Part shown: one piece after another, positions 1-64,000 of the stretch
How the letters are laid out: every line of letters begins with the position of its first letter
Position numbering within the stretch: position 1 is the stretch's first letter
Assembly: GCA_904063045.1 (NCBI GenBank)
Contig: CAJFCJ010000026.1
Span: 350,964-414,963, forward strand
From: Dimorphilus gyrociliatus
Lineage: Eukaryota; Animalia; Annelida
DNA length: 64,000 nucleotides
Reading direction: 5' to 3'
Notes under the pieces: model-generated
The model's input: the letters and a program-made list of their open reading frames with translations, nothing else
What the model was told of the DNA's origin: nothing
Databases searched by the model: none
Program-made: the position numbers and the translations under genes

Positions 1-98
1 CTAAATTTACATAAAAAGAGTTATATTTACGTAATACTGAAAAATATTAGAGAAAATCATCATATTTATGAATATTATTACAAAAATAATAATATTAT

Positions 99-630
99 GG
101 AGTAATGGTTTGGGGACTAATAACCTCAGATGGGGTGTTTGAGGTTTGGAGGGTAAGCAAAAAAATTAAATGCTCAAACATATTCTTGTTTTGTTGTTGA
201 AGATGTTTTCCCTGTAATTGACGAAATCTCAGATAAAATGGGGAGAAATTACATCTTCCAACAAGACAATGCTGGCTGCCACACAGCAAGAGTTACCAAA
301 TCTGTATGTTTGGATGGGAGCTAGAGTAAGTGCATCGAAAAAGAGGGTCGTCAAATTCAAAGTTAATAAAAGTATTGGTCCCCAAACCCTTGTCTCACGG
401 CCGAATAAGAAAAAAACACATAAAAAAGCATACAATATAAAAACAAAAAAAATGATGTAAAAAGTTATCTAAATACTATTTGATAGAAATTTATATGTAG
501 AACCGAGTTTCACCTAATAATTAATAGCTACAATATTAAAAAAACAATCTTTTTTGATAAAGAAAAAGATTTTTAATGTTCGGCCTATCAAAATTTACTA
601 TGTCCGGATTTTTTAGTCCCTTACTTTATA
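99..630 (+). pseudogene. Tc1/mariner transposase remnant with probable 3' TIR
   Basis: Frameshifted translation GVMVWGLITSDG...MGRNYIFQQDNAGCHTARVTKS (Tc1 VMVWG and QQDNAxxH motifs); tgtccggattttttagtccc at ~601 resembles the terminus of the Tc1 copy at ~29810. Confidence 0.8.
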
Positions 631-689
631 CACTAGTTAATTTATTGTTGTTAAGCGAAAAGTATTAGCATACATTTTACAATGTGTGT

Positions 690-1030
690 TTTTAGTGGGT
701 CGGACAGGTACCATACTAGAAGACATTTTACAAAAAAAAATGTTTCGTTTCCGGAAAATGAGAGAGAAACCACACTAGGAAACAAAAAAGGAGTTTTGTT
801 TGAAAGAAAAAGAATAGGGACAGAAATTGCACTAAATTCCTTTTAAATATTGTTCTTAAACAAAATATACTAACATACACCTTTAAATATGTTTTTAGGG
901 GAGACAGGAACCAGATTATATATACTTTTTAGAAGTGTTGCTGTTAGGGCAAAAGTACCAGCACACGTTTTAAGATATGTTTTTTGTTTCGCGAAGTGGA
1001 GATGGGAACCATATTAGAATGTAAGTTCAA
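690..1030 (+). repeat. Degenerate minisatellite, core GGAACCACACTAGAA, ~50-70 bp spacing
   Basis: Units such as ggtaccatactagaa, gaaaccacactagga, ggaaccagattat, ggaaccatattagaa. Confidence 0.7.
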
Positions 1031-1499
1031 AAGGATTATGGATTGAACAAAACCAGTGTTTGCCTACATCTTACGAATGTGACGACTCCTAACGGCCCAC
1101 AAAATGTAATCATTATTTTATAATATACAAAAAAAGTCAACGTTTATAGTGTGACAAAAAATTTTCGCGGTAAAACCAGGTCATTTCTATAAATTGAACA
1201 TACAAGATTTTAAAATGAATTGCAATAATTTATTTATAAAAAATTTGAATAATTGATTCTTATATTTGAATAATTTGCTCATAAATCTCTTTTATATTGT
1301 CAGAAATTTGATTTGGATGATACAACTTTTCGAGACAATAATTGATTTTAAGTAGGATTTCTGGAAGGTTGGAGCAATGAATGAACAAGCACATTTTCAC
1401 TTACGTACCTTTGACCAAAATAGAGTTTCACCCAATCCCAAATGTTTATACCAGTTTACAAAAAAATTCATTCTGTGAATACATTGACCTGTCAAAATG

Positions 1500-1707
1500 G
1501 GGGCCGACATAAAACGTCCCCAAATGAGATTTTTCAGAGCAACATTTCGGATTGAAAAATGGGTGGCAGGAGTAAAGTAGCTTTTGATTCATAGTTAGGG
1601 GGGTTCCACCTAAGGGTTAGGAGTAATCAAAAAGGTTAAGGAGAGACAAGGACTAGGTTAGGGTTAGGGTTAAAAGCGTGCATTCGGGGACGTTTTCTGT
1701 AGTATCC
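1500..1707. mobile_element. Telomere-repeat-bearing Mutator-type MITE (subfamily 1)
   Basis: TIRs ggggccgacataaaacgtcccc / ggggacgttttctgtagtatcc; internal ggttagggttagggtt; 208 bp; near-identical copy at 22584-22791. Confidence 0.9.
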
Positions 1708-2330
1708 GTTGGCATCCGTCGGATGGCTTTCTGGTACAATTTTGTGGAAAATGACGAATTTTGAAGGAATTTAAACAAAGATTTAATTGAAAAAATTTAC
1801 TGTCTTTTTAAAACTCTGAAGAGTCTGACATCCGGTGTTGGCCTTCGCAGTCTACTGCTGGGGGCATCTCTCTTGGGATTCTAAAATTGAACTCATTCTT
1901 TTTCAGGTTCATACTCGTTAGTGCCAACTTTATCCTTAGTTCACTTCACCCACAATCCTTGCAAGGATTCGCTAAAACTGGCAAGCACAACAGCAAGCGT
2001 TGGTCTAACATGTTCTGCACCAAACTGCTCTGTGGGATCTCCTTTGATCTACCGAAATTCACGCAGCAATCATTAAATTTCCTCTCATCATTCCAATCTT
2101 TTCTCTCTTCTCTACGATAGAATTTTTCTTCTCATAGTTCAATCACTTGTTCTTTTGTACAAGATGATTTTTCTTTCAATAGCTTTATTAATCGTTCCTC
2201 CAAACGAGTTAACTCTTTTTGACCAGCTGATTATTCCTCTTCTACTCATTCATTTACGATAGGCAAGATTATCCTTTTAACCTTTGTGACTATCTCGTTT
2301 TCCAATTGATAACTATTATTAACAATCAAA
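1708..2330 (-). pseudogene. BEL/Pao gag fragment (zinc knuckles and coiled-coil)
   Basis: Minus-strand CEGQHRMSDSSEF..LNLCLNSFKIRH..NCTRKPSDGCQ aligns with gag CEGRHRMSECPEF..LNRCLNCLKIGH..NCTKKSCDGCH at 17043-18671. Confidence 0.85.
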
Positions 2331-2376
2331 AAGGGTTAGGTTAGGTTAGGGTTTGGGTACGTTTTCTGTCATATCC
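2331..2376. mobile_element. Right half of telomeric MITE
   Basis: gggttaggttaggttagggtttgggtacgttttctgtcatatcc, followed by gtcaaaata, which matches gtcaaaatg before 1500. Confidence 0.7.
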
Positions 2377-2764
2377 GTCAAAATAAATTCTTTGTCTTCC
2401 TGTGACACAAAATTTTACAGGCAGAAATATTTCCTTACTCTTGCTTGTTAATTGTATTTGGCAAATTAAATGAACATTCTCTTTTATCATAGAACTGAAA
2501 AACAGTCTAAAAAATTTTTTAGAAAAGGTTTTATTCTTACACCGAAAATGTATAGGAGAGCTGGTTAAAAATCTACTTAAAATAAATATGTACATCTTCC
2601 AGATAACCTTGCAATTTTGTTAACTTTCGCCTTTAATACATTCTCCTCCATTTTTCAAAAGTGTCCACATTCGTCATTTATAACCACTTCTCAATTTTGC
2701 CATATTTGTTGACCTTTACCTTCAATACATAACTCAGGGTTAACCACAGTAGAATACATTTTAC

Positions 2765-2972
2765 GGATGCGACAGAAAACGTCCACAAATCAGTGCTTTT
2801 ACCCTAACCCTAACACAGCCCTAAGCTGTACCTAACCTTTTCCAATACCCCTAACCCTTAGAGGAGACCCTCCTAAGTACAAATCAGTTGCTGTTTTCTT
2901 CTGCCTTAACCATTTCTCAAACCAAATTTTTGTCTTGAAATTTTTCATTTGTGGACGTTTTCTATCGACCCC
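2765..2972. mobile_element. Telomeric MITE (subfamily 2) with perfect 9-bp TSD
   Basis: TIRs ggatgcgacagaaaacgtccac / gtggacgttttctatcgacccc; TSD acattttac at 2756-2764 and 2973-2981; internal accctaaccctaac. Confidence 0.95.
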
Positions 2973-3064
2973 ACATTTTACATGTGCTATGTCAAGGGAA
3001 AGGTTTTACCACACTTTTAAAATTAAAAATCTGCCATTCTTGTCAACATTCATATTCTTAAAAC

Positions 3065-3600
3065 ATTATCACATATATTCATAATATTAACTGACTCAGA
3101 TAAATATTCATAATATGCAGTGATTCTCATGAATATTCATAATCTTAAATCACCCTCATGAATATTTATAATGTTATCACATTCTCATGAATATTCAAAA
3201 TATTTACAGATTCCTATTAATGTAATCAATATGAAGTGTATTTCAGATTTCTAAAGAAGTTGTCCATATAAAAAATTAACGCTAGAGAATTATAAAAAAA
3301 TTATATTTTTAGGCCATTCCTTAAATGCTGAAAATATTGACTGTTTTTAAATAACATTATATATAAGCTTCTTCTCATCAATATTCATAACTCTAGCCGA
3401 TTGTCATTTCCAAAATGATCTTAACTGCCAGTTATCAAAATCAAAAAAAAAACTCTGTTCGCATCAAAAAAACAAAAAAATGTGAGAATTCTCAATAAGA
3501 GTAACAATTTTAGACAATTCTTGTGCTTATTCACAGATTCAATCGATTTTCATCAATATTCTTATGTTTAACCTGTTGCCCATCAATATTCTTTAGTGTC
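3065..3600. repeat. Minisatellite with palindromic core ATGAATATTCAT
   Basis: Repeated ctcatgaatattcataa / catcaatattcata units about 30 bp apart. Confidence 0.7.
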
Positions 3601-3639
3601 TGGTTAACCCTAACCCTAACCCTAACTTTAAGTTTTTAT

Positions 3640-4180
3640 ATGTTCCACTTAGAACGAATATTGAGGTTCATTATGACATAGGTAACTCAAAGATTGATTA
3701 TATATACAGAGGAGCCTCTCCATACTCAAACTGAAAAGATCAGCTACTAGTATACCTGCTTCAAAATGCAATAGTGCACATTGTAAATTGCGCCCAACCT
3801 TGTGAAAGGGGGATCTTGGAGCTCCAAAGATGGTCATATCACCAAGAACATTGAGGAACCCCTCTGCTGAAAAACCGATCATGTCTTTTCATTGATGAAT
3901 GTACAAAATGCAACTGGGACCTGTCTAGCTTCACATCTTCACCCTTGTCAAGGATGTTCGGTTTCGTTGCCAAGAAAGCTAGCAGTAACAGAGAGAATGT
4001 TTAGGCTCTGACGGAACATATCAGAAAATGCGGAATCAACACAATAACCGTACTTCCTGTTATGGTTAAACCCCAAATGACCAAAATGGAAGTCAAGAAA
4101 GTGACTACTGTGATCCAATTTTTATATAATTGAGATTGGTTGTGTGTCACAAAGTTTATCTCATCCAATCCTCAGCTAGT
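3640..4180 (+). pseudogene. Unidentified decayed coding-like segment
   Basis: Higher GC than its flanks; one + frame reads protein-like with scattered stops; no motif recognised; bounded by (TAACCC)3 at 3605 and a MITE at 4187. Confidence 0.25.
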
Positions 4181-4186
4181 GTTTTT

Positions 4187-4393
4187 GGATGCTACAGAAA
4201 ACGTCCCCAAGTGCATGGTTTAACCCTAACCCTAACCTACCCCTTGTCTCTCTCTAACCTGTTTGATTACCCCTAACCCTTAGATGGAACCCCCCCTGAC
4301 TACAAATCAAAATCTACTTTACTTCTTTAGCCATTTTTCAATCTGAAATCTTGCTTTCAAAAATCTCACTTGGGGACGTTTTCTGTGGGCCCA
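4187..4393. mobile_element. Telomeric MITE (subfamily 1) with perfect 9-bp TSD
   Basis: TIRs ggatgctacagaaaacgtcccc / ggggacgttttctgtgggccca; TSD agtgttttt at 4178-4186 and 4394-4402. Confidence 0.95.
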
Positions 4394-4539
4394 AGTGTTT
4401 TTATGCTAAATAGTTTTTGTATGGTGATGTGTATGTAAACTTGTGTTTTGTGTTTTTGGATTCTTTGCCCTCACAACACCAGCATTTTGGCGGGTATAAA
4501 CCACTTTATTAACTAATTTTTTAGATCACTCTATAAAAA

Positions 4540-6480
4540 ACCACACTATAAAAAAATTTAAACTGTGTTAATTTTGTGATTGGAAATTTGATTTCAGTAT
4601 TGTGTTTTGTTTAGGGGAGGGGAGAGGGAAACCACACTAGAACACAATTTTAAAAGAATTTTTTAAAAGGTGAAGCAAAAAAGAATGTATTTTTTTAGTC
4701 TTGTTTTAGCAAGTTTTATTTTAGAACGCTTTTTGTTTGAGACGGGAACCACGTTAAAATATATTTTTAGGAAAATTTTTTCAAGATAAAGCATACATTG
4801 TAAAATGTCTTTTTTTGGATTTGGACGGGAACCACACTAAAAAGCAGTTTTATTCTTCATATAGGAACAGAAACCACATTAGAATACATTTTATTGAAAA
4901 ATATTATCATACGTCTAAAAATGTGTTGATGTTAAAAAGTTTTGTTTCTTTGAGAAAAGTTTAAAAAACTAGGTTATAGAAATTAAGGAAGGAAACTTTT
5001 AAATAAAGTAGGAAAAAGACTTTAATTTAATAGTCACCGTGAACATATATCTTAGCAATATGATGCGACGGTGAAGACAATTCAGTTACTAACATCGTAT
5101 ACGTAGGGAGCCACGTATGACGTTACGTTTTATAAAGGAGATCGTGGCCCTCTGTTGGCTGTTATAAACGTTACTTAGCGTAACTTGTTTAACAGGAACC
5201 GCTCTGAAAATTTATTATTTATTTTGAAAGAAACCATACTAATTACTAAAACTATTTGCCGTTGATTGTTACACGTAAAAAAAATATTAAAATGTATTTT
5301 AGCGTGGTTCCCCTCTAAGAGACAAATGAAAAGTCTGGGTTAGCACATTTGGAAAAATATTGGTGTGTTTCGTATTCGAAACAAAAATGTATCTTGTTCT
5401 GGTATGATTTTTACTTCAAATAATATCATTTGTTTTGTCTGAAAAAAAAGTAACCATACTGCGTTTGCATTTAAAATATTCCCTTTTTCAATCATTAGTA
5501 TGGTTGCTATCCCTCATCTTTTTGAAAGAATACAATTAATTGTGGATTACCCATTTAAAATTCAATTATGAATTTAATTTTTGTTTTTCTAAGCGGACCA
5601 GAAGATATATTATTTTTCATGGAACCATATTTCAAAATGTACTTTTCTCGAAAACTATAAAAAACATACTTGTCGGTAAGAAAACCACACTAATAAGTAT
5701 TTTTAAATGTAGTTAATTTTTTTAAAAAAATGGTATGAATGGAATTCCTTTCTCGAAACATACTAAAAAATTGAAAATTTGTCATAATATGGGTGCCTGT
5801 TTGAGAATAGAATACTATTGAAAATATATTCTATTGAAGGTCTGTAGTGTTAAAACTGTACCAAAACAATACAACATCTATCATATATTTCACTTTGTAG
5901 AGGGGACCAGACTAGAATATTTGTGCTTTTGTTTCGGAAAGGGAAACCACACATTAAAAGAAATTCTAAGACACTTGAGGGGAAACATTTTTTTAAGAAA
6001 ACTTTTAAAAATTATTTATATTTGGATGGGAACCTCACTAAACTACGAATAAGTTGGACTAACTAAAACACACTTAAAACTTAAAATCAACAATTTCCAA
6101 TGCTCTGAACTAGTACTGAAAGGAACCACACTAAAAAATTGCTGTCTACTTTTACTATTGTTTTAAGAATCAGTCTAATTATCAAGTGAGAAGATTGTGT
6201 TTCAAACAATAGAAAAAGTTAAAATTGTGTTTATACATAATATATTGCATTATCAACAGGATCGAAACCATACTACATAAATATTTAAATGGCTTCTTTT
6301 TTTAGTACTTTTTAATGTGTTCTTTTAACTTTAGCATGGTTACAGTTCCTTACATTTTTGAAACAAGGCTTTTAAAAGAAAACCTATTTTTAATGCCAAA
6401 ATATATTTACGGACATTTTATAATGTATTTTTTTGGATCGGGACAGAAACCACATTAATATATATTTTCAAAGCAATTTG
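4540..6480 (+). repeat. GGAACCACACTA minisatellite array (contains solo LTR)
   Basis: Many aaccacact / aaccatact units. Confidence 0.75.
4997..5194 (-). mobile_element. BEL/Pao solo LTR
   Basis: Highly similar to LTR 19268-19475; starts TGTTAAAC on the minus strand; flanks ggaaac / ggaacc (imperfect TSD). Confidence 0.85.
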
Positions 6481-6865
6481 CTGTCTCATTTCAAATCATT
6501 GTTCATTTTGGCTATTTGATTTGGTTACATTATAAAGTTACGTTATTTTCTTTTGTCAATAAGCATCTCTATTCGTTTTTTGTCTTATCAATAAAATTAT
6601 AAGGGATCAACAGAAGTCGCCCCTGAATAGTTATTTAACTATATAGTATACTTAGACAAAGCTTAATAAAGAATATACTTTTTTTTTCTTGAAGCAAACA
6701 GTTTAGAATTGAAAGAGTATAGTAACAAAAGTAAATATTTAATATAGGTGAAAAGTGGTTCAGACAGAAAATGTTCATAACAGAAAATGTCCAAAATATA
6801 ACAGTGAAAATAAGGTGAAAAAATAAAAAAAAACCGTTTCTTTCCCCTATGAAATTTGATAAAGG

Positions 6866-7160
6866 TCAAAACAGCAAACTGAACTGGAATGAAGAAGCTG
6901 AAGAAGCCTTTGATACCCTCAAGAGAGCTATGATAACACCTCCAATCCTACAAACATTTCTACCTAACCACTGATGCATCTGATTTTGCAGTTGGAGCTA
7001 TCTTAGAGCAAGAAACTGTTGGAGCTGATGGAAAGAAAACCAAGAGACCAGTTTCATTTGCATCAAAACTACTTATCAATTCACAGCTCAAGTATACTGC
7101 ATATCAGAAAGAAGCTTTTATTGTTTATTGAGCAACACAGAAGTTTTCAGATTACCTGAA
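6866..7160 (+). pseudogene. Ty3/gypsy RT-connection/RNase H fragment
   Basis: WNEEAEEAFDTLKRAM..PPIL / LTTDASDFAVGAILEQ / RPVSFASK..SQLKY..YQKE motifs. Confidence 0.9.
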
Positions 7161-7164
7161 AAAA

Positions 7165-7409
7165 AATTACCTGTCAAGGATTCATTTCTCCAAATGTTCT
7201 CCATCCATGGATTCTTAAAGATAAAAGGAGAGTTGAAGCAGGTGCCATTGCTTTTTCATTTTTAACTTTAAAAAAGAAAAAGCTTCTAAACTACTATTCA
7301 AGGAACTCATTTATACAATATTTACTTTTTTATTCTAAAATCATTTCATCTTCTCTATTCTTATTTAATTGTTTTTTTTTATATTATGTGGACATTTTCT
7401 GTCGGCCCC
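7165..7409 (+). mobile_element. MULE transposase fragment with right TIR
   Basis: KDSFLQMFSIHGFLKIKGELKQVPL; ends gtggacattttctgtcggcccc. Confidence 0.7.
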
Positions 7410-7428
7410 TTGAAAAGTACATGATACA

Positions 7429-7490
7429 GGATGCCACAGAAAATGCTGCCAAATGCATGATTTAACCCTAACCCTAACCTAACCTTGTAT
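7429..7490. mobile_element. Half telomeric MITE
   Basis: ggatgccacagaaaatgc...tttaaccctaaccctaacctaacc. Confidence 0.7.
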
Positions 7491-7919
7491 GCACTGTAAT
7501 GTTTTCTCTAATAATTGATACACTTCTTTTCAGACAAAAGTTTTTCATAGATGACAACTAAATTTTCTTCTCTCTACAGTTCATAAAAAAATTCATTTTT
7601 TGAAATAGCTAGGGCGACTTCTATCGTATTCAAATTATAACAGTACATATCTTTACAGCAGTCACGTGGCACCCTTTTTTTCGTGATTGAGAAAAGATGA
7701 TCGGGTTGGTCAAGGGATCGTAATGACATAAACTCTACATAGAGTATATTGTATTTCTGATATGAAAATTTTGTTTAAAATATGAAGAAAGTCAGAGTTT
7801 AAATTATTTTCTTACATTGATTTCAAGAGAAAGTTTAACTATAAAAATTTTATCATAAGATAATCCTAACTTTCTTAATTTTGATAAACTTCAAATAATT
7901 ACACTTTCAGTGAAATCTT

Positions 7920-8165
7920 CTTTTACAAAATGGAGTACACCAGTTCTATTTGACAGACATAATGACAAAAGTCATCTGATTCAATATTGCTAATTAGAAA
8001 ATGACTAAGAACTACTTCCTCATTATCAATATCCATTGAAGATATTTCAAAATTTTCTTCAAACATATCCTTAGTTTTAGAATGTTCATTACACCTTCTT
8101 AAATATAAACCTGGTAAACATATCCAATGAAGTTTATGCGAACAAAGAAGCCATTTGACTTGCTT
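7920..8165 (-). pseudogene. MULE transposase N-terminal fragment (PHD-like remnant)
   Basis: LCSHKLHWICL...MDIDNEEVV resembles CSLCHHKVHWACL...MDVDHEEVV of the element at 47029-52303. Confidence 0.55.
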
Positions 8166-8372
8166 GGGGTCGACAGAAAACGTCCACAAATGAGAAATTT
8201 CAAGACTAGATTTTGGATTAAGAAATGGTTAGGAAGCAGAAGAGAGCAACTGATTTGTACTTAGGAAGATCTCCTCTAAGGGTTAGGGGTAATGCAAAAG
8301 GTTAGGTACTGCCAAGGGCTGGGTTAGGGTTAGGGTAAAAGCACTCATTTGTGGACGTTTTCTGTCGCATCC
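8166..8372. mobile_element. Telomeric MITE (subfamily 2)
   Basis: TIRs ggggtcgacagaaaacgtccacaaatga / tcatttgtggacgttttctgtcgcatcc; degenerate TSD gacttgctt / gccttgctg (7/9); G4 motif GGGCTGGGTTAGGGTTAGGG at 8316-8335. Confidence 0.92.
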
Positions 8373-8522
8373 GCCTTGCTGTTTTTTGCTAATTTTCTTA
8401 CAACACCCATAACAGAGACTGACATTTTCATCAGATTCTTTCCTATAGTGTCTTTTGGGTGAAAAAATTTTAAAGCTATTTAAAAATAAGCAACAATTGT
8501 ATTTGCAGATAATATGACGGTA

Positions 8523-8592
8523 ATTGAAAAAGGTTAGGCTAGATATGGGTTAGGGTAAAACCATAGATTTATGGCCGTTTTCTACCACATCC
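8523..8592. mobile_element. Half telomeric MITE (subfamily 3)
   Basis: aaggttagg..gggttagggtaaaa..tttatggccgttttctaccacatcc matches the right end of 22139-22345. Confidence 0.75.
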
Positions 8593-8599
8593 AAAACAT

Positions 8600-10470
8600 A
8601 CTAGTATACATTTTTTAGAATGTTTTGTTTGAAAAGAAAAGAATAGATATTTTTTTTAAATATGATATGTTCGGGAAAAGGGAACCACTTCAAGGTTTTC
8701 GACCCTCACCTTCAATACTCCTCTCTCAATTTTTAAAATTTGTTAACTTTCACCTTTAACGTCTCTTTTTTTTATCAGTTTTTGATTTTTTTTTTGACTC
8801 TTCGCCTTCAATACCGCTTCTCATTTTATGTTTTAACGGAAAAGGGTACTAGAATATATTTTAAAAGTTTTATTATGGAGAGACTGGAACCACGCTAAAA
8901 TATTTTTTAACTGATAAGAAAGAAAATGCTAACATACAATTTAACCTTTAACAAGTATATTTGGCAAGGGACAGGAGCCACACTGAAATACATTTTAAAA
9001 GTGATACCACTAAGCAAAAATCCTAGTATATATTATATTTTACTGTATTTGTACACAACATTATTTAAGAATAGTTTTAAAATTTGTTTTTTGAGAAGAA
9101 CAGGAACCTCACTAAAATACTTTTTAAATGTTTATGATTTCTCGACCTTCACCTTCAATACCTCCTGTATTTTTAACATATATCCACCTTCATAACTGCC
9201 ACCATTTTTATAATCTCTCAAGTTTCACCTCGTGTATCCTCTCTCCAATTTTATAATTTATCAGAGACACCGTCACCTTCAAATGAAAAATACTAGCAAA
9301 AATTTAAAAATGTGTTTTTGAGGGGATAGGAACCACATTAAAATACATTTTAAATATGTTTTTAGTAGGTAAAAACATTTTTTAAAAATAGTTTTTTAGA
9401 GGGAAAGAATAATATATGTCTAGATCTAGGTAGAATATTTTGCCTATTGACATGAAAAGGAAGTGGAGACAGATTTTCTGATAGCAGCTTTTGGAGAATT
9501 AATGCAATGTTTCTCATCAAACAGTTGCTGAGAGAATGTTTGTAACTGTTTTAAAGAGGTTTCTTTTAATTCTAGAACTCTAAAATTTTTATGCCATTGC
9601 TAATGTGCGAAGTGCCCACTTCCAATGAAATCATTGCTTCATATCTGCAGGCCATCATTACATGAAGGGTCTTGTTTCATGGTGTCTATCCTCTCAAAAA
9701 ATCGTTATGAGATCAGGAAGACTTGTGTAGCTGGACAATCTAAATTTTATTTTATTTTGTTCAGGTAAGAGACCACTCTAGAAGACATTTTTCAATGTGT
9801 TGCTTCAGATTGTTATAATACAAATTTTTTTTAAGGAACCGTAACCATATTTCATAAAATATTTTGTTTGAATGAAACACTCTTGAGCACATTTTAAAAT
9901 TTATTGCTTTTGAAATTATTTCAACACAGAGAGTGAAAGAAATTTGCTTGACTTTTCCAAAAAATTTTCGTATGAAAAATTTCTTTCACCAATGTATTAA
10001 CAATTTATTGTATTTTTCGGGGGGGAGGACGGAAACCACACTAAAATATATTTACTGTTTTTTAAAATGAGTTATTTGGAGGAGGAACAAGGACCACACT
10101 GGAATACACTCTAAAAAGAAATTTTCTGTTTCGACAGGAACCATGTTAAAAAAATTTTGGTAACTGTTTTGGAAAAATCGTCGTATGCAATTTTAAAATG
10201 ATTTTTGTGTTTGAAATCGGAATCACTATTATATATTTTAAATCAGTAAATGTTCAGAAAAAAGCATTAACTTACATTTTGAGTGATAAAGGTGAAGGTC
10301 GAAAATTTTCACAAGTGACAGTACTTTCAATATCTTTAGGTAAACTTGTTTTTGAAGTAACTGAAACGGAACGGGAACAATATTAGAATACATTTTATAG
10401 TCTTTTGTTTTAAAAAAAAAAACTTTTTTTCAGAGAGATGTTGGAACCATACTAAAATACTTTTTAAATG
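8600..10470 (+). repeat. GGAACCACACTA minisatellite array with GACCTTCACCTTCAA motifs
   Basis: Units at ~8682, 8886, 8974, 9103, 9329, 10033, 10090, 10136, 10443. Confidence 0.75.
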
Positions 10471-10572
10471 TTTTGTGGTCAAAGTAAAAAATACTAGCAG
10501 ATTATTTTCTATATTCTATTAATGGCGACCGGTTGAAAAAGACAGCGAATAATTATTATACATGTATTTTAA

Positions 10573-10682
10573 GGATGCTGGACAAAATATCCCTTATTTT
10601 GAATTTTTATCCTAACCCTAACCCTAACCCTAACCCTAACTACACTAAATTTTACTCTCAAGTGACGTTTTGTCTCGACCAC
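10573..10682. mobile_element. Possible ~110-bp mini-MITE with (TAACCC)4
   Basis: ggatgctggacaaaatatccc ... gacgttttgtctcgaccac resemble the family TIRs; no clean TSD. Confidence 0.45.
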
Positions 10683-11309
10683 ATTGTATTTATCATAAAT
10701 ACAATTTCAAAATTTGTTTAACTCGTTATTTCAAGTACACTTGGTAATATTAAAATGTCTATAAAGTTTGACTCCTTTGTACAATTCTTAAAAGTAAATC
10801 ACCTAATGGAGAAGTTAGGATCAACTGCAAACAACCCCCACTAGAACACGCCTTCAAATCCTTCAACATTGGACACTAGTTTGGTAACTTGGCAATTACC
10901 ATTTGTACCAGTTTTTATAGTTAAAATCCCTTTTTTCATTGAATCTTTTTGAGACTTCTAACATCATTGACCTAAGCCAACATTGATTATCTATATCAGG
11001 GCAAAATAAGGCACTAATGAATATCAACTAAATACTACTCATCTGAAAATTTATATTACATAAAAAGAAATTATAGAACTCTTTACTTAGTTTCATTTCT
11101 AGTCAGTGATATTGTCATAGATGAGTAATTCTTTCTTTCTTTGTCTTTCTTTCTCCTTATATAGGTATAACATTGGGATTGTTAAATACTGTGCACACCT
11201 TCAGTAAACAATACAAATTCAATGTAAAAATAAAAAAGTTATATTAAGAAAATATTTGGTATCAAATATACATCAGATACGGTTCAAAAAGTACGGGATA
11301 CTATAGGTG

Positions 11310-11680
11310 ATAAAACTGCAATTTGTCTGGAAATGAGGGCTTCAAAACATTCAATAGAATTTCCTTGTTGGCATATATTGCGTCTATTGTGCATAAAGGA
11401 TTTTTCTAGAGACAATTGTCAATTTCCTTGTTTAGTTTGTAGACAAACATGTGAAATTCAAAATGAAAGCATTCGTTCTTATCAAAAGAAAAGGTTTAGG
11501 TTAGGGTTAGGGTTAGGGTAGAAAGAAAATAATAAAAAACATATGAGAGATAAATTAGGGTTAGATAATACAGAAGAATTTGATTTGATGTATAAATCTC
11601 ATTTGCATATTTACAAAGATTGTATACAAAATTAGAAAATGAAAAATGCAGATGATGCTTTAAAATCTATATGCAGAGCG
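11310..11680 (+). pseudogene. Decayed RING-finger (C3HC4-like) gene fragment interrupted by telomeric tracts
   Basis: TAICLEM...FPCWHILRLLCI...FPCLVCRQ; two ligand cysteines appear lost. Confidence 0.55.
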
Positions 11681-11935
11681 CTTAACCCTAACCCTAACCC
11701 TAACTCTAACCCTTTTTCAATCATTGAATCGTTTAAAATCAATTACTTTTTGTAATTTATAGGCTGAACAATGCGAATATATTTAATAATATTCTACAAA
11801 ACTCTTCAAAACATTCTCAATACTTAAATTAACAAGATAATCAATTTTCTTATCAAGTTGGAAAACCAATATTTCAAAATATAATTGAAAATTGTACGCA
11901 AATGAATCTCTGACACCATGAATTTCGATACGTCG

Positions 11936-12148
11936 TGTTGAATAAAGCAGGATAAGCTTTATTTTAATAGTCACCATTTATCGCAATGTTAACTTGGTGA
12001 AGACAATTCAGCTACTGGTCATCTGTTATGGAATTAAGAGCCACCTAGTGAGAGTGTTTAGGCCGTTTTAGAATACTGCAAAGCCCCCTGTTGGCTATCA
12101 GTACTATTGGACAACGTTTTCGTTATCCCTTTCATAAATTATTTAACA
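11936..12148 (-). mobile_element. BEL/Pao 3' LTR (213 bp, TG...CA)
   Basis: Preceded on the sense strand by PPT ggcggggag (12149-12157); similar to LTR 20408-20647. Confidence 0.9.
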
Positions 12149-14335
12149 CTCCCCGCCAAGAGGATGACAAAGTAACTGAATCCTCATTAAAAGGAGGATT
12201 TAATACTTCTTGTCCTGGGTCTTTCATAATGGCCGTCAGTGGTTTTGTAGAAATTGCATCTTCCGTGACAGCAAGTAGACTCCTCCAAACCTCATCTCTA
12301 AAATGATATGGAGCTCTGGGGCTTATGAAGCTCCACTTTCCATTAAATTTATTTGACACTTGGGTGAACGTTGCCGCATTATCTGACCTGATATTTATTA
12401 TAGGGCCTTTTAAATACCTCATTTTTAACAGAGCTAACTGAACGCTATCCTTACTCAAAGATTCAATTAGCTCCAAGGTAACGGCTTTTGTTTTCAAACA
12501 AATTCCTATGAGAACGTTCCTTTTTTCGCATTTTTAATTAAAAACGGTCCAAAAACATCTATTCCCCATCGATTCAAATGGAATAGGTTCTTCTATGATT
12601 TGATCCCTACAGGGCTGATTTGCGTTGTACTGGAATTTTCTGTTTTTTCTCCATTCTTCACACTCCTGACACTGGCCATAAACTTCATTCGCTAGAGCTA
12701 CCTCCGCAATTGTCCAAAATCGACGTCGCAATCTATGACGCTTGGCGTTAGGTCCAGAGTGACCAGTCCTCAAGTGAACGTACCTCAGTAATAATTTCGC
12801 CGCACTCATACTCTTATGAAGTAGTACTCTTGTTTCCTTGTTTCTTAGAACAACTTCCCATTGTCCCAATTAATTTCTGGACGTTTTTAACTTTTCCCTT
12901 GCCACAAGAGGTATAAGTTTCTGCTCTTCTGTGATTTTTCCGTTTATTACTAAGGTAAATTTAATTGGATTACCGGCTACTTCCTTCTTAAAATCCTCCT
13001 ATTGATCCCAAGGCAAGGATACCTTCCCCAAGAGGACTCTTTTCGTATTCTTATTTTCCATTATATTTTTTCAGCTCAAACCAATTTTCCTTTAATGATA
13101 AATCTTTTAACTTAGTTAATTGATCTGCAGGATTGTTATCTGTGGATACGTATTCCCATTGATGGTTGTCCGTGTGATTGAGAATTTTCTTTACTCTTTC
13201 TCTCTCGAAACGTACTAAAGGGATTGACATATTTTTAACCCTAACCCTAACCCTAAGCGTCCACATATACTCTGTAGGCAGAAGGGTTTCCTATATAATA
13301 TATTCCTATATATTGACTCCGTGATGAGGAATATAATTTACTATTGTAATATCTTTTGGTTAGGGAATTGCGATTTTCTCATTTAAGTATTCATTCATAA
13401 ATTCTCTCATCATATTCCTTTTCCAAGTCCGGATTTTTCTTAAAAGCTTTAAGTTGCTGTAACAGACGGTTTTCAGCCGTTTTCCGCGGGCAGAATTCTT
13501 TGAGGGTTCCGTTAGTAACCTCATTTATCAATAGCGGTGCTACGATTTTCTCATCCTCAATTATAGTTTTGTTTTCAAATCTTTTCGAGAGTATTTCGTC
13601 TTCTATGGATATTTTCATTTCCTTACTTTTGGGATTTTTAATTGCCATATTGCAATTAACATTTAGTTTGGCGTTTTTCTTGCCACCATAGCAAAACCAA
13701 CCCAGTTTATTTCTGATCAATGTCATTCCATTATGCAAGTTTTTTGAGTCTGTAGGATGCAATAACGAATAATAATCGTTACCTATTACCAATCCCACTC
13801 TCTTATTTTGAAGCTGAGGGATTTTGATGCCTCCGTCCTTAAATTCTTGTTCATCCACCATTTGCCTCGATCTGACAGCCATTTAGGTTCAATTTATACA
13901 AATTCGCAGTATGACGAATTACCCCAAGTCCATTTATAATCAGATCTGTCTGTCCGATAGATTTTACTTTCCACTTCCTCATTAAATCTTACCTTTGTTA
14001 TTATTTCACATTTGATTTAATTTTTCTGTCCAGTAAGTCTAACCTTTCTTCCAAACTATAAAGTTTTTGATCTAATAGTTCTGTGACTTGTTACAGAATG
14101 AATTTTCTTTAAATAACCTTTTATATCGCTCCTCTAGACGCAATATTTTGCCTTTAAATAGCATTATTAATTGTTCCTCCAAATGGATTAATTCTTCCTG
14201 TCGAGATGATTCTTCTTCTCGTACTGATTCATTTACGATAGGCAGGATTATCTTTTTAACCTTTGCGACTATTTTGTTTTCAAACTGATAACTATTATGA
14301 TGGAGGGCCGATAATCTATTAATTATTTGAAGCCA
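12149..14335 (-). mobile_element. BEL/Pao internal region, copy a (heavily deleted gag/PR/RT/RH/IN)
   Basis: IRSDNAATF, HxxxGHSG..FW..CxxC, WEYVSTDNNPAD, NYIPHHGV, VGLVIGND motifs; most of RT deleted at 13236. Confidence 0.9.
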
Positions 14336-17300
14336 ATCTTTTTCCAGTTATCTCTGGCTTTCTTACAGTTTTGCCAGTTTGCCATCAAGTCTCTATAATA
14401 CTTAATAAGAGTTTTTGGGCTTAGAACTTCTTGATCTGGGTCTTTCATAAGTGCCGGTAAGAGGTTTTGTGGAGACCGCTTCCTCAGCAACTGTGAGTAG
14501 ACTTCTCCAAATTTCGTCTTTAAAACAGTTCTTTAAATAAGGACGTAATATCCATTTCACTGTTCTGATTGATTGTTCCCACAAGCCTCCTTGATATGGA
14601 GCTCTAGGACTTAAAAACTTCCAATTCCCATTAAAATTCTTTGTAGCTTGGGCAAAGGTTGCTGCATTGTCTGATCTAATATTTGTTATAGGACCTCTTA
14701 AATATCTCATTCTTAATAGAGCTAGCTGAACACTGTTCTTGTTAAGAGATTCCATTAGTTCCAATGCAACAGCTTTTGTTTTCAAACACACTCCTATAAG
14801 GACATTCCTTTTATCACCATTTTTATTCGTGAATGGTCCAAAAACGTCTATTCCGATTGATTCAAAGGGAATCGGTTCACCAGTAATTTGATCCCTATAA
14901 GGTTGATTTCCATCATATTGAAACTTCTTGTTTTTCCTCCACTCTTCACATTCGTGACACTGATCGTAAACTTCGTTCGCTAACGTTACTTCTCCAATTG
15001 TCCAAAACAAACGCCTCAATCTATGACGCATGGCGTTAGGTCCAGAATGACCTGTTCTCAAATGCACATATCTCATGAGTACTTTCGCTGCACTCATGTT
15101 TTTATGCAGTAAAGTTCTTGTTTGTTTATTTCTTAGGACGACCTCCAATTGACCCAATTCATTTCTGGTCAATTTTAATTTTTCCATTGCTGGGGGAGGT
15201 ATAACTTTCTGTTTAATTGCGATTTTTTCGTTAATTAAATAGATAAATTTATTCGGATCACCCGCTACTTTTCTTTTAAAATCCTTCTCTTGCTCCCAAG
15301 GCTTTTCCCCAAGAGAACTTTTTGAACATTTTTTCTTTCCGTGGTATTTTCCAACTTAAACCAATTTTCCTTTAGGGAAAAATCTTTTAATTTTGTTAAT
15401 TTATCGGCTGGATTGTTCTCAGTGGGTACGTATTCCCATTGATAGTCATCTGTGTGATTAAGAATTTTCTTAACTCTTTCTCTCTCAAAACGTACTAAAG
15501 GGATCGATATGTTTTTGATATATGCCAGGACTGCTTTATTATCGGACAAGAATGTTGTTGTTTTCTTTTCCAATTTATAGGATTCAAACTCTAATGCTAG
15601 TTCAACACCTAATAAGGCCGCCATCAATTCTCTCCTCGGAGTCGACGATTTATTATCGGGATCGCCTTCCTTATTAAGGCGTGATTTCACTCCAATAATA
15701 TGCCAAGTTTTGTCTATAAAACCGTAAATAACTGCTCCATGACGATCCTTAGACGCATCTACCTATACCCGGTAAGCTGACGGGTTTCCAATATATCAAG
15801 GTAACTGAATTCTTTCGAGCAACTTTTTCGTTAGCATTTTCCATTCGTTTACGAATGGATCCGGGACTTTTGCATTCCAATTACTTGACTCCATATGACA
15901 ACATGCCTTTGACCATATAGTCTTAAACTCGGCTCTAATTGGCTCTATATAGTCAAGTGGGTCGAAAACTCTCATTAAAGCTGAATTCATTTCTCGATAT
16001 GACGGTTTCCAATTGCCACTCTAAGTAATCGTCCTTTGTATACTTGATTCCTAATATTCTTTCTGCCGTTGATTGATCTTCTCCAAATTTGGCAGCTAAT
16101 TCTGTTACATTAGAATCAAATTTAGTCAATTTAAAATAGGGCTTTAATGTCTCTTGCAAGTTTTTAGCCATTTGTTCTCATTCATCCAAATCATCACTTG
16201 ATTGCACCCAATTGTCGATATAGAAACTATTAGTAATTATTTCTTTCCATTCATGGTATAACTTTTCAGATTCTTCTATCAATTTTTGTAAGGATCTACA
16301 TGCTACGAAAGGAGAACCTTTTAAACCAAAGGTGTGTCTTGTTAAGACAAACTCCTTTATGTTTTCTTTGGTTTTATTAACTCCTTTTTCCCAATATAAA
16401 AATCCGCAATACTTATAATGCGACTTCAATAAATGGATTTGGTGAAACATTGCCTTTATGTCTGCAACAATGAGGTACCTTTTGAGACGAACCTTTATCA
16501 ATATTTTTCTAATGTTGTTGCTATTTTTTCGTTTAAATATTCATAAATTCTCTCATCATATTTCTTTTCCAAATCCGGATTATTCTTAAAAGCTTTAAGC
16601 TGCTGTAACAAACGGTTTTCTGCTGTTTTCCGCGGGCAGAATTCTTTGAGTGTTCCGTTAGTAACTTCATTTATTAGTAAAGGTGCTACAATTTTCTCAT
16701 CTTCAATTATAGTTTCCCTTTCAAACTTTTTTGAGAGTATTTCATCCTCTATTGATATTTTCGTTTCTTTACTTTTTGGGTTTTTAATTCAATATTGCAA
16801 TTAACTCGAATTTTAGTATCCTTTCTACTACTGTAACAAAACCAACCTAATTTGTTTTTGACCAAAGTCATTCCATTACCCAAGTTTTTAGAATCTGTGG
16901 GATGTAGTAACGAATAATAATCATTGCCCACTACCAATCCCACTCTTTTATTTTGAAGCTGGGGGATTTCGATGCTTCCAGACTTAAATTTTTGTTGATC
17001 CACTTTTGGCAAATGTTTAACACCATATGCCTCTATCTGGCATCAGTTTAAATTCAACCTATAGAAATTTGCAGTATGTCGAATTACCCCAAGTCCGTTT
17101 ATAACCAGATCTGTCTGTCCGATAGGTTTTACTTGCCACTTCTTCATCAAGTCTTCCCTTACTAGCGTAATGTCTGATCCAGTATCTCCTATTGCAACCA
17201 AATTTTGTCGTTTAGCATTAACCTTAATTTCGACTATATTTGCTGTTTTTGCTTTATTTTCTACAACTAGCAATGCATTTTCAATCTTTCTACAATTATG

Positions 17301-19267
17301 CAAAGCAGAATGGACTTGTTGATGGCACCCGTCACATGATTTTTTGGTACAATTTCTAGATTTATGACCAATTTTTAAACAGTTTAGACATCTGTTTAAT
17401 TTGGTTAATTTTTCTTTTCTTATAAGTTTACTGTCCCTTTCGAACTCCGGGCACTCTGACATCCTATGTCGGCCTTCGCAGTAATAACATGTTATTCTCC
17501 CAATCTGATGATCTTTCGGATAATCTTTATTTCTACCTTCATTCCTATGCACAGACTTTTGTGAATCGGGAATCGAAGAATATTGTAAATAGACTGCTTT
17601 ACTTTGCTGAGATTCTAAGAATTTAATCAACTCTATTTCAGGTTCATATTCATCTGTGCCAATTTTACTTTTAGTTCTTTTTACCCATAACTCCTTTAGT
17701 GGTTCGGTAAAATTACCAACTGCAACAGCAACCATTGGTCGGACCTGTTTTGCTCCAAACAATTTTATGGTACTTCTTATATATTCTGCGAGATTGATTA
17801 AAGTATCGCCGGTACTTATATCCAGTTTCCCGTAACCATGAATTCTGTTAACCATTTCCTCGTATTTGTCTATTCTGTTAAAGTGGCGATCTAGTCTCTC
17901 TAGAGCAGATTCAAAACTTCCGCTTGGATGGGAAGCATATTCTTGGATTAGAGTCTTTACTGATTCATCTAATCGTGACATCAAAGCTTCAAATTTAACA
18001 TAACTGTCAACATTCGGAAACTTCTCTGAAAATGTTCCTATTCGGCGTCTGAATACGTCATACTCTACAGGGTTTCCTCTGAATTCTGTTATTCGACCAA
18101 ATAAATCTTTAATTTCTTCCTCTGAGGATTTACTTCTGCTAAAGTTCATACAGCAATTACTTAGGTTTCCTTTCATATTCGATTTCATTTTTCCGTCCAG
18201 CAACTCTAGCTTTTCTTCCAAACCATAAAGTTTTTTATCTAATAACTCTGTAACTTGTTCCTTTATACAGAACGAGTTTTCTCTAAATAACCTTTTATAT
18301 CGCTCCTCTAGACGCAATATTTTGCCTTTAAAAAGGTTTATTAATTGTTCCTCCAAGTGAATTAGTTCTTCCTGTCGAGATAATTCTTCTTCTCGTACAG
18401 CTTCATTTATGATAGGCAGGATTATCTTTTTAACCTTTGCGACGATTTCGTTTTCATACTGATAACTATTATGTTGGAGGACTGATAGTCTATTAATTAT
18501 TTCTTTTGATTTATCCTCCAAATCCTTTTTCTCCAGACTTCCGATTTTGGTAGCTCTGAGTTTATTGAATTTGAATCTTCGTAATCTTCTAAAGGAGGGA
18601 ATTCTTCTTCGAAAGATCTTTGTTCCAAAACGTGAGTTTCTTTTGATTTGAATTTTGTCTCTTTCATCCAAAATTCTGAATTAAAGGGTTTCTTTACAAA
18701 CTTCGCTGTTTGTAACCAACCGTTATCATTGTCCTCTTCCTTTGGAACATATAATCCATCTTTAATATTCTCCTCCATTTTTTCTAACCAGCTTCCGATT
18801 TCGTTAAGATCTGAGGAACAATACATTCCAACTTTCTCTCTTGTCCAAATTAAGATGTCCTTAACGTACCAAATTTTAGCTAGAACTTTGGCCCTTGTGT
18901 GGCTCTTTCTTGCTTAAATCCTTAAAAGAGGAGTTTTTTGGTGTAACAACCTTGAGACTAACGCACTTTTTAATTGAGATGGCAATATTGAATCTTCGAA
19001 TTCATCAGAATTTATATTACTCGCCATTTTAATTTTCAAAAATTTTCCAACGGTCAACGTTCTATCTTCCCAACGGTTATAAATACCTTTAATTCTCGAT
19101 TATTGAAAATATTCTCTTCTACCGAACAATTAGAAATATTCTTAACTCTCAACGGATAAGATATTCTCTATTTTCGAACGTAGGAACAATCTAAATTCTC
19201 CTTCCTGAATTGTCCCGAAAACGTAAAACGAATTTTGTTACTTTTGAGAACTTTGTATTGTCTTCAC
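14336..19267 (-). mobile_element. BEL/Pao internal region, copy b (gag-pol broken by frameshifts and deletion)
   Basis: Gag with three knuckles CYYCEGRHRMSEC, CLNCLKIGHKSRNC, CDGCHQQVHSALH; PR AIGDTGS; RT ADIKAMFHQI, FGLKGSPF, FYIDN; RH PRRELMAA, NPAD; IN GIDVFGP, SDNAATF, APYQGGLWE. Confidence 0.95.
17043..18826 (-). pseudogene. BEL/Pao gag-protease reading frame (frameshift near 18500)
   Basis: ORFs 18497-18826 and 17043-18671; DUF1759-like FRGNPVEY..KFEALMSRL..ALERLDRHF. Confidence 0.85.
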
Positions 19268-19475
19268 TTTTGAATAAAGTAGGAGAAAGACTTTAATTTA
19301 ATAATCACCGTGAACATGTATCTTAGCGATATATGCGAAGGTGAAGAAAATTCAGTTACTGATCGTATACGCAGGGAGCCACCTTGCGGGAGTTCGCATG
19401 ACGTTACGTTTTATAAAGGAGATCGTGGCCCTCTGTTGGCTATTATAAACGTTAATTAGCGTAACTTATTTAACA
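19268..19475 (-). mobile_element. BEL/Pao 5' LTR, copy b
   Basis: Sense TGTTAAATAA...TTATTCAAAA, immediately followed by GTGAAGACAAT (19257-19267). Confidence 0.9.
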
Positions 19476-20106
19476 AAAATGGAGGTAAAGTTTCTGGCAG
19501 GTATTTGAAATAATGTAAAAATTCCAACTTGACTGAATAATTTATCACGTATCCTTTATTTTGGATGACAAGACGTCATCTCTTTTTTATGCAGCTATAT
19601 AAATCTTTTACATTGTCTTCAGAAATCAAAAAAATATTCCTCTTCCTCCATCTTGTTTTGTCTTAAAAAAGATTAAGATACTTTTAAAGTGTGGCATCGT
19701 GCTCCATCCTGTTCAAAGATGTTCTCCGTCTTATAGATAGGAAGTAGACACTCTTTTTAAAGTTGAGATATATTTCTCTCAGTCTATTCATTGCTTTTGT
19801 CGATAATGGCCTAAAATGTTAAATTATTTAATTAGTATGGTTTCTTTCTTAAGTATATCATATACAAAACGATAACAAATTATTTATAACAAAACACACT
19901 TTCTATCATAAAGCCATAGTGTGCTGTTAAGGGAATAGAAACCACATTAAAGTAATATGTGTTATTTCTTTCTAAAATTAAGCATTTGAGAAAAATTTTA
20001 AAACGCTTTGATCTGAACAGGACGGGAACCATACTATATATATTTTAATTCCCTTGTGAAAAAAATATTAACTTAATCATTTAATGTGTATTATAGGTGT
20101 TGAGGG

Positions 20107-20403
20107 GGACAGAAACCACACTAAAATACCCGTGAAAAAAGCGCAAAAAATTTAAAAAAGTTTTATTATTTTGGACAGGACGGGAACCAGTTTAGAAAAA
20201 GATGTATAATTTAATAATTAAAGAGAGTATTCATTTTAAATTGAAATGAAAAATCGAAAGTTAAAAGGTTTTTTAGTTCAACGAAAATGAAAATTTATCT
20301 TAAAATTCCCAAAAGTAACAATCAAAACATTGCTTTTACATTGAATAGGGGGCTGGAGCCGTACTAAAATTTATTTCAATATCTGTTGTTTTTGAAGGGG
20401 CAG
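20107..20403 (+). repeat. ~297-bp near-identical direct duplication (copy 1; copy 2 at 24662-24958)
   Basis: ggacagaaaccacactaaaatacccgtg ... tttgaaggggcag present twice with few differences. Confidence 0.9.
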
Positions 20404-22138
20404 TAACTTTTGAATAAAGTAGGATGAACTTTATTTTAAACGTCACCGTAATCAAGGATCTTTATTTACAAGATCTTGAGTCGGTGAAGACAATTAAGCT
20501 ACTGATAGTCTAATAACTGGTAAGAGCCACCTGGCGAGGGTGTATAACCCGTTTTAATATATCGCAAAGCCCTCTGTTGGCTGTACAAGTACTATCGAAC
20601 AACGAATCTTATGAGATTGTTTGTACCCTATCATAAATTATTTAACACTCCCCGCCAAGAAGGTGACAAGCATCTGAGTCCTCACCAAAGTACACAAAAA
20701 AAACATACATATAACAAAGAATCCAATGAAAAAGTTATTACTTACGCTTATGCGAATTTCTTTCCCGTCTGAGCTCCTGACTTCAGCATTCCTAATTTTC
20801 CCATCATCTGACTTGATCAACTGAGAAATTTTCGCTTTTTCATACTCAGCTCGGGTTTTTATCATTGTTGATTAACACTTTTTGCCCAACCTTTCTTATC
20901 TTCTCTAACTTCTCTCTATACCTCTTCCAACATTTCTTTATTCCATCTAAAGCAAATTTTCTTCCAATTTTCTCTGGCTCTCCTAGAATTTTGCCAATTC
21001 GCCACTAAGTCTCGATGATACTTAGCAAGTGTTTTTGGACTTGGTACTTCTTGATCTGGATCCTTCATAAGGGCGGTGAGAGGTTTTGTTGAAATTGCTT
21101 CCTCTGCGATGGCCAGCAGACTCCTCCAAATATTATCCCTAAAATGATTCTTTAGATAAGGACGTAAAATCCATTTAACTGTTCTAATTGAACGCTCACA
21201 AAGACCTCCCTGATACGGTGCTCTGGGGCTAATGAAACTCCATTTTCCATTAAATTCCTTTGATGCTTGGGTGAAAGTCGCCGCATTATCCGATCTAATA
21301 TTTCTCATAGGACCTCTTAAGTATCTTATCGTTAATAGCGCTAGCTGAACACTGTTTTTATTCCATGATTCGATCAATTTTAACGCAACAGCTTTTGTCT
21401 TTAAGAAAATTTTCATGAGGACATTCATTTTTTCACCATTTTTATTTGTGAATGGTCCAAAGACATCTATTCCTATTGAACGGGATAGGTTCGCCGATGA
21501 CTTGATCCCTGCAAGGCTGATTTGCGTCATACTTACTTTGTTTTTTCTCCACTTCTCGCTCTCCTGACACTGGCCGTAAATCTCGTTTGCTAATAATACC
21601 TCCCCGATTGTCCTAAACAGACGCCGTAATCTATGACGCTTGGAGTTGACGCTTTATCATCAGGATCGCCTTCCTAACCTAACCGTAACCCTTTCTTAGC
21701 CATCTACTCCAATTCTTCTAAGTCGTCGCTTGTTTGCACCCAATCGTCCATGTAGAAATTCTTAGAAATTACTTCTTTCCATTCAGGAAGTAAGTTTTTT
21801 GATTCTCCAATCAACCTTTGTAAAGATCTGCATGCCAGGAAGGAAGAGCCCTTTAGAGTCTAGTTAATACAAACTCTTTAATGTTTTCCTTAGTTTTATT
21901 AACTCCTTTCTCCCAGTATAAGAACCCGCAATACTTATAATGCGTTTTCAATAATATTTTTTCAGACGAATCTTTTTACTATTTCTCGGATATTATTCTT
22001 TGGGGATTCCATTGGTAACTTCATCTATCAATAGTGGTGCTGTAATTTTGTCATCTTTGAATCTTTTGGAAAGCACTTCATCTTCTATGAATATTTTTAT
22101 CTCCCTGTTTTTTGGATTTTTAATTGCAACATTGCAAT

Positions 22139-22345
22139 GGGACCTGTCGAAAACGGCCATACATAAAATATTTGAAGTTTAGATTTCAAGCTGGGAAATG
22201 GTTATGAGGAATAAGATAAGTATTGATATGTACTTAGGTTTGTCCCATCTAAGGGTTAGGGGCATTGAAAAAGGTTAGGCAAAACCAAGGGCTAGGTTAG
22301 GGTTAGGGTAAAACAGTAAATTTATGGCCGTTTTTTACCACATCC
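22139..22345. mobile_element. Telomeric MITE (subfamily 3) inserted in BEL pol, perfect 9-bp TSD
   Basis: TSD cattgcaat at 22130-22138 and 22346-22354; flanks rejoin to the sequence seen at 13640-13690. Confidence 0.95.
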
Positions 22346-22583
22346 CATTGCAATTGATGATTAGTTTAGCATTTTTTTCTGCCACCATAACAAAACCAGC
22401 CCAATTTGTTTCTAATCAATGTCATTCCATTATCTAAGCTTTTTGAGTCTGTGGGGTGCAATAAAGAGTAATAATCGTTACCCACTACCAATCCCACTCT
22501 CTTATTCTGCAGGTGAGGGATTTTAATACTTCCATCAGTTTACAAAAAAATTCTTTCTATGAATACATTGACCTGTCAAAATG

Positions 22584-22791
22584 GGGGCCGACATAAAACG
22601 TCCCCAAATGAGATTTTTCAGAGCAACATTTCGGATTGAAAAATGGGTGGCAGGAGTAAAGTAGCTTTTGATTCATAGTTAGGGGGGTTCCACCTAAGGG
22701 TTAGGAGTAATCAAAAAGGTTAAGGAGAGACAAGGACTAGGTTAGGGTTAGGGTTAAAAGCGTGCATTCGGGGACGTTTTCTGTAGTATCC
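22584..22791. mobile_element. Telomeric MITE, twin of 1500-1707
   Basis: Near-identical, within the duplication ~1452-2290 / ~22535-23370. Confidence 0.9.
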
Positions 22792-24044
22792 GTTGGCATC
22801 CGTCGGATGGCTTTCTGGTACAATTTTGTGGAAAATGACGAATTTTGAAGGAATTTAAACAAAGATTTAATTGAAAAAATTTACTGTCTTTTTAAAACTC
22901 TGAAGAGTCTGACATCCGGTGTTGGCCTTCGCAGTCTACTGCTGGGGGCGTCTCTCTTGGGATTCTAAAATTGAACTCATTCTTTTTCAGGTTCATACTC
23001 GTTAGTGCCAACTTTATCCTTAGTTCACTTCACCCACAATCCTTGCAAGGATTCGCTAAAACTGGCAAGCACAACAGCAAGCGTTGGTCTAACATGTTCT
23101 GCACCAAACTGCTCTGTGGGATCTCCTTTGATCTACCGAAATTCACGCAGCAATCATTAAATTTCCTCTCATCATTCCAATCTTTTCTCTCTTCTCTACG
23201 ATAGAATTTTTCTTCTCATAGTTCAATCACTTGTTCTTTTGTACAAGATGATTTTTCTTTCAATAGCTTTAGTAATCGTTCCTCCAAACGAGCTAACTCT
23301 TTTTTTAACCAGCTGATTATTCCTCTTCTACTCATTCATTTACGATAGGCAAGATTATCCTTTAGCCCTTGTGTGACTATTTCCCGCATAGATCCGTCTA
23401 AGTGGGGCTTTCTTATGTAATAACTTTGTAACTAAGGCGCTTTTTAGTTGAGACGGCAATATGGAATCTTTGGAATCATCACAATTCATATTACTTGCCA
23501 TTCTTAAATTTAAACATTTAACGGTCAAAACGTTCTTTTTCTCAAACGATCAAAAACGTTCTTTTCTTCTAAACAGTTAGGAATATTTTCAACTCCAAGC
23601 TATCAAAAAGATTCTCTTCTTCCAAAACGATTAGAGATATTCTTAACTCCAAACGATTAAGATATTCTCTTCTTTCGAATGTAAAGAATAATACAATTTA
23701 TCCTTACCGAATTGTCCCAAAAACGTACTCGAATTCGTTTAATATACTCCAAAGTATTTTAAACTACTTTTCTTGTTGACGACTTCGTATTGTCTTCACT
23801 TTAGAATGAAGCAGGATAAGCTTTATTTCAATAGTCAACGTAATCAAAAAGATGTTGAGGCGGTGAAGACAATTCACCTAATGACTATTTGTCGGTAAGA
23901 GCCACCTGGCGAGGGTATATAAGACGTTTTAATATACCGCAAAATAACCAAAATAAGGGGATTGTTAAACATTGTGCACATCCTCAGAAAAGAATATAAA
24001 TCCAATTTAAAAACAAAAGAGTTATATTAAGAAAATAATCCCCT

Positions 24045-24223
24045 TAACCCTAACCCTAACCCTAACCCAGCCCTTAGCTGTACCTAACCTTTTGCATTAC
24101 CCCTAACCCTTAGAGGAGACCCTCCTAAGTACAAATCAGTTGCTGTTTTCTTCTGCCTAACCATTTCTCAATCCAAAAACTTGTCTTGAAATTTCTGATT
24201 TGTGGACGTTTTCTGTCGACCCC
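24045..24223. mobile_element. Telomeric MITE truncated at its (TAACCC)4 tract
   Basis: Body and right TIR gtggacgttttctgtcgacccc match 2765-2972; left TIR absent. Confidence 0.88.
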
Positions 24224-24659
24224 ATTGAAAATTGTACTCAAATAACAGTATTATGTTTATCCAAATGTCATTTCGTTAAAGCAATTGGCAGTGTAAATTG
24301 GTAAGGCAATTTGTTGTAATCTAAATTCTAAAGTTGGAAAATCAATATTTCGAAATATTACAGAAAATTGTACTAAATTAACAGACCTACGTTTATCCAG
24401 TTGTTGTTTCAATTAATATATTGACAGTTTTTTTACTAAAGCAATTGGTTGTAATCAACAACTTAGCATTTTAAATTTGCAAGAAAATAGACTAGCATTT
24501 TTGAAAATCTTGTCCATATTTACTATAATAGAGGTCGACTAATAAATCCGGACATAAAGGATATTACTTTAAACTTGGATATATACAGTCCCAATAAAAA
24601 ATCTTGGGCAGATATTTATAAAACTGAATTTAAAGATAACATTCATTTCAACATTTTTT

Positions 24660-25830
24660 TTGGACAGAAACCACACTAAAATACCCGTGAAAAAAGCGCA
24701 TAAAATTTAAAAAAGTTTTATGATTTTGGACAGGACGGGAACCAGTTTAGAAAAAGATGTATAATTTAATAATTAAAGAGAGTATTCATTTTAAATTGAT
24801 ATGAAAAATCGGAAGTTAAAAGGTTTTTTAGTTCAACGAAAATGAAAATTTATCTTATAATTCCCAAAAGTAACAATCAAAACATTGCTTTTACATTGAA
24901 TAGGGGGCTGGAGCTGTACTAAAATTTATTTCAATATCTGTTGTTTTTGAAGGGGCAGGGTTGGTACAGTCTTTCCTAAACTTATGAAAAAAGACAACGA
25001 AATATTCGAGTAAAAAATGTTAAAAAAACGACGGGACAGAAACCACTTTAAAAAAAAAAATCTTAAATATTTTCCAAAAGCCTGGTCTTTTTCATGAGGA
25101 TTAAAATTTTTTGCAACAGGAAAGGAACCGCTCTAACATATTTTAAAAAATTCGACCTTCAACTTGAAAACTTAAGGCAAATGTTTTGAAAGGAAACAAT
25201 TTTATATCACAACTTTATGTGAACGGGGACCATATTACTAAAAACTATAACGTGCGCTTTATTTTATAAGCAAAAGATGTTGGTATACACTTTTAAAAGT
25301 GTTTTGAATTAGAGAACAAAACTAGAATAATTTGAAAAAAACATTTTTTTTGAGGGATTGGAACCATACTTTCTAAAGAGTTTTGATCTTTGAGGAGAAC
25401 CGCACTAGAATATCTTTACAGTGAGTGTTTGTTAGGAACGGAAACCACTATTTATAAGACGTTTTTATATTTTAGGAAAATCATACTAGAATGTCTTGAA
25501 AGGGAATTTTATAATGAACGGGAACCACACGTTTTAAAGTGGTTTCGATACTTAAGAACCACTCTATAAAGTTTTTTAAAGACGACGAGTTTTTTTAATT
25601 GGAGTGAACCATACTTTTTAAACGGTTTTTTTAATTGACAACCACATTAAAATATCTTCACAGTGAGTTTTTTAGGACGGGAGCCAGAATTCCGGAAGTG
25701 CTTTGATATTTCAGAACCACACTAACAAGAATTAAATTTGAAAGGGTACCTCATTATTTAAAGAGCAACCACACTAAAGTATATTGTATTGTACATGGTA
25801 AAAATTAATGTGTGGAACAAGAACCATATT
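24660..25830 (+). repeat. GGAACCACACTA minisatellite array
   Basis: Dense units about 50-60 bp apart. Confidence 0.75.
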
Positions 25831-28800
25831 TGAGAAAAAGCTTTCTTTTCAAGAGAAATGATTTTTAAATACCAAACCCAATGAAGAAAAACATTAAAAA
25901 ATATGTAACTATCTTTATAGTGTGATATAGTAGTTTTTTTCAAAATACATCAAAAAGTACTTTTCTCTCACTTAACCCTAACCCTAATTTAATTTCAAAT
26001 TGTTTTCCAAAGAATGCTCTTTTTTTTCTAGTATGTTTCTATTTGCAGGAAAAAATTGAATTTTGTTTAAAAAAATATCAAGCATGGAGCAAAAGTTCTG
26101 AAAAAAAATTTTTGTTTCTAACTAAAAAATACAATTGAGTTTTTTAAAAAATGGAACCATACTAAATCGGATTTGGTAAGAGGTGCTAATTTTCGACACG
26201 AATGTAGCATATTGAAGGTTTGTTTGTCAAGCAGGTACAACTTCTGAACAAGAAACATCAACTGTTGAGCAACATCATATGTCATTTTTCTTCTTTTTAT
26301 CTTTTTATCTGATATCAAAGAGGGAAAGTGTACAAGAAAATGTTTGATTCAGCTAAAGAGAATTTCTAAGATTTATAAAAATAATCTTTTTGACAAGGCA
26401 ACAACCTAACCTTGAATGAGAACAAATCATTGATATTAATAATGAAAATGGTGAAAAAAAATAAAACTAGTGCGCATACATCAAAGTTGGTAATTGACAC
26501 AGATAATGACGAATTCAAACTGATAATCAGAATAATCAGAGAGAGAATTATTGCAGAGATTGTTCTAAACATAGAAAACTAAAGGAAAAATTTAAACACT
26601 GCTTTCATTCTATATGATTTCCTGCAAAGAGTTAAGTATTATAGGGAAACAACACACATTTATAATTATTCCCTGTAATCAATCACCAACATGAGGAATT
26701 TACCATTTTCAGTTGTAAAAAAGTATTTTAAACAATTGTATTACATTTAAAATATATATGATATCAAAAAAATCATTTTTAATGGAACACGAACCACACT
26801 AAAACATTGTTAATAAAGAACGGAAACCACACTAATTTAACAAAAACTTGATTATAATAAAATAGTAATAAAAAGTAAAACAATTGGTTTTAAAATGTTA
26901 ATAGTGTGGTTCTTGTCCCTAGAGATTTTTCAAATTTTTTTTAAAGGGAGAACCATACTTTAGTTTTTATATAGTACAAAAATATTTGTACAGAAAAAGT
27001 TTCATTACAAATGAACTAAATCCTATTTTTATTCTCTTCCTATTGAAAATAATGGCAATATTGTTTATAATTTTTGTTTTTTAAAAATAATTTTTAATGT
27101 GGTTCCCGTTGCACTTGCTCTATTGAAAAATTTCTATAGTTTAACACTGACCTTGACCTATTTTTATTTTTTAAATTTGAAAACTACATACTCCATTCTC
27201 TTGTTTATCTTGTTGAAAAAAAATGTGATACAAACAATACTATATTCTGATGCTCATTTTGGAATTTAAACAGGCAACCAAAAAAAAAACACATCATGTT
27301 TATAAATACTTAAAAACTTTTCATAAATTTATAAGATGCTCATTGGGTTTTATGCTTTTATTGTTATGGCTAAAATCCGTTGACAAGTGGAACAAAGGTA
27401 ACATTATACAGACATACCAACCAACATAAATAATGATGCGGATAGGGAACCCTACACCATTACTATAGTTTATTTGAAACAAAATTTTTTGAAAAATGCA
27501 AAAAAATTAGCACACTTTAAAACAACAGACTATTCTATTTTTGTATATTTTTACTGTGTTAGTCTGGTAACCTGTTCGTAATAAGTCATGTTATAACAAA
27601 ATTGTTACAAAATGGGTTTTAAAGACATTAGCATGGTTACTATTTCCAATAATATTATTTTAAAATTGTTAGCAATATTAACTAATAATATTAACATTAT
27701 AAGGAGAATGTTTTCTAAATAATTGGCGCCACCTATTGGTGAAATATTTTTAATTTGTGATTAACATAATATTTAGCCTTAACAGGCTTGACTTTGTGTT
27801 TTTAAAATTGAAAACATCTTTAAGAGTAGTTTAGAAAAGACTGGTGCCACTTCAATAAAATATTTTTTTCCTTAGCATTCTTAATTAGGTTATCTCTTTT
27901 AATTTTTTTAGACTAATTAGCAAACAGAATAACAAAGTTTATCTTTTCAAATTTTGTCTAGTGTGGTTCCCCACTCCAAAAATAAAAACAAATAGAATTT
28001 AAGCGAAAAAGATTATGTTGTAAACTAATCTGTTACTTTTTTTTTCTACCAGTTATATCATGTATAGAAAAATTACTAATAGGGGAAAATGAAACAGGAT
28101 CCACTTTAAAATGAGGAAACTTTTCGACAAGTGGTTTAGTAAATGAAATCCATAAAAATAAAAATTTCATAGCGATGAAACAATAAATTTCAAAAATGAA
28201 TTTCACCTTTATTTATCTTTGAGATTTTAAAAACTTGATCTTCAACTCTGGATTCTAAAATACTGTTTTCCCTATAATGTATGTTTGAAAAAAATTTCAT
28301 CTTTCATTAAATTAAGCAAGTAAAAATGGGGAAAGGTTTCTCAATGTTGTTAAAAAGTGGCACAACATTTTAGGAGGGTGTGGACGCCTCGAACCAGTCT
28401 AAATAATATTAGAGAAACTCTTTTTGATTAGGATGTGTAGATTTTTAGATTTTTTGAGTCAAGTTGGAATTTTTACATTGTTTTTAAATACCTGCCAGAA
28501 ATTTTCCCTCCTCCATTTTTGCAAAAATTTGTCAATAAAAACTACTGGAAAGTAAAGAAATATTTAAATGAATTTTATCTTTAAGTTCAGTTGTGTAAAT
28601 GTCTTATCCTTCATTCTAAACAAAAAAAATAATTAAGTATGTTCTTTTAGGTGAATGTTTCACTTTTTCCATTTTAAGGACAACTCTGTCCAAGAATTTT
28701 TATTGGGACTGTCTGTATGTGAGTTTCTTTCAAATATCATTTAGATAAGTTTTTTACATAAGTGTTTTTGTTTTCTTATTATTCATTTTTTGATGATTTT

Positions 28801-28859
28801 TTTCTTATATGGCCATGAGACATTATTAATTGGACAATGGTTTGGGGATTAATATTATT

Positions 28860-29835
28860 ATTATTTTTGAATATGACAACCCTCATTTTCTATTCATTTG
28901 CTAATCCTACCCGCCATCACTGCTTATAAATTTTGTAGCAAATCAGGATTTTGACTTATAACCTGGTATGAACATTTTTTTATTTTCTCCTACAGTTCAT
29001 TCCCAAATTGAAATTGTGCTCCATCATATACTAGATTTTTTGTCAGGTGCCAAATATTTTCTATAGGGCTATGGTCAGGGCTAGAAATCAATTGGGTCTA
29101 TACCATTCTTTCTAAAGGCCCTCCTAGTAGCTCTTGCTGTGCGGCAATGTTAGGGTTAGGGTTAGGGTTAACCTAACATTTATTTTTCTCACCATCTTTG
29201 GTGTCATCAGGCCCCCACTCAGAGAGAATCTGGCCTTGTCTGAAAATCACGCTCGAGCAGCAATTGTTTTAAGGCAGTATTGTTTTCTTCTTGGGCAATC
29301 ATTATTTGTAAGATCAACTCTTTGTCTTATCCTTTTTACTTATAATTTTGTTTTGTCAGCTCTCTCTGAATGGTTATGAGGCTCACATCTACCTCTAATT
29401 CTGTTAAGACCTTTCTTGCTGTCACCCTTTCGTTATTTTGAGGAATGTTTCTTTACAATTCTTTTCATCCTTACTATGTCTCTTTCTGTGAGTGTCTTTG
29501 TACGACGAAGATCACTTAATGTAGATGGTGCCATTCCCAAAGCCATAGCTGTTTTCCTAAATTCCTTATATTTCCTAACTACCGGACTAACCTCTTTATC
29601 CCAATCCATAATTCAGTAAATAGACTGAAAGTTAACTACTGTAATTAAAATAGACTTAACTTTGAAAATTAGTTTTGTTGAACAAAATTTCTGTATTATG
29701 TCAATTTGAATGCAAAACCGGAAATGAAATGGATGTACGGGTAATAATGTCTCATGGTCAAATTTAGAAAAAATTAATTAAAATTGGCCATTCAAAATTT
29801 ACACTGTCCGGGTTCTTTAGTCCACCACTATATAT
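28860..29835 (-). pseudogene. Tc1 transposase pseudogene, central DDE region deleted, 5' TIR near 29830
   Basis: N-terminal HTH (TARKVLTELEVDVSLITIQREL), FSDKARFSL, then (C)RTARAT and SPDHSPIENIWH. Confidence 0.85.
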
Positions 29836-29859
29836 CAAAAAATTTCTTGAGTCCAATGG

Positions 29860-30400
29860 AAAAGATAACCTTTGATTTCAGATTCTGGAAAATATTTTGT
29901 CACACTTTTCCAGATTGCCTTTTCATAATCTAAGCATATTTTTTTGGTTCAATAACCACCAATTAATTCCTATACTGACTGAATAAACAAGATGTCACTA
30001 ATAAGTTTTAAGATGTAAAAATATTTATCACTTACCCTGAAAAAAGCTGAGTATGCTTTTGTTTTCTTGGAAGAAAGTAGAGCAACTAGCAATGTAACTT
30101 TTTTTTGTTCATCATTCTTTTTTGGAAAGCTTTGAATTTATAATAATTGCTTAATTGGAGGGCTAACAAAGTTAAAGTTTCCATCTGTATATCATATTTT
30201 AGTCAATGCTACTAATTACATTTGTTCAGTAGTTACAAATATTTAAATGTGTTCATTGTTTCCTGTAAGAAAACCATCTGGTAAGAAAGTGTGATGTAAA
30301 GGAAAAATGTTTTTGATTTTTCTGGTTAATTTTTTCATTTGTAATAATTTACCACTTGTGTTAGAGCTACTCATATTGGGAATTAGAAGTGTTTTGTCTG
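29860..30400 (-). pseudogene. Decayed MULE transposase fragment
   Basis: TFLPDGFL...IFVT...YTDGNF with multiple stops. Confidence 0.55.
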
Positions 30401-31539
30401 TGTTACACTTCCATTTTAACATCTTTATCAAAAATTTCCCTTTTGTGGTTTTTGTGTATTTTTATTGATTGCATTATCTTTTAGAAAATTTTGGAAAGTA
30501 TTTTCATCACATTTTTCATAAAACAATATGTAATGAATAGTTGTTGATTGTCAAGCAAATTTGACAAAAGCATCTATATATTCAGGAAAAAAGGTGTGAA
30601 ATTGAAAAAGTATCAAAATCTAACTAATCATTTAAACAAATTCTTTGAGTTGTATACTTACATAGAGAGCCTACACTTTTTTTCTTACAAGCATAATATA
30701 GATGTGCCATATTGAAATTATCTTTTGGAAAAAAACTGGTAGACACATGATGAAATCGATTTCAAATGCAGTAAATTTTGCAAGCTTGAAATCTTTTTTA
30801 ATCAAACTTGCAGCTTTTCTTAACCTTAATCCTATTTATGATAATACTGCACAAACATACATTTTAAAATGTGTTTTTTGGAAAGGGACAAGAACCAGTC
30901 TAAATTACTTCCTGAATGTTTCCCCTCTGTTTAATTTCATCTTCTAACCCCTCTCACCATTTATAAAATTTTGTTGACTGAATTTTTTAAATATTATATG
31001 ATGTTAGAACACACTTTAAAGAGTGTTTTATATGGGAGAGGAACCACACTAGAATGCCTTATAAAATTTATTAAAAATATTAGACAATAAATCTTTGGAA
31101 ATGTTTATTAATGTTTTTTTTTCAAATGATCAGAATCAATTTTTTAAAGATAAAGAAGCATTATTTTAAATCCTAAATAAAACAAAAAAAGTTGACATAT
31201 AAATGATTGAAATGAATTTTAATTATTGCAGTAACTTCCTTTAAAACACATTGATTCCCTTTATAAATGTTTTACTACAAAGGGAAATACTAGCACACAT
31301 TGTAAGATGTGTTTTTTAAAGGGGGGCAAGAACCACACTGGAATACTTTTTACAAGGAAAATCTGAATAGATGCAAATTATGTTGACATTTTATATCATG
31401 TAAAATGGTGAAATGGTAAGTAAACTCAATCTTTCCAAGATTTAATGTTATATATCACTTATAAATATCCAGATTATTGTTCTGATTGTTATGAAGATAG
31501 ACAAGAACATGGCAAAGAGAGTTGACATTTGAGATGGAG

Positions 31540-31720
31540 AAGCAATGTAACATTCTGAAAACAGAGATGATTTTAAAATTACTATTGTTGTTGATGGAAG
31601 CAGAAAAGATAAAGATTGACTCCTTCCTACACAAAAATTATTCATTTTCTTTTAAAAAAAAACTGAATTTTCTATCACATAGAGATGTACCCAAAAACTG
31701 GATTTTGATGGATAGATTTG
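31540..31720 (+). pseudogene. FLYWCH-like MULE fragment
   Basis: FKITIVVDGSRKDKD..LFIF..KKT..SIT*RC pattern. Confidence 0.4.
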
Positions 31721-33449
31721 TTGATTTGAATATTTTTTTGAAACTTGTTATTTCTTTATGTCATAATTTTTTATGATCCTTCCTGAGCATCCTCACTATC
31801 TTCAAACAAAGTGGTCATCTTCAGTTAACAAAAATAAGAGAATTTTCCAGAAGAGTAATTTTTAACCCTAACCCTAACCTTACTCAACAATAATTTTATT
31901 AGATGAGTGATAATTAAAGTCACCTCAAAAATTCGACAAGATGTCTTAATAATGACATAAGTGTGGTGGAAGAGGTAACCCGTCTAACAAAAAAAACTGT
32001 TAATCAACAAAGAGTGTTTTTACATAGGTGGCGACATAGTATTGTACATGGAGGGCGCTGCCTATATATTGTGGGTATACAAGACAAATTTTTCCATTAA
32101 GCTTTGTGAGGAAGATCAGCTAAGACTGAAATATCTTAACCGGAAAAAACGTTTATTCTAAAAGAAATCTTTAATAGCTTTATAAACGATTTCGTAATGT
32201 ACGGTTTTTTTGTGAGGGAACAGGATCCACACTATATATTTATATCAGAAAAAAGGGGACAAATTGATATGGTGAACAGTAACCATATTATGGTATTATT
32301 CAAATAATTAACTAGGCCTAGTTACTAGAATATGACAAAAAACAGTTATTATATATAATGGAATAAAAATTGTCACACAAAGTTGTAAAATGTATTTGAA
32401 TAATTTATTCATAAATCATTTTATCATTTTGACAGAAATTAGATTTAGATGATACTAGCAATGGCGACAATAATAGGTTTTTAGTAGATTTCGTGGAATA
32501 CAGCTCTTTAGCTAAGTATTTACAGACAAACTTTCACTTAATGTAGTGTTTATCTTAATGAAGTTTCATAAATAATTCGGAAAGGTTTTATAATCTATAG
32601 TTTAATCTTGTTCTATATTTTTATACCAGTTTACATTGACAAAAATAAAAAATTGAGAACCAGTCTATTTGAAAAATATATATACAAATGGGTTTTCTTT
32701 CCTACACTGTAAATGTAAGGGAGAGCTGGAAACCAGTCTACTTAAAATAAATATATTACCCCTAACCCAACCTAATGTTTTCTTCACATTTTGCGAAGAG
32801 ACATAACAATCTGGACAATGGAATAAAATCAGGTTGAAAGACAAAACTATTACAGTGGCGATATTAAGTCTCTGGCAGTGTTATTCTTAGAATAAAAAAA
32901 AATTTCAATTTTTAATTTAATAATCTATTGGATATCCTTTTCTTTGGATCATAAGGCAACTTTTTTAAGTTTTAAGGATTTGTAGAGACATTTTTTATAT
33001 AATCCAGAAAAATAACCCAAAGGATTTCAAAAATATACAGGTCTGCATTTTGGATAGGCCAATATTTATATATTTACTTAGAAACAATGTTTTATCTCGG
33101 ATTAGAGATGAAATAGCTAATTCATCCAAAAAATATTGGTCTTAAGCTCATCATCAGTTTAACATTTTTGTTTTTTTTACTTTTTGGTTGGGATAGAAAC
33201 CACACTAAAATAAATTGTAATTGTTCAGTTTAGTCAAAAATACTAACATACATTTTGAAATATTTTTTCGGAAAAGGACAAGAACCACACTAGAATATTT
33301 TTGATAAAAATCCTCTTCTCAATTTTTGTTGTTGTTAAAACAATACAATTTACATTTTCAATATGTTGTCCTTGGTGGGGGAGAGGAACCACACTAACAT
33401 ACAAGTAAAATGTGTTTTATTTAGGAAAGGAACAGCTCTAGAGCACAAT

Positions 33450-33850
33450 TTTAAGGTTCAGACAGAAAACATCCTCAAAGTGACAATGATATTAAATCAT
33501 CAGGGAAAAGAATAGCTGAGGAAATTCTTTTGAAACATTCTCCTGGAAAATGTAGTTTGCACAATTGCAAAGAAGTAGCAAACTACAACAGGAAAAAAAA
33601 ATAGACCAGCTGAACCCAATGATTTAAATTTTCAACTTGATTTAACTTTTTTGCCATTTGAATTTTTGAAGAAAGATATTTATTCAAACAATGAAAGTAT
33701 ATTAGTTTTAGCAAGTGATCATCAGTTAAAACTCTTGTCTACTGCAAAGATATGGTACATGGATGGCACTTTCAAAAGTAGCTTTTGGCCTCCAGAGATT
33801 TGGTCTGTCTTCAACCAAACTATAAGAACAAATAATGATTTAGAGGGTTA
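33450..33850 (+). pseudogene. Internally deleted MULE transposase fragments
   Basis: FLKKDIYSNNESILVLASDHQLKLL..WYMDGTFK fused to FWPPEIWSVFNQTIRTNNDLEG. Confidence 0.8.
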
Positions 33851-34019
33851 GGATCTTTTTTTAAGGGGACGGGTACCCTTTTAGAATACATTTCATGAAA
33901 TCTCATGTTTTGAAGGCACCAAATGATATATTAGCTGGCCAATACTTTTCCCATAAAATTATTTACATAATTTTTTTTCTTCATTTTTTAATAATTTCAA
34001 AAAAAATACATAATTCTCC

Positions 34020-34430
34020 ATAATCCTCATGAATATTCATAATATAGAATCATTGAGAAAATGTTCATTAAATAGAGAAACTATACAAAAATAATGGAAA
34101 AATTTGGATTTTTAATAGTAAATATGCATAATGGGAGTTAGGAATTATGGAAACATTTTGAAATTTTAGATGGGAATCAATTTCTTGGATCCTCTTTATA
34201 TTTCAGGGAAAGTGAACATTGTCAAAGTGTTATATATTCTTTCAGAATATTTTGCAGTTTGAATATCATTTCATCCTTATTAATATTCATAATCTTAGTG
34301 ATATCTCAACAATATCTTTAAACTAGTTGTTCATGTTAAAAAAAAAAGAGAGAAAAGTATTTTAAGCCATTCTAATCAAAATTTAACTTCCCAGCCTGTT
34401 CTCATTAATATTCATAATTATAACAAAAAG
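34020..34430. repeat. ATGAATATTCAT minisatellite (also ~36600-36750, 38240-38640, 39840-39900)
   Basis: Repeated aatattcataa units. Confidence 0.6.
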
Positions 34431-34477
34431 TTGTTCACATTAAAATAAGGAAAATGAGAGAAAGCTTAAAAAGTTAC

Positions 34478-36535
34478 GAATTATGGAGAAAACGTCCACT
34501 ATGTTAAGAATATATTAAAAAATACTTTTTCAAATTTAAATTTTTATTATTGATTTTGAGATATATCCAATACATTCCCATAATGCAATCACTTTTGGTA
34601 GCCATTTTGAAATCCAGACAGGAAACAGTTCTGGGATCTTCTATGTTTTTCATGGAAAGTGAATATTGTGCATATTTCATCTACAATTTTTCAGAATTTT
34701 TTGCAGTTTGAAATATATTTCACTATTGAAAACCATCAGACAAAACACAAACTTTAGAATTGATATCAGTAAGTTATAGAATATTGTGTTGAAATGATTT
34801 ATTTATAAATTAGCTTTATTTTTATAGCAGCCATTTTGTTTATCATTATTGTTAATTGTTTAATTTTTAAATTTACACAGTTGGTTATTGATAGAGATTC
34901 CAAATTGAACATGGCACCAATTTGTTACATTTGTGAAGAGAGAATATATGGAAGACAAAATCAAGAGAAATGTCAGCTTTGCTGTCATTTATTTAAAATA
35001 CATAAAAAATGTTTGGATTATAAAGGTTTGTTTAAGTTTTTTGTCACTATCCTTCCTTACAAATATGTTTTTATATTTTTTCACAGATCAATCATTTTAT
35101 TGTAACATTTGCTGTGACATATCAATGAAGAAATGCATTGTTGCACTTCAAAGGCTACCTTCTAGTGCATCTGCTAATGAAGAAATAAGACAAACACCAA
35201 ATTTTGATACAGCAAATAATAGAAATGAGCAAACTATTGTTTGTGAAAATCATTGTGGAAATTCAAGTGGAAATGATACAAATGGCAGTATTATGGAATC
35301 ACACAATGTTTTAGTTGAAGATCTTCCAGCTCAGTATTCAGTTCAACTTGGCTAAAACTTTTATTCCTGATGATTTTTTACAAATGGATATACAAATGGA
35401 GAATGATAGAATACTAATATTTTCAACTACAAAGCAAATTGAATTATTATCTAAAGGCAAAATATGGTTTATGGATGGCACATTTAAATGTGTGAAAGAC
35501 CCTTTTTATCAACTTTTTTCTATTCATGGATTTATAAAAAAAAATGGAGAAATAAAACAAATTCCAATGGCTTTTGCTTTTAAATTGAATAATCTAATTT
35601 GTTAAATTAACAGGCAATACAAGATTTAACAAATGGGCATAGCCCCAAAAAAGTTGTTGTAGACTTTGAAAAAGCTATTTGGAAAGCACTATCATTCACT
35701 TATCCTGAAGCAAACATTAAAGGGTGTGTTTTTCACTGGACACAGAAAGATTCAAGTAATACTTTAATTTAGTATTTGAGGTCTAGATAGAACTGACATA
35801 TTTATTTCCAGGAATTAGGATTATGTAAGATGTACAAGGAGAAAAAAGCTGAATATAGAATCATGAAGAAATTAATGGCATTACCATTCCTGCCCTCTGA
35901 TCTGATAGAACCAACATTTAAGACTATTAAAGAAATAAGTCCTATTGAAATGAAGTCTCCATTGGAGTACATTGAGACACAATGGATAAATGGATTTTAT
36001 AAACCAGAGGTATGGTCTGTTTATGGTGAGGCTATAAGGACAAATAATGATCTTGAAGGATGGCATCACAGGCTTAACAAGAATCTTTGCTCTAACACTG
36101 CATTCTATTTGCTTTTAGATGAACTGAAAAGAGAAGCTGATCTGATAAAGCTATATAAAAAATTACTGAGTGAAAAGAAAATTTGTAGACAGCAAAGAAA
36201 AGCATATGAGAATATTCAGAGGAAAATATTCAGCTTATGGGAACAATTTGAAATTGCCTCAATTACCTCCCTGGACTTACTTGATAAAGCTTCTGACATT
36301 TATTCACCAGTTTAAAATACCTTTATTCTTTAATGTTGTTACACTGTTGTCAATCATTCTTGTTATATTGCTTCTTTTTACTTAATCAATATATTAATAT
36401 TTAAATATTTGTAATTCTTATTATTCATTTTTTCCTGTCAAATTGCTCTAAAAACTCCATCTATCAAATATCTTATATCTTACTTTGAAGTTTTATAATG
36501 GACGTTTTCTCCAGTGGACGTTTTCTCCTGTACCC
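34478..36535 (+). mobile_element. MULE with PHD-like N-terminus, FLYWCH deleted, perfect 9-bp TSD
   Basis: Termini gaattatggagaaaacgtccac / gtggacgttttctcctgtaccc; TSD aaaagttac at 34469-34477 and 36536-36544; MAPICYICEE..CQLC..HKKC..CNIC, WFMDGTFK, VDFE, CVFHW, RTNNDLEGWH. Confidence 0.93.
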
Positions 36536-37659
36536 AAAAGTTACCTTTAGACCATAATATTGAATAAAAAAAATTCTAGCTGATTCTCATGAAAATTTCT
36601 AAACCTTAACTTTTTTACATGACTATTTATAATCTTAGATGCATATCATGAATATTCATAAACCTAGGTTTTTTCTCATGAATATTGATAATCCTAGCTG
36701 ATTCTCATGAATATTCATAAACATATACTTTTTCCTAATCTATTCACATGAATATTTATATGAACAACATGCTTCATCAAAAAAATTCAGTAAAGTTATG
36801 TTAACTCTAACCATAACACTAACATATATGAACAGTTTTTTTAACATATCCAGAAGTGAAAAAAGCCATACAAGAATACACTTTATGAAACAGATGGTTA
36901 TTACCGCACAGAGAGTGTATGGGAGAGCTGGATACCAGTCCACTTAAAAAATTCTTACACACCTTTCAAATATTTTAACAATAATCAACTTAGAACCAGT
37001 TTAATTGTACAACATATGCAAAAATGTAATATGAATACCCTCAATTCATTTTTGGAAGATAGGATCCACACTTTTTAAATATTTAGTGTCATGAACCGCA
37101 CTAAATTCTTTATAAACATTTTTTTTTCAGGGAATAGGAACCTCACTAAAACACTTTAAACTATTTTGTGTTTTTCAAGGGTTATGAACCACACAAATTT
37201 TTTAAATAAATATTTCATCTTTCTATGGAACAGGAACCAGGCTGGAAATTTAAAAAAATATTTTGTTGCTAAGCAAAAATAACGGCGCAAAATTTTTGTA
37301 GTTTTAGGGTGAGGAATAGGAACCATATTAAGATACCTCTTAAATATGTTTTTTTCCTGAAGATAGAATCCATACTAAAGCACGTTGTAAACGATTTTTC
37401 CTTTTTAAATTAAATTTTATAAAAACAATTGATTTTGTTTTCAATAGAAATAACATTACAAAATAATTTTTACCCGTTTTGTTTAGAATGTAGCTGGTTC
37501 AAGTTGGTGGGAATTATGGAATAAGAACCACTTTAGGACAGAAGTCTAAAGTGACTTTTTCAGGCTCATTTTCTTAATAGTCTGCAGAAAATTATTTAAA
37601 AGTTAACAAACTAAAAATATAATTAGTTGTTAACATTTACTTTAAATGCCAATTTTTAA

Positions 37660-38200
37660 GCTCTCTTGTATTTTGATGTCATGAAAATGAAGGCCAGGGG
37701 CACATGTTTCATGTTGCCATTCTTTTTCACATAGGATTGGATTGTCAATAATTGGTAAAATGGTTCTTTTACTATTTTAAATGTTCCATCAACAAACCAA
37801 TGCCCTCATTTTCTCAACAATTTAGGGTTTGGGTTAGGGTTAGGGTTAGGTTTTTTGTTTCAAATATAAGAATCCTTTCATTGTTTTCACAGATGTCTTT
37901 CTTCAGAAAGTTGTCTGGGTTGAAATCCATATTTTATTAAAATTCATAATCTTTTGGTTCCATTGGCCTTTTCTTTTGCTCGGTTGAATTGGCCATCCTT
38001 TTCAAATATTGCATGTTTGGTAGAAAATCACTATTAGTTAGAGTGAAGGAAAATCATCCATCCTTCCAGTCACATTACTCTCTTCTAGATCTTGATCTTG
38101 ATTTTGACTTCTTTCATTATAGTAACTTTCTTCTATATCTTGATGTTCATTTCCATCATTAATGTCACTCTCATCCATATTTATGTATGTTAATTAATTT
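37660..38200 (-). pseudogene. MULE transposase fragment carrying a telomeric insertion
   Basis: NFLKKDICENNERILIF...HWFVDGTFKIVKEPFYQL. Confidence 0.8.
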
Positions 38201-38939
38201 AAAGTGGGTTTGGTTCCACCTGCTCCCATATTAGCTTCTTATCATTAATATTCATTATTTTAATTAGTTAGTAATAGTATCTCTAAACAAGTCAATAGCT
38301 TAGAGTAAGAAAATTTTTAAATTCTTAACAGATTTAATTTTCTGAACCAGTTTAATGAATATTCATAATTCTGATTGATTCTCATCAATATTCATAACCT
38401 TAGAAGATTATCATTTTAAATTTGTTGTCTGATTGCAATCAATACTCAAAACAAGTTTGGCACATTAAAATTAGATTATATTCATTGGTAGTCATAATAT
38501 TTGGAAATTTTCATCAACATCTCCAAAAAATTCTGTCTTACTTTATAATTGGAAACTTAAATCATTCCAAACAAGGTTAATTATTAAAAAATTTTCATGA
38601 ATATTCATATTGTTAGGTTGTTCTCATGAATATTCATTAGGGTTAGTATAACCTAAATTTTTCAACTTTAACCCTGATGATGTTTATTTTTTTAGAAAGA
38701 TTATTAAGTAAACTTAATAGCATGAATCATAAATTGTTTTTTTTTTGGAATGATGGGTTACCAGTCTAAAAATAATTTAAGGAACAACAAGAAAAGAATT
38801 TTAGCAATATTTTAATATTATAAGTGTATAAGATGAATTTTTTCGGGAGAACAGGAACCACATTAATGTAATTTTGCAATGTTGTTTTTAAAAGCTAAAA
38901 AATGTAGGACTACTTCTGATTCTGGATAGATCTTCTTCC

Positions 38940-39670
38940 ACTTGAATGTGTGTCAGTTAGGCACATATCCCTTCAATCTTTCCTGATTGATATATTGAAT
39001 GATAAACTTTGATTTGCTCCATGAATGGGTTTTTTGTCTAGTGAATTTCTTTGTTAATGAATTCTTGTAGGACATCTCTGCTTTTTAGTTCTCTTACTCC
39101 ACACTCAAATACTACTTTTAGAAGTTTTAGCATTGAGTGTGAAGGGAAATCCATTGTGTATCAGAATGTACTTTCCCAGTTGACTTCTAACCCTAATTAT
39201 TTGAAAATCATTATCCATAACTTCTTGGAAAGTGTCAACAGCATTCACTGATATTTCATCATAATTTGCATTCAAATCTCTCAAAACCATCACCTTTTCT
39301 GTTATCCGTTGCCTCTTCATCAATCTTATCATCTCCATTCTCATTCATTGCAACAGTCTCTCTTTCATTCATTGATCTTCTAGTCTAAACCTAACCCTGA
39401 CCCTAACCCTAACCCTAACCCTGATTGAATTCTTACTGATGATAGATTTTTCATAGCACACAGAATTTTCTCTTCTGTCTTCCATAAACTGTAAGTTTAC
39501 AATTTTTGTACTTGATTGCAGATTTTAAAAATGTTTAATTTATTATTTGAAGAAAAGTGGAAAACTTTGAAACAAATATTTGTAATACTATTTCAAGATT
39601 CTCTTATCAAGTAATCAATAAACAAATTCAAAATGGCTGACCTGGAAAAAAAACTGGTACTTGTTCTCAT
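38940..39670 (-). pseudogene. Fragment of the MULE family found at 52736-54716
   Basis: NAVDTFQEVMDNDFQII..SQLGKYILIHNGFPFTL; shared 5' sequence ctcttatcaagtaatcaa..aaaatggctgacc. Confidence 0.85.
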
Positions 39671-41666
39671 TAATACTCATAATTCTATTTAGTTTTATGA
39701 TTTTACACCTGACCCTTGATAATGTTAGACCAATTGATTTGTGATTATATAATTTTAATAGGTCAGAATGTGTTAGGGTTAGGGTAAAATCGCAAAAAAC
39801 CCTAAATTAATATTAATACTCACGAAACCAGTTTTCGTATCATTAATATTCATGATATTGATTATCCTCATAAATATTCATGATTCGGATAGTACTCACA
39901 AACTGTTTTAAAATGAGAACAAGCGGACGATATCGTCAAATAGGCTCTGGCATCCATCAGAGTACAACCTTCTTATAAGGTTATCTGATGTATTATTTTG
40001 TCTATATTCTATATGCCCTGTTATCTGATGACTGAGGAATTTGCTAAAATCCAAAATACGAATATTTATAGACGTACGTCGACGATCATTTTGGCAATTT
40101 TTAACCAATCCTTAAATGGGTTTATATTTGCCTTATTTTAAACACTAAAATTGCTCTTTGTTCAACCCAAAAAAACTTTGGTTTGTTTAATGCAAATCAG
40201 TTGAAAGATTTTCAAAAGTTATTGCCTTTTGTCAGACTTTATTGACAAACAAAATATGCACATATACACACACACACACACACTACACATACGAATAATT
40301 TTGTCATTTCATCCTTTTGTCTTATTCTCGTCAATTGGATATAGTATATAAAGAAAGGTTCACTAAATAAGACACAATTTTTTTTTTACATGATTAATGA
40401 TGACGTCGGCAAACAATAATTATCATCATTTTCATCATCAAACTGTTTGTTTGTAAGAAGAAAAAGCACTTGAATCTTTTTCAATTTCCGAATCAATTGC
40501 TTTTGCTTGTTCCTCTTCTTCCAATCTCTCTTCTTCATTGTAAAAAAATACAACAAATATTTTACGATGACAAATGTTAACAAAATTCTTTTGGAGAATG
40601 AAAAATTAATTGTTTGGCAGTTTGTACAAACAATCTCTTTTCTTCGGTCAGTTCGATATTTAGTTTTTTTTTTTCAAGAAAATATTGTAATAATCTGAAT
40701 TTTTTACATTGTTATCATCATTCCTTTTCAATGTTAAAAATTGTCTTTCAGAAAGTTTGTCCGTTAGAGACGGAATGAAACGAATTTGCTCTACGCTTCG
40801 GAGGCTGCCTCAAAAATGGCTTGTTCCGTCGGTCAACCTCCGTCTTATATACGTTACTCAATCAGGGAATTTTTTTCGTATTCACCTCATTTTCGTATAA
40901 TATTGTAATTTCTTTGATGAATTATTTGAACTTGAGGAAAAAAAAGACATAGAATTATTGCCCAGTCTTTTCTATTTATCGAATTTAAAATTAAGGTCAT
41001 TAAGATTTTGGCACAACGCAATAAAAAAAGGGAGGAGGGAAGGAATGGTTAGTAGGTAAAAGCAAGAGAGTTAGGGGTTAAAAGGAAAAGGATTAAAAGG
41101 TTAGATAAAGCCAAAGAGGGTTAGGGGAAAAAGGGGAAAAAAAAAAAGAAAACATTTTTTTTAAGTTTGTTTTTTTTTAATCCTATTTTTTTTTTATTCA
41201 TCTCTTTTTCAATTTTGATATCAAAATTCCTAAGAGAAGGAAGATTTTCTTTTTATCAATAAAAGTGGTTCTACGTTACTTTGAAGCATAAACTCATTGA
41301 AAAATTGCGTCAGCATTCAATTTTTTTTTTGAATCGATCATCTCGTTAATAGAGAAACAATTTAGTTCATACCAACAACGACAAAAATGATAATATGTTG
41401 TTTGGTAGGTCTTTGTAACTTGCTGGAATAAACTTAGCAAAATAATAGCATAGTTTTATATCGTTAAGATAATCCAAGATTTATCGTAAGAATAATCTTC
41501 GGGGGTGCGTATGTTGGGAATAGATTTGTCCAGGGAGGGGAGGAATAGTGAAGTTGAGAATGGGTATGGTTGAATAGTAAATCAGAAAGAAACTTGAAAA
41601 AGTTTCTATTGTAGAAAGCCACTTGGGCTCTCATGAATAAGTGACGAGCTCCCGCTGCGTTGCCAG

Positions 41667-41692
41667 TTTTATACAATAATCTAGATCACGTG
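41667..41692 (-). promoter_or_regulatory. Candidate TATA (TATAAAA) and E-box (CACGTG) promoter
   Basis: ttttata at 41667-41673 and CACGTG at 41687-41692, ahead of a GC-richer island. Confidence 0.4.
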
Positions 41693-42359
41693 TCCTGTCA
41701 ATCAATTATACATCGATAAAGCGCCCTCTAGTATTGAGCGAAAAAAGGGATAGTGTATATTAAATTATATTAAAGAAAATGAACATGTTTCAAGGTGAAA
41801 AGAAATTAATAAAAAAATAAAAGGAAATTATATTAATCACTTTAATTACTGTCAATAATTAACAAACAGGTTTTTCAATGTCAAGGTCAATGGCACATTT
41901 GTAAAGGTCACTGAAATGATTGATTATGGAGTACCTATAGGTACATAGTATCACTTTATTTTGTTACGGTAAAAGGTTGTTTTTGCAGTGTTTTGTAAAA
42001 AAAAAAAAAAAAAACACAAAAGAAATAAGTAGTTCATAAACATGATTTAGATGACCCTAATTTCAAGGTGAAGGTCGCCAACGGTCGGTTATATTTTCGA
42101 AAACAGAAACAAATATTACGCACCATCTTCTCTTACAAATCATGTCTTTTAAAAGGAATAGTCTATTTAAAAATCTACAAAAAACAATAGAGAATAATTG
42201 ATAGAAAAATATACATATACGATTTATTCAAAAAAAAAAAAGGGTAACCCTGTTTTATACGAAAATGAAAATGGAATAAAGTGACAAATATTTTCGTACA
42301 GTAAACCTTTAAAAGCAAACGCTCTATCGTTAAAAGTTACATTTGATTGTTGGTCAATC

Positions 42360-42860
42360 AACTGTCAACATCAATTTGTTTTTTTTTATGGCCTCAATAG
42401 TCCATAATAGAGAATTGATAAATTCTATTAATCTTATAGTATGCATGTCCATCGTTTCCTTTAGGTGTCGTATTACGATCGGCATAATTTGAAATCGCTC
42501 TGGTGCGTTTGTCACACTTAGCTTTTCAGAGAGAGAGAGAGAGAGAGACGCCTCTTAAAACGTCTTCTTTTTTGAAATTAACAGTAATTTCAATGAAAAA
42601 TATCTGTCTTTGCTTGAAATTGTACAAAAGAGAAAAACAAACAATGACAATACAAACATTTCTTGAAAAATTTATAATCCTTAAGATTATAGAGAGAAGA
42701 AGAAGATTGATTTAATCCTTCTTCTTGTATTTTTATCATCTTTCTCCGCTAATCCTTCATTTTTGCCCTTAGATTTAGAGATTGAATATGCAAATAAGTT
42801 AAAAAATTGACCCAATTTCCAATACGATTCTCTTCTTCCATTTTCGTTAATCATTCGATT
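42360..42860 (-). CDS. Possible small gene divergent from the kinase gene; exon structure unresolved
   Basis: Exon-like frames MINENGRRESYWKLGQFF.. and LSVTNAPERFQIMPIVIRHLKETMDMHTIRLIEFINSLLWT..; AATAAA-like signal downstream. Confidence 0.3.
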
Positions 42861-43445
42861 TATTAAATGATTAACAAAGCAAGATATAAAATGATTTAGT
42901 CGAAATTAAATGGTTTAATCAGATTTTATTGTCTTAGAAACTCATTAAAATTGCATGCCGGATTGACTTATAAGTCTGTGTAAAACAGTTAAATTATCCA
43001 TCCTATTTATATAGAGTGGATAAATAGTTTTTATATTTGGGGCGTCTATTTCCTTTTTTTAAAACAAGCATCAAATATGGTAGCTTGGAGAGTAGACTTC
43101 TTTTCAGAAGATCAGTCACGTCTCTATTAATTTACTGTACTGTCGTAGCGAAAACCCGCCTCTTTTATATACTAGCCATTTCACGGTTATTTTCGAATTT
43201 GCAATTATTTTCGTACGTTTATATCGACAACTTCTATGTAGAAAGTTACGATTAACCAGCTTAATATATTTAGGGTATTGGAAAAACTTATTGTTTGAAA
43301 ATGGCTTATTACCGGACAATTAGAGATTACAAGAGTTTCCAGTCTTAACGCTGGAATTTTGATTTATAGTTGAGCGATATTAAATTAATTTACATTTAAT
43401 CGCTTAATGAATATTCAAATTAGGCTACTGCCGTTGTGTAAAAAT

Positions 43446-43459
43446 TTGTCACGTGACAA
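43446..43459. promoter_or_regulatory. Perfect 14-bp palindromic E-box TTGTCACGTGACAA (USF/MiT-TFE type core)
   Basis: Lies about 150 bp upstream of the ATG at 43611. Confidence 0.55.
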
Positions 43460-43610
43460 GTCTGCTGACATAAATTAGATGATAATTTATGCGCAAATTA
43501 AAATAGTCTGGTATCCCGTTTCTAACCAACAATTGTTTAAACATCGAACGGGACACCACATTAAATTAGTTACCTGGTAAAAGTTATATTTCGTTTTGTG
43601 TTCGTTGAAA

Positions 43611-44913
43611 ATGGGAAGAACTCGTCGTAAAAGGGGAAAAAAGGTAGTTAAAAACTTTCTTCTTTGTTTAATATAATAAGATTGTAAATGAAAATAACAA
43701 CAACAACAATAACTTAGGCTGTAGACGAGAATAAAGAAAACGGAAATGGCGTAAAGAAGAGAGTAGTGGTACACAAATGTCCTAGTTGTATGAGAACTTC
43801 GCAGAGCGTATGTAATATCATTAATCATCTAAAACATCACGAAATTAAAGACAAATATTCAAGTAAAACAATAAAATATAATAGTTTTTTCTGTTTTAAT
43901 TAGTTTTTTAATTATAAAGCTGACGATCAAGTGCTATTACCATATATTCTATTAACTGCCGGCTACGAATTAAAGGGAAAATTAAATATTGGAACATTGT
44001 CGAAAGTTCTCGAAGTTGCTCATAATGGAAAAAATTACGTTGTTAAAAGTTTAAAGAGGGGAAATCCTTTTGAATTTGAGATATTAAATTCTTGTTTTAC
44101 TAATTATACAATACAAATTTTAGATGGTAAGTATATATTATATCATGTTCTTTTTAAAAGAACGTTTATATATTTGGAACATTCTTTTAAAAGAACGTTC
44201 TTTCTTTTTTTTTTTTTAAACGAATATATTATTCCTTAAAAGAACATTCAATAATGTTCGAAGATTCTATTAAAAAGAATGTTTCGTTCTTATCATGTCT
44301 TTTTTGTTTTTTTAGTGTTGCTTGAAGGAGATGATATGTACGCTCTATTCGATTCTTGCGACTTTAACTTGAGATTGATGCTAAATAATTGGAAGTTAAA
44401 GGTACCATTTCGAAAATATATTATCAACGAGATTTTTATGGCTATAAAGTTTTTGCACGATAAGGAAATCGTTCACGGAGATATTACAATCGATCAGTAA
44501 CTATACTCTCTCTCTCTCTCTCTTTATCATACACTTACTTTTTCTCTTTTCACAGTATTCTAATTAAAGATGGACACGTTAAACTTACCGGATTCAAGCA
44601 TTCGTTTTATAAAACATCGTCGAATTTTGATATTGGTACTGATGGATATAAAGCGCCGGAAATATTAAGGAAAAAACGAAAACATCTCGATAAAAAGATT
44701 GATTTATGGAGTATTGGAGTTTGCGTTTTTAATTGCACCAATCTTCGTCATCCTTTCTACGATGTAGATCCATTTGTTAAATTTAACGAAGAAGAAAAAC
44801 AATTGATTAGAAATCTCAAGATATCCGAAGAATTTGGGGACGATCTTGCTAAACAATTTAAATCTTTAATGCAAATTTCTCCTTCGAAAAGGGCAATTAC
44901 TTATATTGTTTAA
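43611..44913 (+). CDS. C2H2 zinc finger plus kinase-fold protein (probable pseudokinase), 5 exons, 307 aa
   Basis: Exons 43611-43643, 43718-43862, 43920-44126, 44316-44496, 44556-44913; all introns GT-AG and phase-compatible (924 nt); CPSC-x12-HLKHH finger; VVK, HGDITIDH, LTGF, GYKAPE, IDLWSIG, P..R motifs. Confidence 0.85.
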
Positions 44914-45469
44914 TTGATATACAAACAAACAAACCAGGAAAAAATAATGTATTGCTGATTTTAATAAATTTTTTTTTCTGAAAAACAAACAAACAAACAA
45001 ACAAGGTTAAGGTGCATTTTTACAAGACAAACACTCGTCATTTTAGCATCTATCTCTTAATAATTTTTGTCTTTACAACACTAAAAACTCCCTTGTATTC
45101 TTTCATTCAATTTTCATTCGCATAAGGTAAAAATAAGGTCAAGGTCAAGACTTTTTATGCGGATATGATCAGCTCTTCATCTTCGTTATCCAATCGATCG
45201 TGGAGTGGTCAATCCTTAGGTCAATATATGTACGATAACGTTCCACACACTATGCGCCATTTCTTTAAGCTCCCTAACCAAGCGTTTGGCCAGACCTTCC
45301 AAATAAAGGAACACTCGTATTATCACTGTCAATTTTCCACAATCTCATAGATCCATCATCCTTGTTCATTCAAACATTCATACCAAACGTATCATTTGAA
45401 GGTGAAGGTCAACAAATTATACATAGTATTGAAGGTAAACATCAAGAAAAATTATAAACATTTAAAAAT

Positions 45470-46770
45470 TATTTTAGTGTGGCTCCCTGTTCCCTTTCGA
45501 ATAAAACTGTGCATAATCTAACCGTAAATGTATATTAGTGTGGTTCTTGTCTGCACTAAGGCCGCCTCAAAAAACACATTTTAAAATATATGATACTCTT
45601 TTTCTAAATAATAAAATATTTTACAAGTATACTAGTAACTAGTGTGGTTCCAGTCTCTCCCCAATTGTGTGGCAGATAATCTATCATCCCTTCAAAAAGT
45701 TGCATGACTTTATTCTAAAACGGAAGGTTGAAGGTGAAGGTCGACATATTTGAAAAACGTGTATTTAAAACTTAAAAATTTTTCTAGTGTGGTCATTGCT
45801 TTTATAAAAAGAGAAACGTTTTTTAAATAAGTTAGACTGGTTCTCAGTTTTATCAAGATTATATTTTTTAACTACTTAATATTAGAAATTGATTACAGTA
45901 AAGATTTTATGAAAGGTTTTTACATATTATTGTAATTAGACTGGTATCCAGCTCTTTCATACATTTTCAGTGTCGAAGTAAATCTGTTTTTTTTTAGACT
46001 GGTTCTCAGCTCTATAATAAAAATTAATGTCCATTCCATTTTCGAATAACCGTTTAGCAACAAGCAGGAATAACAAAATATTTCTGCCTATAAAAATTTG
46101 TGATACAAGAACTCAAAGAATGACAGTTTAGCAGATCAATGTTTTCGCAACAATGAATTATGTGTAAACTGGTATAAATATTTCGAACCAGGTGAAACTC
46201 GAATATTATGGGAAACGTTCACAAAATTATGCCTAAAATTATTATTCAAATCTTTTATGAATAAATTATTCTAATTTTATTCGAAAGGGAACAGGGAGCC
46301 ATACTAAAATAATTTAAAAATTTTAAAATTATGTCTAAAATTATTATTCAAATCTTTTATGAATAAATTATTCTAATTTACGATGAATAAATTATTCAAA
46401 TTTATGATGAATACATTATATATTCTACCAGTTAGAAACGTTTTGTTACACTATGATAAACTGGCTTTCTTCACTCAGAAACACTTTTAATCTGGTTCCT
46501 GTATTCTCCATAAAACACATTTTAAGATGTTTTCTAGTGTTCTTTGTTTAACAAAAACGATTTCTAGTGTGGTTTCTGTTCCCTTCAAGAAAACACATTT
46601 TAAAAAGTATGGTTGTATTTTTCTTAAAAAGACACTCATTTGAAAAGTATTTAGTGTGGTTCCTATCACCCACCAAAAAGCTACTTTTCAAAATGTATGC
46701 CATTATTTTGGTTTTACATGTACATATCGAAAATGTATTTTAGTATGATTCCTATCCCGCTATGAAATAC
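45470..46770 (-). repeat. GGAACCACACTA minisatellite array, mostly reverse orientation
   Basis: tagtgtggttc units; further reverse arrays at ~54930-56000, 58670-60480, 61950-62400. Confidence 0.75.
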
Positions 46771-46840
46771 ATTTTAAAATTTAATTATTGTAAGATGAAA
46801 TTTAAGACATTTAAAAGATGTTAGATTAACACATTTATTA

Positions 46841-47028
46841 TTATGGAGCATAAATATATGATATACACCAATTCTCTGGTTTACATATGGAGTTCATAAT
46901 CCAAGTTGCTTCAAAATATTCCAACAAATCTGCAAATTTTTCTTTTTCTGCAAGTTGAGATTTCAATCTGTAAAATGTTGAAGCAATGATATCAGCAGGC
47001 AGAAAAGGTAAAGCCTTCAGCTTTCTCA
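46841..47028 (-). pseudogene. MULE fragment split by a later insertion (continues at ~52304-52365)
   Basis: LRKLKALPFLPADII..LLEYFEATW; the joined flanks align with 54121-54330. Confidence 0.8.
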
Positions 47029-47409
47029 GGGACCAACTGAGACAGAAAACGGCCACAAAATTTCGAAATATACAATACTCATAAATTGAATAGAATAAGT
47101 TAATTTAAAATTTTTTTCTATTAGTTAGTAAATATTGGATGAAAAAATATTAAATTATCCACCAGTTTTTCCTAAGAGGTTGAATATTTTGCACTATTTT
47201 TAAATTCCTGCCAATAGGTTAAAGCAGCTCAAAGGAGATTTTTGCCACAATGCTACCATATTGTTTTGGATGTAAGAAAAAGATTAATAAGCTGAAGCAA
47301 GGTGTTTGTTCACTTTGTCATCATAAAGTCCATTGGGCTTGTTTATCAGGTAAGATCCAAATTGATTTAATGTAAACTAAGCTCTTTCTTTTGTAGATGG
47401 ATTATGTTC

Positions 47410-50336
47410 GGATGTCATGGAAAACGTCCACAATGGAAAACGTCCACAATGAAAAACGTCCACAAATTTATGGAAAACGTCCACAGACAATATGGAAAAC
47501 GTCCACAGAAATATGGAAAATGTCCACAAATATATGGAAAACGTCCACAACCACTACAAATATCTTTAAAAGAGAAAAAGTGTAATTCTTAGGTAAATGT
47601 ATATTATAAATGAATATTTAAATAAAGTTATTGATAAATTTTTATGTACACCAGAACTTATCAAACTTATGAAAATGTATTTAGCAACTAATTGTAAAAT
47701 GTTACATTACAAGAAAAGTAAAGTAAACAGTGCTAGAAACTAACATTTTAAACTTCAAAAATCACACATTATGGATGATAAATTGAACAACAAAGTTGCA
47801 GTAGTTGAGAAACATTCATTTCAGATCTTTCAAAACTTTCCCAAGCTTCAAAGATTTTTTTTTGTAGATGCTTATAAGTTTTTCTCTGATTTCTGCAGAT
47901 TTTCTTTTCAGATAGAAGCTTTTCAAACACATTGATTAGATCTGCTTCATGTTTCAACTTTTGAACAATTGTGTAAAATGATGTTCTATTCCCAAAAGAT
48001 GAGTTAAATTTTTGATGGAAGCCTTCCAGATCATTGTTTGTGCGAATTGCTCTTTTGAAACATGACCAAGCTGATGGAGGCCAAATTGTACTATCAATCC
48101 ATGTATTTTGAATGTAAGAAATCAGTTGAGATAACTCATTACATTCTTGCAGATAATCTTTTATACTTTCAAATTGATGTTTGATGTGATCTGATGGTAG
48201 AAATGGTAGAGAGAGGAGTAGTCTCATTGCAAACCATTCTCCTGTGCGATTTTTATATTGTGATTGATGTCCAAGCTCCTATTATTAATAAATGATTGAA
48301 TAAAAACTATTAAAAAGTTATAAAAAACTTTTTATTTATACATTACCCCAATCTTTCTGTAAATTGCTTGACACCAGTGAAAAAGACATCCAATTATGTT
48401 AACATCAGGTGCTAATTCACTCATAGCTCTCCATGCACTCTCTTCAAAATCTAGCATGGCAGTTTTTGGTTGAAATCCATTAGTCAGTTTAAAAACAGCC
48501 TATAAAATATTAACAGTATTTAAAGAAATACATTTTGAATTTATCTTATTTACCTTGAATATAATTTTATAAGCTGATTTTTTCTTGGATGAGCAGAATG
48601 CAAATAAGAGAGGGACTTGTTTCAATTCTGAATCTTTTTTTAGAAATCCATGAATGGAGTATAATTGCTTGAATGGATCATTTGCAGGTTTGAATGTTCC
48701 ATCAAGGAACCAAATATTTGTTGATTGTAAAAGATTAAGTTGATGGTCTGTTGCAAATATTACTACTCTTGTTTGCTTTTCAAAAATATCCACTTTCAAG
48801 AAGTTTTCTGGTAAGAACATTTGCTTTATAATAAATCTTAAACCAGTAGGCTCTTTTGGTCTATTTTTTCTTTTGTGATAGTTAACAACTTCAATGCAAG
48901 ATTTTATTGATGGTAAAGATTCATTTTTGTTGAATTCAATTAGAGTTTCCTCTGCAATGCTTCTCCCATTTTGATGAACATTAACTTTGCCTTTCTCCCT
49001 GACATTCTTTTTCAAAATAAGTTTATTTTCAATGTCTTTAACAGGACTGTGAAAGTGCTCAGCTTTAGATAATGTATAGGAGTAATTCAATTCAGTAATT
49101 GCAGCTTTGCACTTTTGCTTCTTTGTTCTTACACCACAAGTCCAGTATGTTGTTTCACCACGATTACACTTTAATGTATACCAATATCCATTATGTATCA
49201 ACACATTTTTCCCTTTAGCACTTGCCTTTTCAAGAATTTTGAATGGCTCAATTTCATCACACATGCTTTTTTCAAATACTTGATCATTTTCAGTTGAAAT
49301 TTCCACTTCATTGCAAAAGTCAGGTACTGTTTCTGGAATTTCTGTTGACACTGCATATTCACTAGAAAAATCTGCAATATGTTCTTCATCATTAACCATT
49401 TCATCTGCTATCCTGTGCTCTTGATAAACTCCAAAATGAAAGGAAAAATTAATATCAGATGGTTTTGGAGAAGTAAATTTGTCATTAATGTCTTCCTCTT
49501 GAGGTGCAATTTGTGATGGTGGCATTATCATTTGCATAGCACTACTTTCATTCAATTCATTCTGCTGAGTTTTTTTGAATTTGCATCTATTCAGTTGTAT
49601 AATAACTTCTTTATTGTTTATTTCTTTGCATTGAGTGCAATATTTTCCTATTTAAAAAGTAATATTTAAAATGTGAAACTGAAATTATTCACAGAGTCTG
49701 ACCTTCAATACATTTGACATGGAATATGTATTTGCATAGTACACATTTCATTTGCTTTTCCTTTCCACAAAAGTGTTTGTTACAACTTTTGCATGCTGCC
49801 ATTTTGAATCCTGATGTAATGCTACATTTAAAACATTCATTTAATTCAAAATTCGCTACTTTTTACCTGCCAATTAATAATAATACATTATGATAAATAA
49901 AGAAAAATAATACTTACAATTATTACACATATATAACACCAGTTTTAAAGCAGTTTCAATGAATTTTCCTCAAAAGTAAACAGCTTAAAAAAACAGGAAG
50001 TAGATATAACTAGAAAAGAAAACTGGTATAAAATGAATATTTTTCTTATACTTTTAAGATATCTCACTAATCCTTTATCAATTAATTTTCAAGTTCTTTG
50101 TTGTAAATATTTTTTTTGGTTTTATGTTAAGAAAATTCTTTCTATTAAAGTTGTGCACATTTGCTATTTCAGCTGTGGACGTTTTCCATTTTACTTGTGG
50201 ACGTTTTCCATTTAATCTGTGGACATTTTCCATATTTGTGTGGACATTTTCCATATTGTCTGTGGACGTTTTCCATAAATTTGTGGACGTTTTCCATTGT
50301 GGACGTTTTCCATTGTGGACGTTTTCCATGACCCCC
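47410..50336 (-). mobile_element. MULE-A: full-length, apparently autonomous Mutator/Phantom-like element (2927 bp)
   Basis: TSD attatgttc at 47401-47409 and 50337-50345; TIRs with 7 (left) and 8 (right) GGAAAA(C/T)GTCCACA repeats. Confidence 0.97.
47769..49802 (-). CDS. Intact MULE transposase, 618 aa (PHD-like finger, FLYWCH, DDE)
   Basis: Exons 49802-49703, 49647-48554, 48499-48347, 48278-47769 (1857 nt, GT-AG, in phase); WFLDGTF, MLDFE, CLFH, RTNNDLEGFH. Confidence 0.9.
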
Positions 50337-52735
50337 ATTATGTTCTATATGTTCAAGTGTTGATAAAAAAAGAATCAGAATTATTCTGAGCAAATGTGAT
50401 GAAATTTTACAAGATAAATCTACCAATAAAGTCTCAAATGCTGAAAATATAGATCTAAATCATACAAGAGAAGAGATAGATGTGCAAAATATAATAATGG
50501 ATGTTGATCATGAAGAAGTGGTTACCCTTATTGAAACACTGAATTGTGATGCAGAGTACAGGCTTGTTGACAATCTTAGTGAAAGCAGCCCTCTGCATGG
50601 AAATACATTACATTTGAATGAGAATGATGTCAATATGGAGGAGTCCTTTGAAAGTATACCAGAGGTGAACTATGACAGCAATGGTAAATTCAGAATATTC
50701 CCTACAGGAAGTCAAAAAGGCAAAGAATTACTTGCATCTAATGGTCACTCATTTGTTGTCAAAAGAAAAGACAAGACTTCCATAATTTGGAGATGTGGAG
50801 TTAGAAGCAAGAAAATGAAATGTCCTGCCAGTGTCATTCAAAGAAATAATAACTTCTCTTTGGGGTCTAAATATCATATTCACGCCCCCAAAAAAAATTT
50901 GGAACAAATTATTGAAATGAAAGTGACAGCAAAACAAAAAGGAAAGACTGACACCAATGTTAGTGGAAAACGAATAGCTGAAAATGTTCTGCAAATATGG
51001 GAAATATTGTAAAAGTTGAAAATTGCAAAGAAATGATAAATTACCATAGAAGAAAAAATCGTCCCAATGAACCTATTGGAAGAAACTTTCTTATTAATAA
51101 TTGCTTCATTCCTGATGATTTCTTAAAGAAAGATGTCCTTGAAAATAATGAAAGAGTGATTATTTTTTCCACTTCAAAACAACTTAGCTTACTTGCAGTG
51201 TCAAAAGTCTGGTACTTAGATGGAACTTTCAAGATTTGTTAAGGACCCATTTACACAGTTATTTTCATTTCACTCATTCCTCAAAAAAGAAGGTGAATTA
51301 AAACAGGTTCCTCTTCTATATGCATTCATGTCATCAAAAAAGAAAAAAGCATATAATCTGTTATTCAAGGTAGTTCAACTTGAAATTTTCTCTGAATTGC
51401 ATTTAATATTCATTTCACTGTTTTTCAGTGCATTAATCAACTGCTACAATATAAGGAACCAAAAAAGATAGTTATGGATTTTGAAAAAGCTGTTTGGAAA
51501 GCTGTATTAAATAATTGGGAAAATGTAAATCTGTCACGATGCTTATTCCATTGGAATCAAGCAGTTTATAAAAAAATTCAGGTATTATTCAACCTAAAAC
51601 TCAAACTGGTGTCATTTTTAATTTTGTTTTTTTAGGAGCTTGGTTATTCATCAGACTTCAACAAAAAAAATGGACAATGGTTTGAAATGAGACAGCTAAT
51701 GGCTTTGCCATTCCTTCCATCTCACATTATTCCAATAGAGTTTATTAAAATTAAGGATTACCTTAAATCAATTGATAAACTTGCTGATTTTATTGATTAT
51801 TTTGAAAGAACTTGGATTTTGAATGATGTTTGGTCACCAAAATGTTGGTCTATCTATCAATGTCCAATCAGAACAAATAATGATGTTGAGGGATTTCACA
51901 ATAGGTTGAATGGAAATGTTGGAGTGAATGTTTCATTTTATTCTGTGATAGATGAATTGAAAAGGGAAGCAGACCTTTTAGCAGCATATCAAAGAATGTT
52001 ATCAGAAAAGAAGATATTAAGATACCAAAGAAAGCTTTATAAGAACCTGCAAAATAAAATATTTTCAATTTGGGAAAGATTTGAAAAGCATGAGATTACT
52101 TCATCAGAAGTTCTAGTAAAGTGTTCTGAACTTTATTTAGTAGCTCAATAAATAAATCAATTGTTGTTAAATTGCATGATCTTTTAAGTTGTAGTCTCAT
52201 AATGTATTCAACTCTTCAAATAAACACACTTTCAAAATTTCATTCATTTCTTGTTTTATATATTTTAGGTTGAAGAATCCTGTGGCCGTTTTCTGTCGTA
52301 TTCATGTCTCTCCAGTCCTCTCCTGTCTCCATATACTTTCCTGAGTATCCAAGAGACTGGAAAGATCATTAATTGTAAAGGCAAACCCTAAAGATTAAAT
52401 TAAAAATGAATGTTTTACCTGTAGTTTTCTATATATTGCTTGAGTAAAATGGAATGCACATCCATGAATTTGTGGTTCTGGAAATATTTTGGATACAGCT
52501 CTTCACAGACCAATCTCAAAGCCAATTGTTATATTCTCAGGCTGTGACAGTTAGGTTTCTGATAATCTAAAGAATGAAACAGTTAAAGAATAAATTTCTC
52601 AAAATAATACCTTAAATGCCCTTTTATAGCTTTTTTTTTGCTTTGGTGTCATAAAAATAAATGCCAATGGAACATGTTTTATTTCAACCACCTTTTTTTG
52701 ACATAGCTGTGTATAAATAAGAGCTAATAAAAAGG

Positions 52736-54716
52736 GAATAGGGGTGAAACCGTACCCATTGAGGGTGAAATTTTAACTGTCACCATGAGAAAATCAAAAA
52801 AAGAAATAATTAATCTATTTGTTTTAACAAATATGTGATATACAAGTACCAGTTTTTTGCAGGTCAGCCATTTTGAATTTGTTTGTTGATTACTTGATAA
52901 GAGAATCTTGAAATAGTATTATAAATATTTGTTTCCAGGCTGTCAGTTTGTCTGGATTGTGAAAAAAGACAGTGTCTTCTTCAAATCACAAGACCAGAAG
53001 ATCAAGGAATGAAAGAAAGAGTTGCAATGGATGAGAATGAAGATGAAAAGATTGATGAAGAGACAACAGATAACAGAAAAGGTGATGATCTAAGAGATTC
53101 AAATACAAATAATGATGAAATATCATCAGTGAATGCTGTTGACACTTTCCAAGAAGTTATGGATAATGATTTTCAAATAATTAGTAGTGGAAGTCAACTG
53201 GGAAAGGACATTCTGATACACAATGGATTTTCATTCACACTCAAGGCTAAAACTTCTAAAAGTAGCATTTGGGTGTGCAGTAAAAGAACTAAAAAGCAGA
53301 GATGTCCTGCAAGAATTCGCCAACAAGGAAATTCATTTATAAAGGGAAGCAAAAAACACATTCATGGAGCCAATCAAAGTTTATCATCCAATATATCAAT
53401 CAGGAAAGATTGAAGGGATATATGCCTAACTGACACACATTCAAGTGGAAGAAGGTTAGCAGAAACAGTTCTTTTGAAACACCAAGAACAAACTGACTCT
53501 GCCAAATATTGACTACTTGAAAAGAGTTGCAAATTTTACAAGACAAAAACTTAGGCCTAATGAACCAAAAGAAGTGGACTATGATTTAAATAAGAATTTC
53601 ATTCCTGATGATTTCTTAAAAGATGACATTTATGAAAACAACAATAGAATCCTGATTTTTGCCACAAATCATCAGCTTGATTTACTTGGTAAATCAAATC
53701 ATTGGTTTATAGATGGAACATTCAAGATTGTGAAAGATCCATTCTATCAACTAATATCTATTCATAGCTATGTGAAAAAGAATGGTGCAATGAAACATCT
53801 TCCCCTGGCTTTCAATTTTATGTCATCAAAACAAAAAAAATATTATAAAAAGGCATTTAAGGTATACATTTTCATAGTTCATTAACAATTTTTCTGATAC
53901 TCAAATCACACTTCAGAGCATCAGAAACTTGACCTCAATATCACAGCCTGAGAAAATAACAATGGATTTTGAGATGAGTTTGTGGAAAGCTGTCTTTAAG
54001 ATCTATCCAGAATCAGAAATTCATGGTTGTGTTTTCCACTTCACCCAGGCAATCTATAGAAAAATTCAGGTACAAGATGTTAATAAATATGATACTTTTC
54101 AACTTTTCATAAATTGTCTTTTTAATCTCTTGGCTACTCTGAAAGATATATGGAGAAAGGAGAGGACTGGAGAGACCTGAGGAAGTTGATGGCTTTACCT
54201 TTTCTACCTGCAGATATTATTACTCCTACATTTTTTACCTTGAAGAGTCAGCTGGAAGAAAAGAGAAAATTTTCAGACTTGCTGGAATATTATGAAAATA
54301 CTTGGATTTTGAATTCTACTTGGAAACCATTGAATTGGTCAATATTTGGATTATCAATAAGGACTAATAATAATAGTATAGAAGGATGGCACAATAGAAT
54401 GAATAATAAAGTATAATCAAAAGGATTATTCTATTTGTTAATTGATGAATTGAAAAGAGAGGCTGATTTGGTTTGTATTTATGAAAAACTTCTCTCTGAG
54501 AAGAAGATTATCAAATATCAGAGAAGAAAATATTTGAAATCTGGGATGATTATAGGCTTGGAAGGATATTAGCTGATGAATTCATTAATCCAGACTTCTT
54601 ATATTTATACTCCATAGTTTTTATTATCTATTCTTTTCTTTAGTTAACTTATAGTATAATACCTCTTCAATACATATATTACCATATTTTTTGTATTTCT
54701 ATATGAATCAACAATA
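52736..54716 (+). mobile_element. MULE-C, frameshifted, 3' TIR missing
   Basis: Left terminus gaataggggtgaaaccgtaccc; FLYWCH GSQLGKDILIHNGFSF..WVC..C..H; WFIDGTF, MDFE, CVFH, IEGWH. Confidence 0.9.
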
Positions 54717-56055
54717 TCCATCAATGAATCAGTGTTTTAACTGACTAAACAAATTAAGATGATGGCTGCTTCCAAAAATAGGAATTCTCTCTTTCTTTTT
54801 CAAAATGGCTGTCATTTTATATTTTAATATTTTTTTATTTTTGTAGGTTGCATTATTATAATTCAGAATAATAAAATTTGTGTATAATAAAGTAATTGGA
54901 ACAAACAAAATCTGTCACCAAAAATACATCTCTACTAGTCTGGTTCCTGTCTCCTCCAAAGACAGATTTGTTGCACACTTTACAAAAAAGGCATACTTTT
55001 AGTGGGCAATCACAAAAATGGCTTTCTTTTATGCAAAACACTCTTTAACATGCTTTTAATATAGTTCCTCTCCATTCAAATAAAAACACTTTTAAATGTA
55101 TTATGTTGTTTTTGCTTTTGTCAACATTAATCTGGTTCCAGTCTCGTCAAAAAACACATCTAAAGTTGCATATCAGTAAAGAAAATTACTTAGGAACCAC
55201 ACTTAAAAATTACAGTTTTTTTTGTTCCTTCTAAATTGTATCCTAACGTGGTTCCAGTTCCTTACTAAAAAATAAATCTTAACTTTTATCCTACTATTTT
55301 TCCTTAAAACCTGTACATTTAACAATATTGTAGTGTGGTTCCAGTTCCTTCATTTAAAAAACAACTTTACGCGTCGTGGGAATTGTGAAGGCGAAGGTCG
55401 AGAAAAAATAAACATTAAAAAGTTTTTAGTGTGGAGTTGTTTCCTGTTCCCTCCGGAAAAAAGAACACATTTAAACTGGTTCCCGTCTTTTATCAAGATG
55501 TAAATTTTTTCAATTCTATTTTTGTAGAGTATTGCTAGATTATTGTTTTTAGAAACGGTTTAGTAGACAAAGTCACTAATTTAGGGTTAAGGTCGAAAAG
55601 GTAAAAGAACCTTTATAGTAATAGAAATTTTCCGAGAGCAACAACTCACTTTAAATTTATTCCAGAGTGGTTCCGGTCCCTATCAAAAAGCCATTTTGTT
55701 TTTACAAGGAAATGAAAAGTAAATTTTAAATATGGTTCGTGTTCCACTCTGAAAATATATTTACAAATTTATGACAACTTTTTAACCTAGCAACAACAAA
55801 TTTTAAAAAGAGTAACAGTAATTTTCCTTGGAAGGAACACATTAAAAAGTGCTGAAGTGTGGTTCCTGTCCTACTCCAAAAAAAAACACTAAAGCATTTC
55901 AGATATGTGTTGTAGACTGGTGTCACTCATTTTAAATCCAGTTCCTCTAGGATTCTTCTTTAAAACAAAAAAATAAAAAACCTTTTCTAGTGAGGTTCTT
56001 GTCCAAAAACCTTTATGATGGTTCATTCTTAAAAATCACAATCATAAATTGTATT

Positions 56056-57595
56056 GGTGACAGGTGAAACCGTACCCAGGTGAAATCGTACCCATTGAGG
56101 GTGAAATCGTACCCATTGGTGGTGAATCTCTTGCTGTGACCAAGTAAAACTGTTATTGTTGATTCATATAGAAATGAAAAAAATATGATAATGTATGTAT
56201 TGAAGAGGTATTATACTATAAGTTAACTAAAGAAAAGAATAGATAATAGCAACTATGGAGTATAAATATAAGATGCCTGGATTAATAATTCATCAGCTAA
56301 TATCCTTCCAAGCTTATAATCATCCCAGATTTCAAATATTTTCTTCTCTATATCACCATATTTTTTTCTCTGATATTTGATAATCTTCTTCTCAGAGAGA
56401 AGTTTTTCATAAATACAAACCAAATCAGCCTCTCTTTTCAATTCATCAATCAACAAATAGAATGATCCTTTTGATTGTACTTTATTATTCATTCTATTGT
56501 GTCATCCTTCCATACTATTATTAGTCCTTATTGATAATCCAAATATTGACCAATTCAATGGTTTCCAAGTAGAATTCAAAATCCAAGTATTTTCATAATA
56601 TTCCAGCAAGTCTGAAAATTTTCTCTTTTCTTCCAGCTGACTCTTCAAGCTAAAAAATGTTGAATGTTCCATCTATAAACCAATGATTTGATTTACCAAG
56701 TAAATCAAGCTGATGATTTGTGGCAAAAATCAGGATTCTATTGTTGTTTTCACAAATGTCATCTTTTAAGAAATCATCAGGAATGAAATTCTTAGTTAAA
56801 TCAAAGTCCACTTCTTTTGGTTCATTAGGCCTAAGTTCCTGTCTGGTAAAATTTGCTAATCTTCTTCCACTTGAATGTGTGTCAGTTAGGCACATATCCC
56901 TTCAATCTTTCCTGATTGATATATTGGATGATAAACTTTGATTGGCTCCATGAATGTGTTTTTTGCTTCCCTTTATAAATGAATTTCCTTGTTGGCGAAT
57001 TCTTGCAGGACATCTCTGCTTTTTAGTTCTTTTACTGCACACCCAAATGCTACTTTTAGAAGTTTTAGCCTTGAGTGTGAATGAAAATCCATTGTGTATC
57101 AGAATGTCCTTTCCCAGTTGACTTCCACCACTAATTATTTGAAAATCATTATCCATAACTTCTTGGAAAGTGTCAACAGCATTCACTGATGATATTTCAT
57201 CATTATTTGTATTTGAATCTCTTAGATCATCACCTTTTCTGTTATCTGTTGTCTCTTCATCAATCTTTTCATCTTCATTCTCATCCATTGCAACTCTTTC
57301 TTTCATTCCTTGATCTTCTGGTCTTGTGATTTGAAGAAGACACTGTCTTTTTTCACAATCCAGACAAACTGACAGCCTGGAAACAAATATTTATAATACT
57401 ATTTCAAGATTCTCTTATCAAGTAATCAACAAACAAATTCAAAATGGCTGACCTGAAAAAAACTGGTACTTGTATATCACATATTTGTTAAAACAAATAA
57501 ATTAATTATTTCATTTTTTGATTTTCTCATGTTGACAGTTAAAATTTCATCCAGGTACGATTTCACCCTCAATGGGTACGGTTTCACCCCTATTC
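56056..57595 (-). mobile_element. Internally deleted MULE-C derivative with both TIRs and perfect 9-bp TSD
   Basis: TSD aattgtatt at 56047-56055 and 57596-57604; GGTGAAA(C/T)CGTACCC repeats at both ends; two microhomology deletions (~56660, ~56865). Confidence 0.93.
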
Positions 57596-57829
57596 AATTG
57601 TATTTACTATGGTTCTTGTCATTTGAACAAAAATACAAAATTTCTTGAAAAATAATAAATTTTAGGCTACAGGAGAAAACTTCCTGAATAGAAATTCAAT
57701 GTAAATAAAGAGAGCAGTTGCTCTAAAAAGCTAAAAACTGAATAAAAAGAATTAAAAATATTTGAATATGATTATAATTGATTAAGTCTAAAAAAAAAGA
57801 GTAAAAACATAAAATGATTGACATCAATA

Positions 57830-58290
57830 TCTTATCATTTAGCAAGTTTTTTCACATCTGCTTCTCTTTTCAGGACATCTAAAAGGGAATAGAAATTGAT
57901 GGAAGAGATTTTTGTTTAGCCTTCAAAATCATTATTAGTTCTGCTAGCCTCACCATATACAGTCCACACATCTGGTTTGAAAAATCCATTGAGACTTATT
58001 GTACTCAAATAAAGATTTTATTTTAAAGGAACCTATTTCTTTCATGGCCTGAAAAGTTAGTTAATCTTTATCAGTAGGCTGGAAGGGTAAGGTCATTAAT
58101 TACTTTATGATATCATATCCTGCACTTTTTATCTTGGACATCCTACAAATCTTAATTCCTGAAGAAGAAAAAACATTGTTTTTTATATATCTGCAAGTTA
58201 AAGGCTTGTTCAATAATTACTTGAATCTTCCTGTAAATTGCCTGTGTCCAGTGAAAAACAACATCCTCAGGAAAAGTGAATGATACTAAT
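57830..58290 (-). pseudogene. MULE transposase C-terminal fragment
   Basis: GCCFHWTQAIYRKIQ, intron, then similarity to 35810-36150. Confidence 0.65.
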
Positions 58291-60979
58291 TTACAAAACA
58301 ACCTTTTATATCAGCTAAGCTCACATTTCCCATAATTTTGCCTTCCATTTATTTTCTCTTTACAAATAGTAACAAATTTATGCCTTTTAAATTAGAAAAA
58401 ATGATAAACAAAATGGCTGACATCAAAATGAAGCTTAATTAATGACAAATTAATTTTAACAAAATATTCAATAACTTACTGATAATTAGCTCTAAAGTAC
58501 TTTTTTGTCTTGTTTTTATGAAATTGTTCACATTCAATCCAAAATATTCAGGATCCTAGTAACAGTTTCTTTTCTAAATTTCAAAATGGCTACCAAAAAT
58601 TGTTGCATTAAGGAAATGTCTTGTTAATGTCTCAAAATATAAGTTTTGTCTTAACTAAGTAAATGTTCTAGAGTGGTTTCTCTCATTTTAAAACCAATTC
58701 CTCTAAAATTCTTCTTTTCTATAGTATGGTTCCTGTCCATCTAAAAAATTTACCATTTTAAAATTTAAAAATTTAAAAATTGTGTTATGATGTTGAGGGT
58801 AGAAAAAAGTGTGGTTCACTTGGTCAAATTCCTTTTTAAAATTTGTTGTAATGTGGTTCCCTATACCAACAGAAAAACACTCAGAAATTTCGCTTAACAA
58901 AAACTTGGTTCCTATTCTAAACTAAACATATATATTTCAAAATTGTACTAATTTATTTAATGTGGTTCCCTTTCCCCAAACAAAAAACATTACCTACAAA
59001 ACAAATTCAAAAACATATGTTGATATTTTTTCCATGTCTACAACTTTTTTAGAGTGGTTGCAGTCCTCAGCAGAATGCTCTTTTTCACCTAACTTCCAAA
59101 ATCCAAAGAATAGTAATATGATATGGTTCAAGTTCAATATAAAAATTTCATAAGAACAAAAATTGTATATTATTATGTTACTATAAAAAGTCATTTTTAA
59201 AATGTATTACAGTGTTGCTCAAACTATTCTAGAGTGGTTTCCGTCCGAGGCAAAAAAAAACATGACAAAAAGGAAAAAGATTCTAGTGTGGTTCTTGTCT
59301 CTTTTTAAAAAGAAATATCTTTTAGTATTCTCTTTTTAAAAACAAAAATATGGTTCCCGTCTTCATGAAATACTCTTTTTCTTAATGCTTTTTAAATGAA
59401 ATATTGAAGATAAAGATGAATAAAATAAAAAAAATGCTGGTGTGATATGTAAAATGAAGGGCAAAACAAACTATTGAAACTGAATACTAATAATAAATTT
59501 AGATGAAAAAAATATGGTTCTTATTCGGATCAGAATAAAACACTTTATAAAATGGATGTCATTATTCTTATTATTATGTTAGACTGGTTTTCAATTTAAT
59601 CAGTGTATATTTCTCAAGGAGAATAAAGACTGGTTCCTAATGTTTTAACCACTTGTAAATGTTTATTTGTCTAAAATTAATTATGGTAAAGAAAGGAAAG
59701 AAAATTTATTTAGGCAGGAAAATAATTTGAAAAACTGATTCTTTATATTCTGCACTGTAGCTGGGCTACAATTAAATTTTGCTGCTATGCCTTGAATGGT
59801 CAATTTTGGCATGCTTAAGTGGAACATGATATCTTTGCAGATTGTAGAACAAATGTTTTTCAATGACATTACTCATAATTCTGAGGTCATAATGATGACA
59901 ATAATTATAATTACTTAATAGCTGTCTAAATTCATAGTATTGTAAAAAAGAGTGAAAAATTGATACTTAAAATATAGATATTTTAAAAAGTTTTGCATAA
60001 ACAAATCAAATCATCTAAATTTTTTAGTGTGGATCCTGCCCAGCACCAAAAAATAGTGTTCCAAAATGTATACCACATTTATTTGATAGTTTATTTTAGT
60101 GTGGTTCCTCTTCCTTCAAAAAAGTTTTCACTAGTATTTACCAATTAAACATTGGTGAGTGTGCTGAATTTAAAGATCAACAAATTAAAAAAGTGATCAC
60201 AGCATGTGAGAGATAAATGTCTATAAAACTAACAATTTTAAAGGTTTTGGTCAAGAAAATATCATGATTGCTAATGTATTTTAGTTTGGTTCCTGTCCCT
60301 ATACATAAAGATATTCATAGTAATCATCCTAAAAATACACCGTTTAATGTGGTTGCTAATCCCCACATCAAAAAACACAATTTGAAATATACACAAGCAT
60401 ATTTGTTTACTAGTGTGGTTGGTGTCCACTCTGTATTTTTTTTTAATTCTTTGTTTAAACTGGTATACACATTAGGAACCAGTCTAAGCCGTACGCTTAT
60501 AAGACGTAGCCAATTCGGTTGAAGTGTCATTTAGATCTAAGATTGCCAAGCAAAAGTATCTCTTGGTACTTGACTTAATCCAAAAATCTACAAAAAAAAT
60601 CTATTATTGTCTCCAATGTCTGTATCATCAATACCAGTTTTTATTTGCAAAGAGCATATTTTACTGATTTTGACATGAAGTTTAATTTGAAACTATTGAA
60701 CAATATATTCTTAGACTTGATATCAACCCACTTAATAATTCTTTTGGTTTTAAAGCAAAATAGTACTTGACCAGTATTTAATAACTGGTAGCTTGTTCTT
60801 TTTGATTTTTTTATAGGTCATGAGATATTATGATGAGTTTGTTTTTTTTTCAAAAAACACAACAAATATTCAAAAATGTTCTAGAATGGATTTTTCTTAA
60901 CAGAAAAATTTTTTTAGTATGGTTCCTGTTCTTTCCTATTATGGTCCCTATCTCTCCAAAAATGGGATCAACAGAAAAC

Positions 60980-61860
60980 ACAATTTTACAAGATAAAGCT
61001 ACTAATAAAGTATCAATTGCTGAATATATAGATCTTAATCATACAACAGAAGAGAAAGATGTGCAAAATATAATAATGATTGTTGATCATGAACAACTTG
61101 TTACTCTTATTGAACCACTGAATTGTGATGCAGAGCCCAGGCTTTTTGATAACATTAGTGTAATTAGCCCTCTTCATGGAAATATATTACATTTTAATGA
61201 GAATGATATAAATATGGAGGATTCTTTTGAGAGTATACCAGAGGTGAACTATGACAGCAATGGTAAATTCAGAATATTCCCTACAGGAAGTGAAAAAGGC
61301 AAAGAATTACTTGTATCTAATGGTCACTCATTTGTTATCAAAAGAAAAGACAAGACTTCCATAATTTTGGAGATGAAATGAAATATCTTTCCAGTATCAT
61401 TCAATAAAATGATAATTTCTCTTTGGGGTCTAAATATCATATTCAATTGCCCAATGAACCTATTGGAAGAAATTTTCTTATTAATAATTGCTTCATTCCT
61501 GATGATTTCTTAAAGAAAGATGTTCTTGAAAATAATGGAACAATGATTATTTTTTCCACTTCAAACCAACTTAGTTTACTTACAGTGTCAAAAGTCTGGT
61601 ATTTAAATGACACTTTGAAGATTGTTAAGAACCCATTTACAAAGTTGTTTTTCATTGCACTCATTAAAAACATGTTCCTCTCCCATATGCCTTCATGTCG
61701 CTTCAAAAAAGAGAGTTACTGATTATGAAAAATTATTGGGAAAATGTAGATCTGTCAGGAAAATCATGAGTATTACTTTATCAGAAGTTCTACAAAAGTG
61801 CTTTGAACTTTATTTAAAAGCTCAATAAATACATCATTTCTTGTTAGATTGCATGTTTCT
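60980..61860 (+). pseudogene. Deleted copy of MULE-B transposase
   Basis: Close match to 50420-51300 and 52100-52200; no TIRs seen. Confidence 0.85.
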
Positions 61861-63379
61861 TTAAGTTGTAGTCTGTGAACACATTCTGTGATACATTCCA
61901 CAAAAATTACAATCATTATTAAAGTTAAAGCTAAGAAAAATATTTTAATATGGTTCCTATTCCCACAAATGTATTATAGAGTTTAATCTATTGGTCAACT
62001 TTGCTGGACATTAGGAATTTGTAAAAATGTGAAAAAAGAACTACTTTTTTCCAAACTTTAACACTTTTCAAAATGACATATAGAGTGGTTCCTGGTTTTC
62101 TTAGTAACAAAAAAAATTTTTAAATTAATGTAAAGGTGTGGTTTTAGTTCACACTTTTTAACGAATTGATGTAGTATTTTTGAATTGGATTATATTTTTT
62201 GCTGTAAATAGTCTGGTTCCTGATCAACAATTTGAAAATCATGACAGAAATTCCAGAAATTAGACTATATTTTTAATATGTCCATTTTAAAATGTATTTT
62301 CTAATTTGTTCCTTTCAGTGTAGTATAATAGTATATTGTAGTGTGGTTTCTGTCCCAAAAAGAAAACCACACAATATATTTTTTTAATATGGTTGCTGTC
62401 CTTCTAAATTAATAGATGTTATAATATTAATATAAATATTTTCTCCCTTAAAAGTTATGAAAAATTATATAGAAGAAAGAATTTTAAAGGTGAAGGTTGA
62501 GGAATTACTGAGCATAATCCGCATATATGCAAGCATTTTTTCACTTTTCCATATTTTTCAAGTGGTGCTTTTTTTTCGTGCGTGGCAACTAGTCTCATTT
62601 GTATGTTACAGTTATAATATAGCTGATAAACTGTCCACAGAGATTTGTCATGTTTACTCCTCTATCTCTCTCTCTCTTTTATCAGAATAATAAAAGTTTT
62701 GGTCTAGAGGCGCTGAATTCAAGATGGCGACATTTGAAGACATCTACAAACATTTTTTTGTAGTTGAATGCTCCAAGAATGGAAAATTTTCAACAAAAAG
62801 ACTTATGGTATCCCCTCCTATATGTTCAAGATTAGAAGAGTTGTATGATACTATTCAACTTGAATAATATGAATTAATTAATGAAAAAATAGGTCAACAT
62901 CATCATTATTATTAATTCAACCTTATTTAGGTCAACAGAATTTTGTTCATAATACAAATAAAGTTTTCTTGGGAAAATAGGGAAGGAGAGAGAGAGAGAG
63001 AGAGGATAAAGAAGATTTTCATTTTTTTATTATTTTCTTTAAGTTTTCTTCTTCTAGGAGAAGAAATAATCAAATTAGTAAATGAGATTTAGTCCTATTC
63101 TCTTAATGATTAGAGAGGGCAAGATATTGAGTGCAGAGTAATAAGATCAACTTTTATCCATCTTTCTGCTAAAAAAAAAAGCAATGTATTTATTGCACTT
63201 TGCAAAAAAAAAAACAGGTACTCTTATGGACTAAAGTTTTCGTTTTAATCCTATCAGAAGTATGCTGACTCATTGTCAAATTTATTTCAATAGGTTAACG
63301 AAGCAGAACTCCAGTAAGGAAAATTCCAAATATGTGAAAGCAATGCTCATCGCATCGATTAATAGCAATGAATAGTTCG

Positions 63380-63445
63380 TCACTGAGAAAACTATCTTAT
63401 ATATAGTCCATCTCCAAGCCAATTGACCAATCAGCGAGCCGATTA
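63380..63445 (-). promoter_or_regulatory. Candidate TATA plus CCAAT promoter
   Basis: TATATAAG at ~63396-63403, CCAAT at 63419 and 63427, TCAGT/TCATT Inr-like motifs downstream. Confidence 0.5.
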
Positions 63446-63524
63446 GAATTTGTGAGTACTACTCAAAGAATTTTAGAGAGTACTATCAACTGGGCTATGA
63501 GTCATGAATTTTTTTCAGATTAAT

Positions 63525-63790
63525 TAATCACGTGACTAAAAAAATCCCACATTTTTGTTTACAAGTTATCGAAAATAAAATCACGTGACCTAAATCATCT
63601 TATAAGGAGCGAGATCTATAAGCAACACTTAGGTATTATAGATCTCGAATTTCATCAATGTGGGTAGACTTTTTAGTTTTGTTCTCCGAAGAATTTTTAT
63701 GACATTTTTTTTTTTATAAAAAAAAAGCATCATAAATTAAAGATATAAATTTTTTTCTTTTTTCAAAAAAAAAAAGTGATCACGTGACAC
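63525..63790. promoter_or_regulatory. Cluster of TCACGTGA E-boxes
   Basis: TCACGTGA at ~63529, 63581, 63780. Confidence 0.5.
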
Positions 63791-63874
63791 GCAAGTCTTA
63801 AAGCTTGGTTATCTTGTCAATTGGGTCGAATTTAAAAGACCAAAAAAGCATAGTTCGGTAATAAGATTGTAACA

Positions 63875-63949
63875 CGAAGCGGTTAATTAGAAGTCAAATA
63901 GAACTAATTAATTTTTTTAATTAGTTCATCTGACTTTGTAACCGCTTCG
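63875..63949. other. 75-nt imperfect hairpin
   Basis: cgaagcggtta / taaccgcttcg and gaactaattaa / ttaattagttc arms with a T5 loop. Confidence 0.6.
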
Positions 63950-64000
63950 ACTAATGAGTGACGAATGTTGTAAACTTTCACCTATTTATACAATTGAGCA

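Follow-up and report, generated by a model that had tools for sequence, protein, structure and literature searches.

A Mutator-like MITE family with an internal telomeric repeat array in Dimorphilus gyrociliatus

MITE copies and related MULEs in the window

The window, which is the whole 64,000-nt stretch of Dimorphilus gyrociliatus DNA analysed here, holds a group of short MITE copies together with MULEs that share their TIR core. We located the MITE copies with nhmmer, using a profile built from five window copies, and recovered six full copies and five partial ones. Together with the related MULEs, they are as follows.

1500..1707, + strand: full MITE, subfamily 3; no TSD; within a segmental duplication shared with 22584
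2765..2972, − strand: full MITE, subfamily 2; perfect 9-bp TSD ACATTTTAC at 2756-2764 and 2973-2981
4187..4393 (end 4392/3), − strand: full MITE, subfamily 3; perfect 9-bp TSD AGTGTTTTT
8166..8372, + strand: full MITE, subfamily 2; TSD 7/9, perfect 24-nt TIRs
22139..22345, + strand: full MITE, subfamily 1 (TIR core with GGCC); perfect 9-bp TSD CATTGCAAT
22584..22791, + strand: segmental-duplication copy of 1500, not an independent insertion; no TSD
24045..24223, − strand: truncated MITE, consensus positions 1-173, right TIR missing (nhmmer match 24051-24223)
8522..8592, + strand: partial MITE, consensus positions 125-207, subfamily 1 type (nhmmer)
7429..7487, − strand: partial MITE, consensus positions ~146-207, only the right TIR and the telomeric tract (nhmmer)
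2326..2376, + strand: partial, rearranged MITE; degenerate tract fused straight to the right TIR; adjoins a retrotransposon fragment
10573..10680, − strand: mini derivative (~108 bp) in which a diverged left TIR is followed by 25 bp, (TTAGGG)5 and the right TIR
6757..7409, + strand: related non-autonomous MULE of 653 bp; same TIR core, TSD 8/9, no telomeric tract
33455..35769, + strand: coding MULE, left end and MULE-domain exon; same TIR core, at 33461
47029..52300, + strand: outer coding MULE; TIR core GACAGAAAACGGCC, inverted core pair at 47041/52284

The six full copies lie where the original prediction had placed them, but those at 1500 and 22584 sit inside a segmental duplication that spans 0.9 kb or more (1441-2349 and 22525-23370, 98-100% identity) and were therefore counted as a single insertion. 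The mini derivative at 10573 (nhmmer match 10573-10632) was absent from the earlier list. The perfect 9-bp TSDs reported for three copies were seen at 2765, 4187 and 22139.

The MITE is 207 bp long and non-coding, with no ORF within it, and has TIRs of ~25 bp and an AT-rich target. Its termini read GGGG(Y)CGACAG... and ...CTGTCG(Y)ATCC, each end extending 6 bases beyond the TIR core described earlier; the inverted termini correspond to GGGG(Y)CGACAGAAAACGTCC... and its reverse complement, and the 24-nt TIR is perfect in copy 8166. Within the window, the core GACAGAAAACGKCC had 19 matches at ≤2 mismatches, compared with 0.27 expected.

This core had been said to be common to the coding MULEs, and the inverted pair at 47041/52284 indeed flanks the outer coding MULE, in which the 14-nt core is identical to that of the MITE and the left-end similarity spans ~45 nt. 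Another MULE is nested inside this element at 47414-50332. The MULE-domain exon of the outer element (51396-51632) scored 21.4 bits for PF10551, under the 27.6-bit cut-off and covering half the domain, and that of the other listed coding MULE (35611-35769) scored 29.4 bits. Elements sharing the MITE termini also encode FLYWCH fingers. No clean 9-bp TSD was found for the outer coding MULE in a comparison with empty-site paralogues. The telomeric segment described below is absent from the window's coding MULEs, which have only termini in common with the MITE; among them, no autonomous element with subterminal sequence identical to the MITE was found. Read by eye, the interior of the 653-bp MULE resembles a captured retrotransposon pol fragment.

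The telomeric array and its spread across the genome

A TTAGGG segment had been described beside one TIR in all copies, and GGTTAGGGTTAGGGT is present in every full window copy, ~36 nt from one end. Across the window, TTAGGGTTAGGG had 43 matches at ≤1 mismatch, compared with 0.2 expected. Consensus positions ~96-171 (~75 bp) form a degenerate telomeric array that closes with a perfect (TTAGGG)2.5; the perfect tract lies at positions 156-171 of 207, inward of the right TIR and 36 nt from the right end. Local alignment of the array to (TTAGGG)n gave scores of 23-30, whereas 300 shuffled sequences scored no higher than 17-19. TTAGGG arrays are located at contig ends, and the MITE tract consists of the telomere repeat of its host.

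We then characterized a sample of 100 copies, consisting of the best BLAST matches to three window copies rather than a random draw. The three subfamilies recognised in the window were recovered in this sample, with divergence of 4-9% within subfamilies and consensuses that differ from each other at 20-23% of positions overall. TTAGGGTTAGGG was retained in 85/100 copies, and none of the 100 had three units. A canonical G4 had been attributed to subfamily 2. The motif exists (loops ≤7, GGGCTGGGTTAGGGTTAGGG), not in one subfamily but in two of three, where 47/67 copies carry it, compared with 0/33 copies of the third. Because one equally successful subfamily lacks the motif, G4 is not the feature under constraint.

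The initial genome search returned 511-627 candidates. A MITE-specific 19-mer had 329 exact genome matches, compared with 0 for the control, and was found in 67-81% of the sampled copies; we estimate the copy number at ~400-500 genome-wide. The matches are balanced between strands (167 forward, 162 reverse), and the copies cluster in transposon-rich islands, where long telomeric arrays are found as well. Each of the three subfamilies includes identical copies whose flanks and TSDs differ, indicating that transposition has been very recent.

Genome-wide, 878 perfect tracts of at least two units were counted, and 329 of them carry the MITE-specific 19-mer, which puts the share of the family at 37% or more. 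The predicted spread of interstitial telomeric tracts by the MITE is thus borne out, and no other single source contributes as many short tracts of this kind to the genome. Spread by mobile elements has been proposed in reviews, argued mostly from co-location, and one review names transposition only as one possible route for interstitial telomeric sequences (PMC6410037). In the literature we found no paper describing this MITE family. A published repeat survey of the species lists MITEs for Mariner only (PMC7854359), and the family is apparently absent from that description.

Truncated copies and conservation of the GGTTAG cores

Partial copies had been said to end in or near the repeat. Truncation points fell within the telomeric array in 8/12 cases, compared with 41% expected (p=0.064), a result that is suggestive only. 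Tract expansion was seen only in truncated copies (3/12 vs 0/100 full copies, p=0.001); the truncated copy at 24045..24223 ends in the telomeric tract, there expanded to 4 units (24045-24068). Telomeric tracts occur in the window at a density of about one per 3 kb. One of them, a non-MITE insert of 28 bp at 37823-37850, stands in place of ~10 bp present in three paralogues, and another lies at a ~1-kb deletion junction at 13236. As the paralogues of 37823-37850 have no tract, de novo telomeric addition occurs here. Events of apparent capture (the 653-bp relative) and of fill-in (37823-37850 and 13236) are both visible in the same window.

The halves could also stem from ordinary recombination, or from microhomology-mediated deletion, involving telomere-like motifs at scattered sites (in two MITEs, or in a MITE and another tract), with telomerase healing uninvolved. 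Motif-to-motif internal deletions are visible in copy L059 and in window copy 2326, and the density of tracts in the window would supply many partners. We regard this route as possible but doubtful, because expanded tracts of 4-5 units beside unrelated sequence are unexpected under simple deletion, and the clean insertion with its small deletion at 37823-37850 also speaks against it. Broken MITE copies may offer ends on which telomerase can prime.

The five GGTTAG cores are identical between the three subfamily consensuses in 30/30 columns, whereas other internal columns are identical in 79/127 (Fisher p=4.9e-6) and TIR columns at 0.68, below the motif cores. Among inserted copies, private variants numbered 60/3000 in motif columns and 238/12500 elsewhere (p=0.71), corresponding to post-insertion rates per site of 0.020 and 0.019 (ratio 1.05), equal base by base. 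The check on whether the repeat is more conserved than the rest of the element therefore has two answers: the cores are far more conserved between consensuses, but they decay neutrally after insertion. This combination points to constraint in propagating lineages and not to maintenance by the host. From conservation between only three consensuses, we infer a putative cis-role of the cores in propagation of the MITE.

Alternatively, though in our view this is unlikely, the segment was captured once and hitch-hikes with no role for element or host, and its conservation reflects shared ancestry or chance. Such a neutral passenger would account for the neutral decay of the motif in inserted copies, for the seemingly unrelated captured DNA borne by MULEs of the same TIR type, and for the absence of the segment from coding MULEs that share the TIR core. 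It does not readily explain consensuses that differ at 38% of other internal columns but at 0/30 motif columns (p=5e-6), nor TIRs that are themselves less conserved than the motif. In addition, the tract length of 2.5 units is fixed in 100/100 intact copies, and the tract is kept even by derivatives stripped of most of their interior.

Exaptation by the host appears highly improbable. The original prediction had raised possible binding of shelterin-like proteins or action as fragile or healing sites; under exaptation, inserted copies would bind such proteins and be kept as regulatory, heterochromatin or healing sites. The identity of the tract with the organism's telomere repeat, the G4 motif in two of three subfamilies, the confinement of tract expansion to truncated copies and the clustering of copies in islands alongside long telomeric arrays all count in favour of this proposal. 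However, the tract shows no excess conservation after insertion, the perfect 12-mer has already been lost in 15% of copies, and the subfamily without the G4 motif is equally abundant. The enrichment of truncations is not significant, and most tract-associated truncations come from the window, which is itself unusually rich in non-MITE telomeric tracts.

Superfamily, known counterparts and a proposed mechanism

The TSDs were examined in the same 100-copy sample, in which 67/100 full copies had a perfect 9-bp TSD and 86/100 had one with ≤2 mismatches; the control, a flank shifted by 9, yielded one pair at ≤2 mismatches. Mutator-like TSDs range from 9 to 11 bp. These duplications, and the TIR common to MULE-domain elements of the window, uphold the assignment to the Mutator type. 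The TIRs are short beside the classical 100-200-bp Mutator TIRs, but we can set aside with near certainty both a different superfamily making 8-9-bp duplications (Merlin, hAT) and an identity as a dispersed satellite or SINE, as duplications are strictly 9 bp long, elements encoding PF10551 MULE-domain and FLYWCH exons have the same terminal 14-45 nt, and the copies are dispersed among unrelated flanks and have neither a poly(A) tail nor a Pol III promoter. Overall, the most probable reading is a non-autonomous Mutator-like (MULE) MITE family that was active recently, with a telomeric motif serving its own propagation and not a host-maintained function.

Like Mutator MITEs and Pack-MULEs, the element has a 9-bp TSD and TIRs common to MULE-transposase elements, is non-coding, has a high copy number and enters an AT-rich target; its sister element at 6757-7409, bounded by the same TIRs, apparently holds captured DNA of a retrotransposon, as Pack-MULEs hold captured host DNA. 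It departs from these elements in its short TIRs and in its cargo, an array of degenerate units of the host's telomere repeat. Pack-MULE cargo normally drifts, whereas the motif cores of the MITE are invariant between subfamilies.

In ciliate TBE/Tec elements, telomeric repeats form the extreme termini. The analogy to these elements drawn in the original prediction stands insofar as both are DNA transposons tied to the host's telomeric repeat. It is a loose one: the MITE belongs to the Mutator superfamily, its tract is internal and near one end only, and its termini are GGGG.../...ATCC. Telomere-associated Penelope-like retroelements of the Athena/Coprina type, described for a fungus (PMC4522978), likewise are mobile elements bearing 1-3 units of the species' telomere repeat; there the repeat is 3'-terminal, and the elements are subtelomeric and oriented to the chromosome end. 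Identity with such retroelements was rejected, as the MITE has no ORF, possesses TIRs and TSDs, and lies in both orientations (167 vs 162).

Telomerase also leaves short interstitial telomeric sequences where double-strand breaks are repaired (PMC2246262, PMC7215372, PMC8537989). Such sequences, exemplified in the window by 37823-37850 and the 13236 junction, resemble the MITE tract in being short, perfect and internal, and may represent the route by which the tract entered the MITE progenitor. Unlike them, the MITE tract comes with the element, enclosed by TIRs and 9-bp duplications, and has a constant size of 2.5 units. A break-repair tract stands where paralogues are uninterrupted and transposon hallmarks are absent; this describes 37823-37850 and does not describe the MITE tracts.

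The MITE has no coding capacity and would presumably be mobilised in trans by transposases of MULEs that have the same terminal 20-45 nt, to which the identical copies at unrelated loci lend indirect support. The telomeric segment likely entered the progenitor by Pack-MULE-like capture between MULE ends or by telomerase-type fill-in at an internal break; no single donor locus can be named for the array, and fill-in is an equally good origin. In the most plausible form of a cis-role, the cores would be bound by a host factor whose specificity for TTAGGG is fixed and which would help a very short element synapse its ends or reach permissive chromatin. A rather speculative version, to which we assign a low probability, is that a TRF/Myb-like (or similar) host protein is exploited by the MITE through these sites, while the cores of broken copies would prime telomerase. 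Such a protein could bend the 207-bp element for end synapsis, or steer it to telomere-like chromatin islands. The transposon family would then rely on the telomere machinery while itself seeding new telomeric DNA within chromosomes.

In a compact animal genome, these findings describe a defined, recently active cut-and-paste element that carries the telomere repeat as fixed cargo. As repair junctions in the window also bear telomeric tracts, the system could serve to study how telomerase acts on internal breaks in non-vertebrates. Invariance of the cores in propagating lineages, set against decay after insertion, raises the testable question of whether a transposon uses a telomere-binding host factor for transposition.

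MITE copies in the window and the genome

We searched the window with a profile built from five of its own copies, which recovered six full and five partial MITE copies, among them a partial copy (10573-10632) missing from the original prediction.

MITE copies in the window (profile matches)
1500, full copy
2765, full copy
4187, full copy
8166, full copy
22139, full copy
22584, full copy
24051-24223, partial copy
8522-8592, partial copy
7429-7487, partial copy
2326-2376, partial copy
10573-10632, partial copy

The element in fact begins with GGGG(Y)CGACAGAAAACGTCC... and finishes with ...GGACGTTTTCTGTCG(Y)ATCC. These boundaries give copies 2765, 4187 and 22139 perfect 9-bp TSDs, and the TSD of copy 8166 matches at 7/9 positions. 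Copies 1500 and 22584 sit in a block, ≥0.9 kb long, that is duplicated with 98-100% identity (1441-2349 vs 22525-23370), and therefore represent one insertion, not two. The copies claimed for the window were thus confirmed, with their termini and this count corrected. The segmental duplication also holds a retrotransposon fragment, and two sampled loci, L025 and L026 (C22:814417 and C22:833374), form a comparable duplicate pair, inverted. On the minus strand, 10573-10680 is a mini derivative of ~108 bp consisting of a diverged left TIR, 25 bp, (TTAGGG)5 and a right TIR. Its right end is resembled by a segment of another sampled locus (L063:2825-2877), and the two possibly represent a fourth MITE lineage. 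Across 2600-4500, contigs of four public sequencing runs gave no usable RNA evidence and revealed no empty-site joint at either copy 2765 or copy 4187; the copies in this interval had a summed depth ~150-400x that of the flanks, a value that is not a copy number.

The window corresponds to C26:350964-414963 in an assembly of 77.9 Mb and 349 contigs, and its G+C content is ~30%. In the published genome of D. gyrociliatus (73.8 Mb), DNA transposons include MULE and Mariner elements, closed chromatin holds transposon islands, and MITEs are reported for Mariner only (PMC7854359). Searches of the organism's own genome with three queries gave 511-627 first-look candidates apiece, and 87 loci were taken outside the window. 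Applying nhmmer to these loci and the window yielded 126 matches, 99 of them full length. Among 100 full copies, 67 had a perfect 9-bp TSD and 86 had one with ≤2 mismatches, against one such pair in a shifted-flank control; positions 2-8 of the TSD target were 80-90% A+T.

The same 100 copies fell into three subfamilies (n = 36, 33 and 31), with mean pairwise distances of 0.088, 0.080 and 0.041 inside subfamilies and 0.20-0.23 between their consensuses. Each subfamily contained copies that were identical despite unrelated flanks and different TSDs, indicating that all three moved very recently; L025 and L026, also identical, are segmental duplicates. The diagnostic 19-mer GGTTAGGGTTAGGGTWAAA occurred 329 times in the genome (control, 0) and was present in 81/100 sampled and 12/18 incidentally found copies, so the family numbers roughly 400-500 copies. 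These copies are strongly clustered, with 0.107 extra copies per kb in the locus flanks vs a genome average of ~0.006, and large contigs hold few of them.

Relation to coding MULEs

Two inverted matches to the 14-nt TIR core, at 47041 and 52284, lie at the ends of a coding MULE that carries a second one nested within it.

Coding MULEs in the window
47029-52300, outer MULE, bounds from comparison with empty-site paralogues
47414-50332, inner MULE nested in the outer, 137-bp TIRs (95.6% identical), FLYWCH ORF

Over ~45 nt, the left end of the outer MULE resembles the MITE, with no match further inside. The element encodes FLYWCH fingers and an exon with a MULE-domain signature (PF10551, 21.4 bits). 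Another element shares the TIR core (at 33461), and its PF10551 exon scores 29.4 bits, which exceeds the cut-off. Pfam searches on single ORF fragments of the coding MULEs returned FLYWCH alone, and the MULE domain was detected only in stop-free exon frames. Empty-site paralogues of the outer MULE were found at two sampled loci, L013 and L015, and at window ~54176-54305; compared with L013 and L015, the element had no clean 9-bp TSD, the overlap being 1-4 nt at most. The strict 9-bp TSD of the MITE, perfect in two-thirds of full copies, and a TIR core common to PF10551 elements place the family in Mutator, as originally proposed.

Structure and conservation of the telomeric segment

Contig starts bear long (TTAGGG)n arrays oriented as expected (among them C27:317-388 and C162:279-332), which identifies TTAGGG as the organism's own telomere repeat. 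Long telomeric arrays also lie inside large contigs, at C23:755867-756527 (+), C23:757758-758684 (-), C5:4469949-4470364 and C22:795604-796019, and MITE copies occur 10-40 kb from such arrays. The two C23 arrays are oriented head to head and could mark either an ancient fusion of two ends or a scaffold join.

Each of the three MITE consensuses has five GGTTAG cores (positions 62, 116, 135, 157 and 163), all oriented alike, and no core was found in the opposite orientation in 100 copies. The stretch at ~96-171 matches (TTAGGG)n in register, with alignment scores of 23-30 vs a maximum of 17-19 in 300 shuffles, which makes the interior's right half a degenerate telomeric array. The array comprises ~12 units, the last 2.5 of them perfect; TTAGGGTTAGGG was retained in 85/100 copies, and 0/100 had three units.

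Across the three subfamily consensuses, 30/30 motif columns were identical, compared with 79/127 other internal columns and 68% of TIR columns (Fisher p = 4.9e-6). We used private variants, found in ≤2 copies within a subfamily, as a proxy for mutation after insertion. They occurred at 0.0200 per site for the motif vs 0.0190 for other positions (p = 0.71), and base-by-base rates were equal (motif/elsewhere: G 0.028/0.026, A 0.012/0.015, T 0.012/0.011). These results indicate that the cores are constrained in transposing lineages and unprotected after landing. The cores are thus more conserved than the rest of the MITE between subfamilies but not within inserted copies, and the proposed host function, shelterin binding and fragility gain no support from conservation after insertion. 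The TIRs, which are needed for transposase recognition, diverge between subfamilies while the cores stay invariant, which leads us to infer that a factor with fixed TTAGGG specificity recognises the cores. Most simply, it would be a host telomere-repeat-binding factor.

The G4 motif noted in subfamily 2 was present there but not confined to it: in its loop-limited form it occurred in 47/67 copies of subfamilies 1 and 2 together and in 0/33 of subfamily 3. We rejected G4 as a selected feature, as the subfamily lacking it is equally abundant and equally recently active.

Telomeric tracts at probable breaks and interstitial telomeric DNA

Partial copies had been noted as tending to end within or near the repeat-rich segment. 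Of 12 internal breakpoints read from partial copies, 8 fell inside the array (positions 110-173, 41% of the interior; p = 0.064), which is suggestive only. Expanded telomeric tracts were seen in three truncated or rearranged copies vs 0/100 intact ones (p = 0.001).

Expanded telomeric tracts
24045-24068, 4 units
10611-10640, 5 units
L078 (sampled locus), extra units at the second core

Extension at a break fits these expansions better than replication slippage, which is unlikely given that none of 100 intact copies departs from 2.5 units. Most of the cases lie in the window, which is itself unusually rich in non-MITE tracts, so the main cause may be past breakage and repair in this region, not a property of the MITE. 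About 10 such tracts occur in the 64-kb window, whereas 276 kb of further MITE-bearing loci contain 5.

Non-MITE telomeric tracts in the window
37823-37850, clean insertion of a 28-bp tract in place of ~10 bp found in three paralogous copies
13236-13256, tract plus ~110 bp in place of ~1 kb relative to a paralogue, at a deletion junction in a BEL-like copy
39400-39422, tract
39772-39785, tract
3605-3626, tract
11499-11519, tract
11683-11704, tract
25973-25987, tract
29149-29170, tract
31863-31879, tract

At two of the tracts, homology to paralogous transposon copies stops. Taken together, the tracts resemble products of telomerase-type break repair; the events at 37823-37850 and 13236-13256 match what has been described in mammals for telomerase-mediated repair of breaks (PMC2246262, PMC7215372). 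Beside the (TTAGGG)3.5 at the BEL deletion junction, 13257-13275 is a short piece like the inner MULE TIR (…TGTGGACG). If this resemblance is real, a broken MULE end was joined to telomeric repeats there.

The window also contains a 653-bp non-autonomous MULE.

6757-7409, non-autonomous MULE, same TIR core, 8/9 TSD GTGAAAAGT / TTGAAAAGT

Its interior, read by eye, resembles an LTR-retrotransposon pol fragment, suggesting that MULEs with this TIR core capture foreign DNA; the element looks like a Pack-MULE-type capture. Capture and tract insertion at breaks, both seen in the window, could be the source of the telomeric segment of the MITE.

One review names transposition of mobile elements among the ways in which interstitial telomeric sequences could arise (PMC6410037). 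In the full-text literature, we found no MITE or DNA transposon with telomeric-repeat cargo; most subscription journals, Repbase and Dfam lay outside this scope, and absence is unproven. In the genome, TTAGGGTTAGGG occurs 1422 times and (TTAGGG)3 544 times. Since each k-unit tract contributes k-1 matches to the former total and k-2 to the latter, subtracting the two leaves 878 perfect tracts with two or more units, fragments of long arrays included. Of these, 329 (37%) come from the MITE 19-mer alone, which bears out the proposal that the MITE spreads interstitial telomeric repeats.

Follow-up and report, generated by a model that had tools for sequence, protein, structure and literature searches.

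Two transposon families account for part of the telomere-type tracts in the DNA analysed here, and a further part falls in no assigned class; together these make up the majority, and only five tracts lie at true repair junctions. The analysed stretch, hereafter the window, comprises 64,000 nt of Dimorphilus gyrociliatus (Annelida; assembly GCA_904063045.1, contig CAJFCJ010000026.1, positions 350,964-414,963 of the forward strand). We hold, with moderate confidence, that the tracts are of mixed origin: two carrier transposon families, a MITE and a family named S, have telomere-type motifs as part of their own sequence and have spread them by transposition, and five other tracts were inserted during repair, presumably at chromosomal breaks and with telomerase as the enzyme. 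A preliminary description of the sequence had read the tracts as repair scars. That reading stands for five tracts in three unrelated transposon classes, but at least 10 of the 19 tract loci are carried by the MITE or by S.

The (TTAGGG)2 12-mer occurs 28 times in the window against 0 expected (100 shuffles), and these occurrences group into 19 loci, every one upstream of 39.8 kb, at a density of about one locus per 2 kb across 1-40 kb. Beyond position 39785, no perfect tract of two or more telomeric units was found within the 64-kb window. The repeat scan recovered telomere-type repeats at all 12 places listed in the preliminary description, and its figures for density and for the end of the tracts near 39.8 kb were also borne out. 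The longest tract measures 38 bp and both orientations occur, so that the tracts do not resemble the long, single-orientation array of a terminal or decayed subtelomeric repeat. That they were produced by assembly or polishing is practically out of the question: both the tract at 11499 and the junction at 13236 are spanned, free of differences and gaps (0 of each), by Logan contigs from two runs, X1 and X5, the latter belonging to a separate study (2017). The agreement of contigs from two independent studies refutes the artefact reading, which the preliminary description had named as a possible objection, for those two sites.

Tracts carried by transposons and tracts outside both families

A 205-bp MITE of the Mutator type accounts for eight tract loci, and its full copies were recovered by nhmmer with E values of 1e-56 to 1e-66 (Table 1). 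The MITE's own tract, 15-17 bp long, occupies a fixed position across the copies, as is expected of a motif borne by the transposon itself, and the two longest invariant runs of the MITE alignment are telomere-like motifs. That such motifs form the best-conserved portion of an abundant MITE suggests that they render some service to the element. The MITE tract is also a recurrent break point, one copy being cut there and several right-end pieces beginning there. In the copy at 24045 the tract is extended from 2.5 to 4 units and fused to an unrelated repeat, which has a second copy at 11175-11254.

Family S, the second carrier, is characterized by 29-bp subterminal repeats and is represented in the window by four copies, all of which hold a telomere-type motif at one common position in the alignments. 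Of the 12 tracts that had been placed outside MITEs, those at 3605 and 39773 sit in copies of S; the flanks of the remaining tracts are not MITE-like. The free tracts were also considered as eroded MITEs, and this was rejected: in local alignments of 120-bp flanks with six MITE copies, the scores were within the range of shuffles, and only the flanks at 7463 and 24045 stood out as MITE-like. The objection, raised in the preliminary description, that all tracts might be eroded MITEs thus fails, although the second carrier family had been missed there. The division into MITE-borne tracts and scars proved too simple, given family S and the five tracts (10611, 11499, 11683, 25973 and 31863) that fall in neither the family-borne nor the junction class. 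These five could represent families without a second copy in the window. The tract at 10611 gives an nhmmer E value of 3.9e-5 when the tract is included, the flank by itself being not significant, and in the inverted pair (11489-11715) the 3' ends of the G strands face inward.

Table 1. Tract-bearing features of the window
Feature	Positions	Strand	Details
Full MITE copy	1494-1712	+	internal tract 1656-1672; alignment and nhmmer
Full MITE copy	2760-2982	-	
Full MITE copy	4184-4395	-	
Full MITE copy	8162-8376	+	
Full MITE copy	22136-22350	+	
Full MITE copy	22578-22796	+	
MITE truncated at its own tract	24045-24228	-	nhmmer, profile positions 4-177 only
MITE right-end piece starting at the tract	7428-7488	-	nhmmer; flank score 47, shuffles 25 +/- 3
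Similar MITE right-end piece	2327-2378		nhmmer
Similar MITE right-end piece	8523-8593		nhmmer
S copy	3548-3660	+	last CATGAATATTCA-type subterminal repeat, decayed G unit, perfect C-strand tract 3605-3626
S copy	36706-36840	+	degenerate tract 36802-36824, position as in other S copies
S copy inserted in MULE	38596-38700	+	G unit 38637-38646, decayed C tract after it
S copy, inverted	39745-39850	-	tract 39772-39785
Five-unit tract	10611-10640	-	left flank weakly like the MITE right end
Inverted pair of ~5-unit tracts	11489-11715	.	31-nt arms, 165 bp between; contigs span the left arm
2.5-unit tract	25973-25987	-	non-coding AT-rich DNA
2.8-unit tract	31863-31879	-	non-coding AT-rich DNA
Junction tract in the pol copy at 12.3-14.0 kb	13236-13256	- (G strand)	20-21 bp of repeats replacing 238 bp, RNase H core
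Single GGTTAGGG unit, same pol copy	13358-13365	+	second deletion junction; ~720 bp including RT missing
Degenerate junction tract, third pol copy	21676-21691	-	16 bp, replacing 484 bp (15677-16160 of copy 2)
Tc1 junction	29149-29177	+	22-bp G tract, immediately followed by a single C-type unit in a head-to-head joint, GGGTTAACC
Tract in MULE transposase domain	37822-37850	+	net gain 20 bp, ~12 bp replaced; alignment
Tract and filler, same MULE copy	39385-39517	-	38-bp tract and ~95 bp of filler, replacing 3 bp

Junction tracts in pol, Tc1 and MULE genes

Five tracts (13236 and 21675 in the pol gene of an LTR retroelement, 29149 in a Tc1, 37822 and 39385 in a MULE) lie at junctions where 3-484 bp were lost. 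The empty reference for these junctions consists of paralogous transposon copies in the window, which lack the tract at 13236, 21675, 37822 and 39385; for Tc1, the reference and the absence of the tract are given solely by the protein reading. None of the five tracts recurs at the same position within its family. The changes at the junctions are of the end-joining type: losses of 238, 484 and ~270 bp (the last in Tc1), replacement of ~12 bp, and replacement of 3 bp accompanied by ~95 bp of filler. The preliminary description placed the tracts exactly at breakpoints in three transposon classes; the five junction tracts, absent from paralogs, agree with this, but there is some circularity in the argument, since the insertion of any tract interrupts homology. 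The enrichment of HSP ends near tracts, tested in a crude way within the window, was weak (P about 0.05), and this test shares the circularity.

The pol segment missing at 13236 corresponds to 15517-15754 of copy 2, and the Pfam RVT_1 domain matches copy 2 at 16178-16501. The tract does not, as had been thought, replace most of the reverse transcriptase, the 238 bp that it replaces being the RNase H core, and part of the supposed filler is pol. Specifically, the 111-bp stretch after 13256 was rejected as foreign filler, its first 41 bp being pol sequence equal to 15755-15795. The retained pol piece has C repeats on its left side and a G unit on its right, a pattern that extension of its two 3' ends would be expected to leave. 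The depth of this pol copy is ~1.8-2.8x that of its neighbours, and duplication or mobilisation of the copy may have followed the event or resulted from it. In the third pol copy, the loss is independent of that at 13236 and yet overlaps it; the tract there does sit at a pol junction, as had been described, but it is short and degenerate.

The tract at 29149 takes the place of an internal stretch deleted from a minus-strand Tc1 transposase gene, ~90 residues of which are absent. Tc1 coding sequence is readable on both sides of the tract, and the left side gives a weak match to Pfam DDE_3 at positions 116-145 (E 0.028). The undamaged Tc1 homolog that had been reported does not exist in the window; this junction is read from the protein on both sides, together with the weak Pfam match. 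A piggyBac-type element at 25973-29170, with a TTAA target and CCCTAA ends, was considered and rejected: Tc1 coding sequence runs directly left of 29149.

In the MULE copy, the tracts are present at 37822 and 39386 as had been described, but they are small insertions in an otherwise continuous MULE. The paralogs, one of which is matched by the Pfam MULE domain at 53517-53885, are uninterrupted across both insertion sites, and the MULE homology picks up again beyond the filler at 39385. The filler sequence (39423-39568), searched as a telomerase RNA or a known repeat, has no match within the window or L001. For the conjecture of the preliminary description that this genome heals many of its breaks in such a way, the comparison covered a second transposon-bearing locus of the same genome (16.6 kb, reached via a related protein): no junction tract was found there, and the one tract present is MITE-borne.

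Origin of the junction tracts

At the five junctions, the G strand begins in at least four phases, and in 7 of the 12 tracts outside full MITEs it ends in GGGTTAA, with any base next. A variable start combined with a frequent GGGTTAA end is consistent with synthesis along a template whose end is fixed, and, judging from the sequence, the enzyme was probably telomerase. A double-strand break or gap would arise inside a transposon copy, a free 3' end would gain 2-6 telomeric units, most likely through telomerase, and the extended end would then be joined to the other end with the loss of 3-484 bp and, sometimes, the addition of filler. The possible register of break-end bases with the repeat, assessed by eye, amounts to 0-3 bases; with five events and paralogs that are 12-30% diverged, the microhomology of the break ends to the template is not scorable. 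We also put forward, as a tentative and rather doubtful extension, that in the germ line a telomerase of low processivity frequently adds a few units to internal 3' ends, including both ends of a break and of an excised fragment. The surviving scars would then be dead-end GGGTTAA products that arise when the enzyme reads slightly beyond its template, a pair of these ends could be joined via the TTAA palindrome to give GGGTTAACC, and the MITE and S would have captured and conserved scars of this kind.

The repeats could have been copied during repair from existing tracts (those of the MITE, of S or other interstitial ones) by template switching, synthesis-dependent strand annealing or templated insertion of the polymerase-theta type, with no part for telomerase. 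MITE-borne and free tracts co-occur in 1-40 kb and are both missing from 40-64 kb; the start (G)GTTAGGG is common to the junction tracts and those of the MITE and S, as is the end GGGTTAA, and, this end being the native context of the MITE and S tracts, copying from them could yield it at the junctions as well; moreover, an identical 25-mer is found in the Tc1 filler and in the S copy at 3605. We nevertheless judge such copying unlikely: no base specific to the MITE or S extends beyond the repeat at any junction, the junction tracts mostly exceed the donors in length, and three of them close with a 5-base unit, TTAGG, where the donor tracts have none. Inheritance of all tracts from transposons, with the junction tracts as remains of nested tract-bearing insertions after later deletions (perhaps with a protein-bound or G-quadruplex tract halting degradation), would draw on the two carrier families, which already account for ten loci, and on the repeated breakage at the MITE tract. 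This history appears highly improbable, as each of the five events would have needed a pair of flush deletions; furthermore, the junction tracts (16-38 bp) are longer than the MITE tract and exceed those of the carriers, and the one at 37822 is a clean net gain of 20 bp within continuous coding sequence.

The boundary that stays constant at one edge of the tracts might alternatively mark a stop of copying at a structured RNA beside the tail of a retroelement, the tracts being extreme 5'-truncated, tail-only insertions of elements with a reverse-telomere tail that integrated at breaks without an endonuclease. We consider this quite unlikely given that no hammerhead was found in the window, whether with the gathering threshold or with E values allowed up to 1, the scanned ORFs contain no Penelope-type reverse transcriptase or GIY-YIG domain (Pfam), element-derived bases are never attached to a tract, and tracts occur in both orientations. 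Two Rfam scans of the window returned zero matches, hammerhead included.

Should telomerase have made the junction tracts, a route of repair known from mammals would extend to a lophotrochozoan whose genome is very compact, and past breaks would be recorded in dead transposon copies. Through its regularity, the GGGTTAA end offers a simple and checkable way to connect the scars with the RNA template of the enzyme.

Comparison with known systems

The telomere-primed Penelope-like elements Athena and Terminon resemble the present case in that short telomeric repeats border pieces of mobile elements. However, the window contains no hammerhead, Penelope-type reverse transcriptase or one-directional chain, and the tracts here lie inside pol, Tc1 and MULE genes. 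In Caenorhabditis elegans, 1,229 abundant, degenerate interstitial telomere tracts have been counted (review PMC9071541); both are small invertebrate genomes with many internal tracts concentrated in repeat-rich regions, whereas those described here are mostly short and perfect, many lie within transposon families that can be defined, and for some the insertion junction can be resolved. Telomerase has been reconstituted for a mollusc, where it works with low processivity on a template of 8 nt (PMC8480181); the text of that paper does not give the template of an annelid telomerase RNA.

In rodents and primates, short interstitial telomeric insertions occur at sites of double-strand-break repair (Nergadze et al. 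2007, PMC2246262; also PMC7215372, PMC8537989), roughly one half being accompanied by deletion of flanking sequence and roughly one sixth by extra sequence (PMC2246262). At the level of sequence, the five junctions match these insertions, here in an annelid: in both cases, a few perfect telomeric units are absent from the empty reference, the flank is unchanged, deleted or added to, and some of the mammalian insertions also lie inside repetitive elements, with the element consensus as the reference. Apart from the host, the differences are that the reference here is a paralogous transposon copy and not an orthologous locus, that the GGGTTAA end recurs and head-to-head GGGTTAACC joints occur, and that the local density is far higher, with five events in 40 kb.

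Census of the telomeric tracts

Short telomeric (TTAGGG)n tracts had been described at high density in this window, with none of two or more units after ~39.8 kb, and both observations hold: the hexamer dimer occurs 28 times on the two strands together, compared with 0 occurrences in 100 shuffles, and merging yields 19 loci with at least two perfect units, ranging from 1656 to 39785. Only three further tracts, all decayed (2341, 21675 and 36802), are recovered by a mismatch-tolerant scan. The window is AT-rich (G+C ~30%) and filled with transposon pieces. Free tracts, that is, those outside the transposon carrier families, are absent from its last 24 kb and from a second, 16.6-kb locus of the genome.

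Independent sequencing argues against an artefact. The stretch 10500-13500 is present in five runs, four of which were compared over 8000-13900. Logan contigs of run X1 span both the 11499 tract and the 13236 junction without any difference, and X5, a run from a different study and year, provides two contigs, of 257 bases over 11280-11536 and of 2134 bases over 11988-13900, each with 0 differences and 0 gaps. Contigs break at 10598-10648 and 11676-11718, the longest tracts, as repeated words would predict. Contig depth over 11996-13900, the pol copy with the 13236 tract, is ~1.8x (X1) and ~2.8x (X5) relative to neighbouring single-copy DNA; the genome may contain this scarred copy two or three times.

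Tracts carried by transposon families

The MITE, a Mutator-type element of 205 bp that is also found in another contig of the Dimorphilus gyrociliatus assembly, has inverted ends sharing the GAAAACGTCC motif with the MULE subterminal repeats and carries GGTTAGGGTTAGGGT ~35 bp from its right end. This tract is present in six full copies; the copy at 24045 is cut at it, and three to four pieces of the right end begin at it or close by. An alignment of six independent copies has its two longest invariant runs, of 14 and 12 columns, at the two telomere-like motifs. Conservation is higher there than in the terminal inverted repeats, which suggests that these motifs are important to the element. A single event underlies the tracts at 1656 and 22740, because both lie inside an 848-bp segmental duplication (1452-2296 / 22536-23383, 98.5% identity) that contains one MITE copy. 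Another MITE, at 22149-22345, sits within copy 3 of the LTR-retroelement pol, where the pol homology of the two sides overlaps by ~8 bp, consistent with a target-site duplication.

The second tract-bearing family, S, shows a common layout in its four copies (Table): the last 29-bp subterminal repeat unit, one G-type unit, 0-15 bases and the C-type tract. Given this shared order of parts, the tracts at 3605 and 39773 are family-borne, which removes two of the 12 free tracts counted in the preliminary description. A 2-kb MULE with GAAAACGTCC ends (34480-36535) appears to be inserted in a family S element, with S-type repeats just beyond both ends (34002-34052 and 36576-36734).

Table. Family S copies and Pfam domains of the LTR retroelement
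Feature	Position	Strand or orientation	Remark
Family S copy	3548-3660		C-type tract at 3605, perfect
Integrase zinc domain	12534-12869	minus	Pfam
Integrase zinc domain	14402-15187	minus	Pfam
RVT_1	16178-16501	minus	Pfam
Family S copy	36706-36840		C-type tract decayed
Family S copy	38596-38700		C-type tract decayed
Family S copy	39745-39850	inverted	tract at 39772, 2.3 units

Tracts at junctions within coding transposons

Pol copy 1 follows copy 2 until 13236 (= 15516), continues into 20-21 bp of repeats and resumes at 13257-13297 (= 15755-15795). In translation, copy 1 keeps the residues ending VDA on one side of the tract and those starting KNMSIPLV on the other, and has lost the intervening 79 residues of the RNase H core. 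At a second junction in this copy, the RT is lost; the filler there, ~60 bp, is partly duplicated, and one GGTTAGGG lies at the edge. Pol copy 3 has a degenerate 16-bp tract in place of 484 bp, as well as a simple deletion of 600 bp; the 484-bp loss differs from, but overlaps, that of copy 1, and the two events are independent since each copy retains sequence missing from the other. The LTR retroelement additionally contains a 542-residue ORF (17043-18671, minus strand) that has no Pfam match and no match at E 1e-10 in a large protein search.

In the minus-strand Tc1, the helix-turn-helix region and the beginning of the catalytic domain extend down to 29172, followed by the tract; beyond it, reading restarts at the SPD..PIEN motif, a part with a weak match to the final 30 positions of Pfam DDE_3 (E 0.028), and ~90 residues are absent. 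One C-type unit directly follows the G tract in the plus-strand reading (GGGTTAACC). The MULE copy at 37.6-39.7 kb was aligned to paralogs at 52.7-53.9 and 56.2-57.6 kb; the transposase piece in the window is 87% identical to a Dimorphilus gyrociliatus protein. At 37822, the paralogs are uninterrupted and this copy has a net gain of 20 bases, and at 39385, TGT is replaced by a 38-bp tract and ~95 bp of unmatched filler, after which homology returns (up to 95% over 39569-39664).

Origin of the tracts

For three tracts in non-coding DNA (10611, 25973 and 31863), the window contains no paralog. Erosion of MITE copies does not account for all tracts: the flanks of these three, and of the inverted pair at 11489-11519 and 11685-11715, resemble the MITE no more than expected by chance. 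The members of this pair, 31 nt each and 165 bp apart, point their G-strand 3' ends inward, which would fit a break extended at both ends, although the pair may instead be a foldback element. An X5 contig from elsewhere in the genome, with a loose end at 11517, matches until the G tract and then reads TTAAACCCTAAA, another head-to-head G-then-C arrangement.

The G strand of the five junction tracts starts with TTAGGG, GGGTTA, GTTAGG, TTTAGG or AGGGTT, and in three of these tracts, the final unit is a 5-base TTAGG. Seven of the 12 tracts outside full MITEs end in GGGTTAA, and the next base is C, G, A, G, G, A or C; over the whole window, the base after GGGTTA is A in 15 cases, T in 3 and C in 4, several of these being related MITE copies. 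Tracts that vary at the start and are constant at the end would be expected from a polymerase that copies a short template whose boundary is fixed, but MITE and S tracts natively have the same end.

The tracts are thus real and of mixed origin. Their reading as repair scars at transposon breakpoints fits the five junction events, whereas others are carried by the MITE and family S. Short telomeric insertions at sites of break repair are known from rodents and primates; flanking deletions accompany about half of them and added sequence about one-sixth. Some lie inside repeats, with the repeat consensus serving as the reference, and microhomology at the break ends implicated telomerase (PMC2246262). 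The five events fit this known class, with telomerase their likely, if unproven, maker. Interstitial tracts are also known from C. elegans, which has 1,229 (PMC9071541). A mollusc telomerase reconstituted in vitro copies an 8-nt template with low processivity (PMC8480181), and, by analogy, such low processivity would suit the tracts of 2-6 units in this annelid.

What the first reader, a model, noticed from the sequence alone, without database searches (positions are those of the whole stretch)
19257..19351. BEL/Pao element with a Tf1-like self-priming signature instead of a tRNA PBS
Seen: both 5' LTRs are followed with no spacer by sense GTGAAGACAAT (19257-19267 and 23789-23799), not by a TGG tRNA-type PBS. 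The exact complement ATTGTCTTCAC lies inside the LTRs (5071-5081, 11997-12007, 20484-20494, 23863-23873; one mismatch at 19341-19351) and is conserved across two otherwise diverged LTR subfamilies. Known: fission yeast Tf1 primes reverse transcription by pairing the first 11 nt of its transcript with the PBS. Inference: self-priming in a BEL/Pao lineage, which I do not recall being described. Caveat: the TATA-like motif is about 50 nt upstream of the predicted start, not about 30.
Basis: partly seen in the sequence, partly recalled or inferred. Interest (0 to 1): 0.85.

Follow-up and report, generated by a model that had tools for sequence, protein, structure and literature searches.

The report
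Self-priming BEL/Pao retrotransposon lineage
A small, divergent lineage of BEL/Pao jumping genes carries, exactly where the tRNA primer site should be, a sequence that pairs with a stretch of its own LTR, so it most likely starts DNA copying with a piece of its own RNA, a trick so far described only in the two other LTR-retrotransposon superfamilies.

Summary
Decayed BEL/Pao elements lie on the minus strand. Both 5' LTRs are followed, with no spacer, by GTGAAGACAAT. Its complement ATTGTCTTCAC lies 63-73 nt upstream inside every LTR copy.

LTR ends are fixed by solo LTRs with 5-bp target duplications. None of the 62 genomic copies of the 11-mer lies in a tRNA gene.

The pairing covaries. A sister subfamily in the same genome has ATTGTCTTTAC in the LTR and GTAAAGACAAG after it. 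The closest relatives come from other samples and have different sequences at the same two places: 16/16 complementary in L096 and 15/15 in L099. Eight of the first 13 positions show two or more Watson-Crick pair types.

Ordinary BEL/Pao controls from a firefly and a mite have TGG-type tRNA sites and no LTR complement.

A second covarying helix (xxACCGT/ACGGTxx) spans the presumed cut site, AC|CG.

The best reading is Tf1-like self-priming in a BEL/Pao clade, a family that ICTV describes as tRNA-primed. This is a new variant of a known mechanism.

Not shown: the transcript start (no RNA data could be had), the cleavage, or any activity. All copies in this genome are dead.

The parts
19268..19475 (-). 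5' LTR of element Y (208 nt; TGTTAAATAA...TATTCAAAA)
   Evidence: Boundaries from motif mapping and from alignment with solo LTRs that carry target-site duplications.
19257..19267 (-). Primer-binding position of element Y: GTGAAGACAAT, directly after the LTR
19341..19351 (-). Presumed self-primer in the Y 5' LTR (ATTTTCTTCAC; one decay mismatch against the PBS)
   Evidence: The 86%-similar LTR at 4997-5194 keeps the intact G.
19304..19310 (-). U5 partner (CGGTGAT) of 'helix A', which pairs with the last 4 primer bases plus the following CG(T)
   Evidence: It covaries with the primer in the T subfamily.
19291..19297 (-). Poly(A) signal variant ATTAAAG, in a hairpin with the LTR end (AATAAAGT/ACTTTATT in other copies)
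14330..19256 (-). Decayed internal region of element Y. Gag-PR piece at 17046-18680, RT at 16181-16540, Pao RT-connection/RNase H (PF05380) at 15268-16020, integrase at 14405-15355.
   Evidence: Pfam and tblastn collinearity with P0004 residues 389-1638.
23800..23971 (-). 5' LTR of element Z (172 nt, with an internal deletion in U3)
23789..23799 (-). Primer-binding position of element Z: GTGAAGACAAT
23863..23873 (-). Presumed self-primer ATTGTCTTCAC in the Z 5' LTR, 11/11 complementary to the PBS 63 nt downstream
   Evidence: The fold closes on this duplex (z = -4.1).
20408..20647 (-). 3' LTR of element Z, with a primer copy at 20484-20494. It is preceded by the polypurine tract GGCGGGGAG at 20648-20656.
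11936..12148 (-). 3' LTR of truncated element X (ends ...TATTCAACA), with a primer copy at 11997-12007. PPT at 12149-12157.
4997..5194 (-). Further LTR copy of the Y subfamily, with an intact primer at 5071-5081 and helix-A partner CGGTGAC at 5033-5039. No PBS follows it.

Best explanation
These are dead copies of a divergent BEL/Pao LTR retrotransposon family that primed minus-strand DNA synthesis with its own RNA, not with a host tRNA.

Proposed mechanism:
1. The genomic RNA starts at or just upstream of ATTGTCTTCAC in the 5' LTR.
2. This stretch folds back over about 63-77 nt of R-U5 and pairs with GTGAAGACAAT, which begins at the first base after U5.
3. A cut after ...AC, before CG, frees a 3'-OH that sits exactly where the LTR boundary requires the primer end to be.
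4. RT extends it through U5 and R as strong-stop DNA. Copying the primer back during plus-strand synthesis then regenerates the PBS, which keeps the two sites complementary as they drift.

A second helix pairs the last primer bases plus CG(T) with ACGGTxx in U5 and competes for the primer's 3' end. It may present or hide the cut site.

Shown here: the anatomy, the absence of a tRNA match, the covariation, the thermodynamic plausibility, and the contrast with ordinary BEL/Pao elements. Inferred: the transcript start, the cleavage and the priming itself.
For: 1. The PBS position is defined independently by the LTR ends. Solo LTRs with 5-bp target duplications all end at ...CAAAA, and in all five to seven 5' junctions GTRAAGACAA follows at once.

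2. There is no TGG-type site. All 62 genomic occurrences of the 11-mer were inspected: 50 non-LTR loci hold no tRNA by ARAGORN. The window has no tRNA and no Rfam hit.

3. Covariation inside the genome. The T subfamily (12 LTRs, 5 junctions) has ATTGTCTTTAC, GTAAAGACAAG and U5 CGGTAAC. The C type has ATTGTCTTCAC, GTGAAGACAAT and CGGTGAC.

4. Covariation across relatives.
- In L096 (encoding P0004, the closest full-length relative) ACAGTTATCTGTTGAC pairs with GTCAACAGATAACTGT, 16/16.
- In L099 (TARA metagenome scaffold) the LTR ends ...TTTGACA and is followed by GTCAACGATTAAGTG, whose 15/15 complement lies 97 nt upstream.
- Of the first 13 positions, 8 show >=2 Watson-Crick pair types, with 1 non-pair in 53 cells.
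- No shuffle in 100,000 reached 15 or 16 nt.

5. Controls. BEL/Pao elements of Photinus and Galendromus, with 100%-identical LTRs, have TGGCGACCG... and TGGTGCCGTGG... sites 2-5 nt after the LTR and no LTR complement of >=8 nt.

6. Folds close on the primer:PBS duplex with z-scores of -4.1 to -6.1.

7. All primers end ...AC and are followed by CG. Helix A covaries as TC:GA, TT:AA and TG:CA.

8. Hints that the RNA starts at the first paired base.
- Complementarity stops sharply at 10-16 nt.
- The L096 contig begins exactly at that base.
- L099 has TATA(G) 33 nt upstream of it.
Against: - No RNA data exist for this organism in the tools, and the one run laid on the window behaves like DNA. The transcript start is therefore unknown.
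- In the window's LTRs the conserved TATA-like motif is 63-64 nt upstream of the 11-mer. An Inr-like TCAGTA lies 12 nt upstream inside the conserved block, so the primer may carry a 5' overhang.
- Every copy in this genome is broken, and the paired LTRs are 72-94% alike. Nothing here is active.
- Within the genome the covariation is a single lineage event.
- The start of the L096 contig could be an assembly break rather than an RNA end. Its 3' end stops exactly 30 nt into the LTR, as a k=31 graph break would.
- The tRNA test was exhaustive only for the exact 11-mer, not for shorter or mismatched tRNA fragments.
Confidence: 0.75

Rival explanations
1. The LTR segment and the post-LTR sequence form a long-range 5'-UTR stem used for packaging, dimerisation or translation control (like retroviral U5-leader stems). 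The true primer is then an unidentified host RNA.
For: The pairing and its covariation prove a conserved RNA or DNA duplex, not priming as such. A second helix and a poly(A) hairpin show that the region is a structured leader. The TATA position in the window's LTRs does not point to a start at the 11-mer.
Against: The paired sequence starts at the very first base after U5 in every lineage. That is where the primer's 3' end must sit to produce the observed LTR boundary. A host primer would have to change in step with the element in different hosts and subfamilies. There is no TGG and no tRNA match.
Confidence: 0.13
2. A tRNA half or internal tRNA fragment (copia-like priming), or another abundant host RNA, complements the PBS.
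For: Half-tRNA priming exists in Ty1/copia lineages (PMC6317226). Only exact 11-mer matches were screened exhaustively.
Against: None of the 62 exact genomic sites lies in a tRNA gene. The PBS differs between subfamilies of one genome in step with the LTR. It is entirely different in relatives, again in step with their own LTRs.
Confidence: 0.04
3. The motif after the LTR is conserved for another reason, for example as a splice donor (AAA|GTRAAG), and the LTR complement is a coincidence carried along by descent.
For: GTGAAG and GTAAAG fit GTR at a 5' splice site. The copies within the window are related by descent.
Against: Relatives have GTCAAC, a poor donor, yet keep 15-16 nt of perfect complementarity. 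Shuffle probability is <=1e-4 per element. Three sites covary.
Confidence: 0.03

Closest known systems
Tf1/Tf2/Tj1 and the Tf1/sushi-Tcn1 group of Ty3/gypsy chromoviruses (self-primed reverse transcription)
   Same: - No tRNA-type PBS.
- A 10-16 nt stretch of the 5' LTR is complementary to the sequence at the PBS position (11 nt in the window, as in Tf1).
- A structured R-U5 lies between the two.
- A defined site sits right after the paired stretch, where a cut would create the primer.
(Mechanism as summarised in PMC7175516, and PMC4600332.)
   Different: - Different superfamily: Pao RT-connection domain PF05380, DUF5641 tail, BEL/Pao polyprotein homologues, and no chromodomain.
- The start of the RNA at the first paired base, and RNase H cleavage, are experimentally shown for Tf1 but untested here.
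- An extra covarying helix spans the cut site.
TAR lineage of plant Ty1/copia (Houba, Osr-1): self-priming predicted in silico
   Same: The inference rests on the same sequence criterion, LTR complementarity of >=10 nt starting 0-5 nt after the 5' LTR (PMC6317226). It also shows that self-priming has arisen outside Ty3/gypsy.
   Different: Plant copia elements are unrelated in pol phylogeny and host. Here the inference is additionally backed by cross-lineage compensatory changes.
Ordinary BEL/Pao (Belpaoviridae/Semotivirus) elements
   Same: Gag with CCHC knuckles, PR-RT-RH-IN order, PF05380 and DUF5641 domains, short LTRs starting TGT, 5-bp target duplications, and a purine tract before the 3' LTR.
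   Different: - ICTV describes the family as primed by host tRNA (Arg or Gly) through an 18-nt PBS (PMC8742986).
- The firefly and mite controls have such sites. This lineage does not.
- Its gag lacks the DUF1759 (PF03564) match that nearly all the ordinary BEL/Pao hits have.
- Many of its LTRs end ...AA instead of ...CA.

Membership tests
BEL/Pao (Belpaoviridae) LTR retrotransposons | Pao-type RT-connection/RNase H region (Pfam PF05380) and BEL/Pao polyprotein homology | tested here: met
   PF05380 scores 32.2 and 23.1 bits against a 22.3 cut-off at window 15799-16020 and 15268-15762. HMMER against 1.84 billion proteins returns BEL/Pao polyproteins. P0004 carries RVT_1, PF05380, H2C2, rve and DUF5641 in that order.
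BEL/Pao (Belpaoviridae) LTR retrotransposons | Gene order gag-PR-RT-RH-IN between LTRs, with a PPT and a short target duplication | tested here: met
   Element Y is collinear with P0004 residues 389-1638. PPT GGCGGGGAG lies before the 3' LTRs. 5-bp TSDs flank solo LTRs.
BEL/Pao (Belpaoviridae) LTR retrotransposons | PBS complementary to the 3' end of a host tRNA (the ICTV family description) | tested here: not met
   No TGG follows the LTR. No tRNA gene lies at any exact genomic copy of the complement. Controls L103 and L104 do have such a site.
Self-primed LTR retrotransposons (mechanistic class founded by Tf1) | >=10 nt of the 5' LTR complementary to the sequence starting 0-5 nt after the 5' LTR | tested here: met
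   11/11 at offset 0 in Z, 10/11 in the T subfamily, 16/16 in L096 and 15/15 in L099.
Self-primed LTR retrotransposons (mechanistic class founded by Tf1) | The complementary stretch is the very 5' end of the element mRNA | not testable with these tools
   No RNA run was available, and the run that was laid is DNA-like. Only indirect hints exist: the sharp end of complementarity, the L096 contig start, and a TATA at -33 in L099.
Self-primed LTR retrotransposons (mechanistic class founded by Tf1) | RNase H-dependent cleavage after the paired stretch, and strong-stop cDNA primed from it | not testable with these tools
   This needs biochemistry. The sequence shows only a conserved AC|CG context.
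Tf1/sushi group of Ty3/gypsy (phylogenetic family) | Ty3/gypsy chromovirus pol | tested here: not met
   Domains and nearest homologues are BEL/Pao.

The most novel reading that the evidence does not exclude
Self-priming arose independently in a third LTR-retrotransposon superfamily. A small BEL/Pao clade of marine invertebrates uses the first 10-16 nt of its RNA as primer, with a conserved AC|CG cut site. A covarying alternative helix acts as a switch that hides or presents the primer's 3' end. If so, the ICTV family trait 'primed by host tRNA' is not universal. Primer choice would then be evolutionarily labile across all LTR-element superfamilies.
Probability: 0.4. Interest if true: 0.75.

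Novelty: new variant of a known kind. Interest (0 to 1): 0.62.

Why it matters
The way reverse transcription is primed is treated as a family-level trait of LTR elements and retroviruses. BEL/Pao is described as tRNA-primed. Self-priming has been shown only for Tf1 relatives (Ty3/gypsy) and predicted for one plant copia lineage.

A BEL/Pao clade with a covarying self-primer would mean the mechanism has evolved, or been retained, in all three superfamilies. That bears on the old proposal that ancestral LTR elements were hairpin-primed (PMC3601003).

It also matters practically. Annotation pipelines that accept only tRNA-type PBSs will miss or mis-delimit such elements.

The conserved AC|CG site and the competing helix give a concrete, small RNA substrate on which to test how an RT/RNase H recognises and cuts an RNA duplex.

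Tried and rejected
- **RNA evidence for the transcript start.** The look-up of sequencing runs returned one run not on record as RNA. Laid on 17500-21000, it gave contigs crossing the LTR's 5' boundary, which is DNA-like, and no starts.
- **Homologues of the gag-PR piece.** None were found among word-sharing candidates.
- **More clade members.** A second full-length search with P0153, a metagenome scan with the three-protein alignment (only 22-23% relatives) and a look-up of the L099 gag added nothing new.
- **Other BEL/Pao families of this genome (L093-L095).** No usable 5' LTR was found; they are truncated or rearranged.
- **Near-matches to the LTR-PBS junction.** Two (L091, L092) are chance hits without an LTR.
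- **L102, an ordinary BEL/Pao with 99.8%-identical LTRs.** It has no TGG near the LTR and only an 8-nt LTR complement at offset 0. That is too short to call either way.
- **tRNA family search of the genome.** It scored only 63 of about 4,500 candidates, so it is not a complete tRNA set. I relied on the exhaustive 11-mer pattern search instead.
- **Splice-donor reading of GTRAAG.** Rejected because relatives have GTCAAC.
- **Papers not held.** The Lin & Levin and Esnault & Levin papers could not be read. The two BEL/Pao surveys I could read do not discuss priming.
- **Consensus lines.** Those printed automatically by the alignment tools were not used.

Full report
**Observation.** Read on the minus strand, which is the sense strand of the elements, GTGAAGACAAT lies at 19267-19257 and 23799-23789. 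Its complement ATTGTCTTCAC lies at 23873-23863, 20494-20484, 12007-11997 and 5081-5071. The copy at 19351-19341 is ATTTTCTTCAC.

**What the elements are.** The first 25 kb of the window is a graveyard of retroelement fragments, all in one orientation.
- The pieces at 14330-19256 carry a weak Pao-type protease match (DUF1758), RVT_1, the Pao RT-connection domain PF05380 above its cut-off, and an integrase zinc domain.
- They are collinear with residues 389-1638 of a 1751-aa BEL/Pao polyprotein, P0004. P0004 itself has RVT_1, PF05380, H2C2, rve and DUF5641 in that order.
- BEL/Pao is therefore confirmed.
- All copies are broken. Element Z (23971-20408) is a 3.6-kb deletion derivative whose two LTRs are only 75% alike and lack a shared target duplication. 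Elements Y and X (19475-11936) form a composite with two integrase regions.

**LTR boundaries.** A search of the window's own genome (77.9 Mb, 349 contigs) found about 25 LTR copies.
- Solo and 3' LTRs all end ...CTTTATTCAAAA (two end ...CAACA) and diverge immediately afterwards.
- They begin TGTTGAATAAG or TGTTAAATAA.
- Three solo LTRs have perfect 5-bp target duplications.
- A purine tract, GGCGGGGA(A/G), precedes 3' LTRs.
- The LTR is thus about 200-240 nt, and the sequence after the 5' LTR starts at the first base past U5. This matters because the U5 end marks where the primer's 3'-OH sat.

**No tRNA.** The bases after the LTR are GTG/GTA, not TGG.
- The exact complement occurs 62 times in the genome, against about 50 for the reversed control.
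- Twelve of these are in LTRs already held. The other 50 were fetched. ARAGORN found no tRNA in any of them, and four more proved to be LTR copies.
- The window has no tRNA and no Rfam match.
- This test is exhaustive for the exact 11-mer only.

**Covariation inside the genome.** A second subfamily ('T': 12 LTRs and 5 LTR-PBS junctions, two of which are a duplicate pair) has ATTGTCTTTAC in the LTR and GTAAAGACAAG after it. The C-to-T change in the LTR is matched by G-to-A at the pairing base.
- The same LTR base also pairs with a U5 segment. C-type LTRs have TCACCG(T)...(A)CGGTGA, and T-type LTRs have TTACCGT...ACGGTAA.
- Three sites have therefore changed together.
- Broken copies show single mismatches, as expected for decay: Y5 in the primer and Z5 in the U5 partner.

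**Relatives elsewhere.** An exhaustive HMMER search with the 317-aa integrase piece gave only five close cluster representatives (E 1e-85 to 1e-30). After those came a plateau of thousands of generic BEL/Pao proteins. Three full or near-full relatives could be read in their contigs.
- L096 (encoding P0004) starts ACAGTTATCTGTTGAC. At bases 90-105, just before the gag ATG, it reads GTCAACAGATAACTGT, which is 16/16 complementary.
- L099 is a TARA ocean metagenome scaffold, 61% identical to P0004. It has a canonical LTR (TGTCAAATATA...TATATTTGACA) followed at once by GTCAACGATTAAGTG. The 15/15 complement, CACTTAATCGTTGAC, lies 97 nt upstream in the LTR.
- L098 holds only 30 nt of LTR on each side. 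That fits a k=31 graph break at the LTR edges, and so independently places its LTR end right before GTCAATACAACTCC.
- Anchored at the primer's 3' end, 8 of the first 13 positions show two or three different Watson-Crick pairs among the four lineages, with one non-pair in 53 cells.
- No shuffle in 100,000 reproduced the 15- or 16-nt matches. The 11-nt match appeared in 0.013% of shuffles.

**Controls.** Ordinary BEL/Pao elements with 100%-identical LTRs, from a firefly (L103) and a predatory mite (L104), have TGGCGACCGTGACAGG and TGGTGCCGTGGCC 2-5 nt after the LTR. They have no LTR complement of 8 nt or more. A third ordinary element (L102) is ambiguous: no TGG, and an 8-nt complement at offset 0.

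**Structure.** RNA from the first paired base to the PBS folds with the primer:PBS duplex closing a three-way junction. The z-scores are -4.1 (Z5), -6.1 (L096), -5.2 (L099) and -4.6 (T type).
- Inside lie helix A and a hairpin that holds the AAUAAA signal (AAUAAAGU/ACUUUAUU).
- Helix A (xxACCGT/ACGGTxx) spans the presumed cut site. It competes with the inner 3-4 bp of the primer duplex.
- It covaries as TC:GA, TT:AA and TG:CA.
- All four primers end ...AC and are followed by CG.

**Transcript start.** This is the weak point.
- No RNA run was available, and the single run behaves like DNA.
- In the window's LTRs the conserved TATA-like motif begins 63-64 nt upstream of the 11-mer.
- The conserved block extends 12 nt upstream and contains an Inr-like TCAGTA, so the RNA may start a little upstream of the paired stretch.
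- Three hints favour a start at the first paired base:
  - Complementarity ends sharply there in every lineage. This is expected if the PBS is regenerated by copying the primer to its 5' end.
  - The L096 contig begins at that base, although an assembly break cannot be excluded.
  - L099 has TATAG 33 nt upstream.
- A cut after ...AC would yield a usable primer in either case.

**Mechanism.** The parsimonious reading is Tf1-like self-priming: fold-back of the RNA's 5' end onto the PBS, cleavage after the duplex, and extension. A host primer would have to change in step with each element lineage and subfamily. A purely structural stem would not explain why pairing begins exactly at the U5 boundary. 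Confidence is 0.75.

**Comparison with what is known.**
- In Tf1 the first 11 bases pair with the PBS and RNase H cuts between bases 11 and 12 (PMC7175516).
- Self-priming is implicated in Tf1/sushi/Tcn1 elements from fungi to vertebrates (PMC4600332) and predicted for the TAR copia lineage (PMC6317226).
- Searches of the held library for BEL, Pao and self-priming terms together found no paper making this link. Closed-access literature could not be checked.
- I therefore class this as a new variant of a known kind: a known mechanism in a new superfamily.

**Host.** Genome size, about 31% GC and TTAGGG repeats are compatible with that, but I did not test it.

Noticed in passing
window, about 20 places, e.g. 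2802-2860, 3608-3625, 10610-10639, 11686-11709, 13239-13256, 24042-24112, 37822-37851, 39395-39424: Short blocks of telomere repeat (TTAGGG)2-5 are scattered through the window: 43 matches against 0.09 expected. Many sit at the edges of transposon fragments or inside a roughly 200-nt repeat family (1500-1709, 2763-2979, 4187-4392, 8165-8373, 22149-22345, 22584-22792, 24051-24224). One block lies just upstream of the Z 5' LTR. The window is in the middle of an 866-kb contig.
   Followed up: partly
window 19810-20744: A contig of the one public run that holds this region joins 19809 directly to 20745 with no other differences. In that sample, 935 bp including the Z 3' LTR are absent. This is either a deletion/insertion polymorphism or an assembly difference.
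   Followed up: no
window 1-25000, minus strand: All BEL/Pao fragments, and most other repeat fragments, lie in the same orientation. They are chimeric: the LTR pairs are 72-75% alike, share no target duplication, and the integrase region is duplicated.
   Followed up: no
LTR ends: window 19268, 20408, 4997; L012-L019; L096 base 89; L098 base 30: Most LTRs of this lineage end ...AA (TTCAAAA, TTTGAAA, TTCTAAA) rather than the canonical ...CA. Their 5' ends are canonical TG. A few copies (window 11936, L080, L099) do end ...ACA.
   Followed up: partly
L016/L014 (G000 contig C75), about 40 nt upstream of the 3' LTR; weaker in window 20665-20690: T-subfamily elements carry GGTGAAGAC just upstream of the polypurine tract. 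This second site could pair with 8 nt of the primer, with one G-U pair in the T type. Relatives lack it, so it may be chance.
   Followed up: no
L099 bases 22-51: In the TARA relative the primer is preceded in the LTR by an imperfect copy of its own PBS (GGTCAACGATAAGG). The two together form a hairpin that would lie in U3 if transcription starts at the primer. It may be a footprint of primer copying during reverse transcription.
   Followed up: no
L102 bases 1483-1602: An ordinary BEL/Pao element (with DUF1759 gag and 99.8%-identical 662-bp LTRs) has no TGG near its LTR end. It has an 8-nt LTR complement (TTTTCTAC/GTAGAAAA) starting at the first base after the LTR. Non-tRNA priming may be commoner in BEL/Pao than assumed.
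   Followed up: partly
G000 contig C75, about 86500-86840 (locus L032 bases 1-340, L006): Part of the 5' LTR region of the best-preserved T-subfamily element reads as N (withheld or an assembly gap). Its full 5' LTR could therefore not be compared with its 3' LTR; the part that is held is 94% identical.
   Followed up: no
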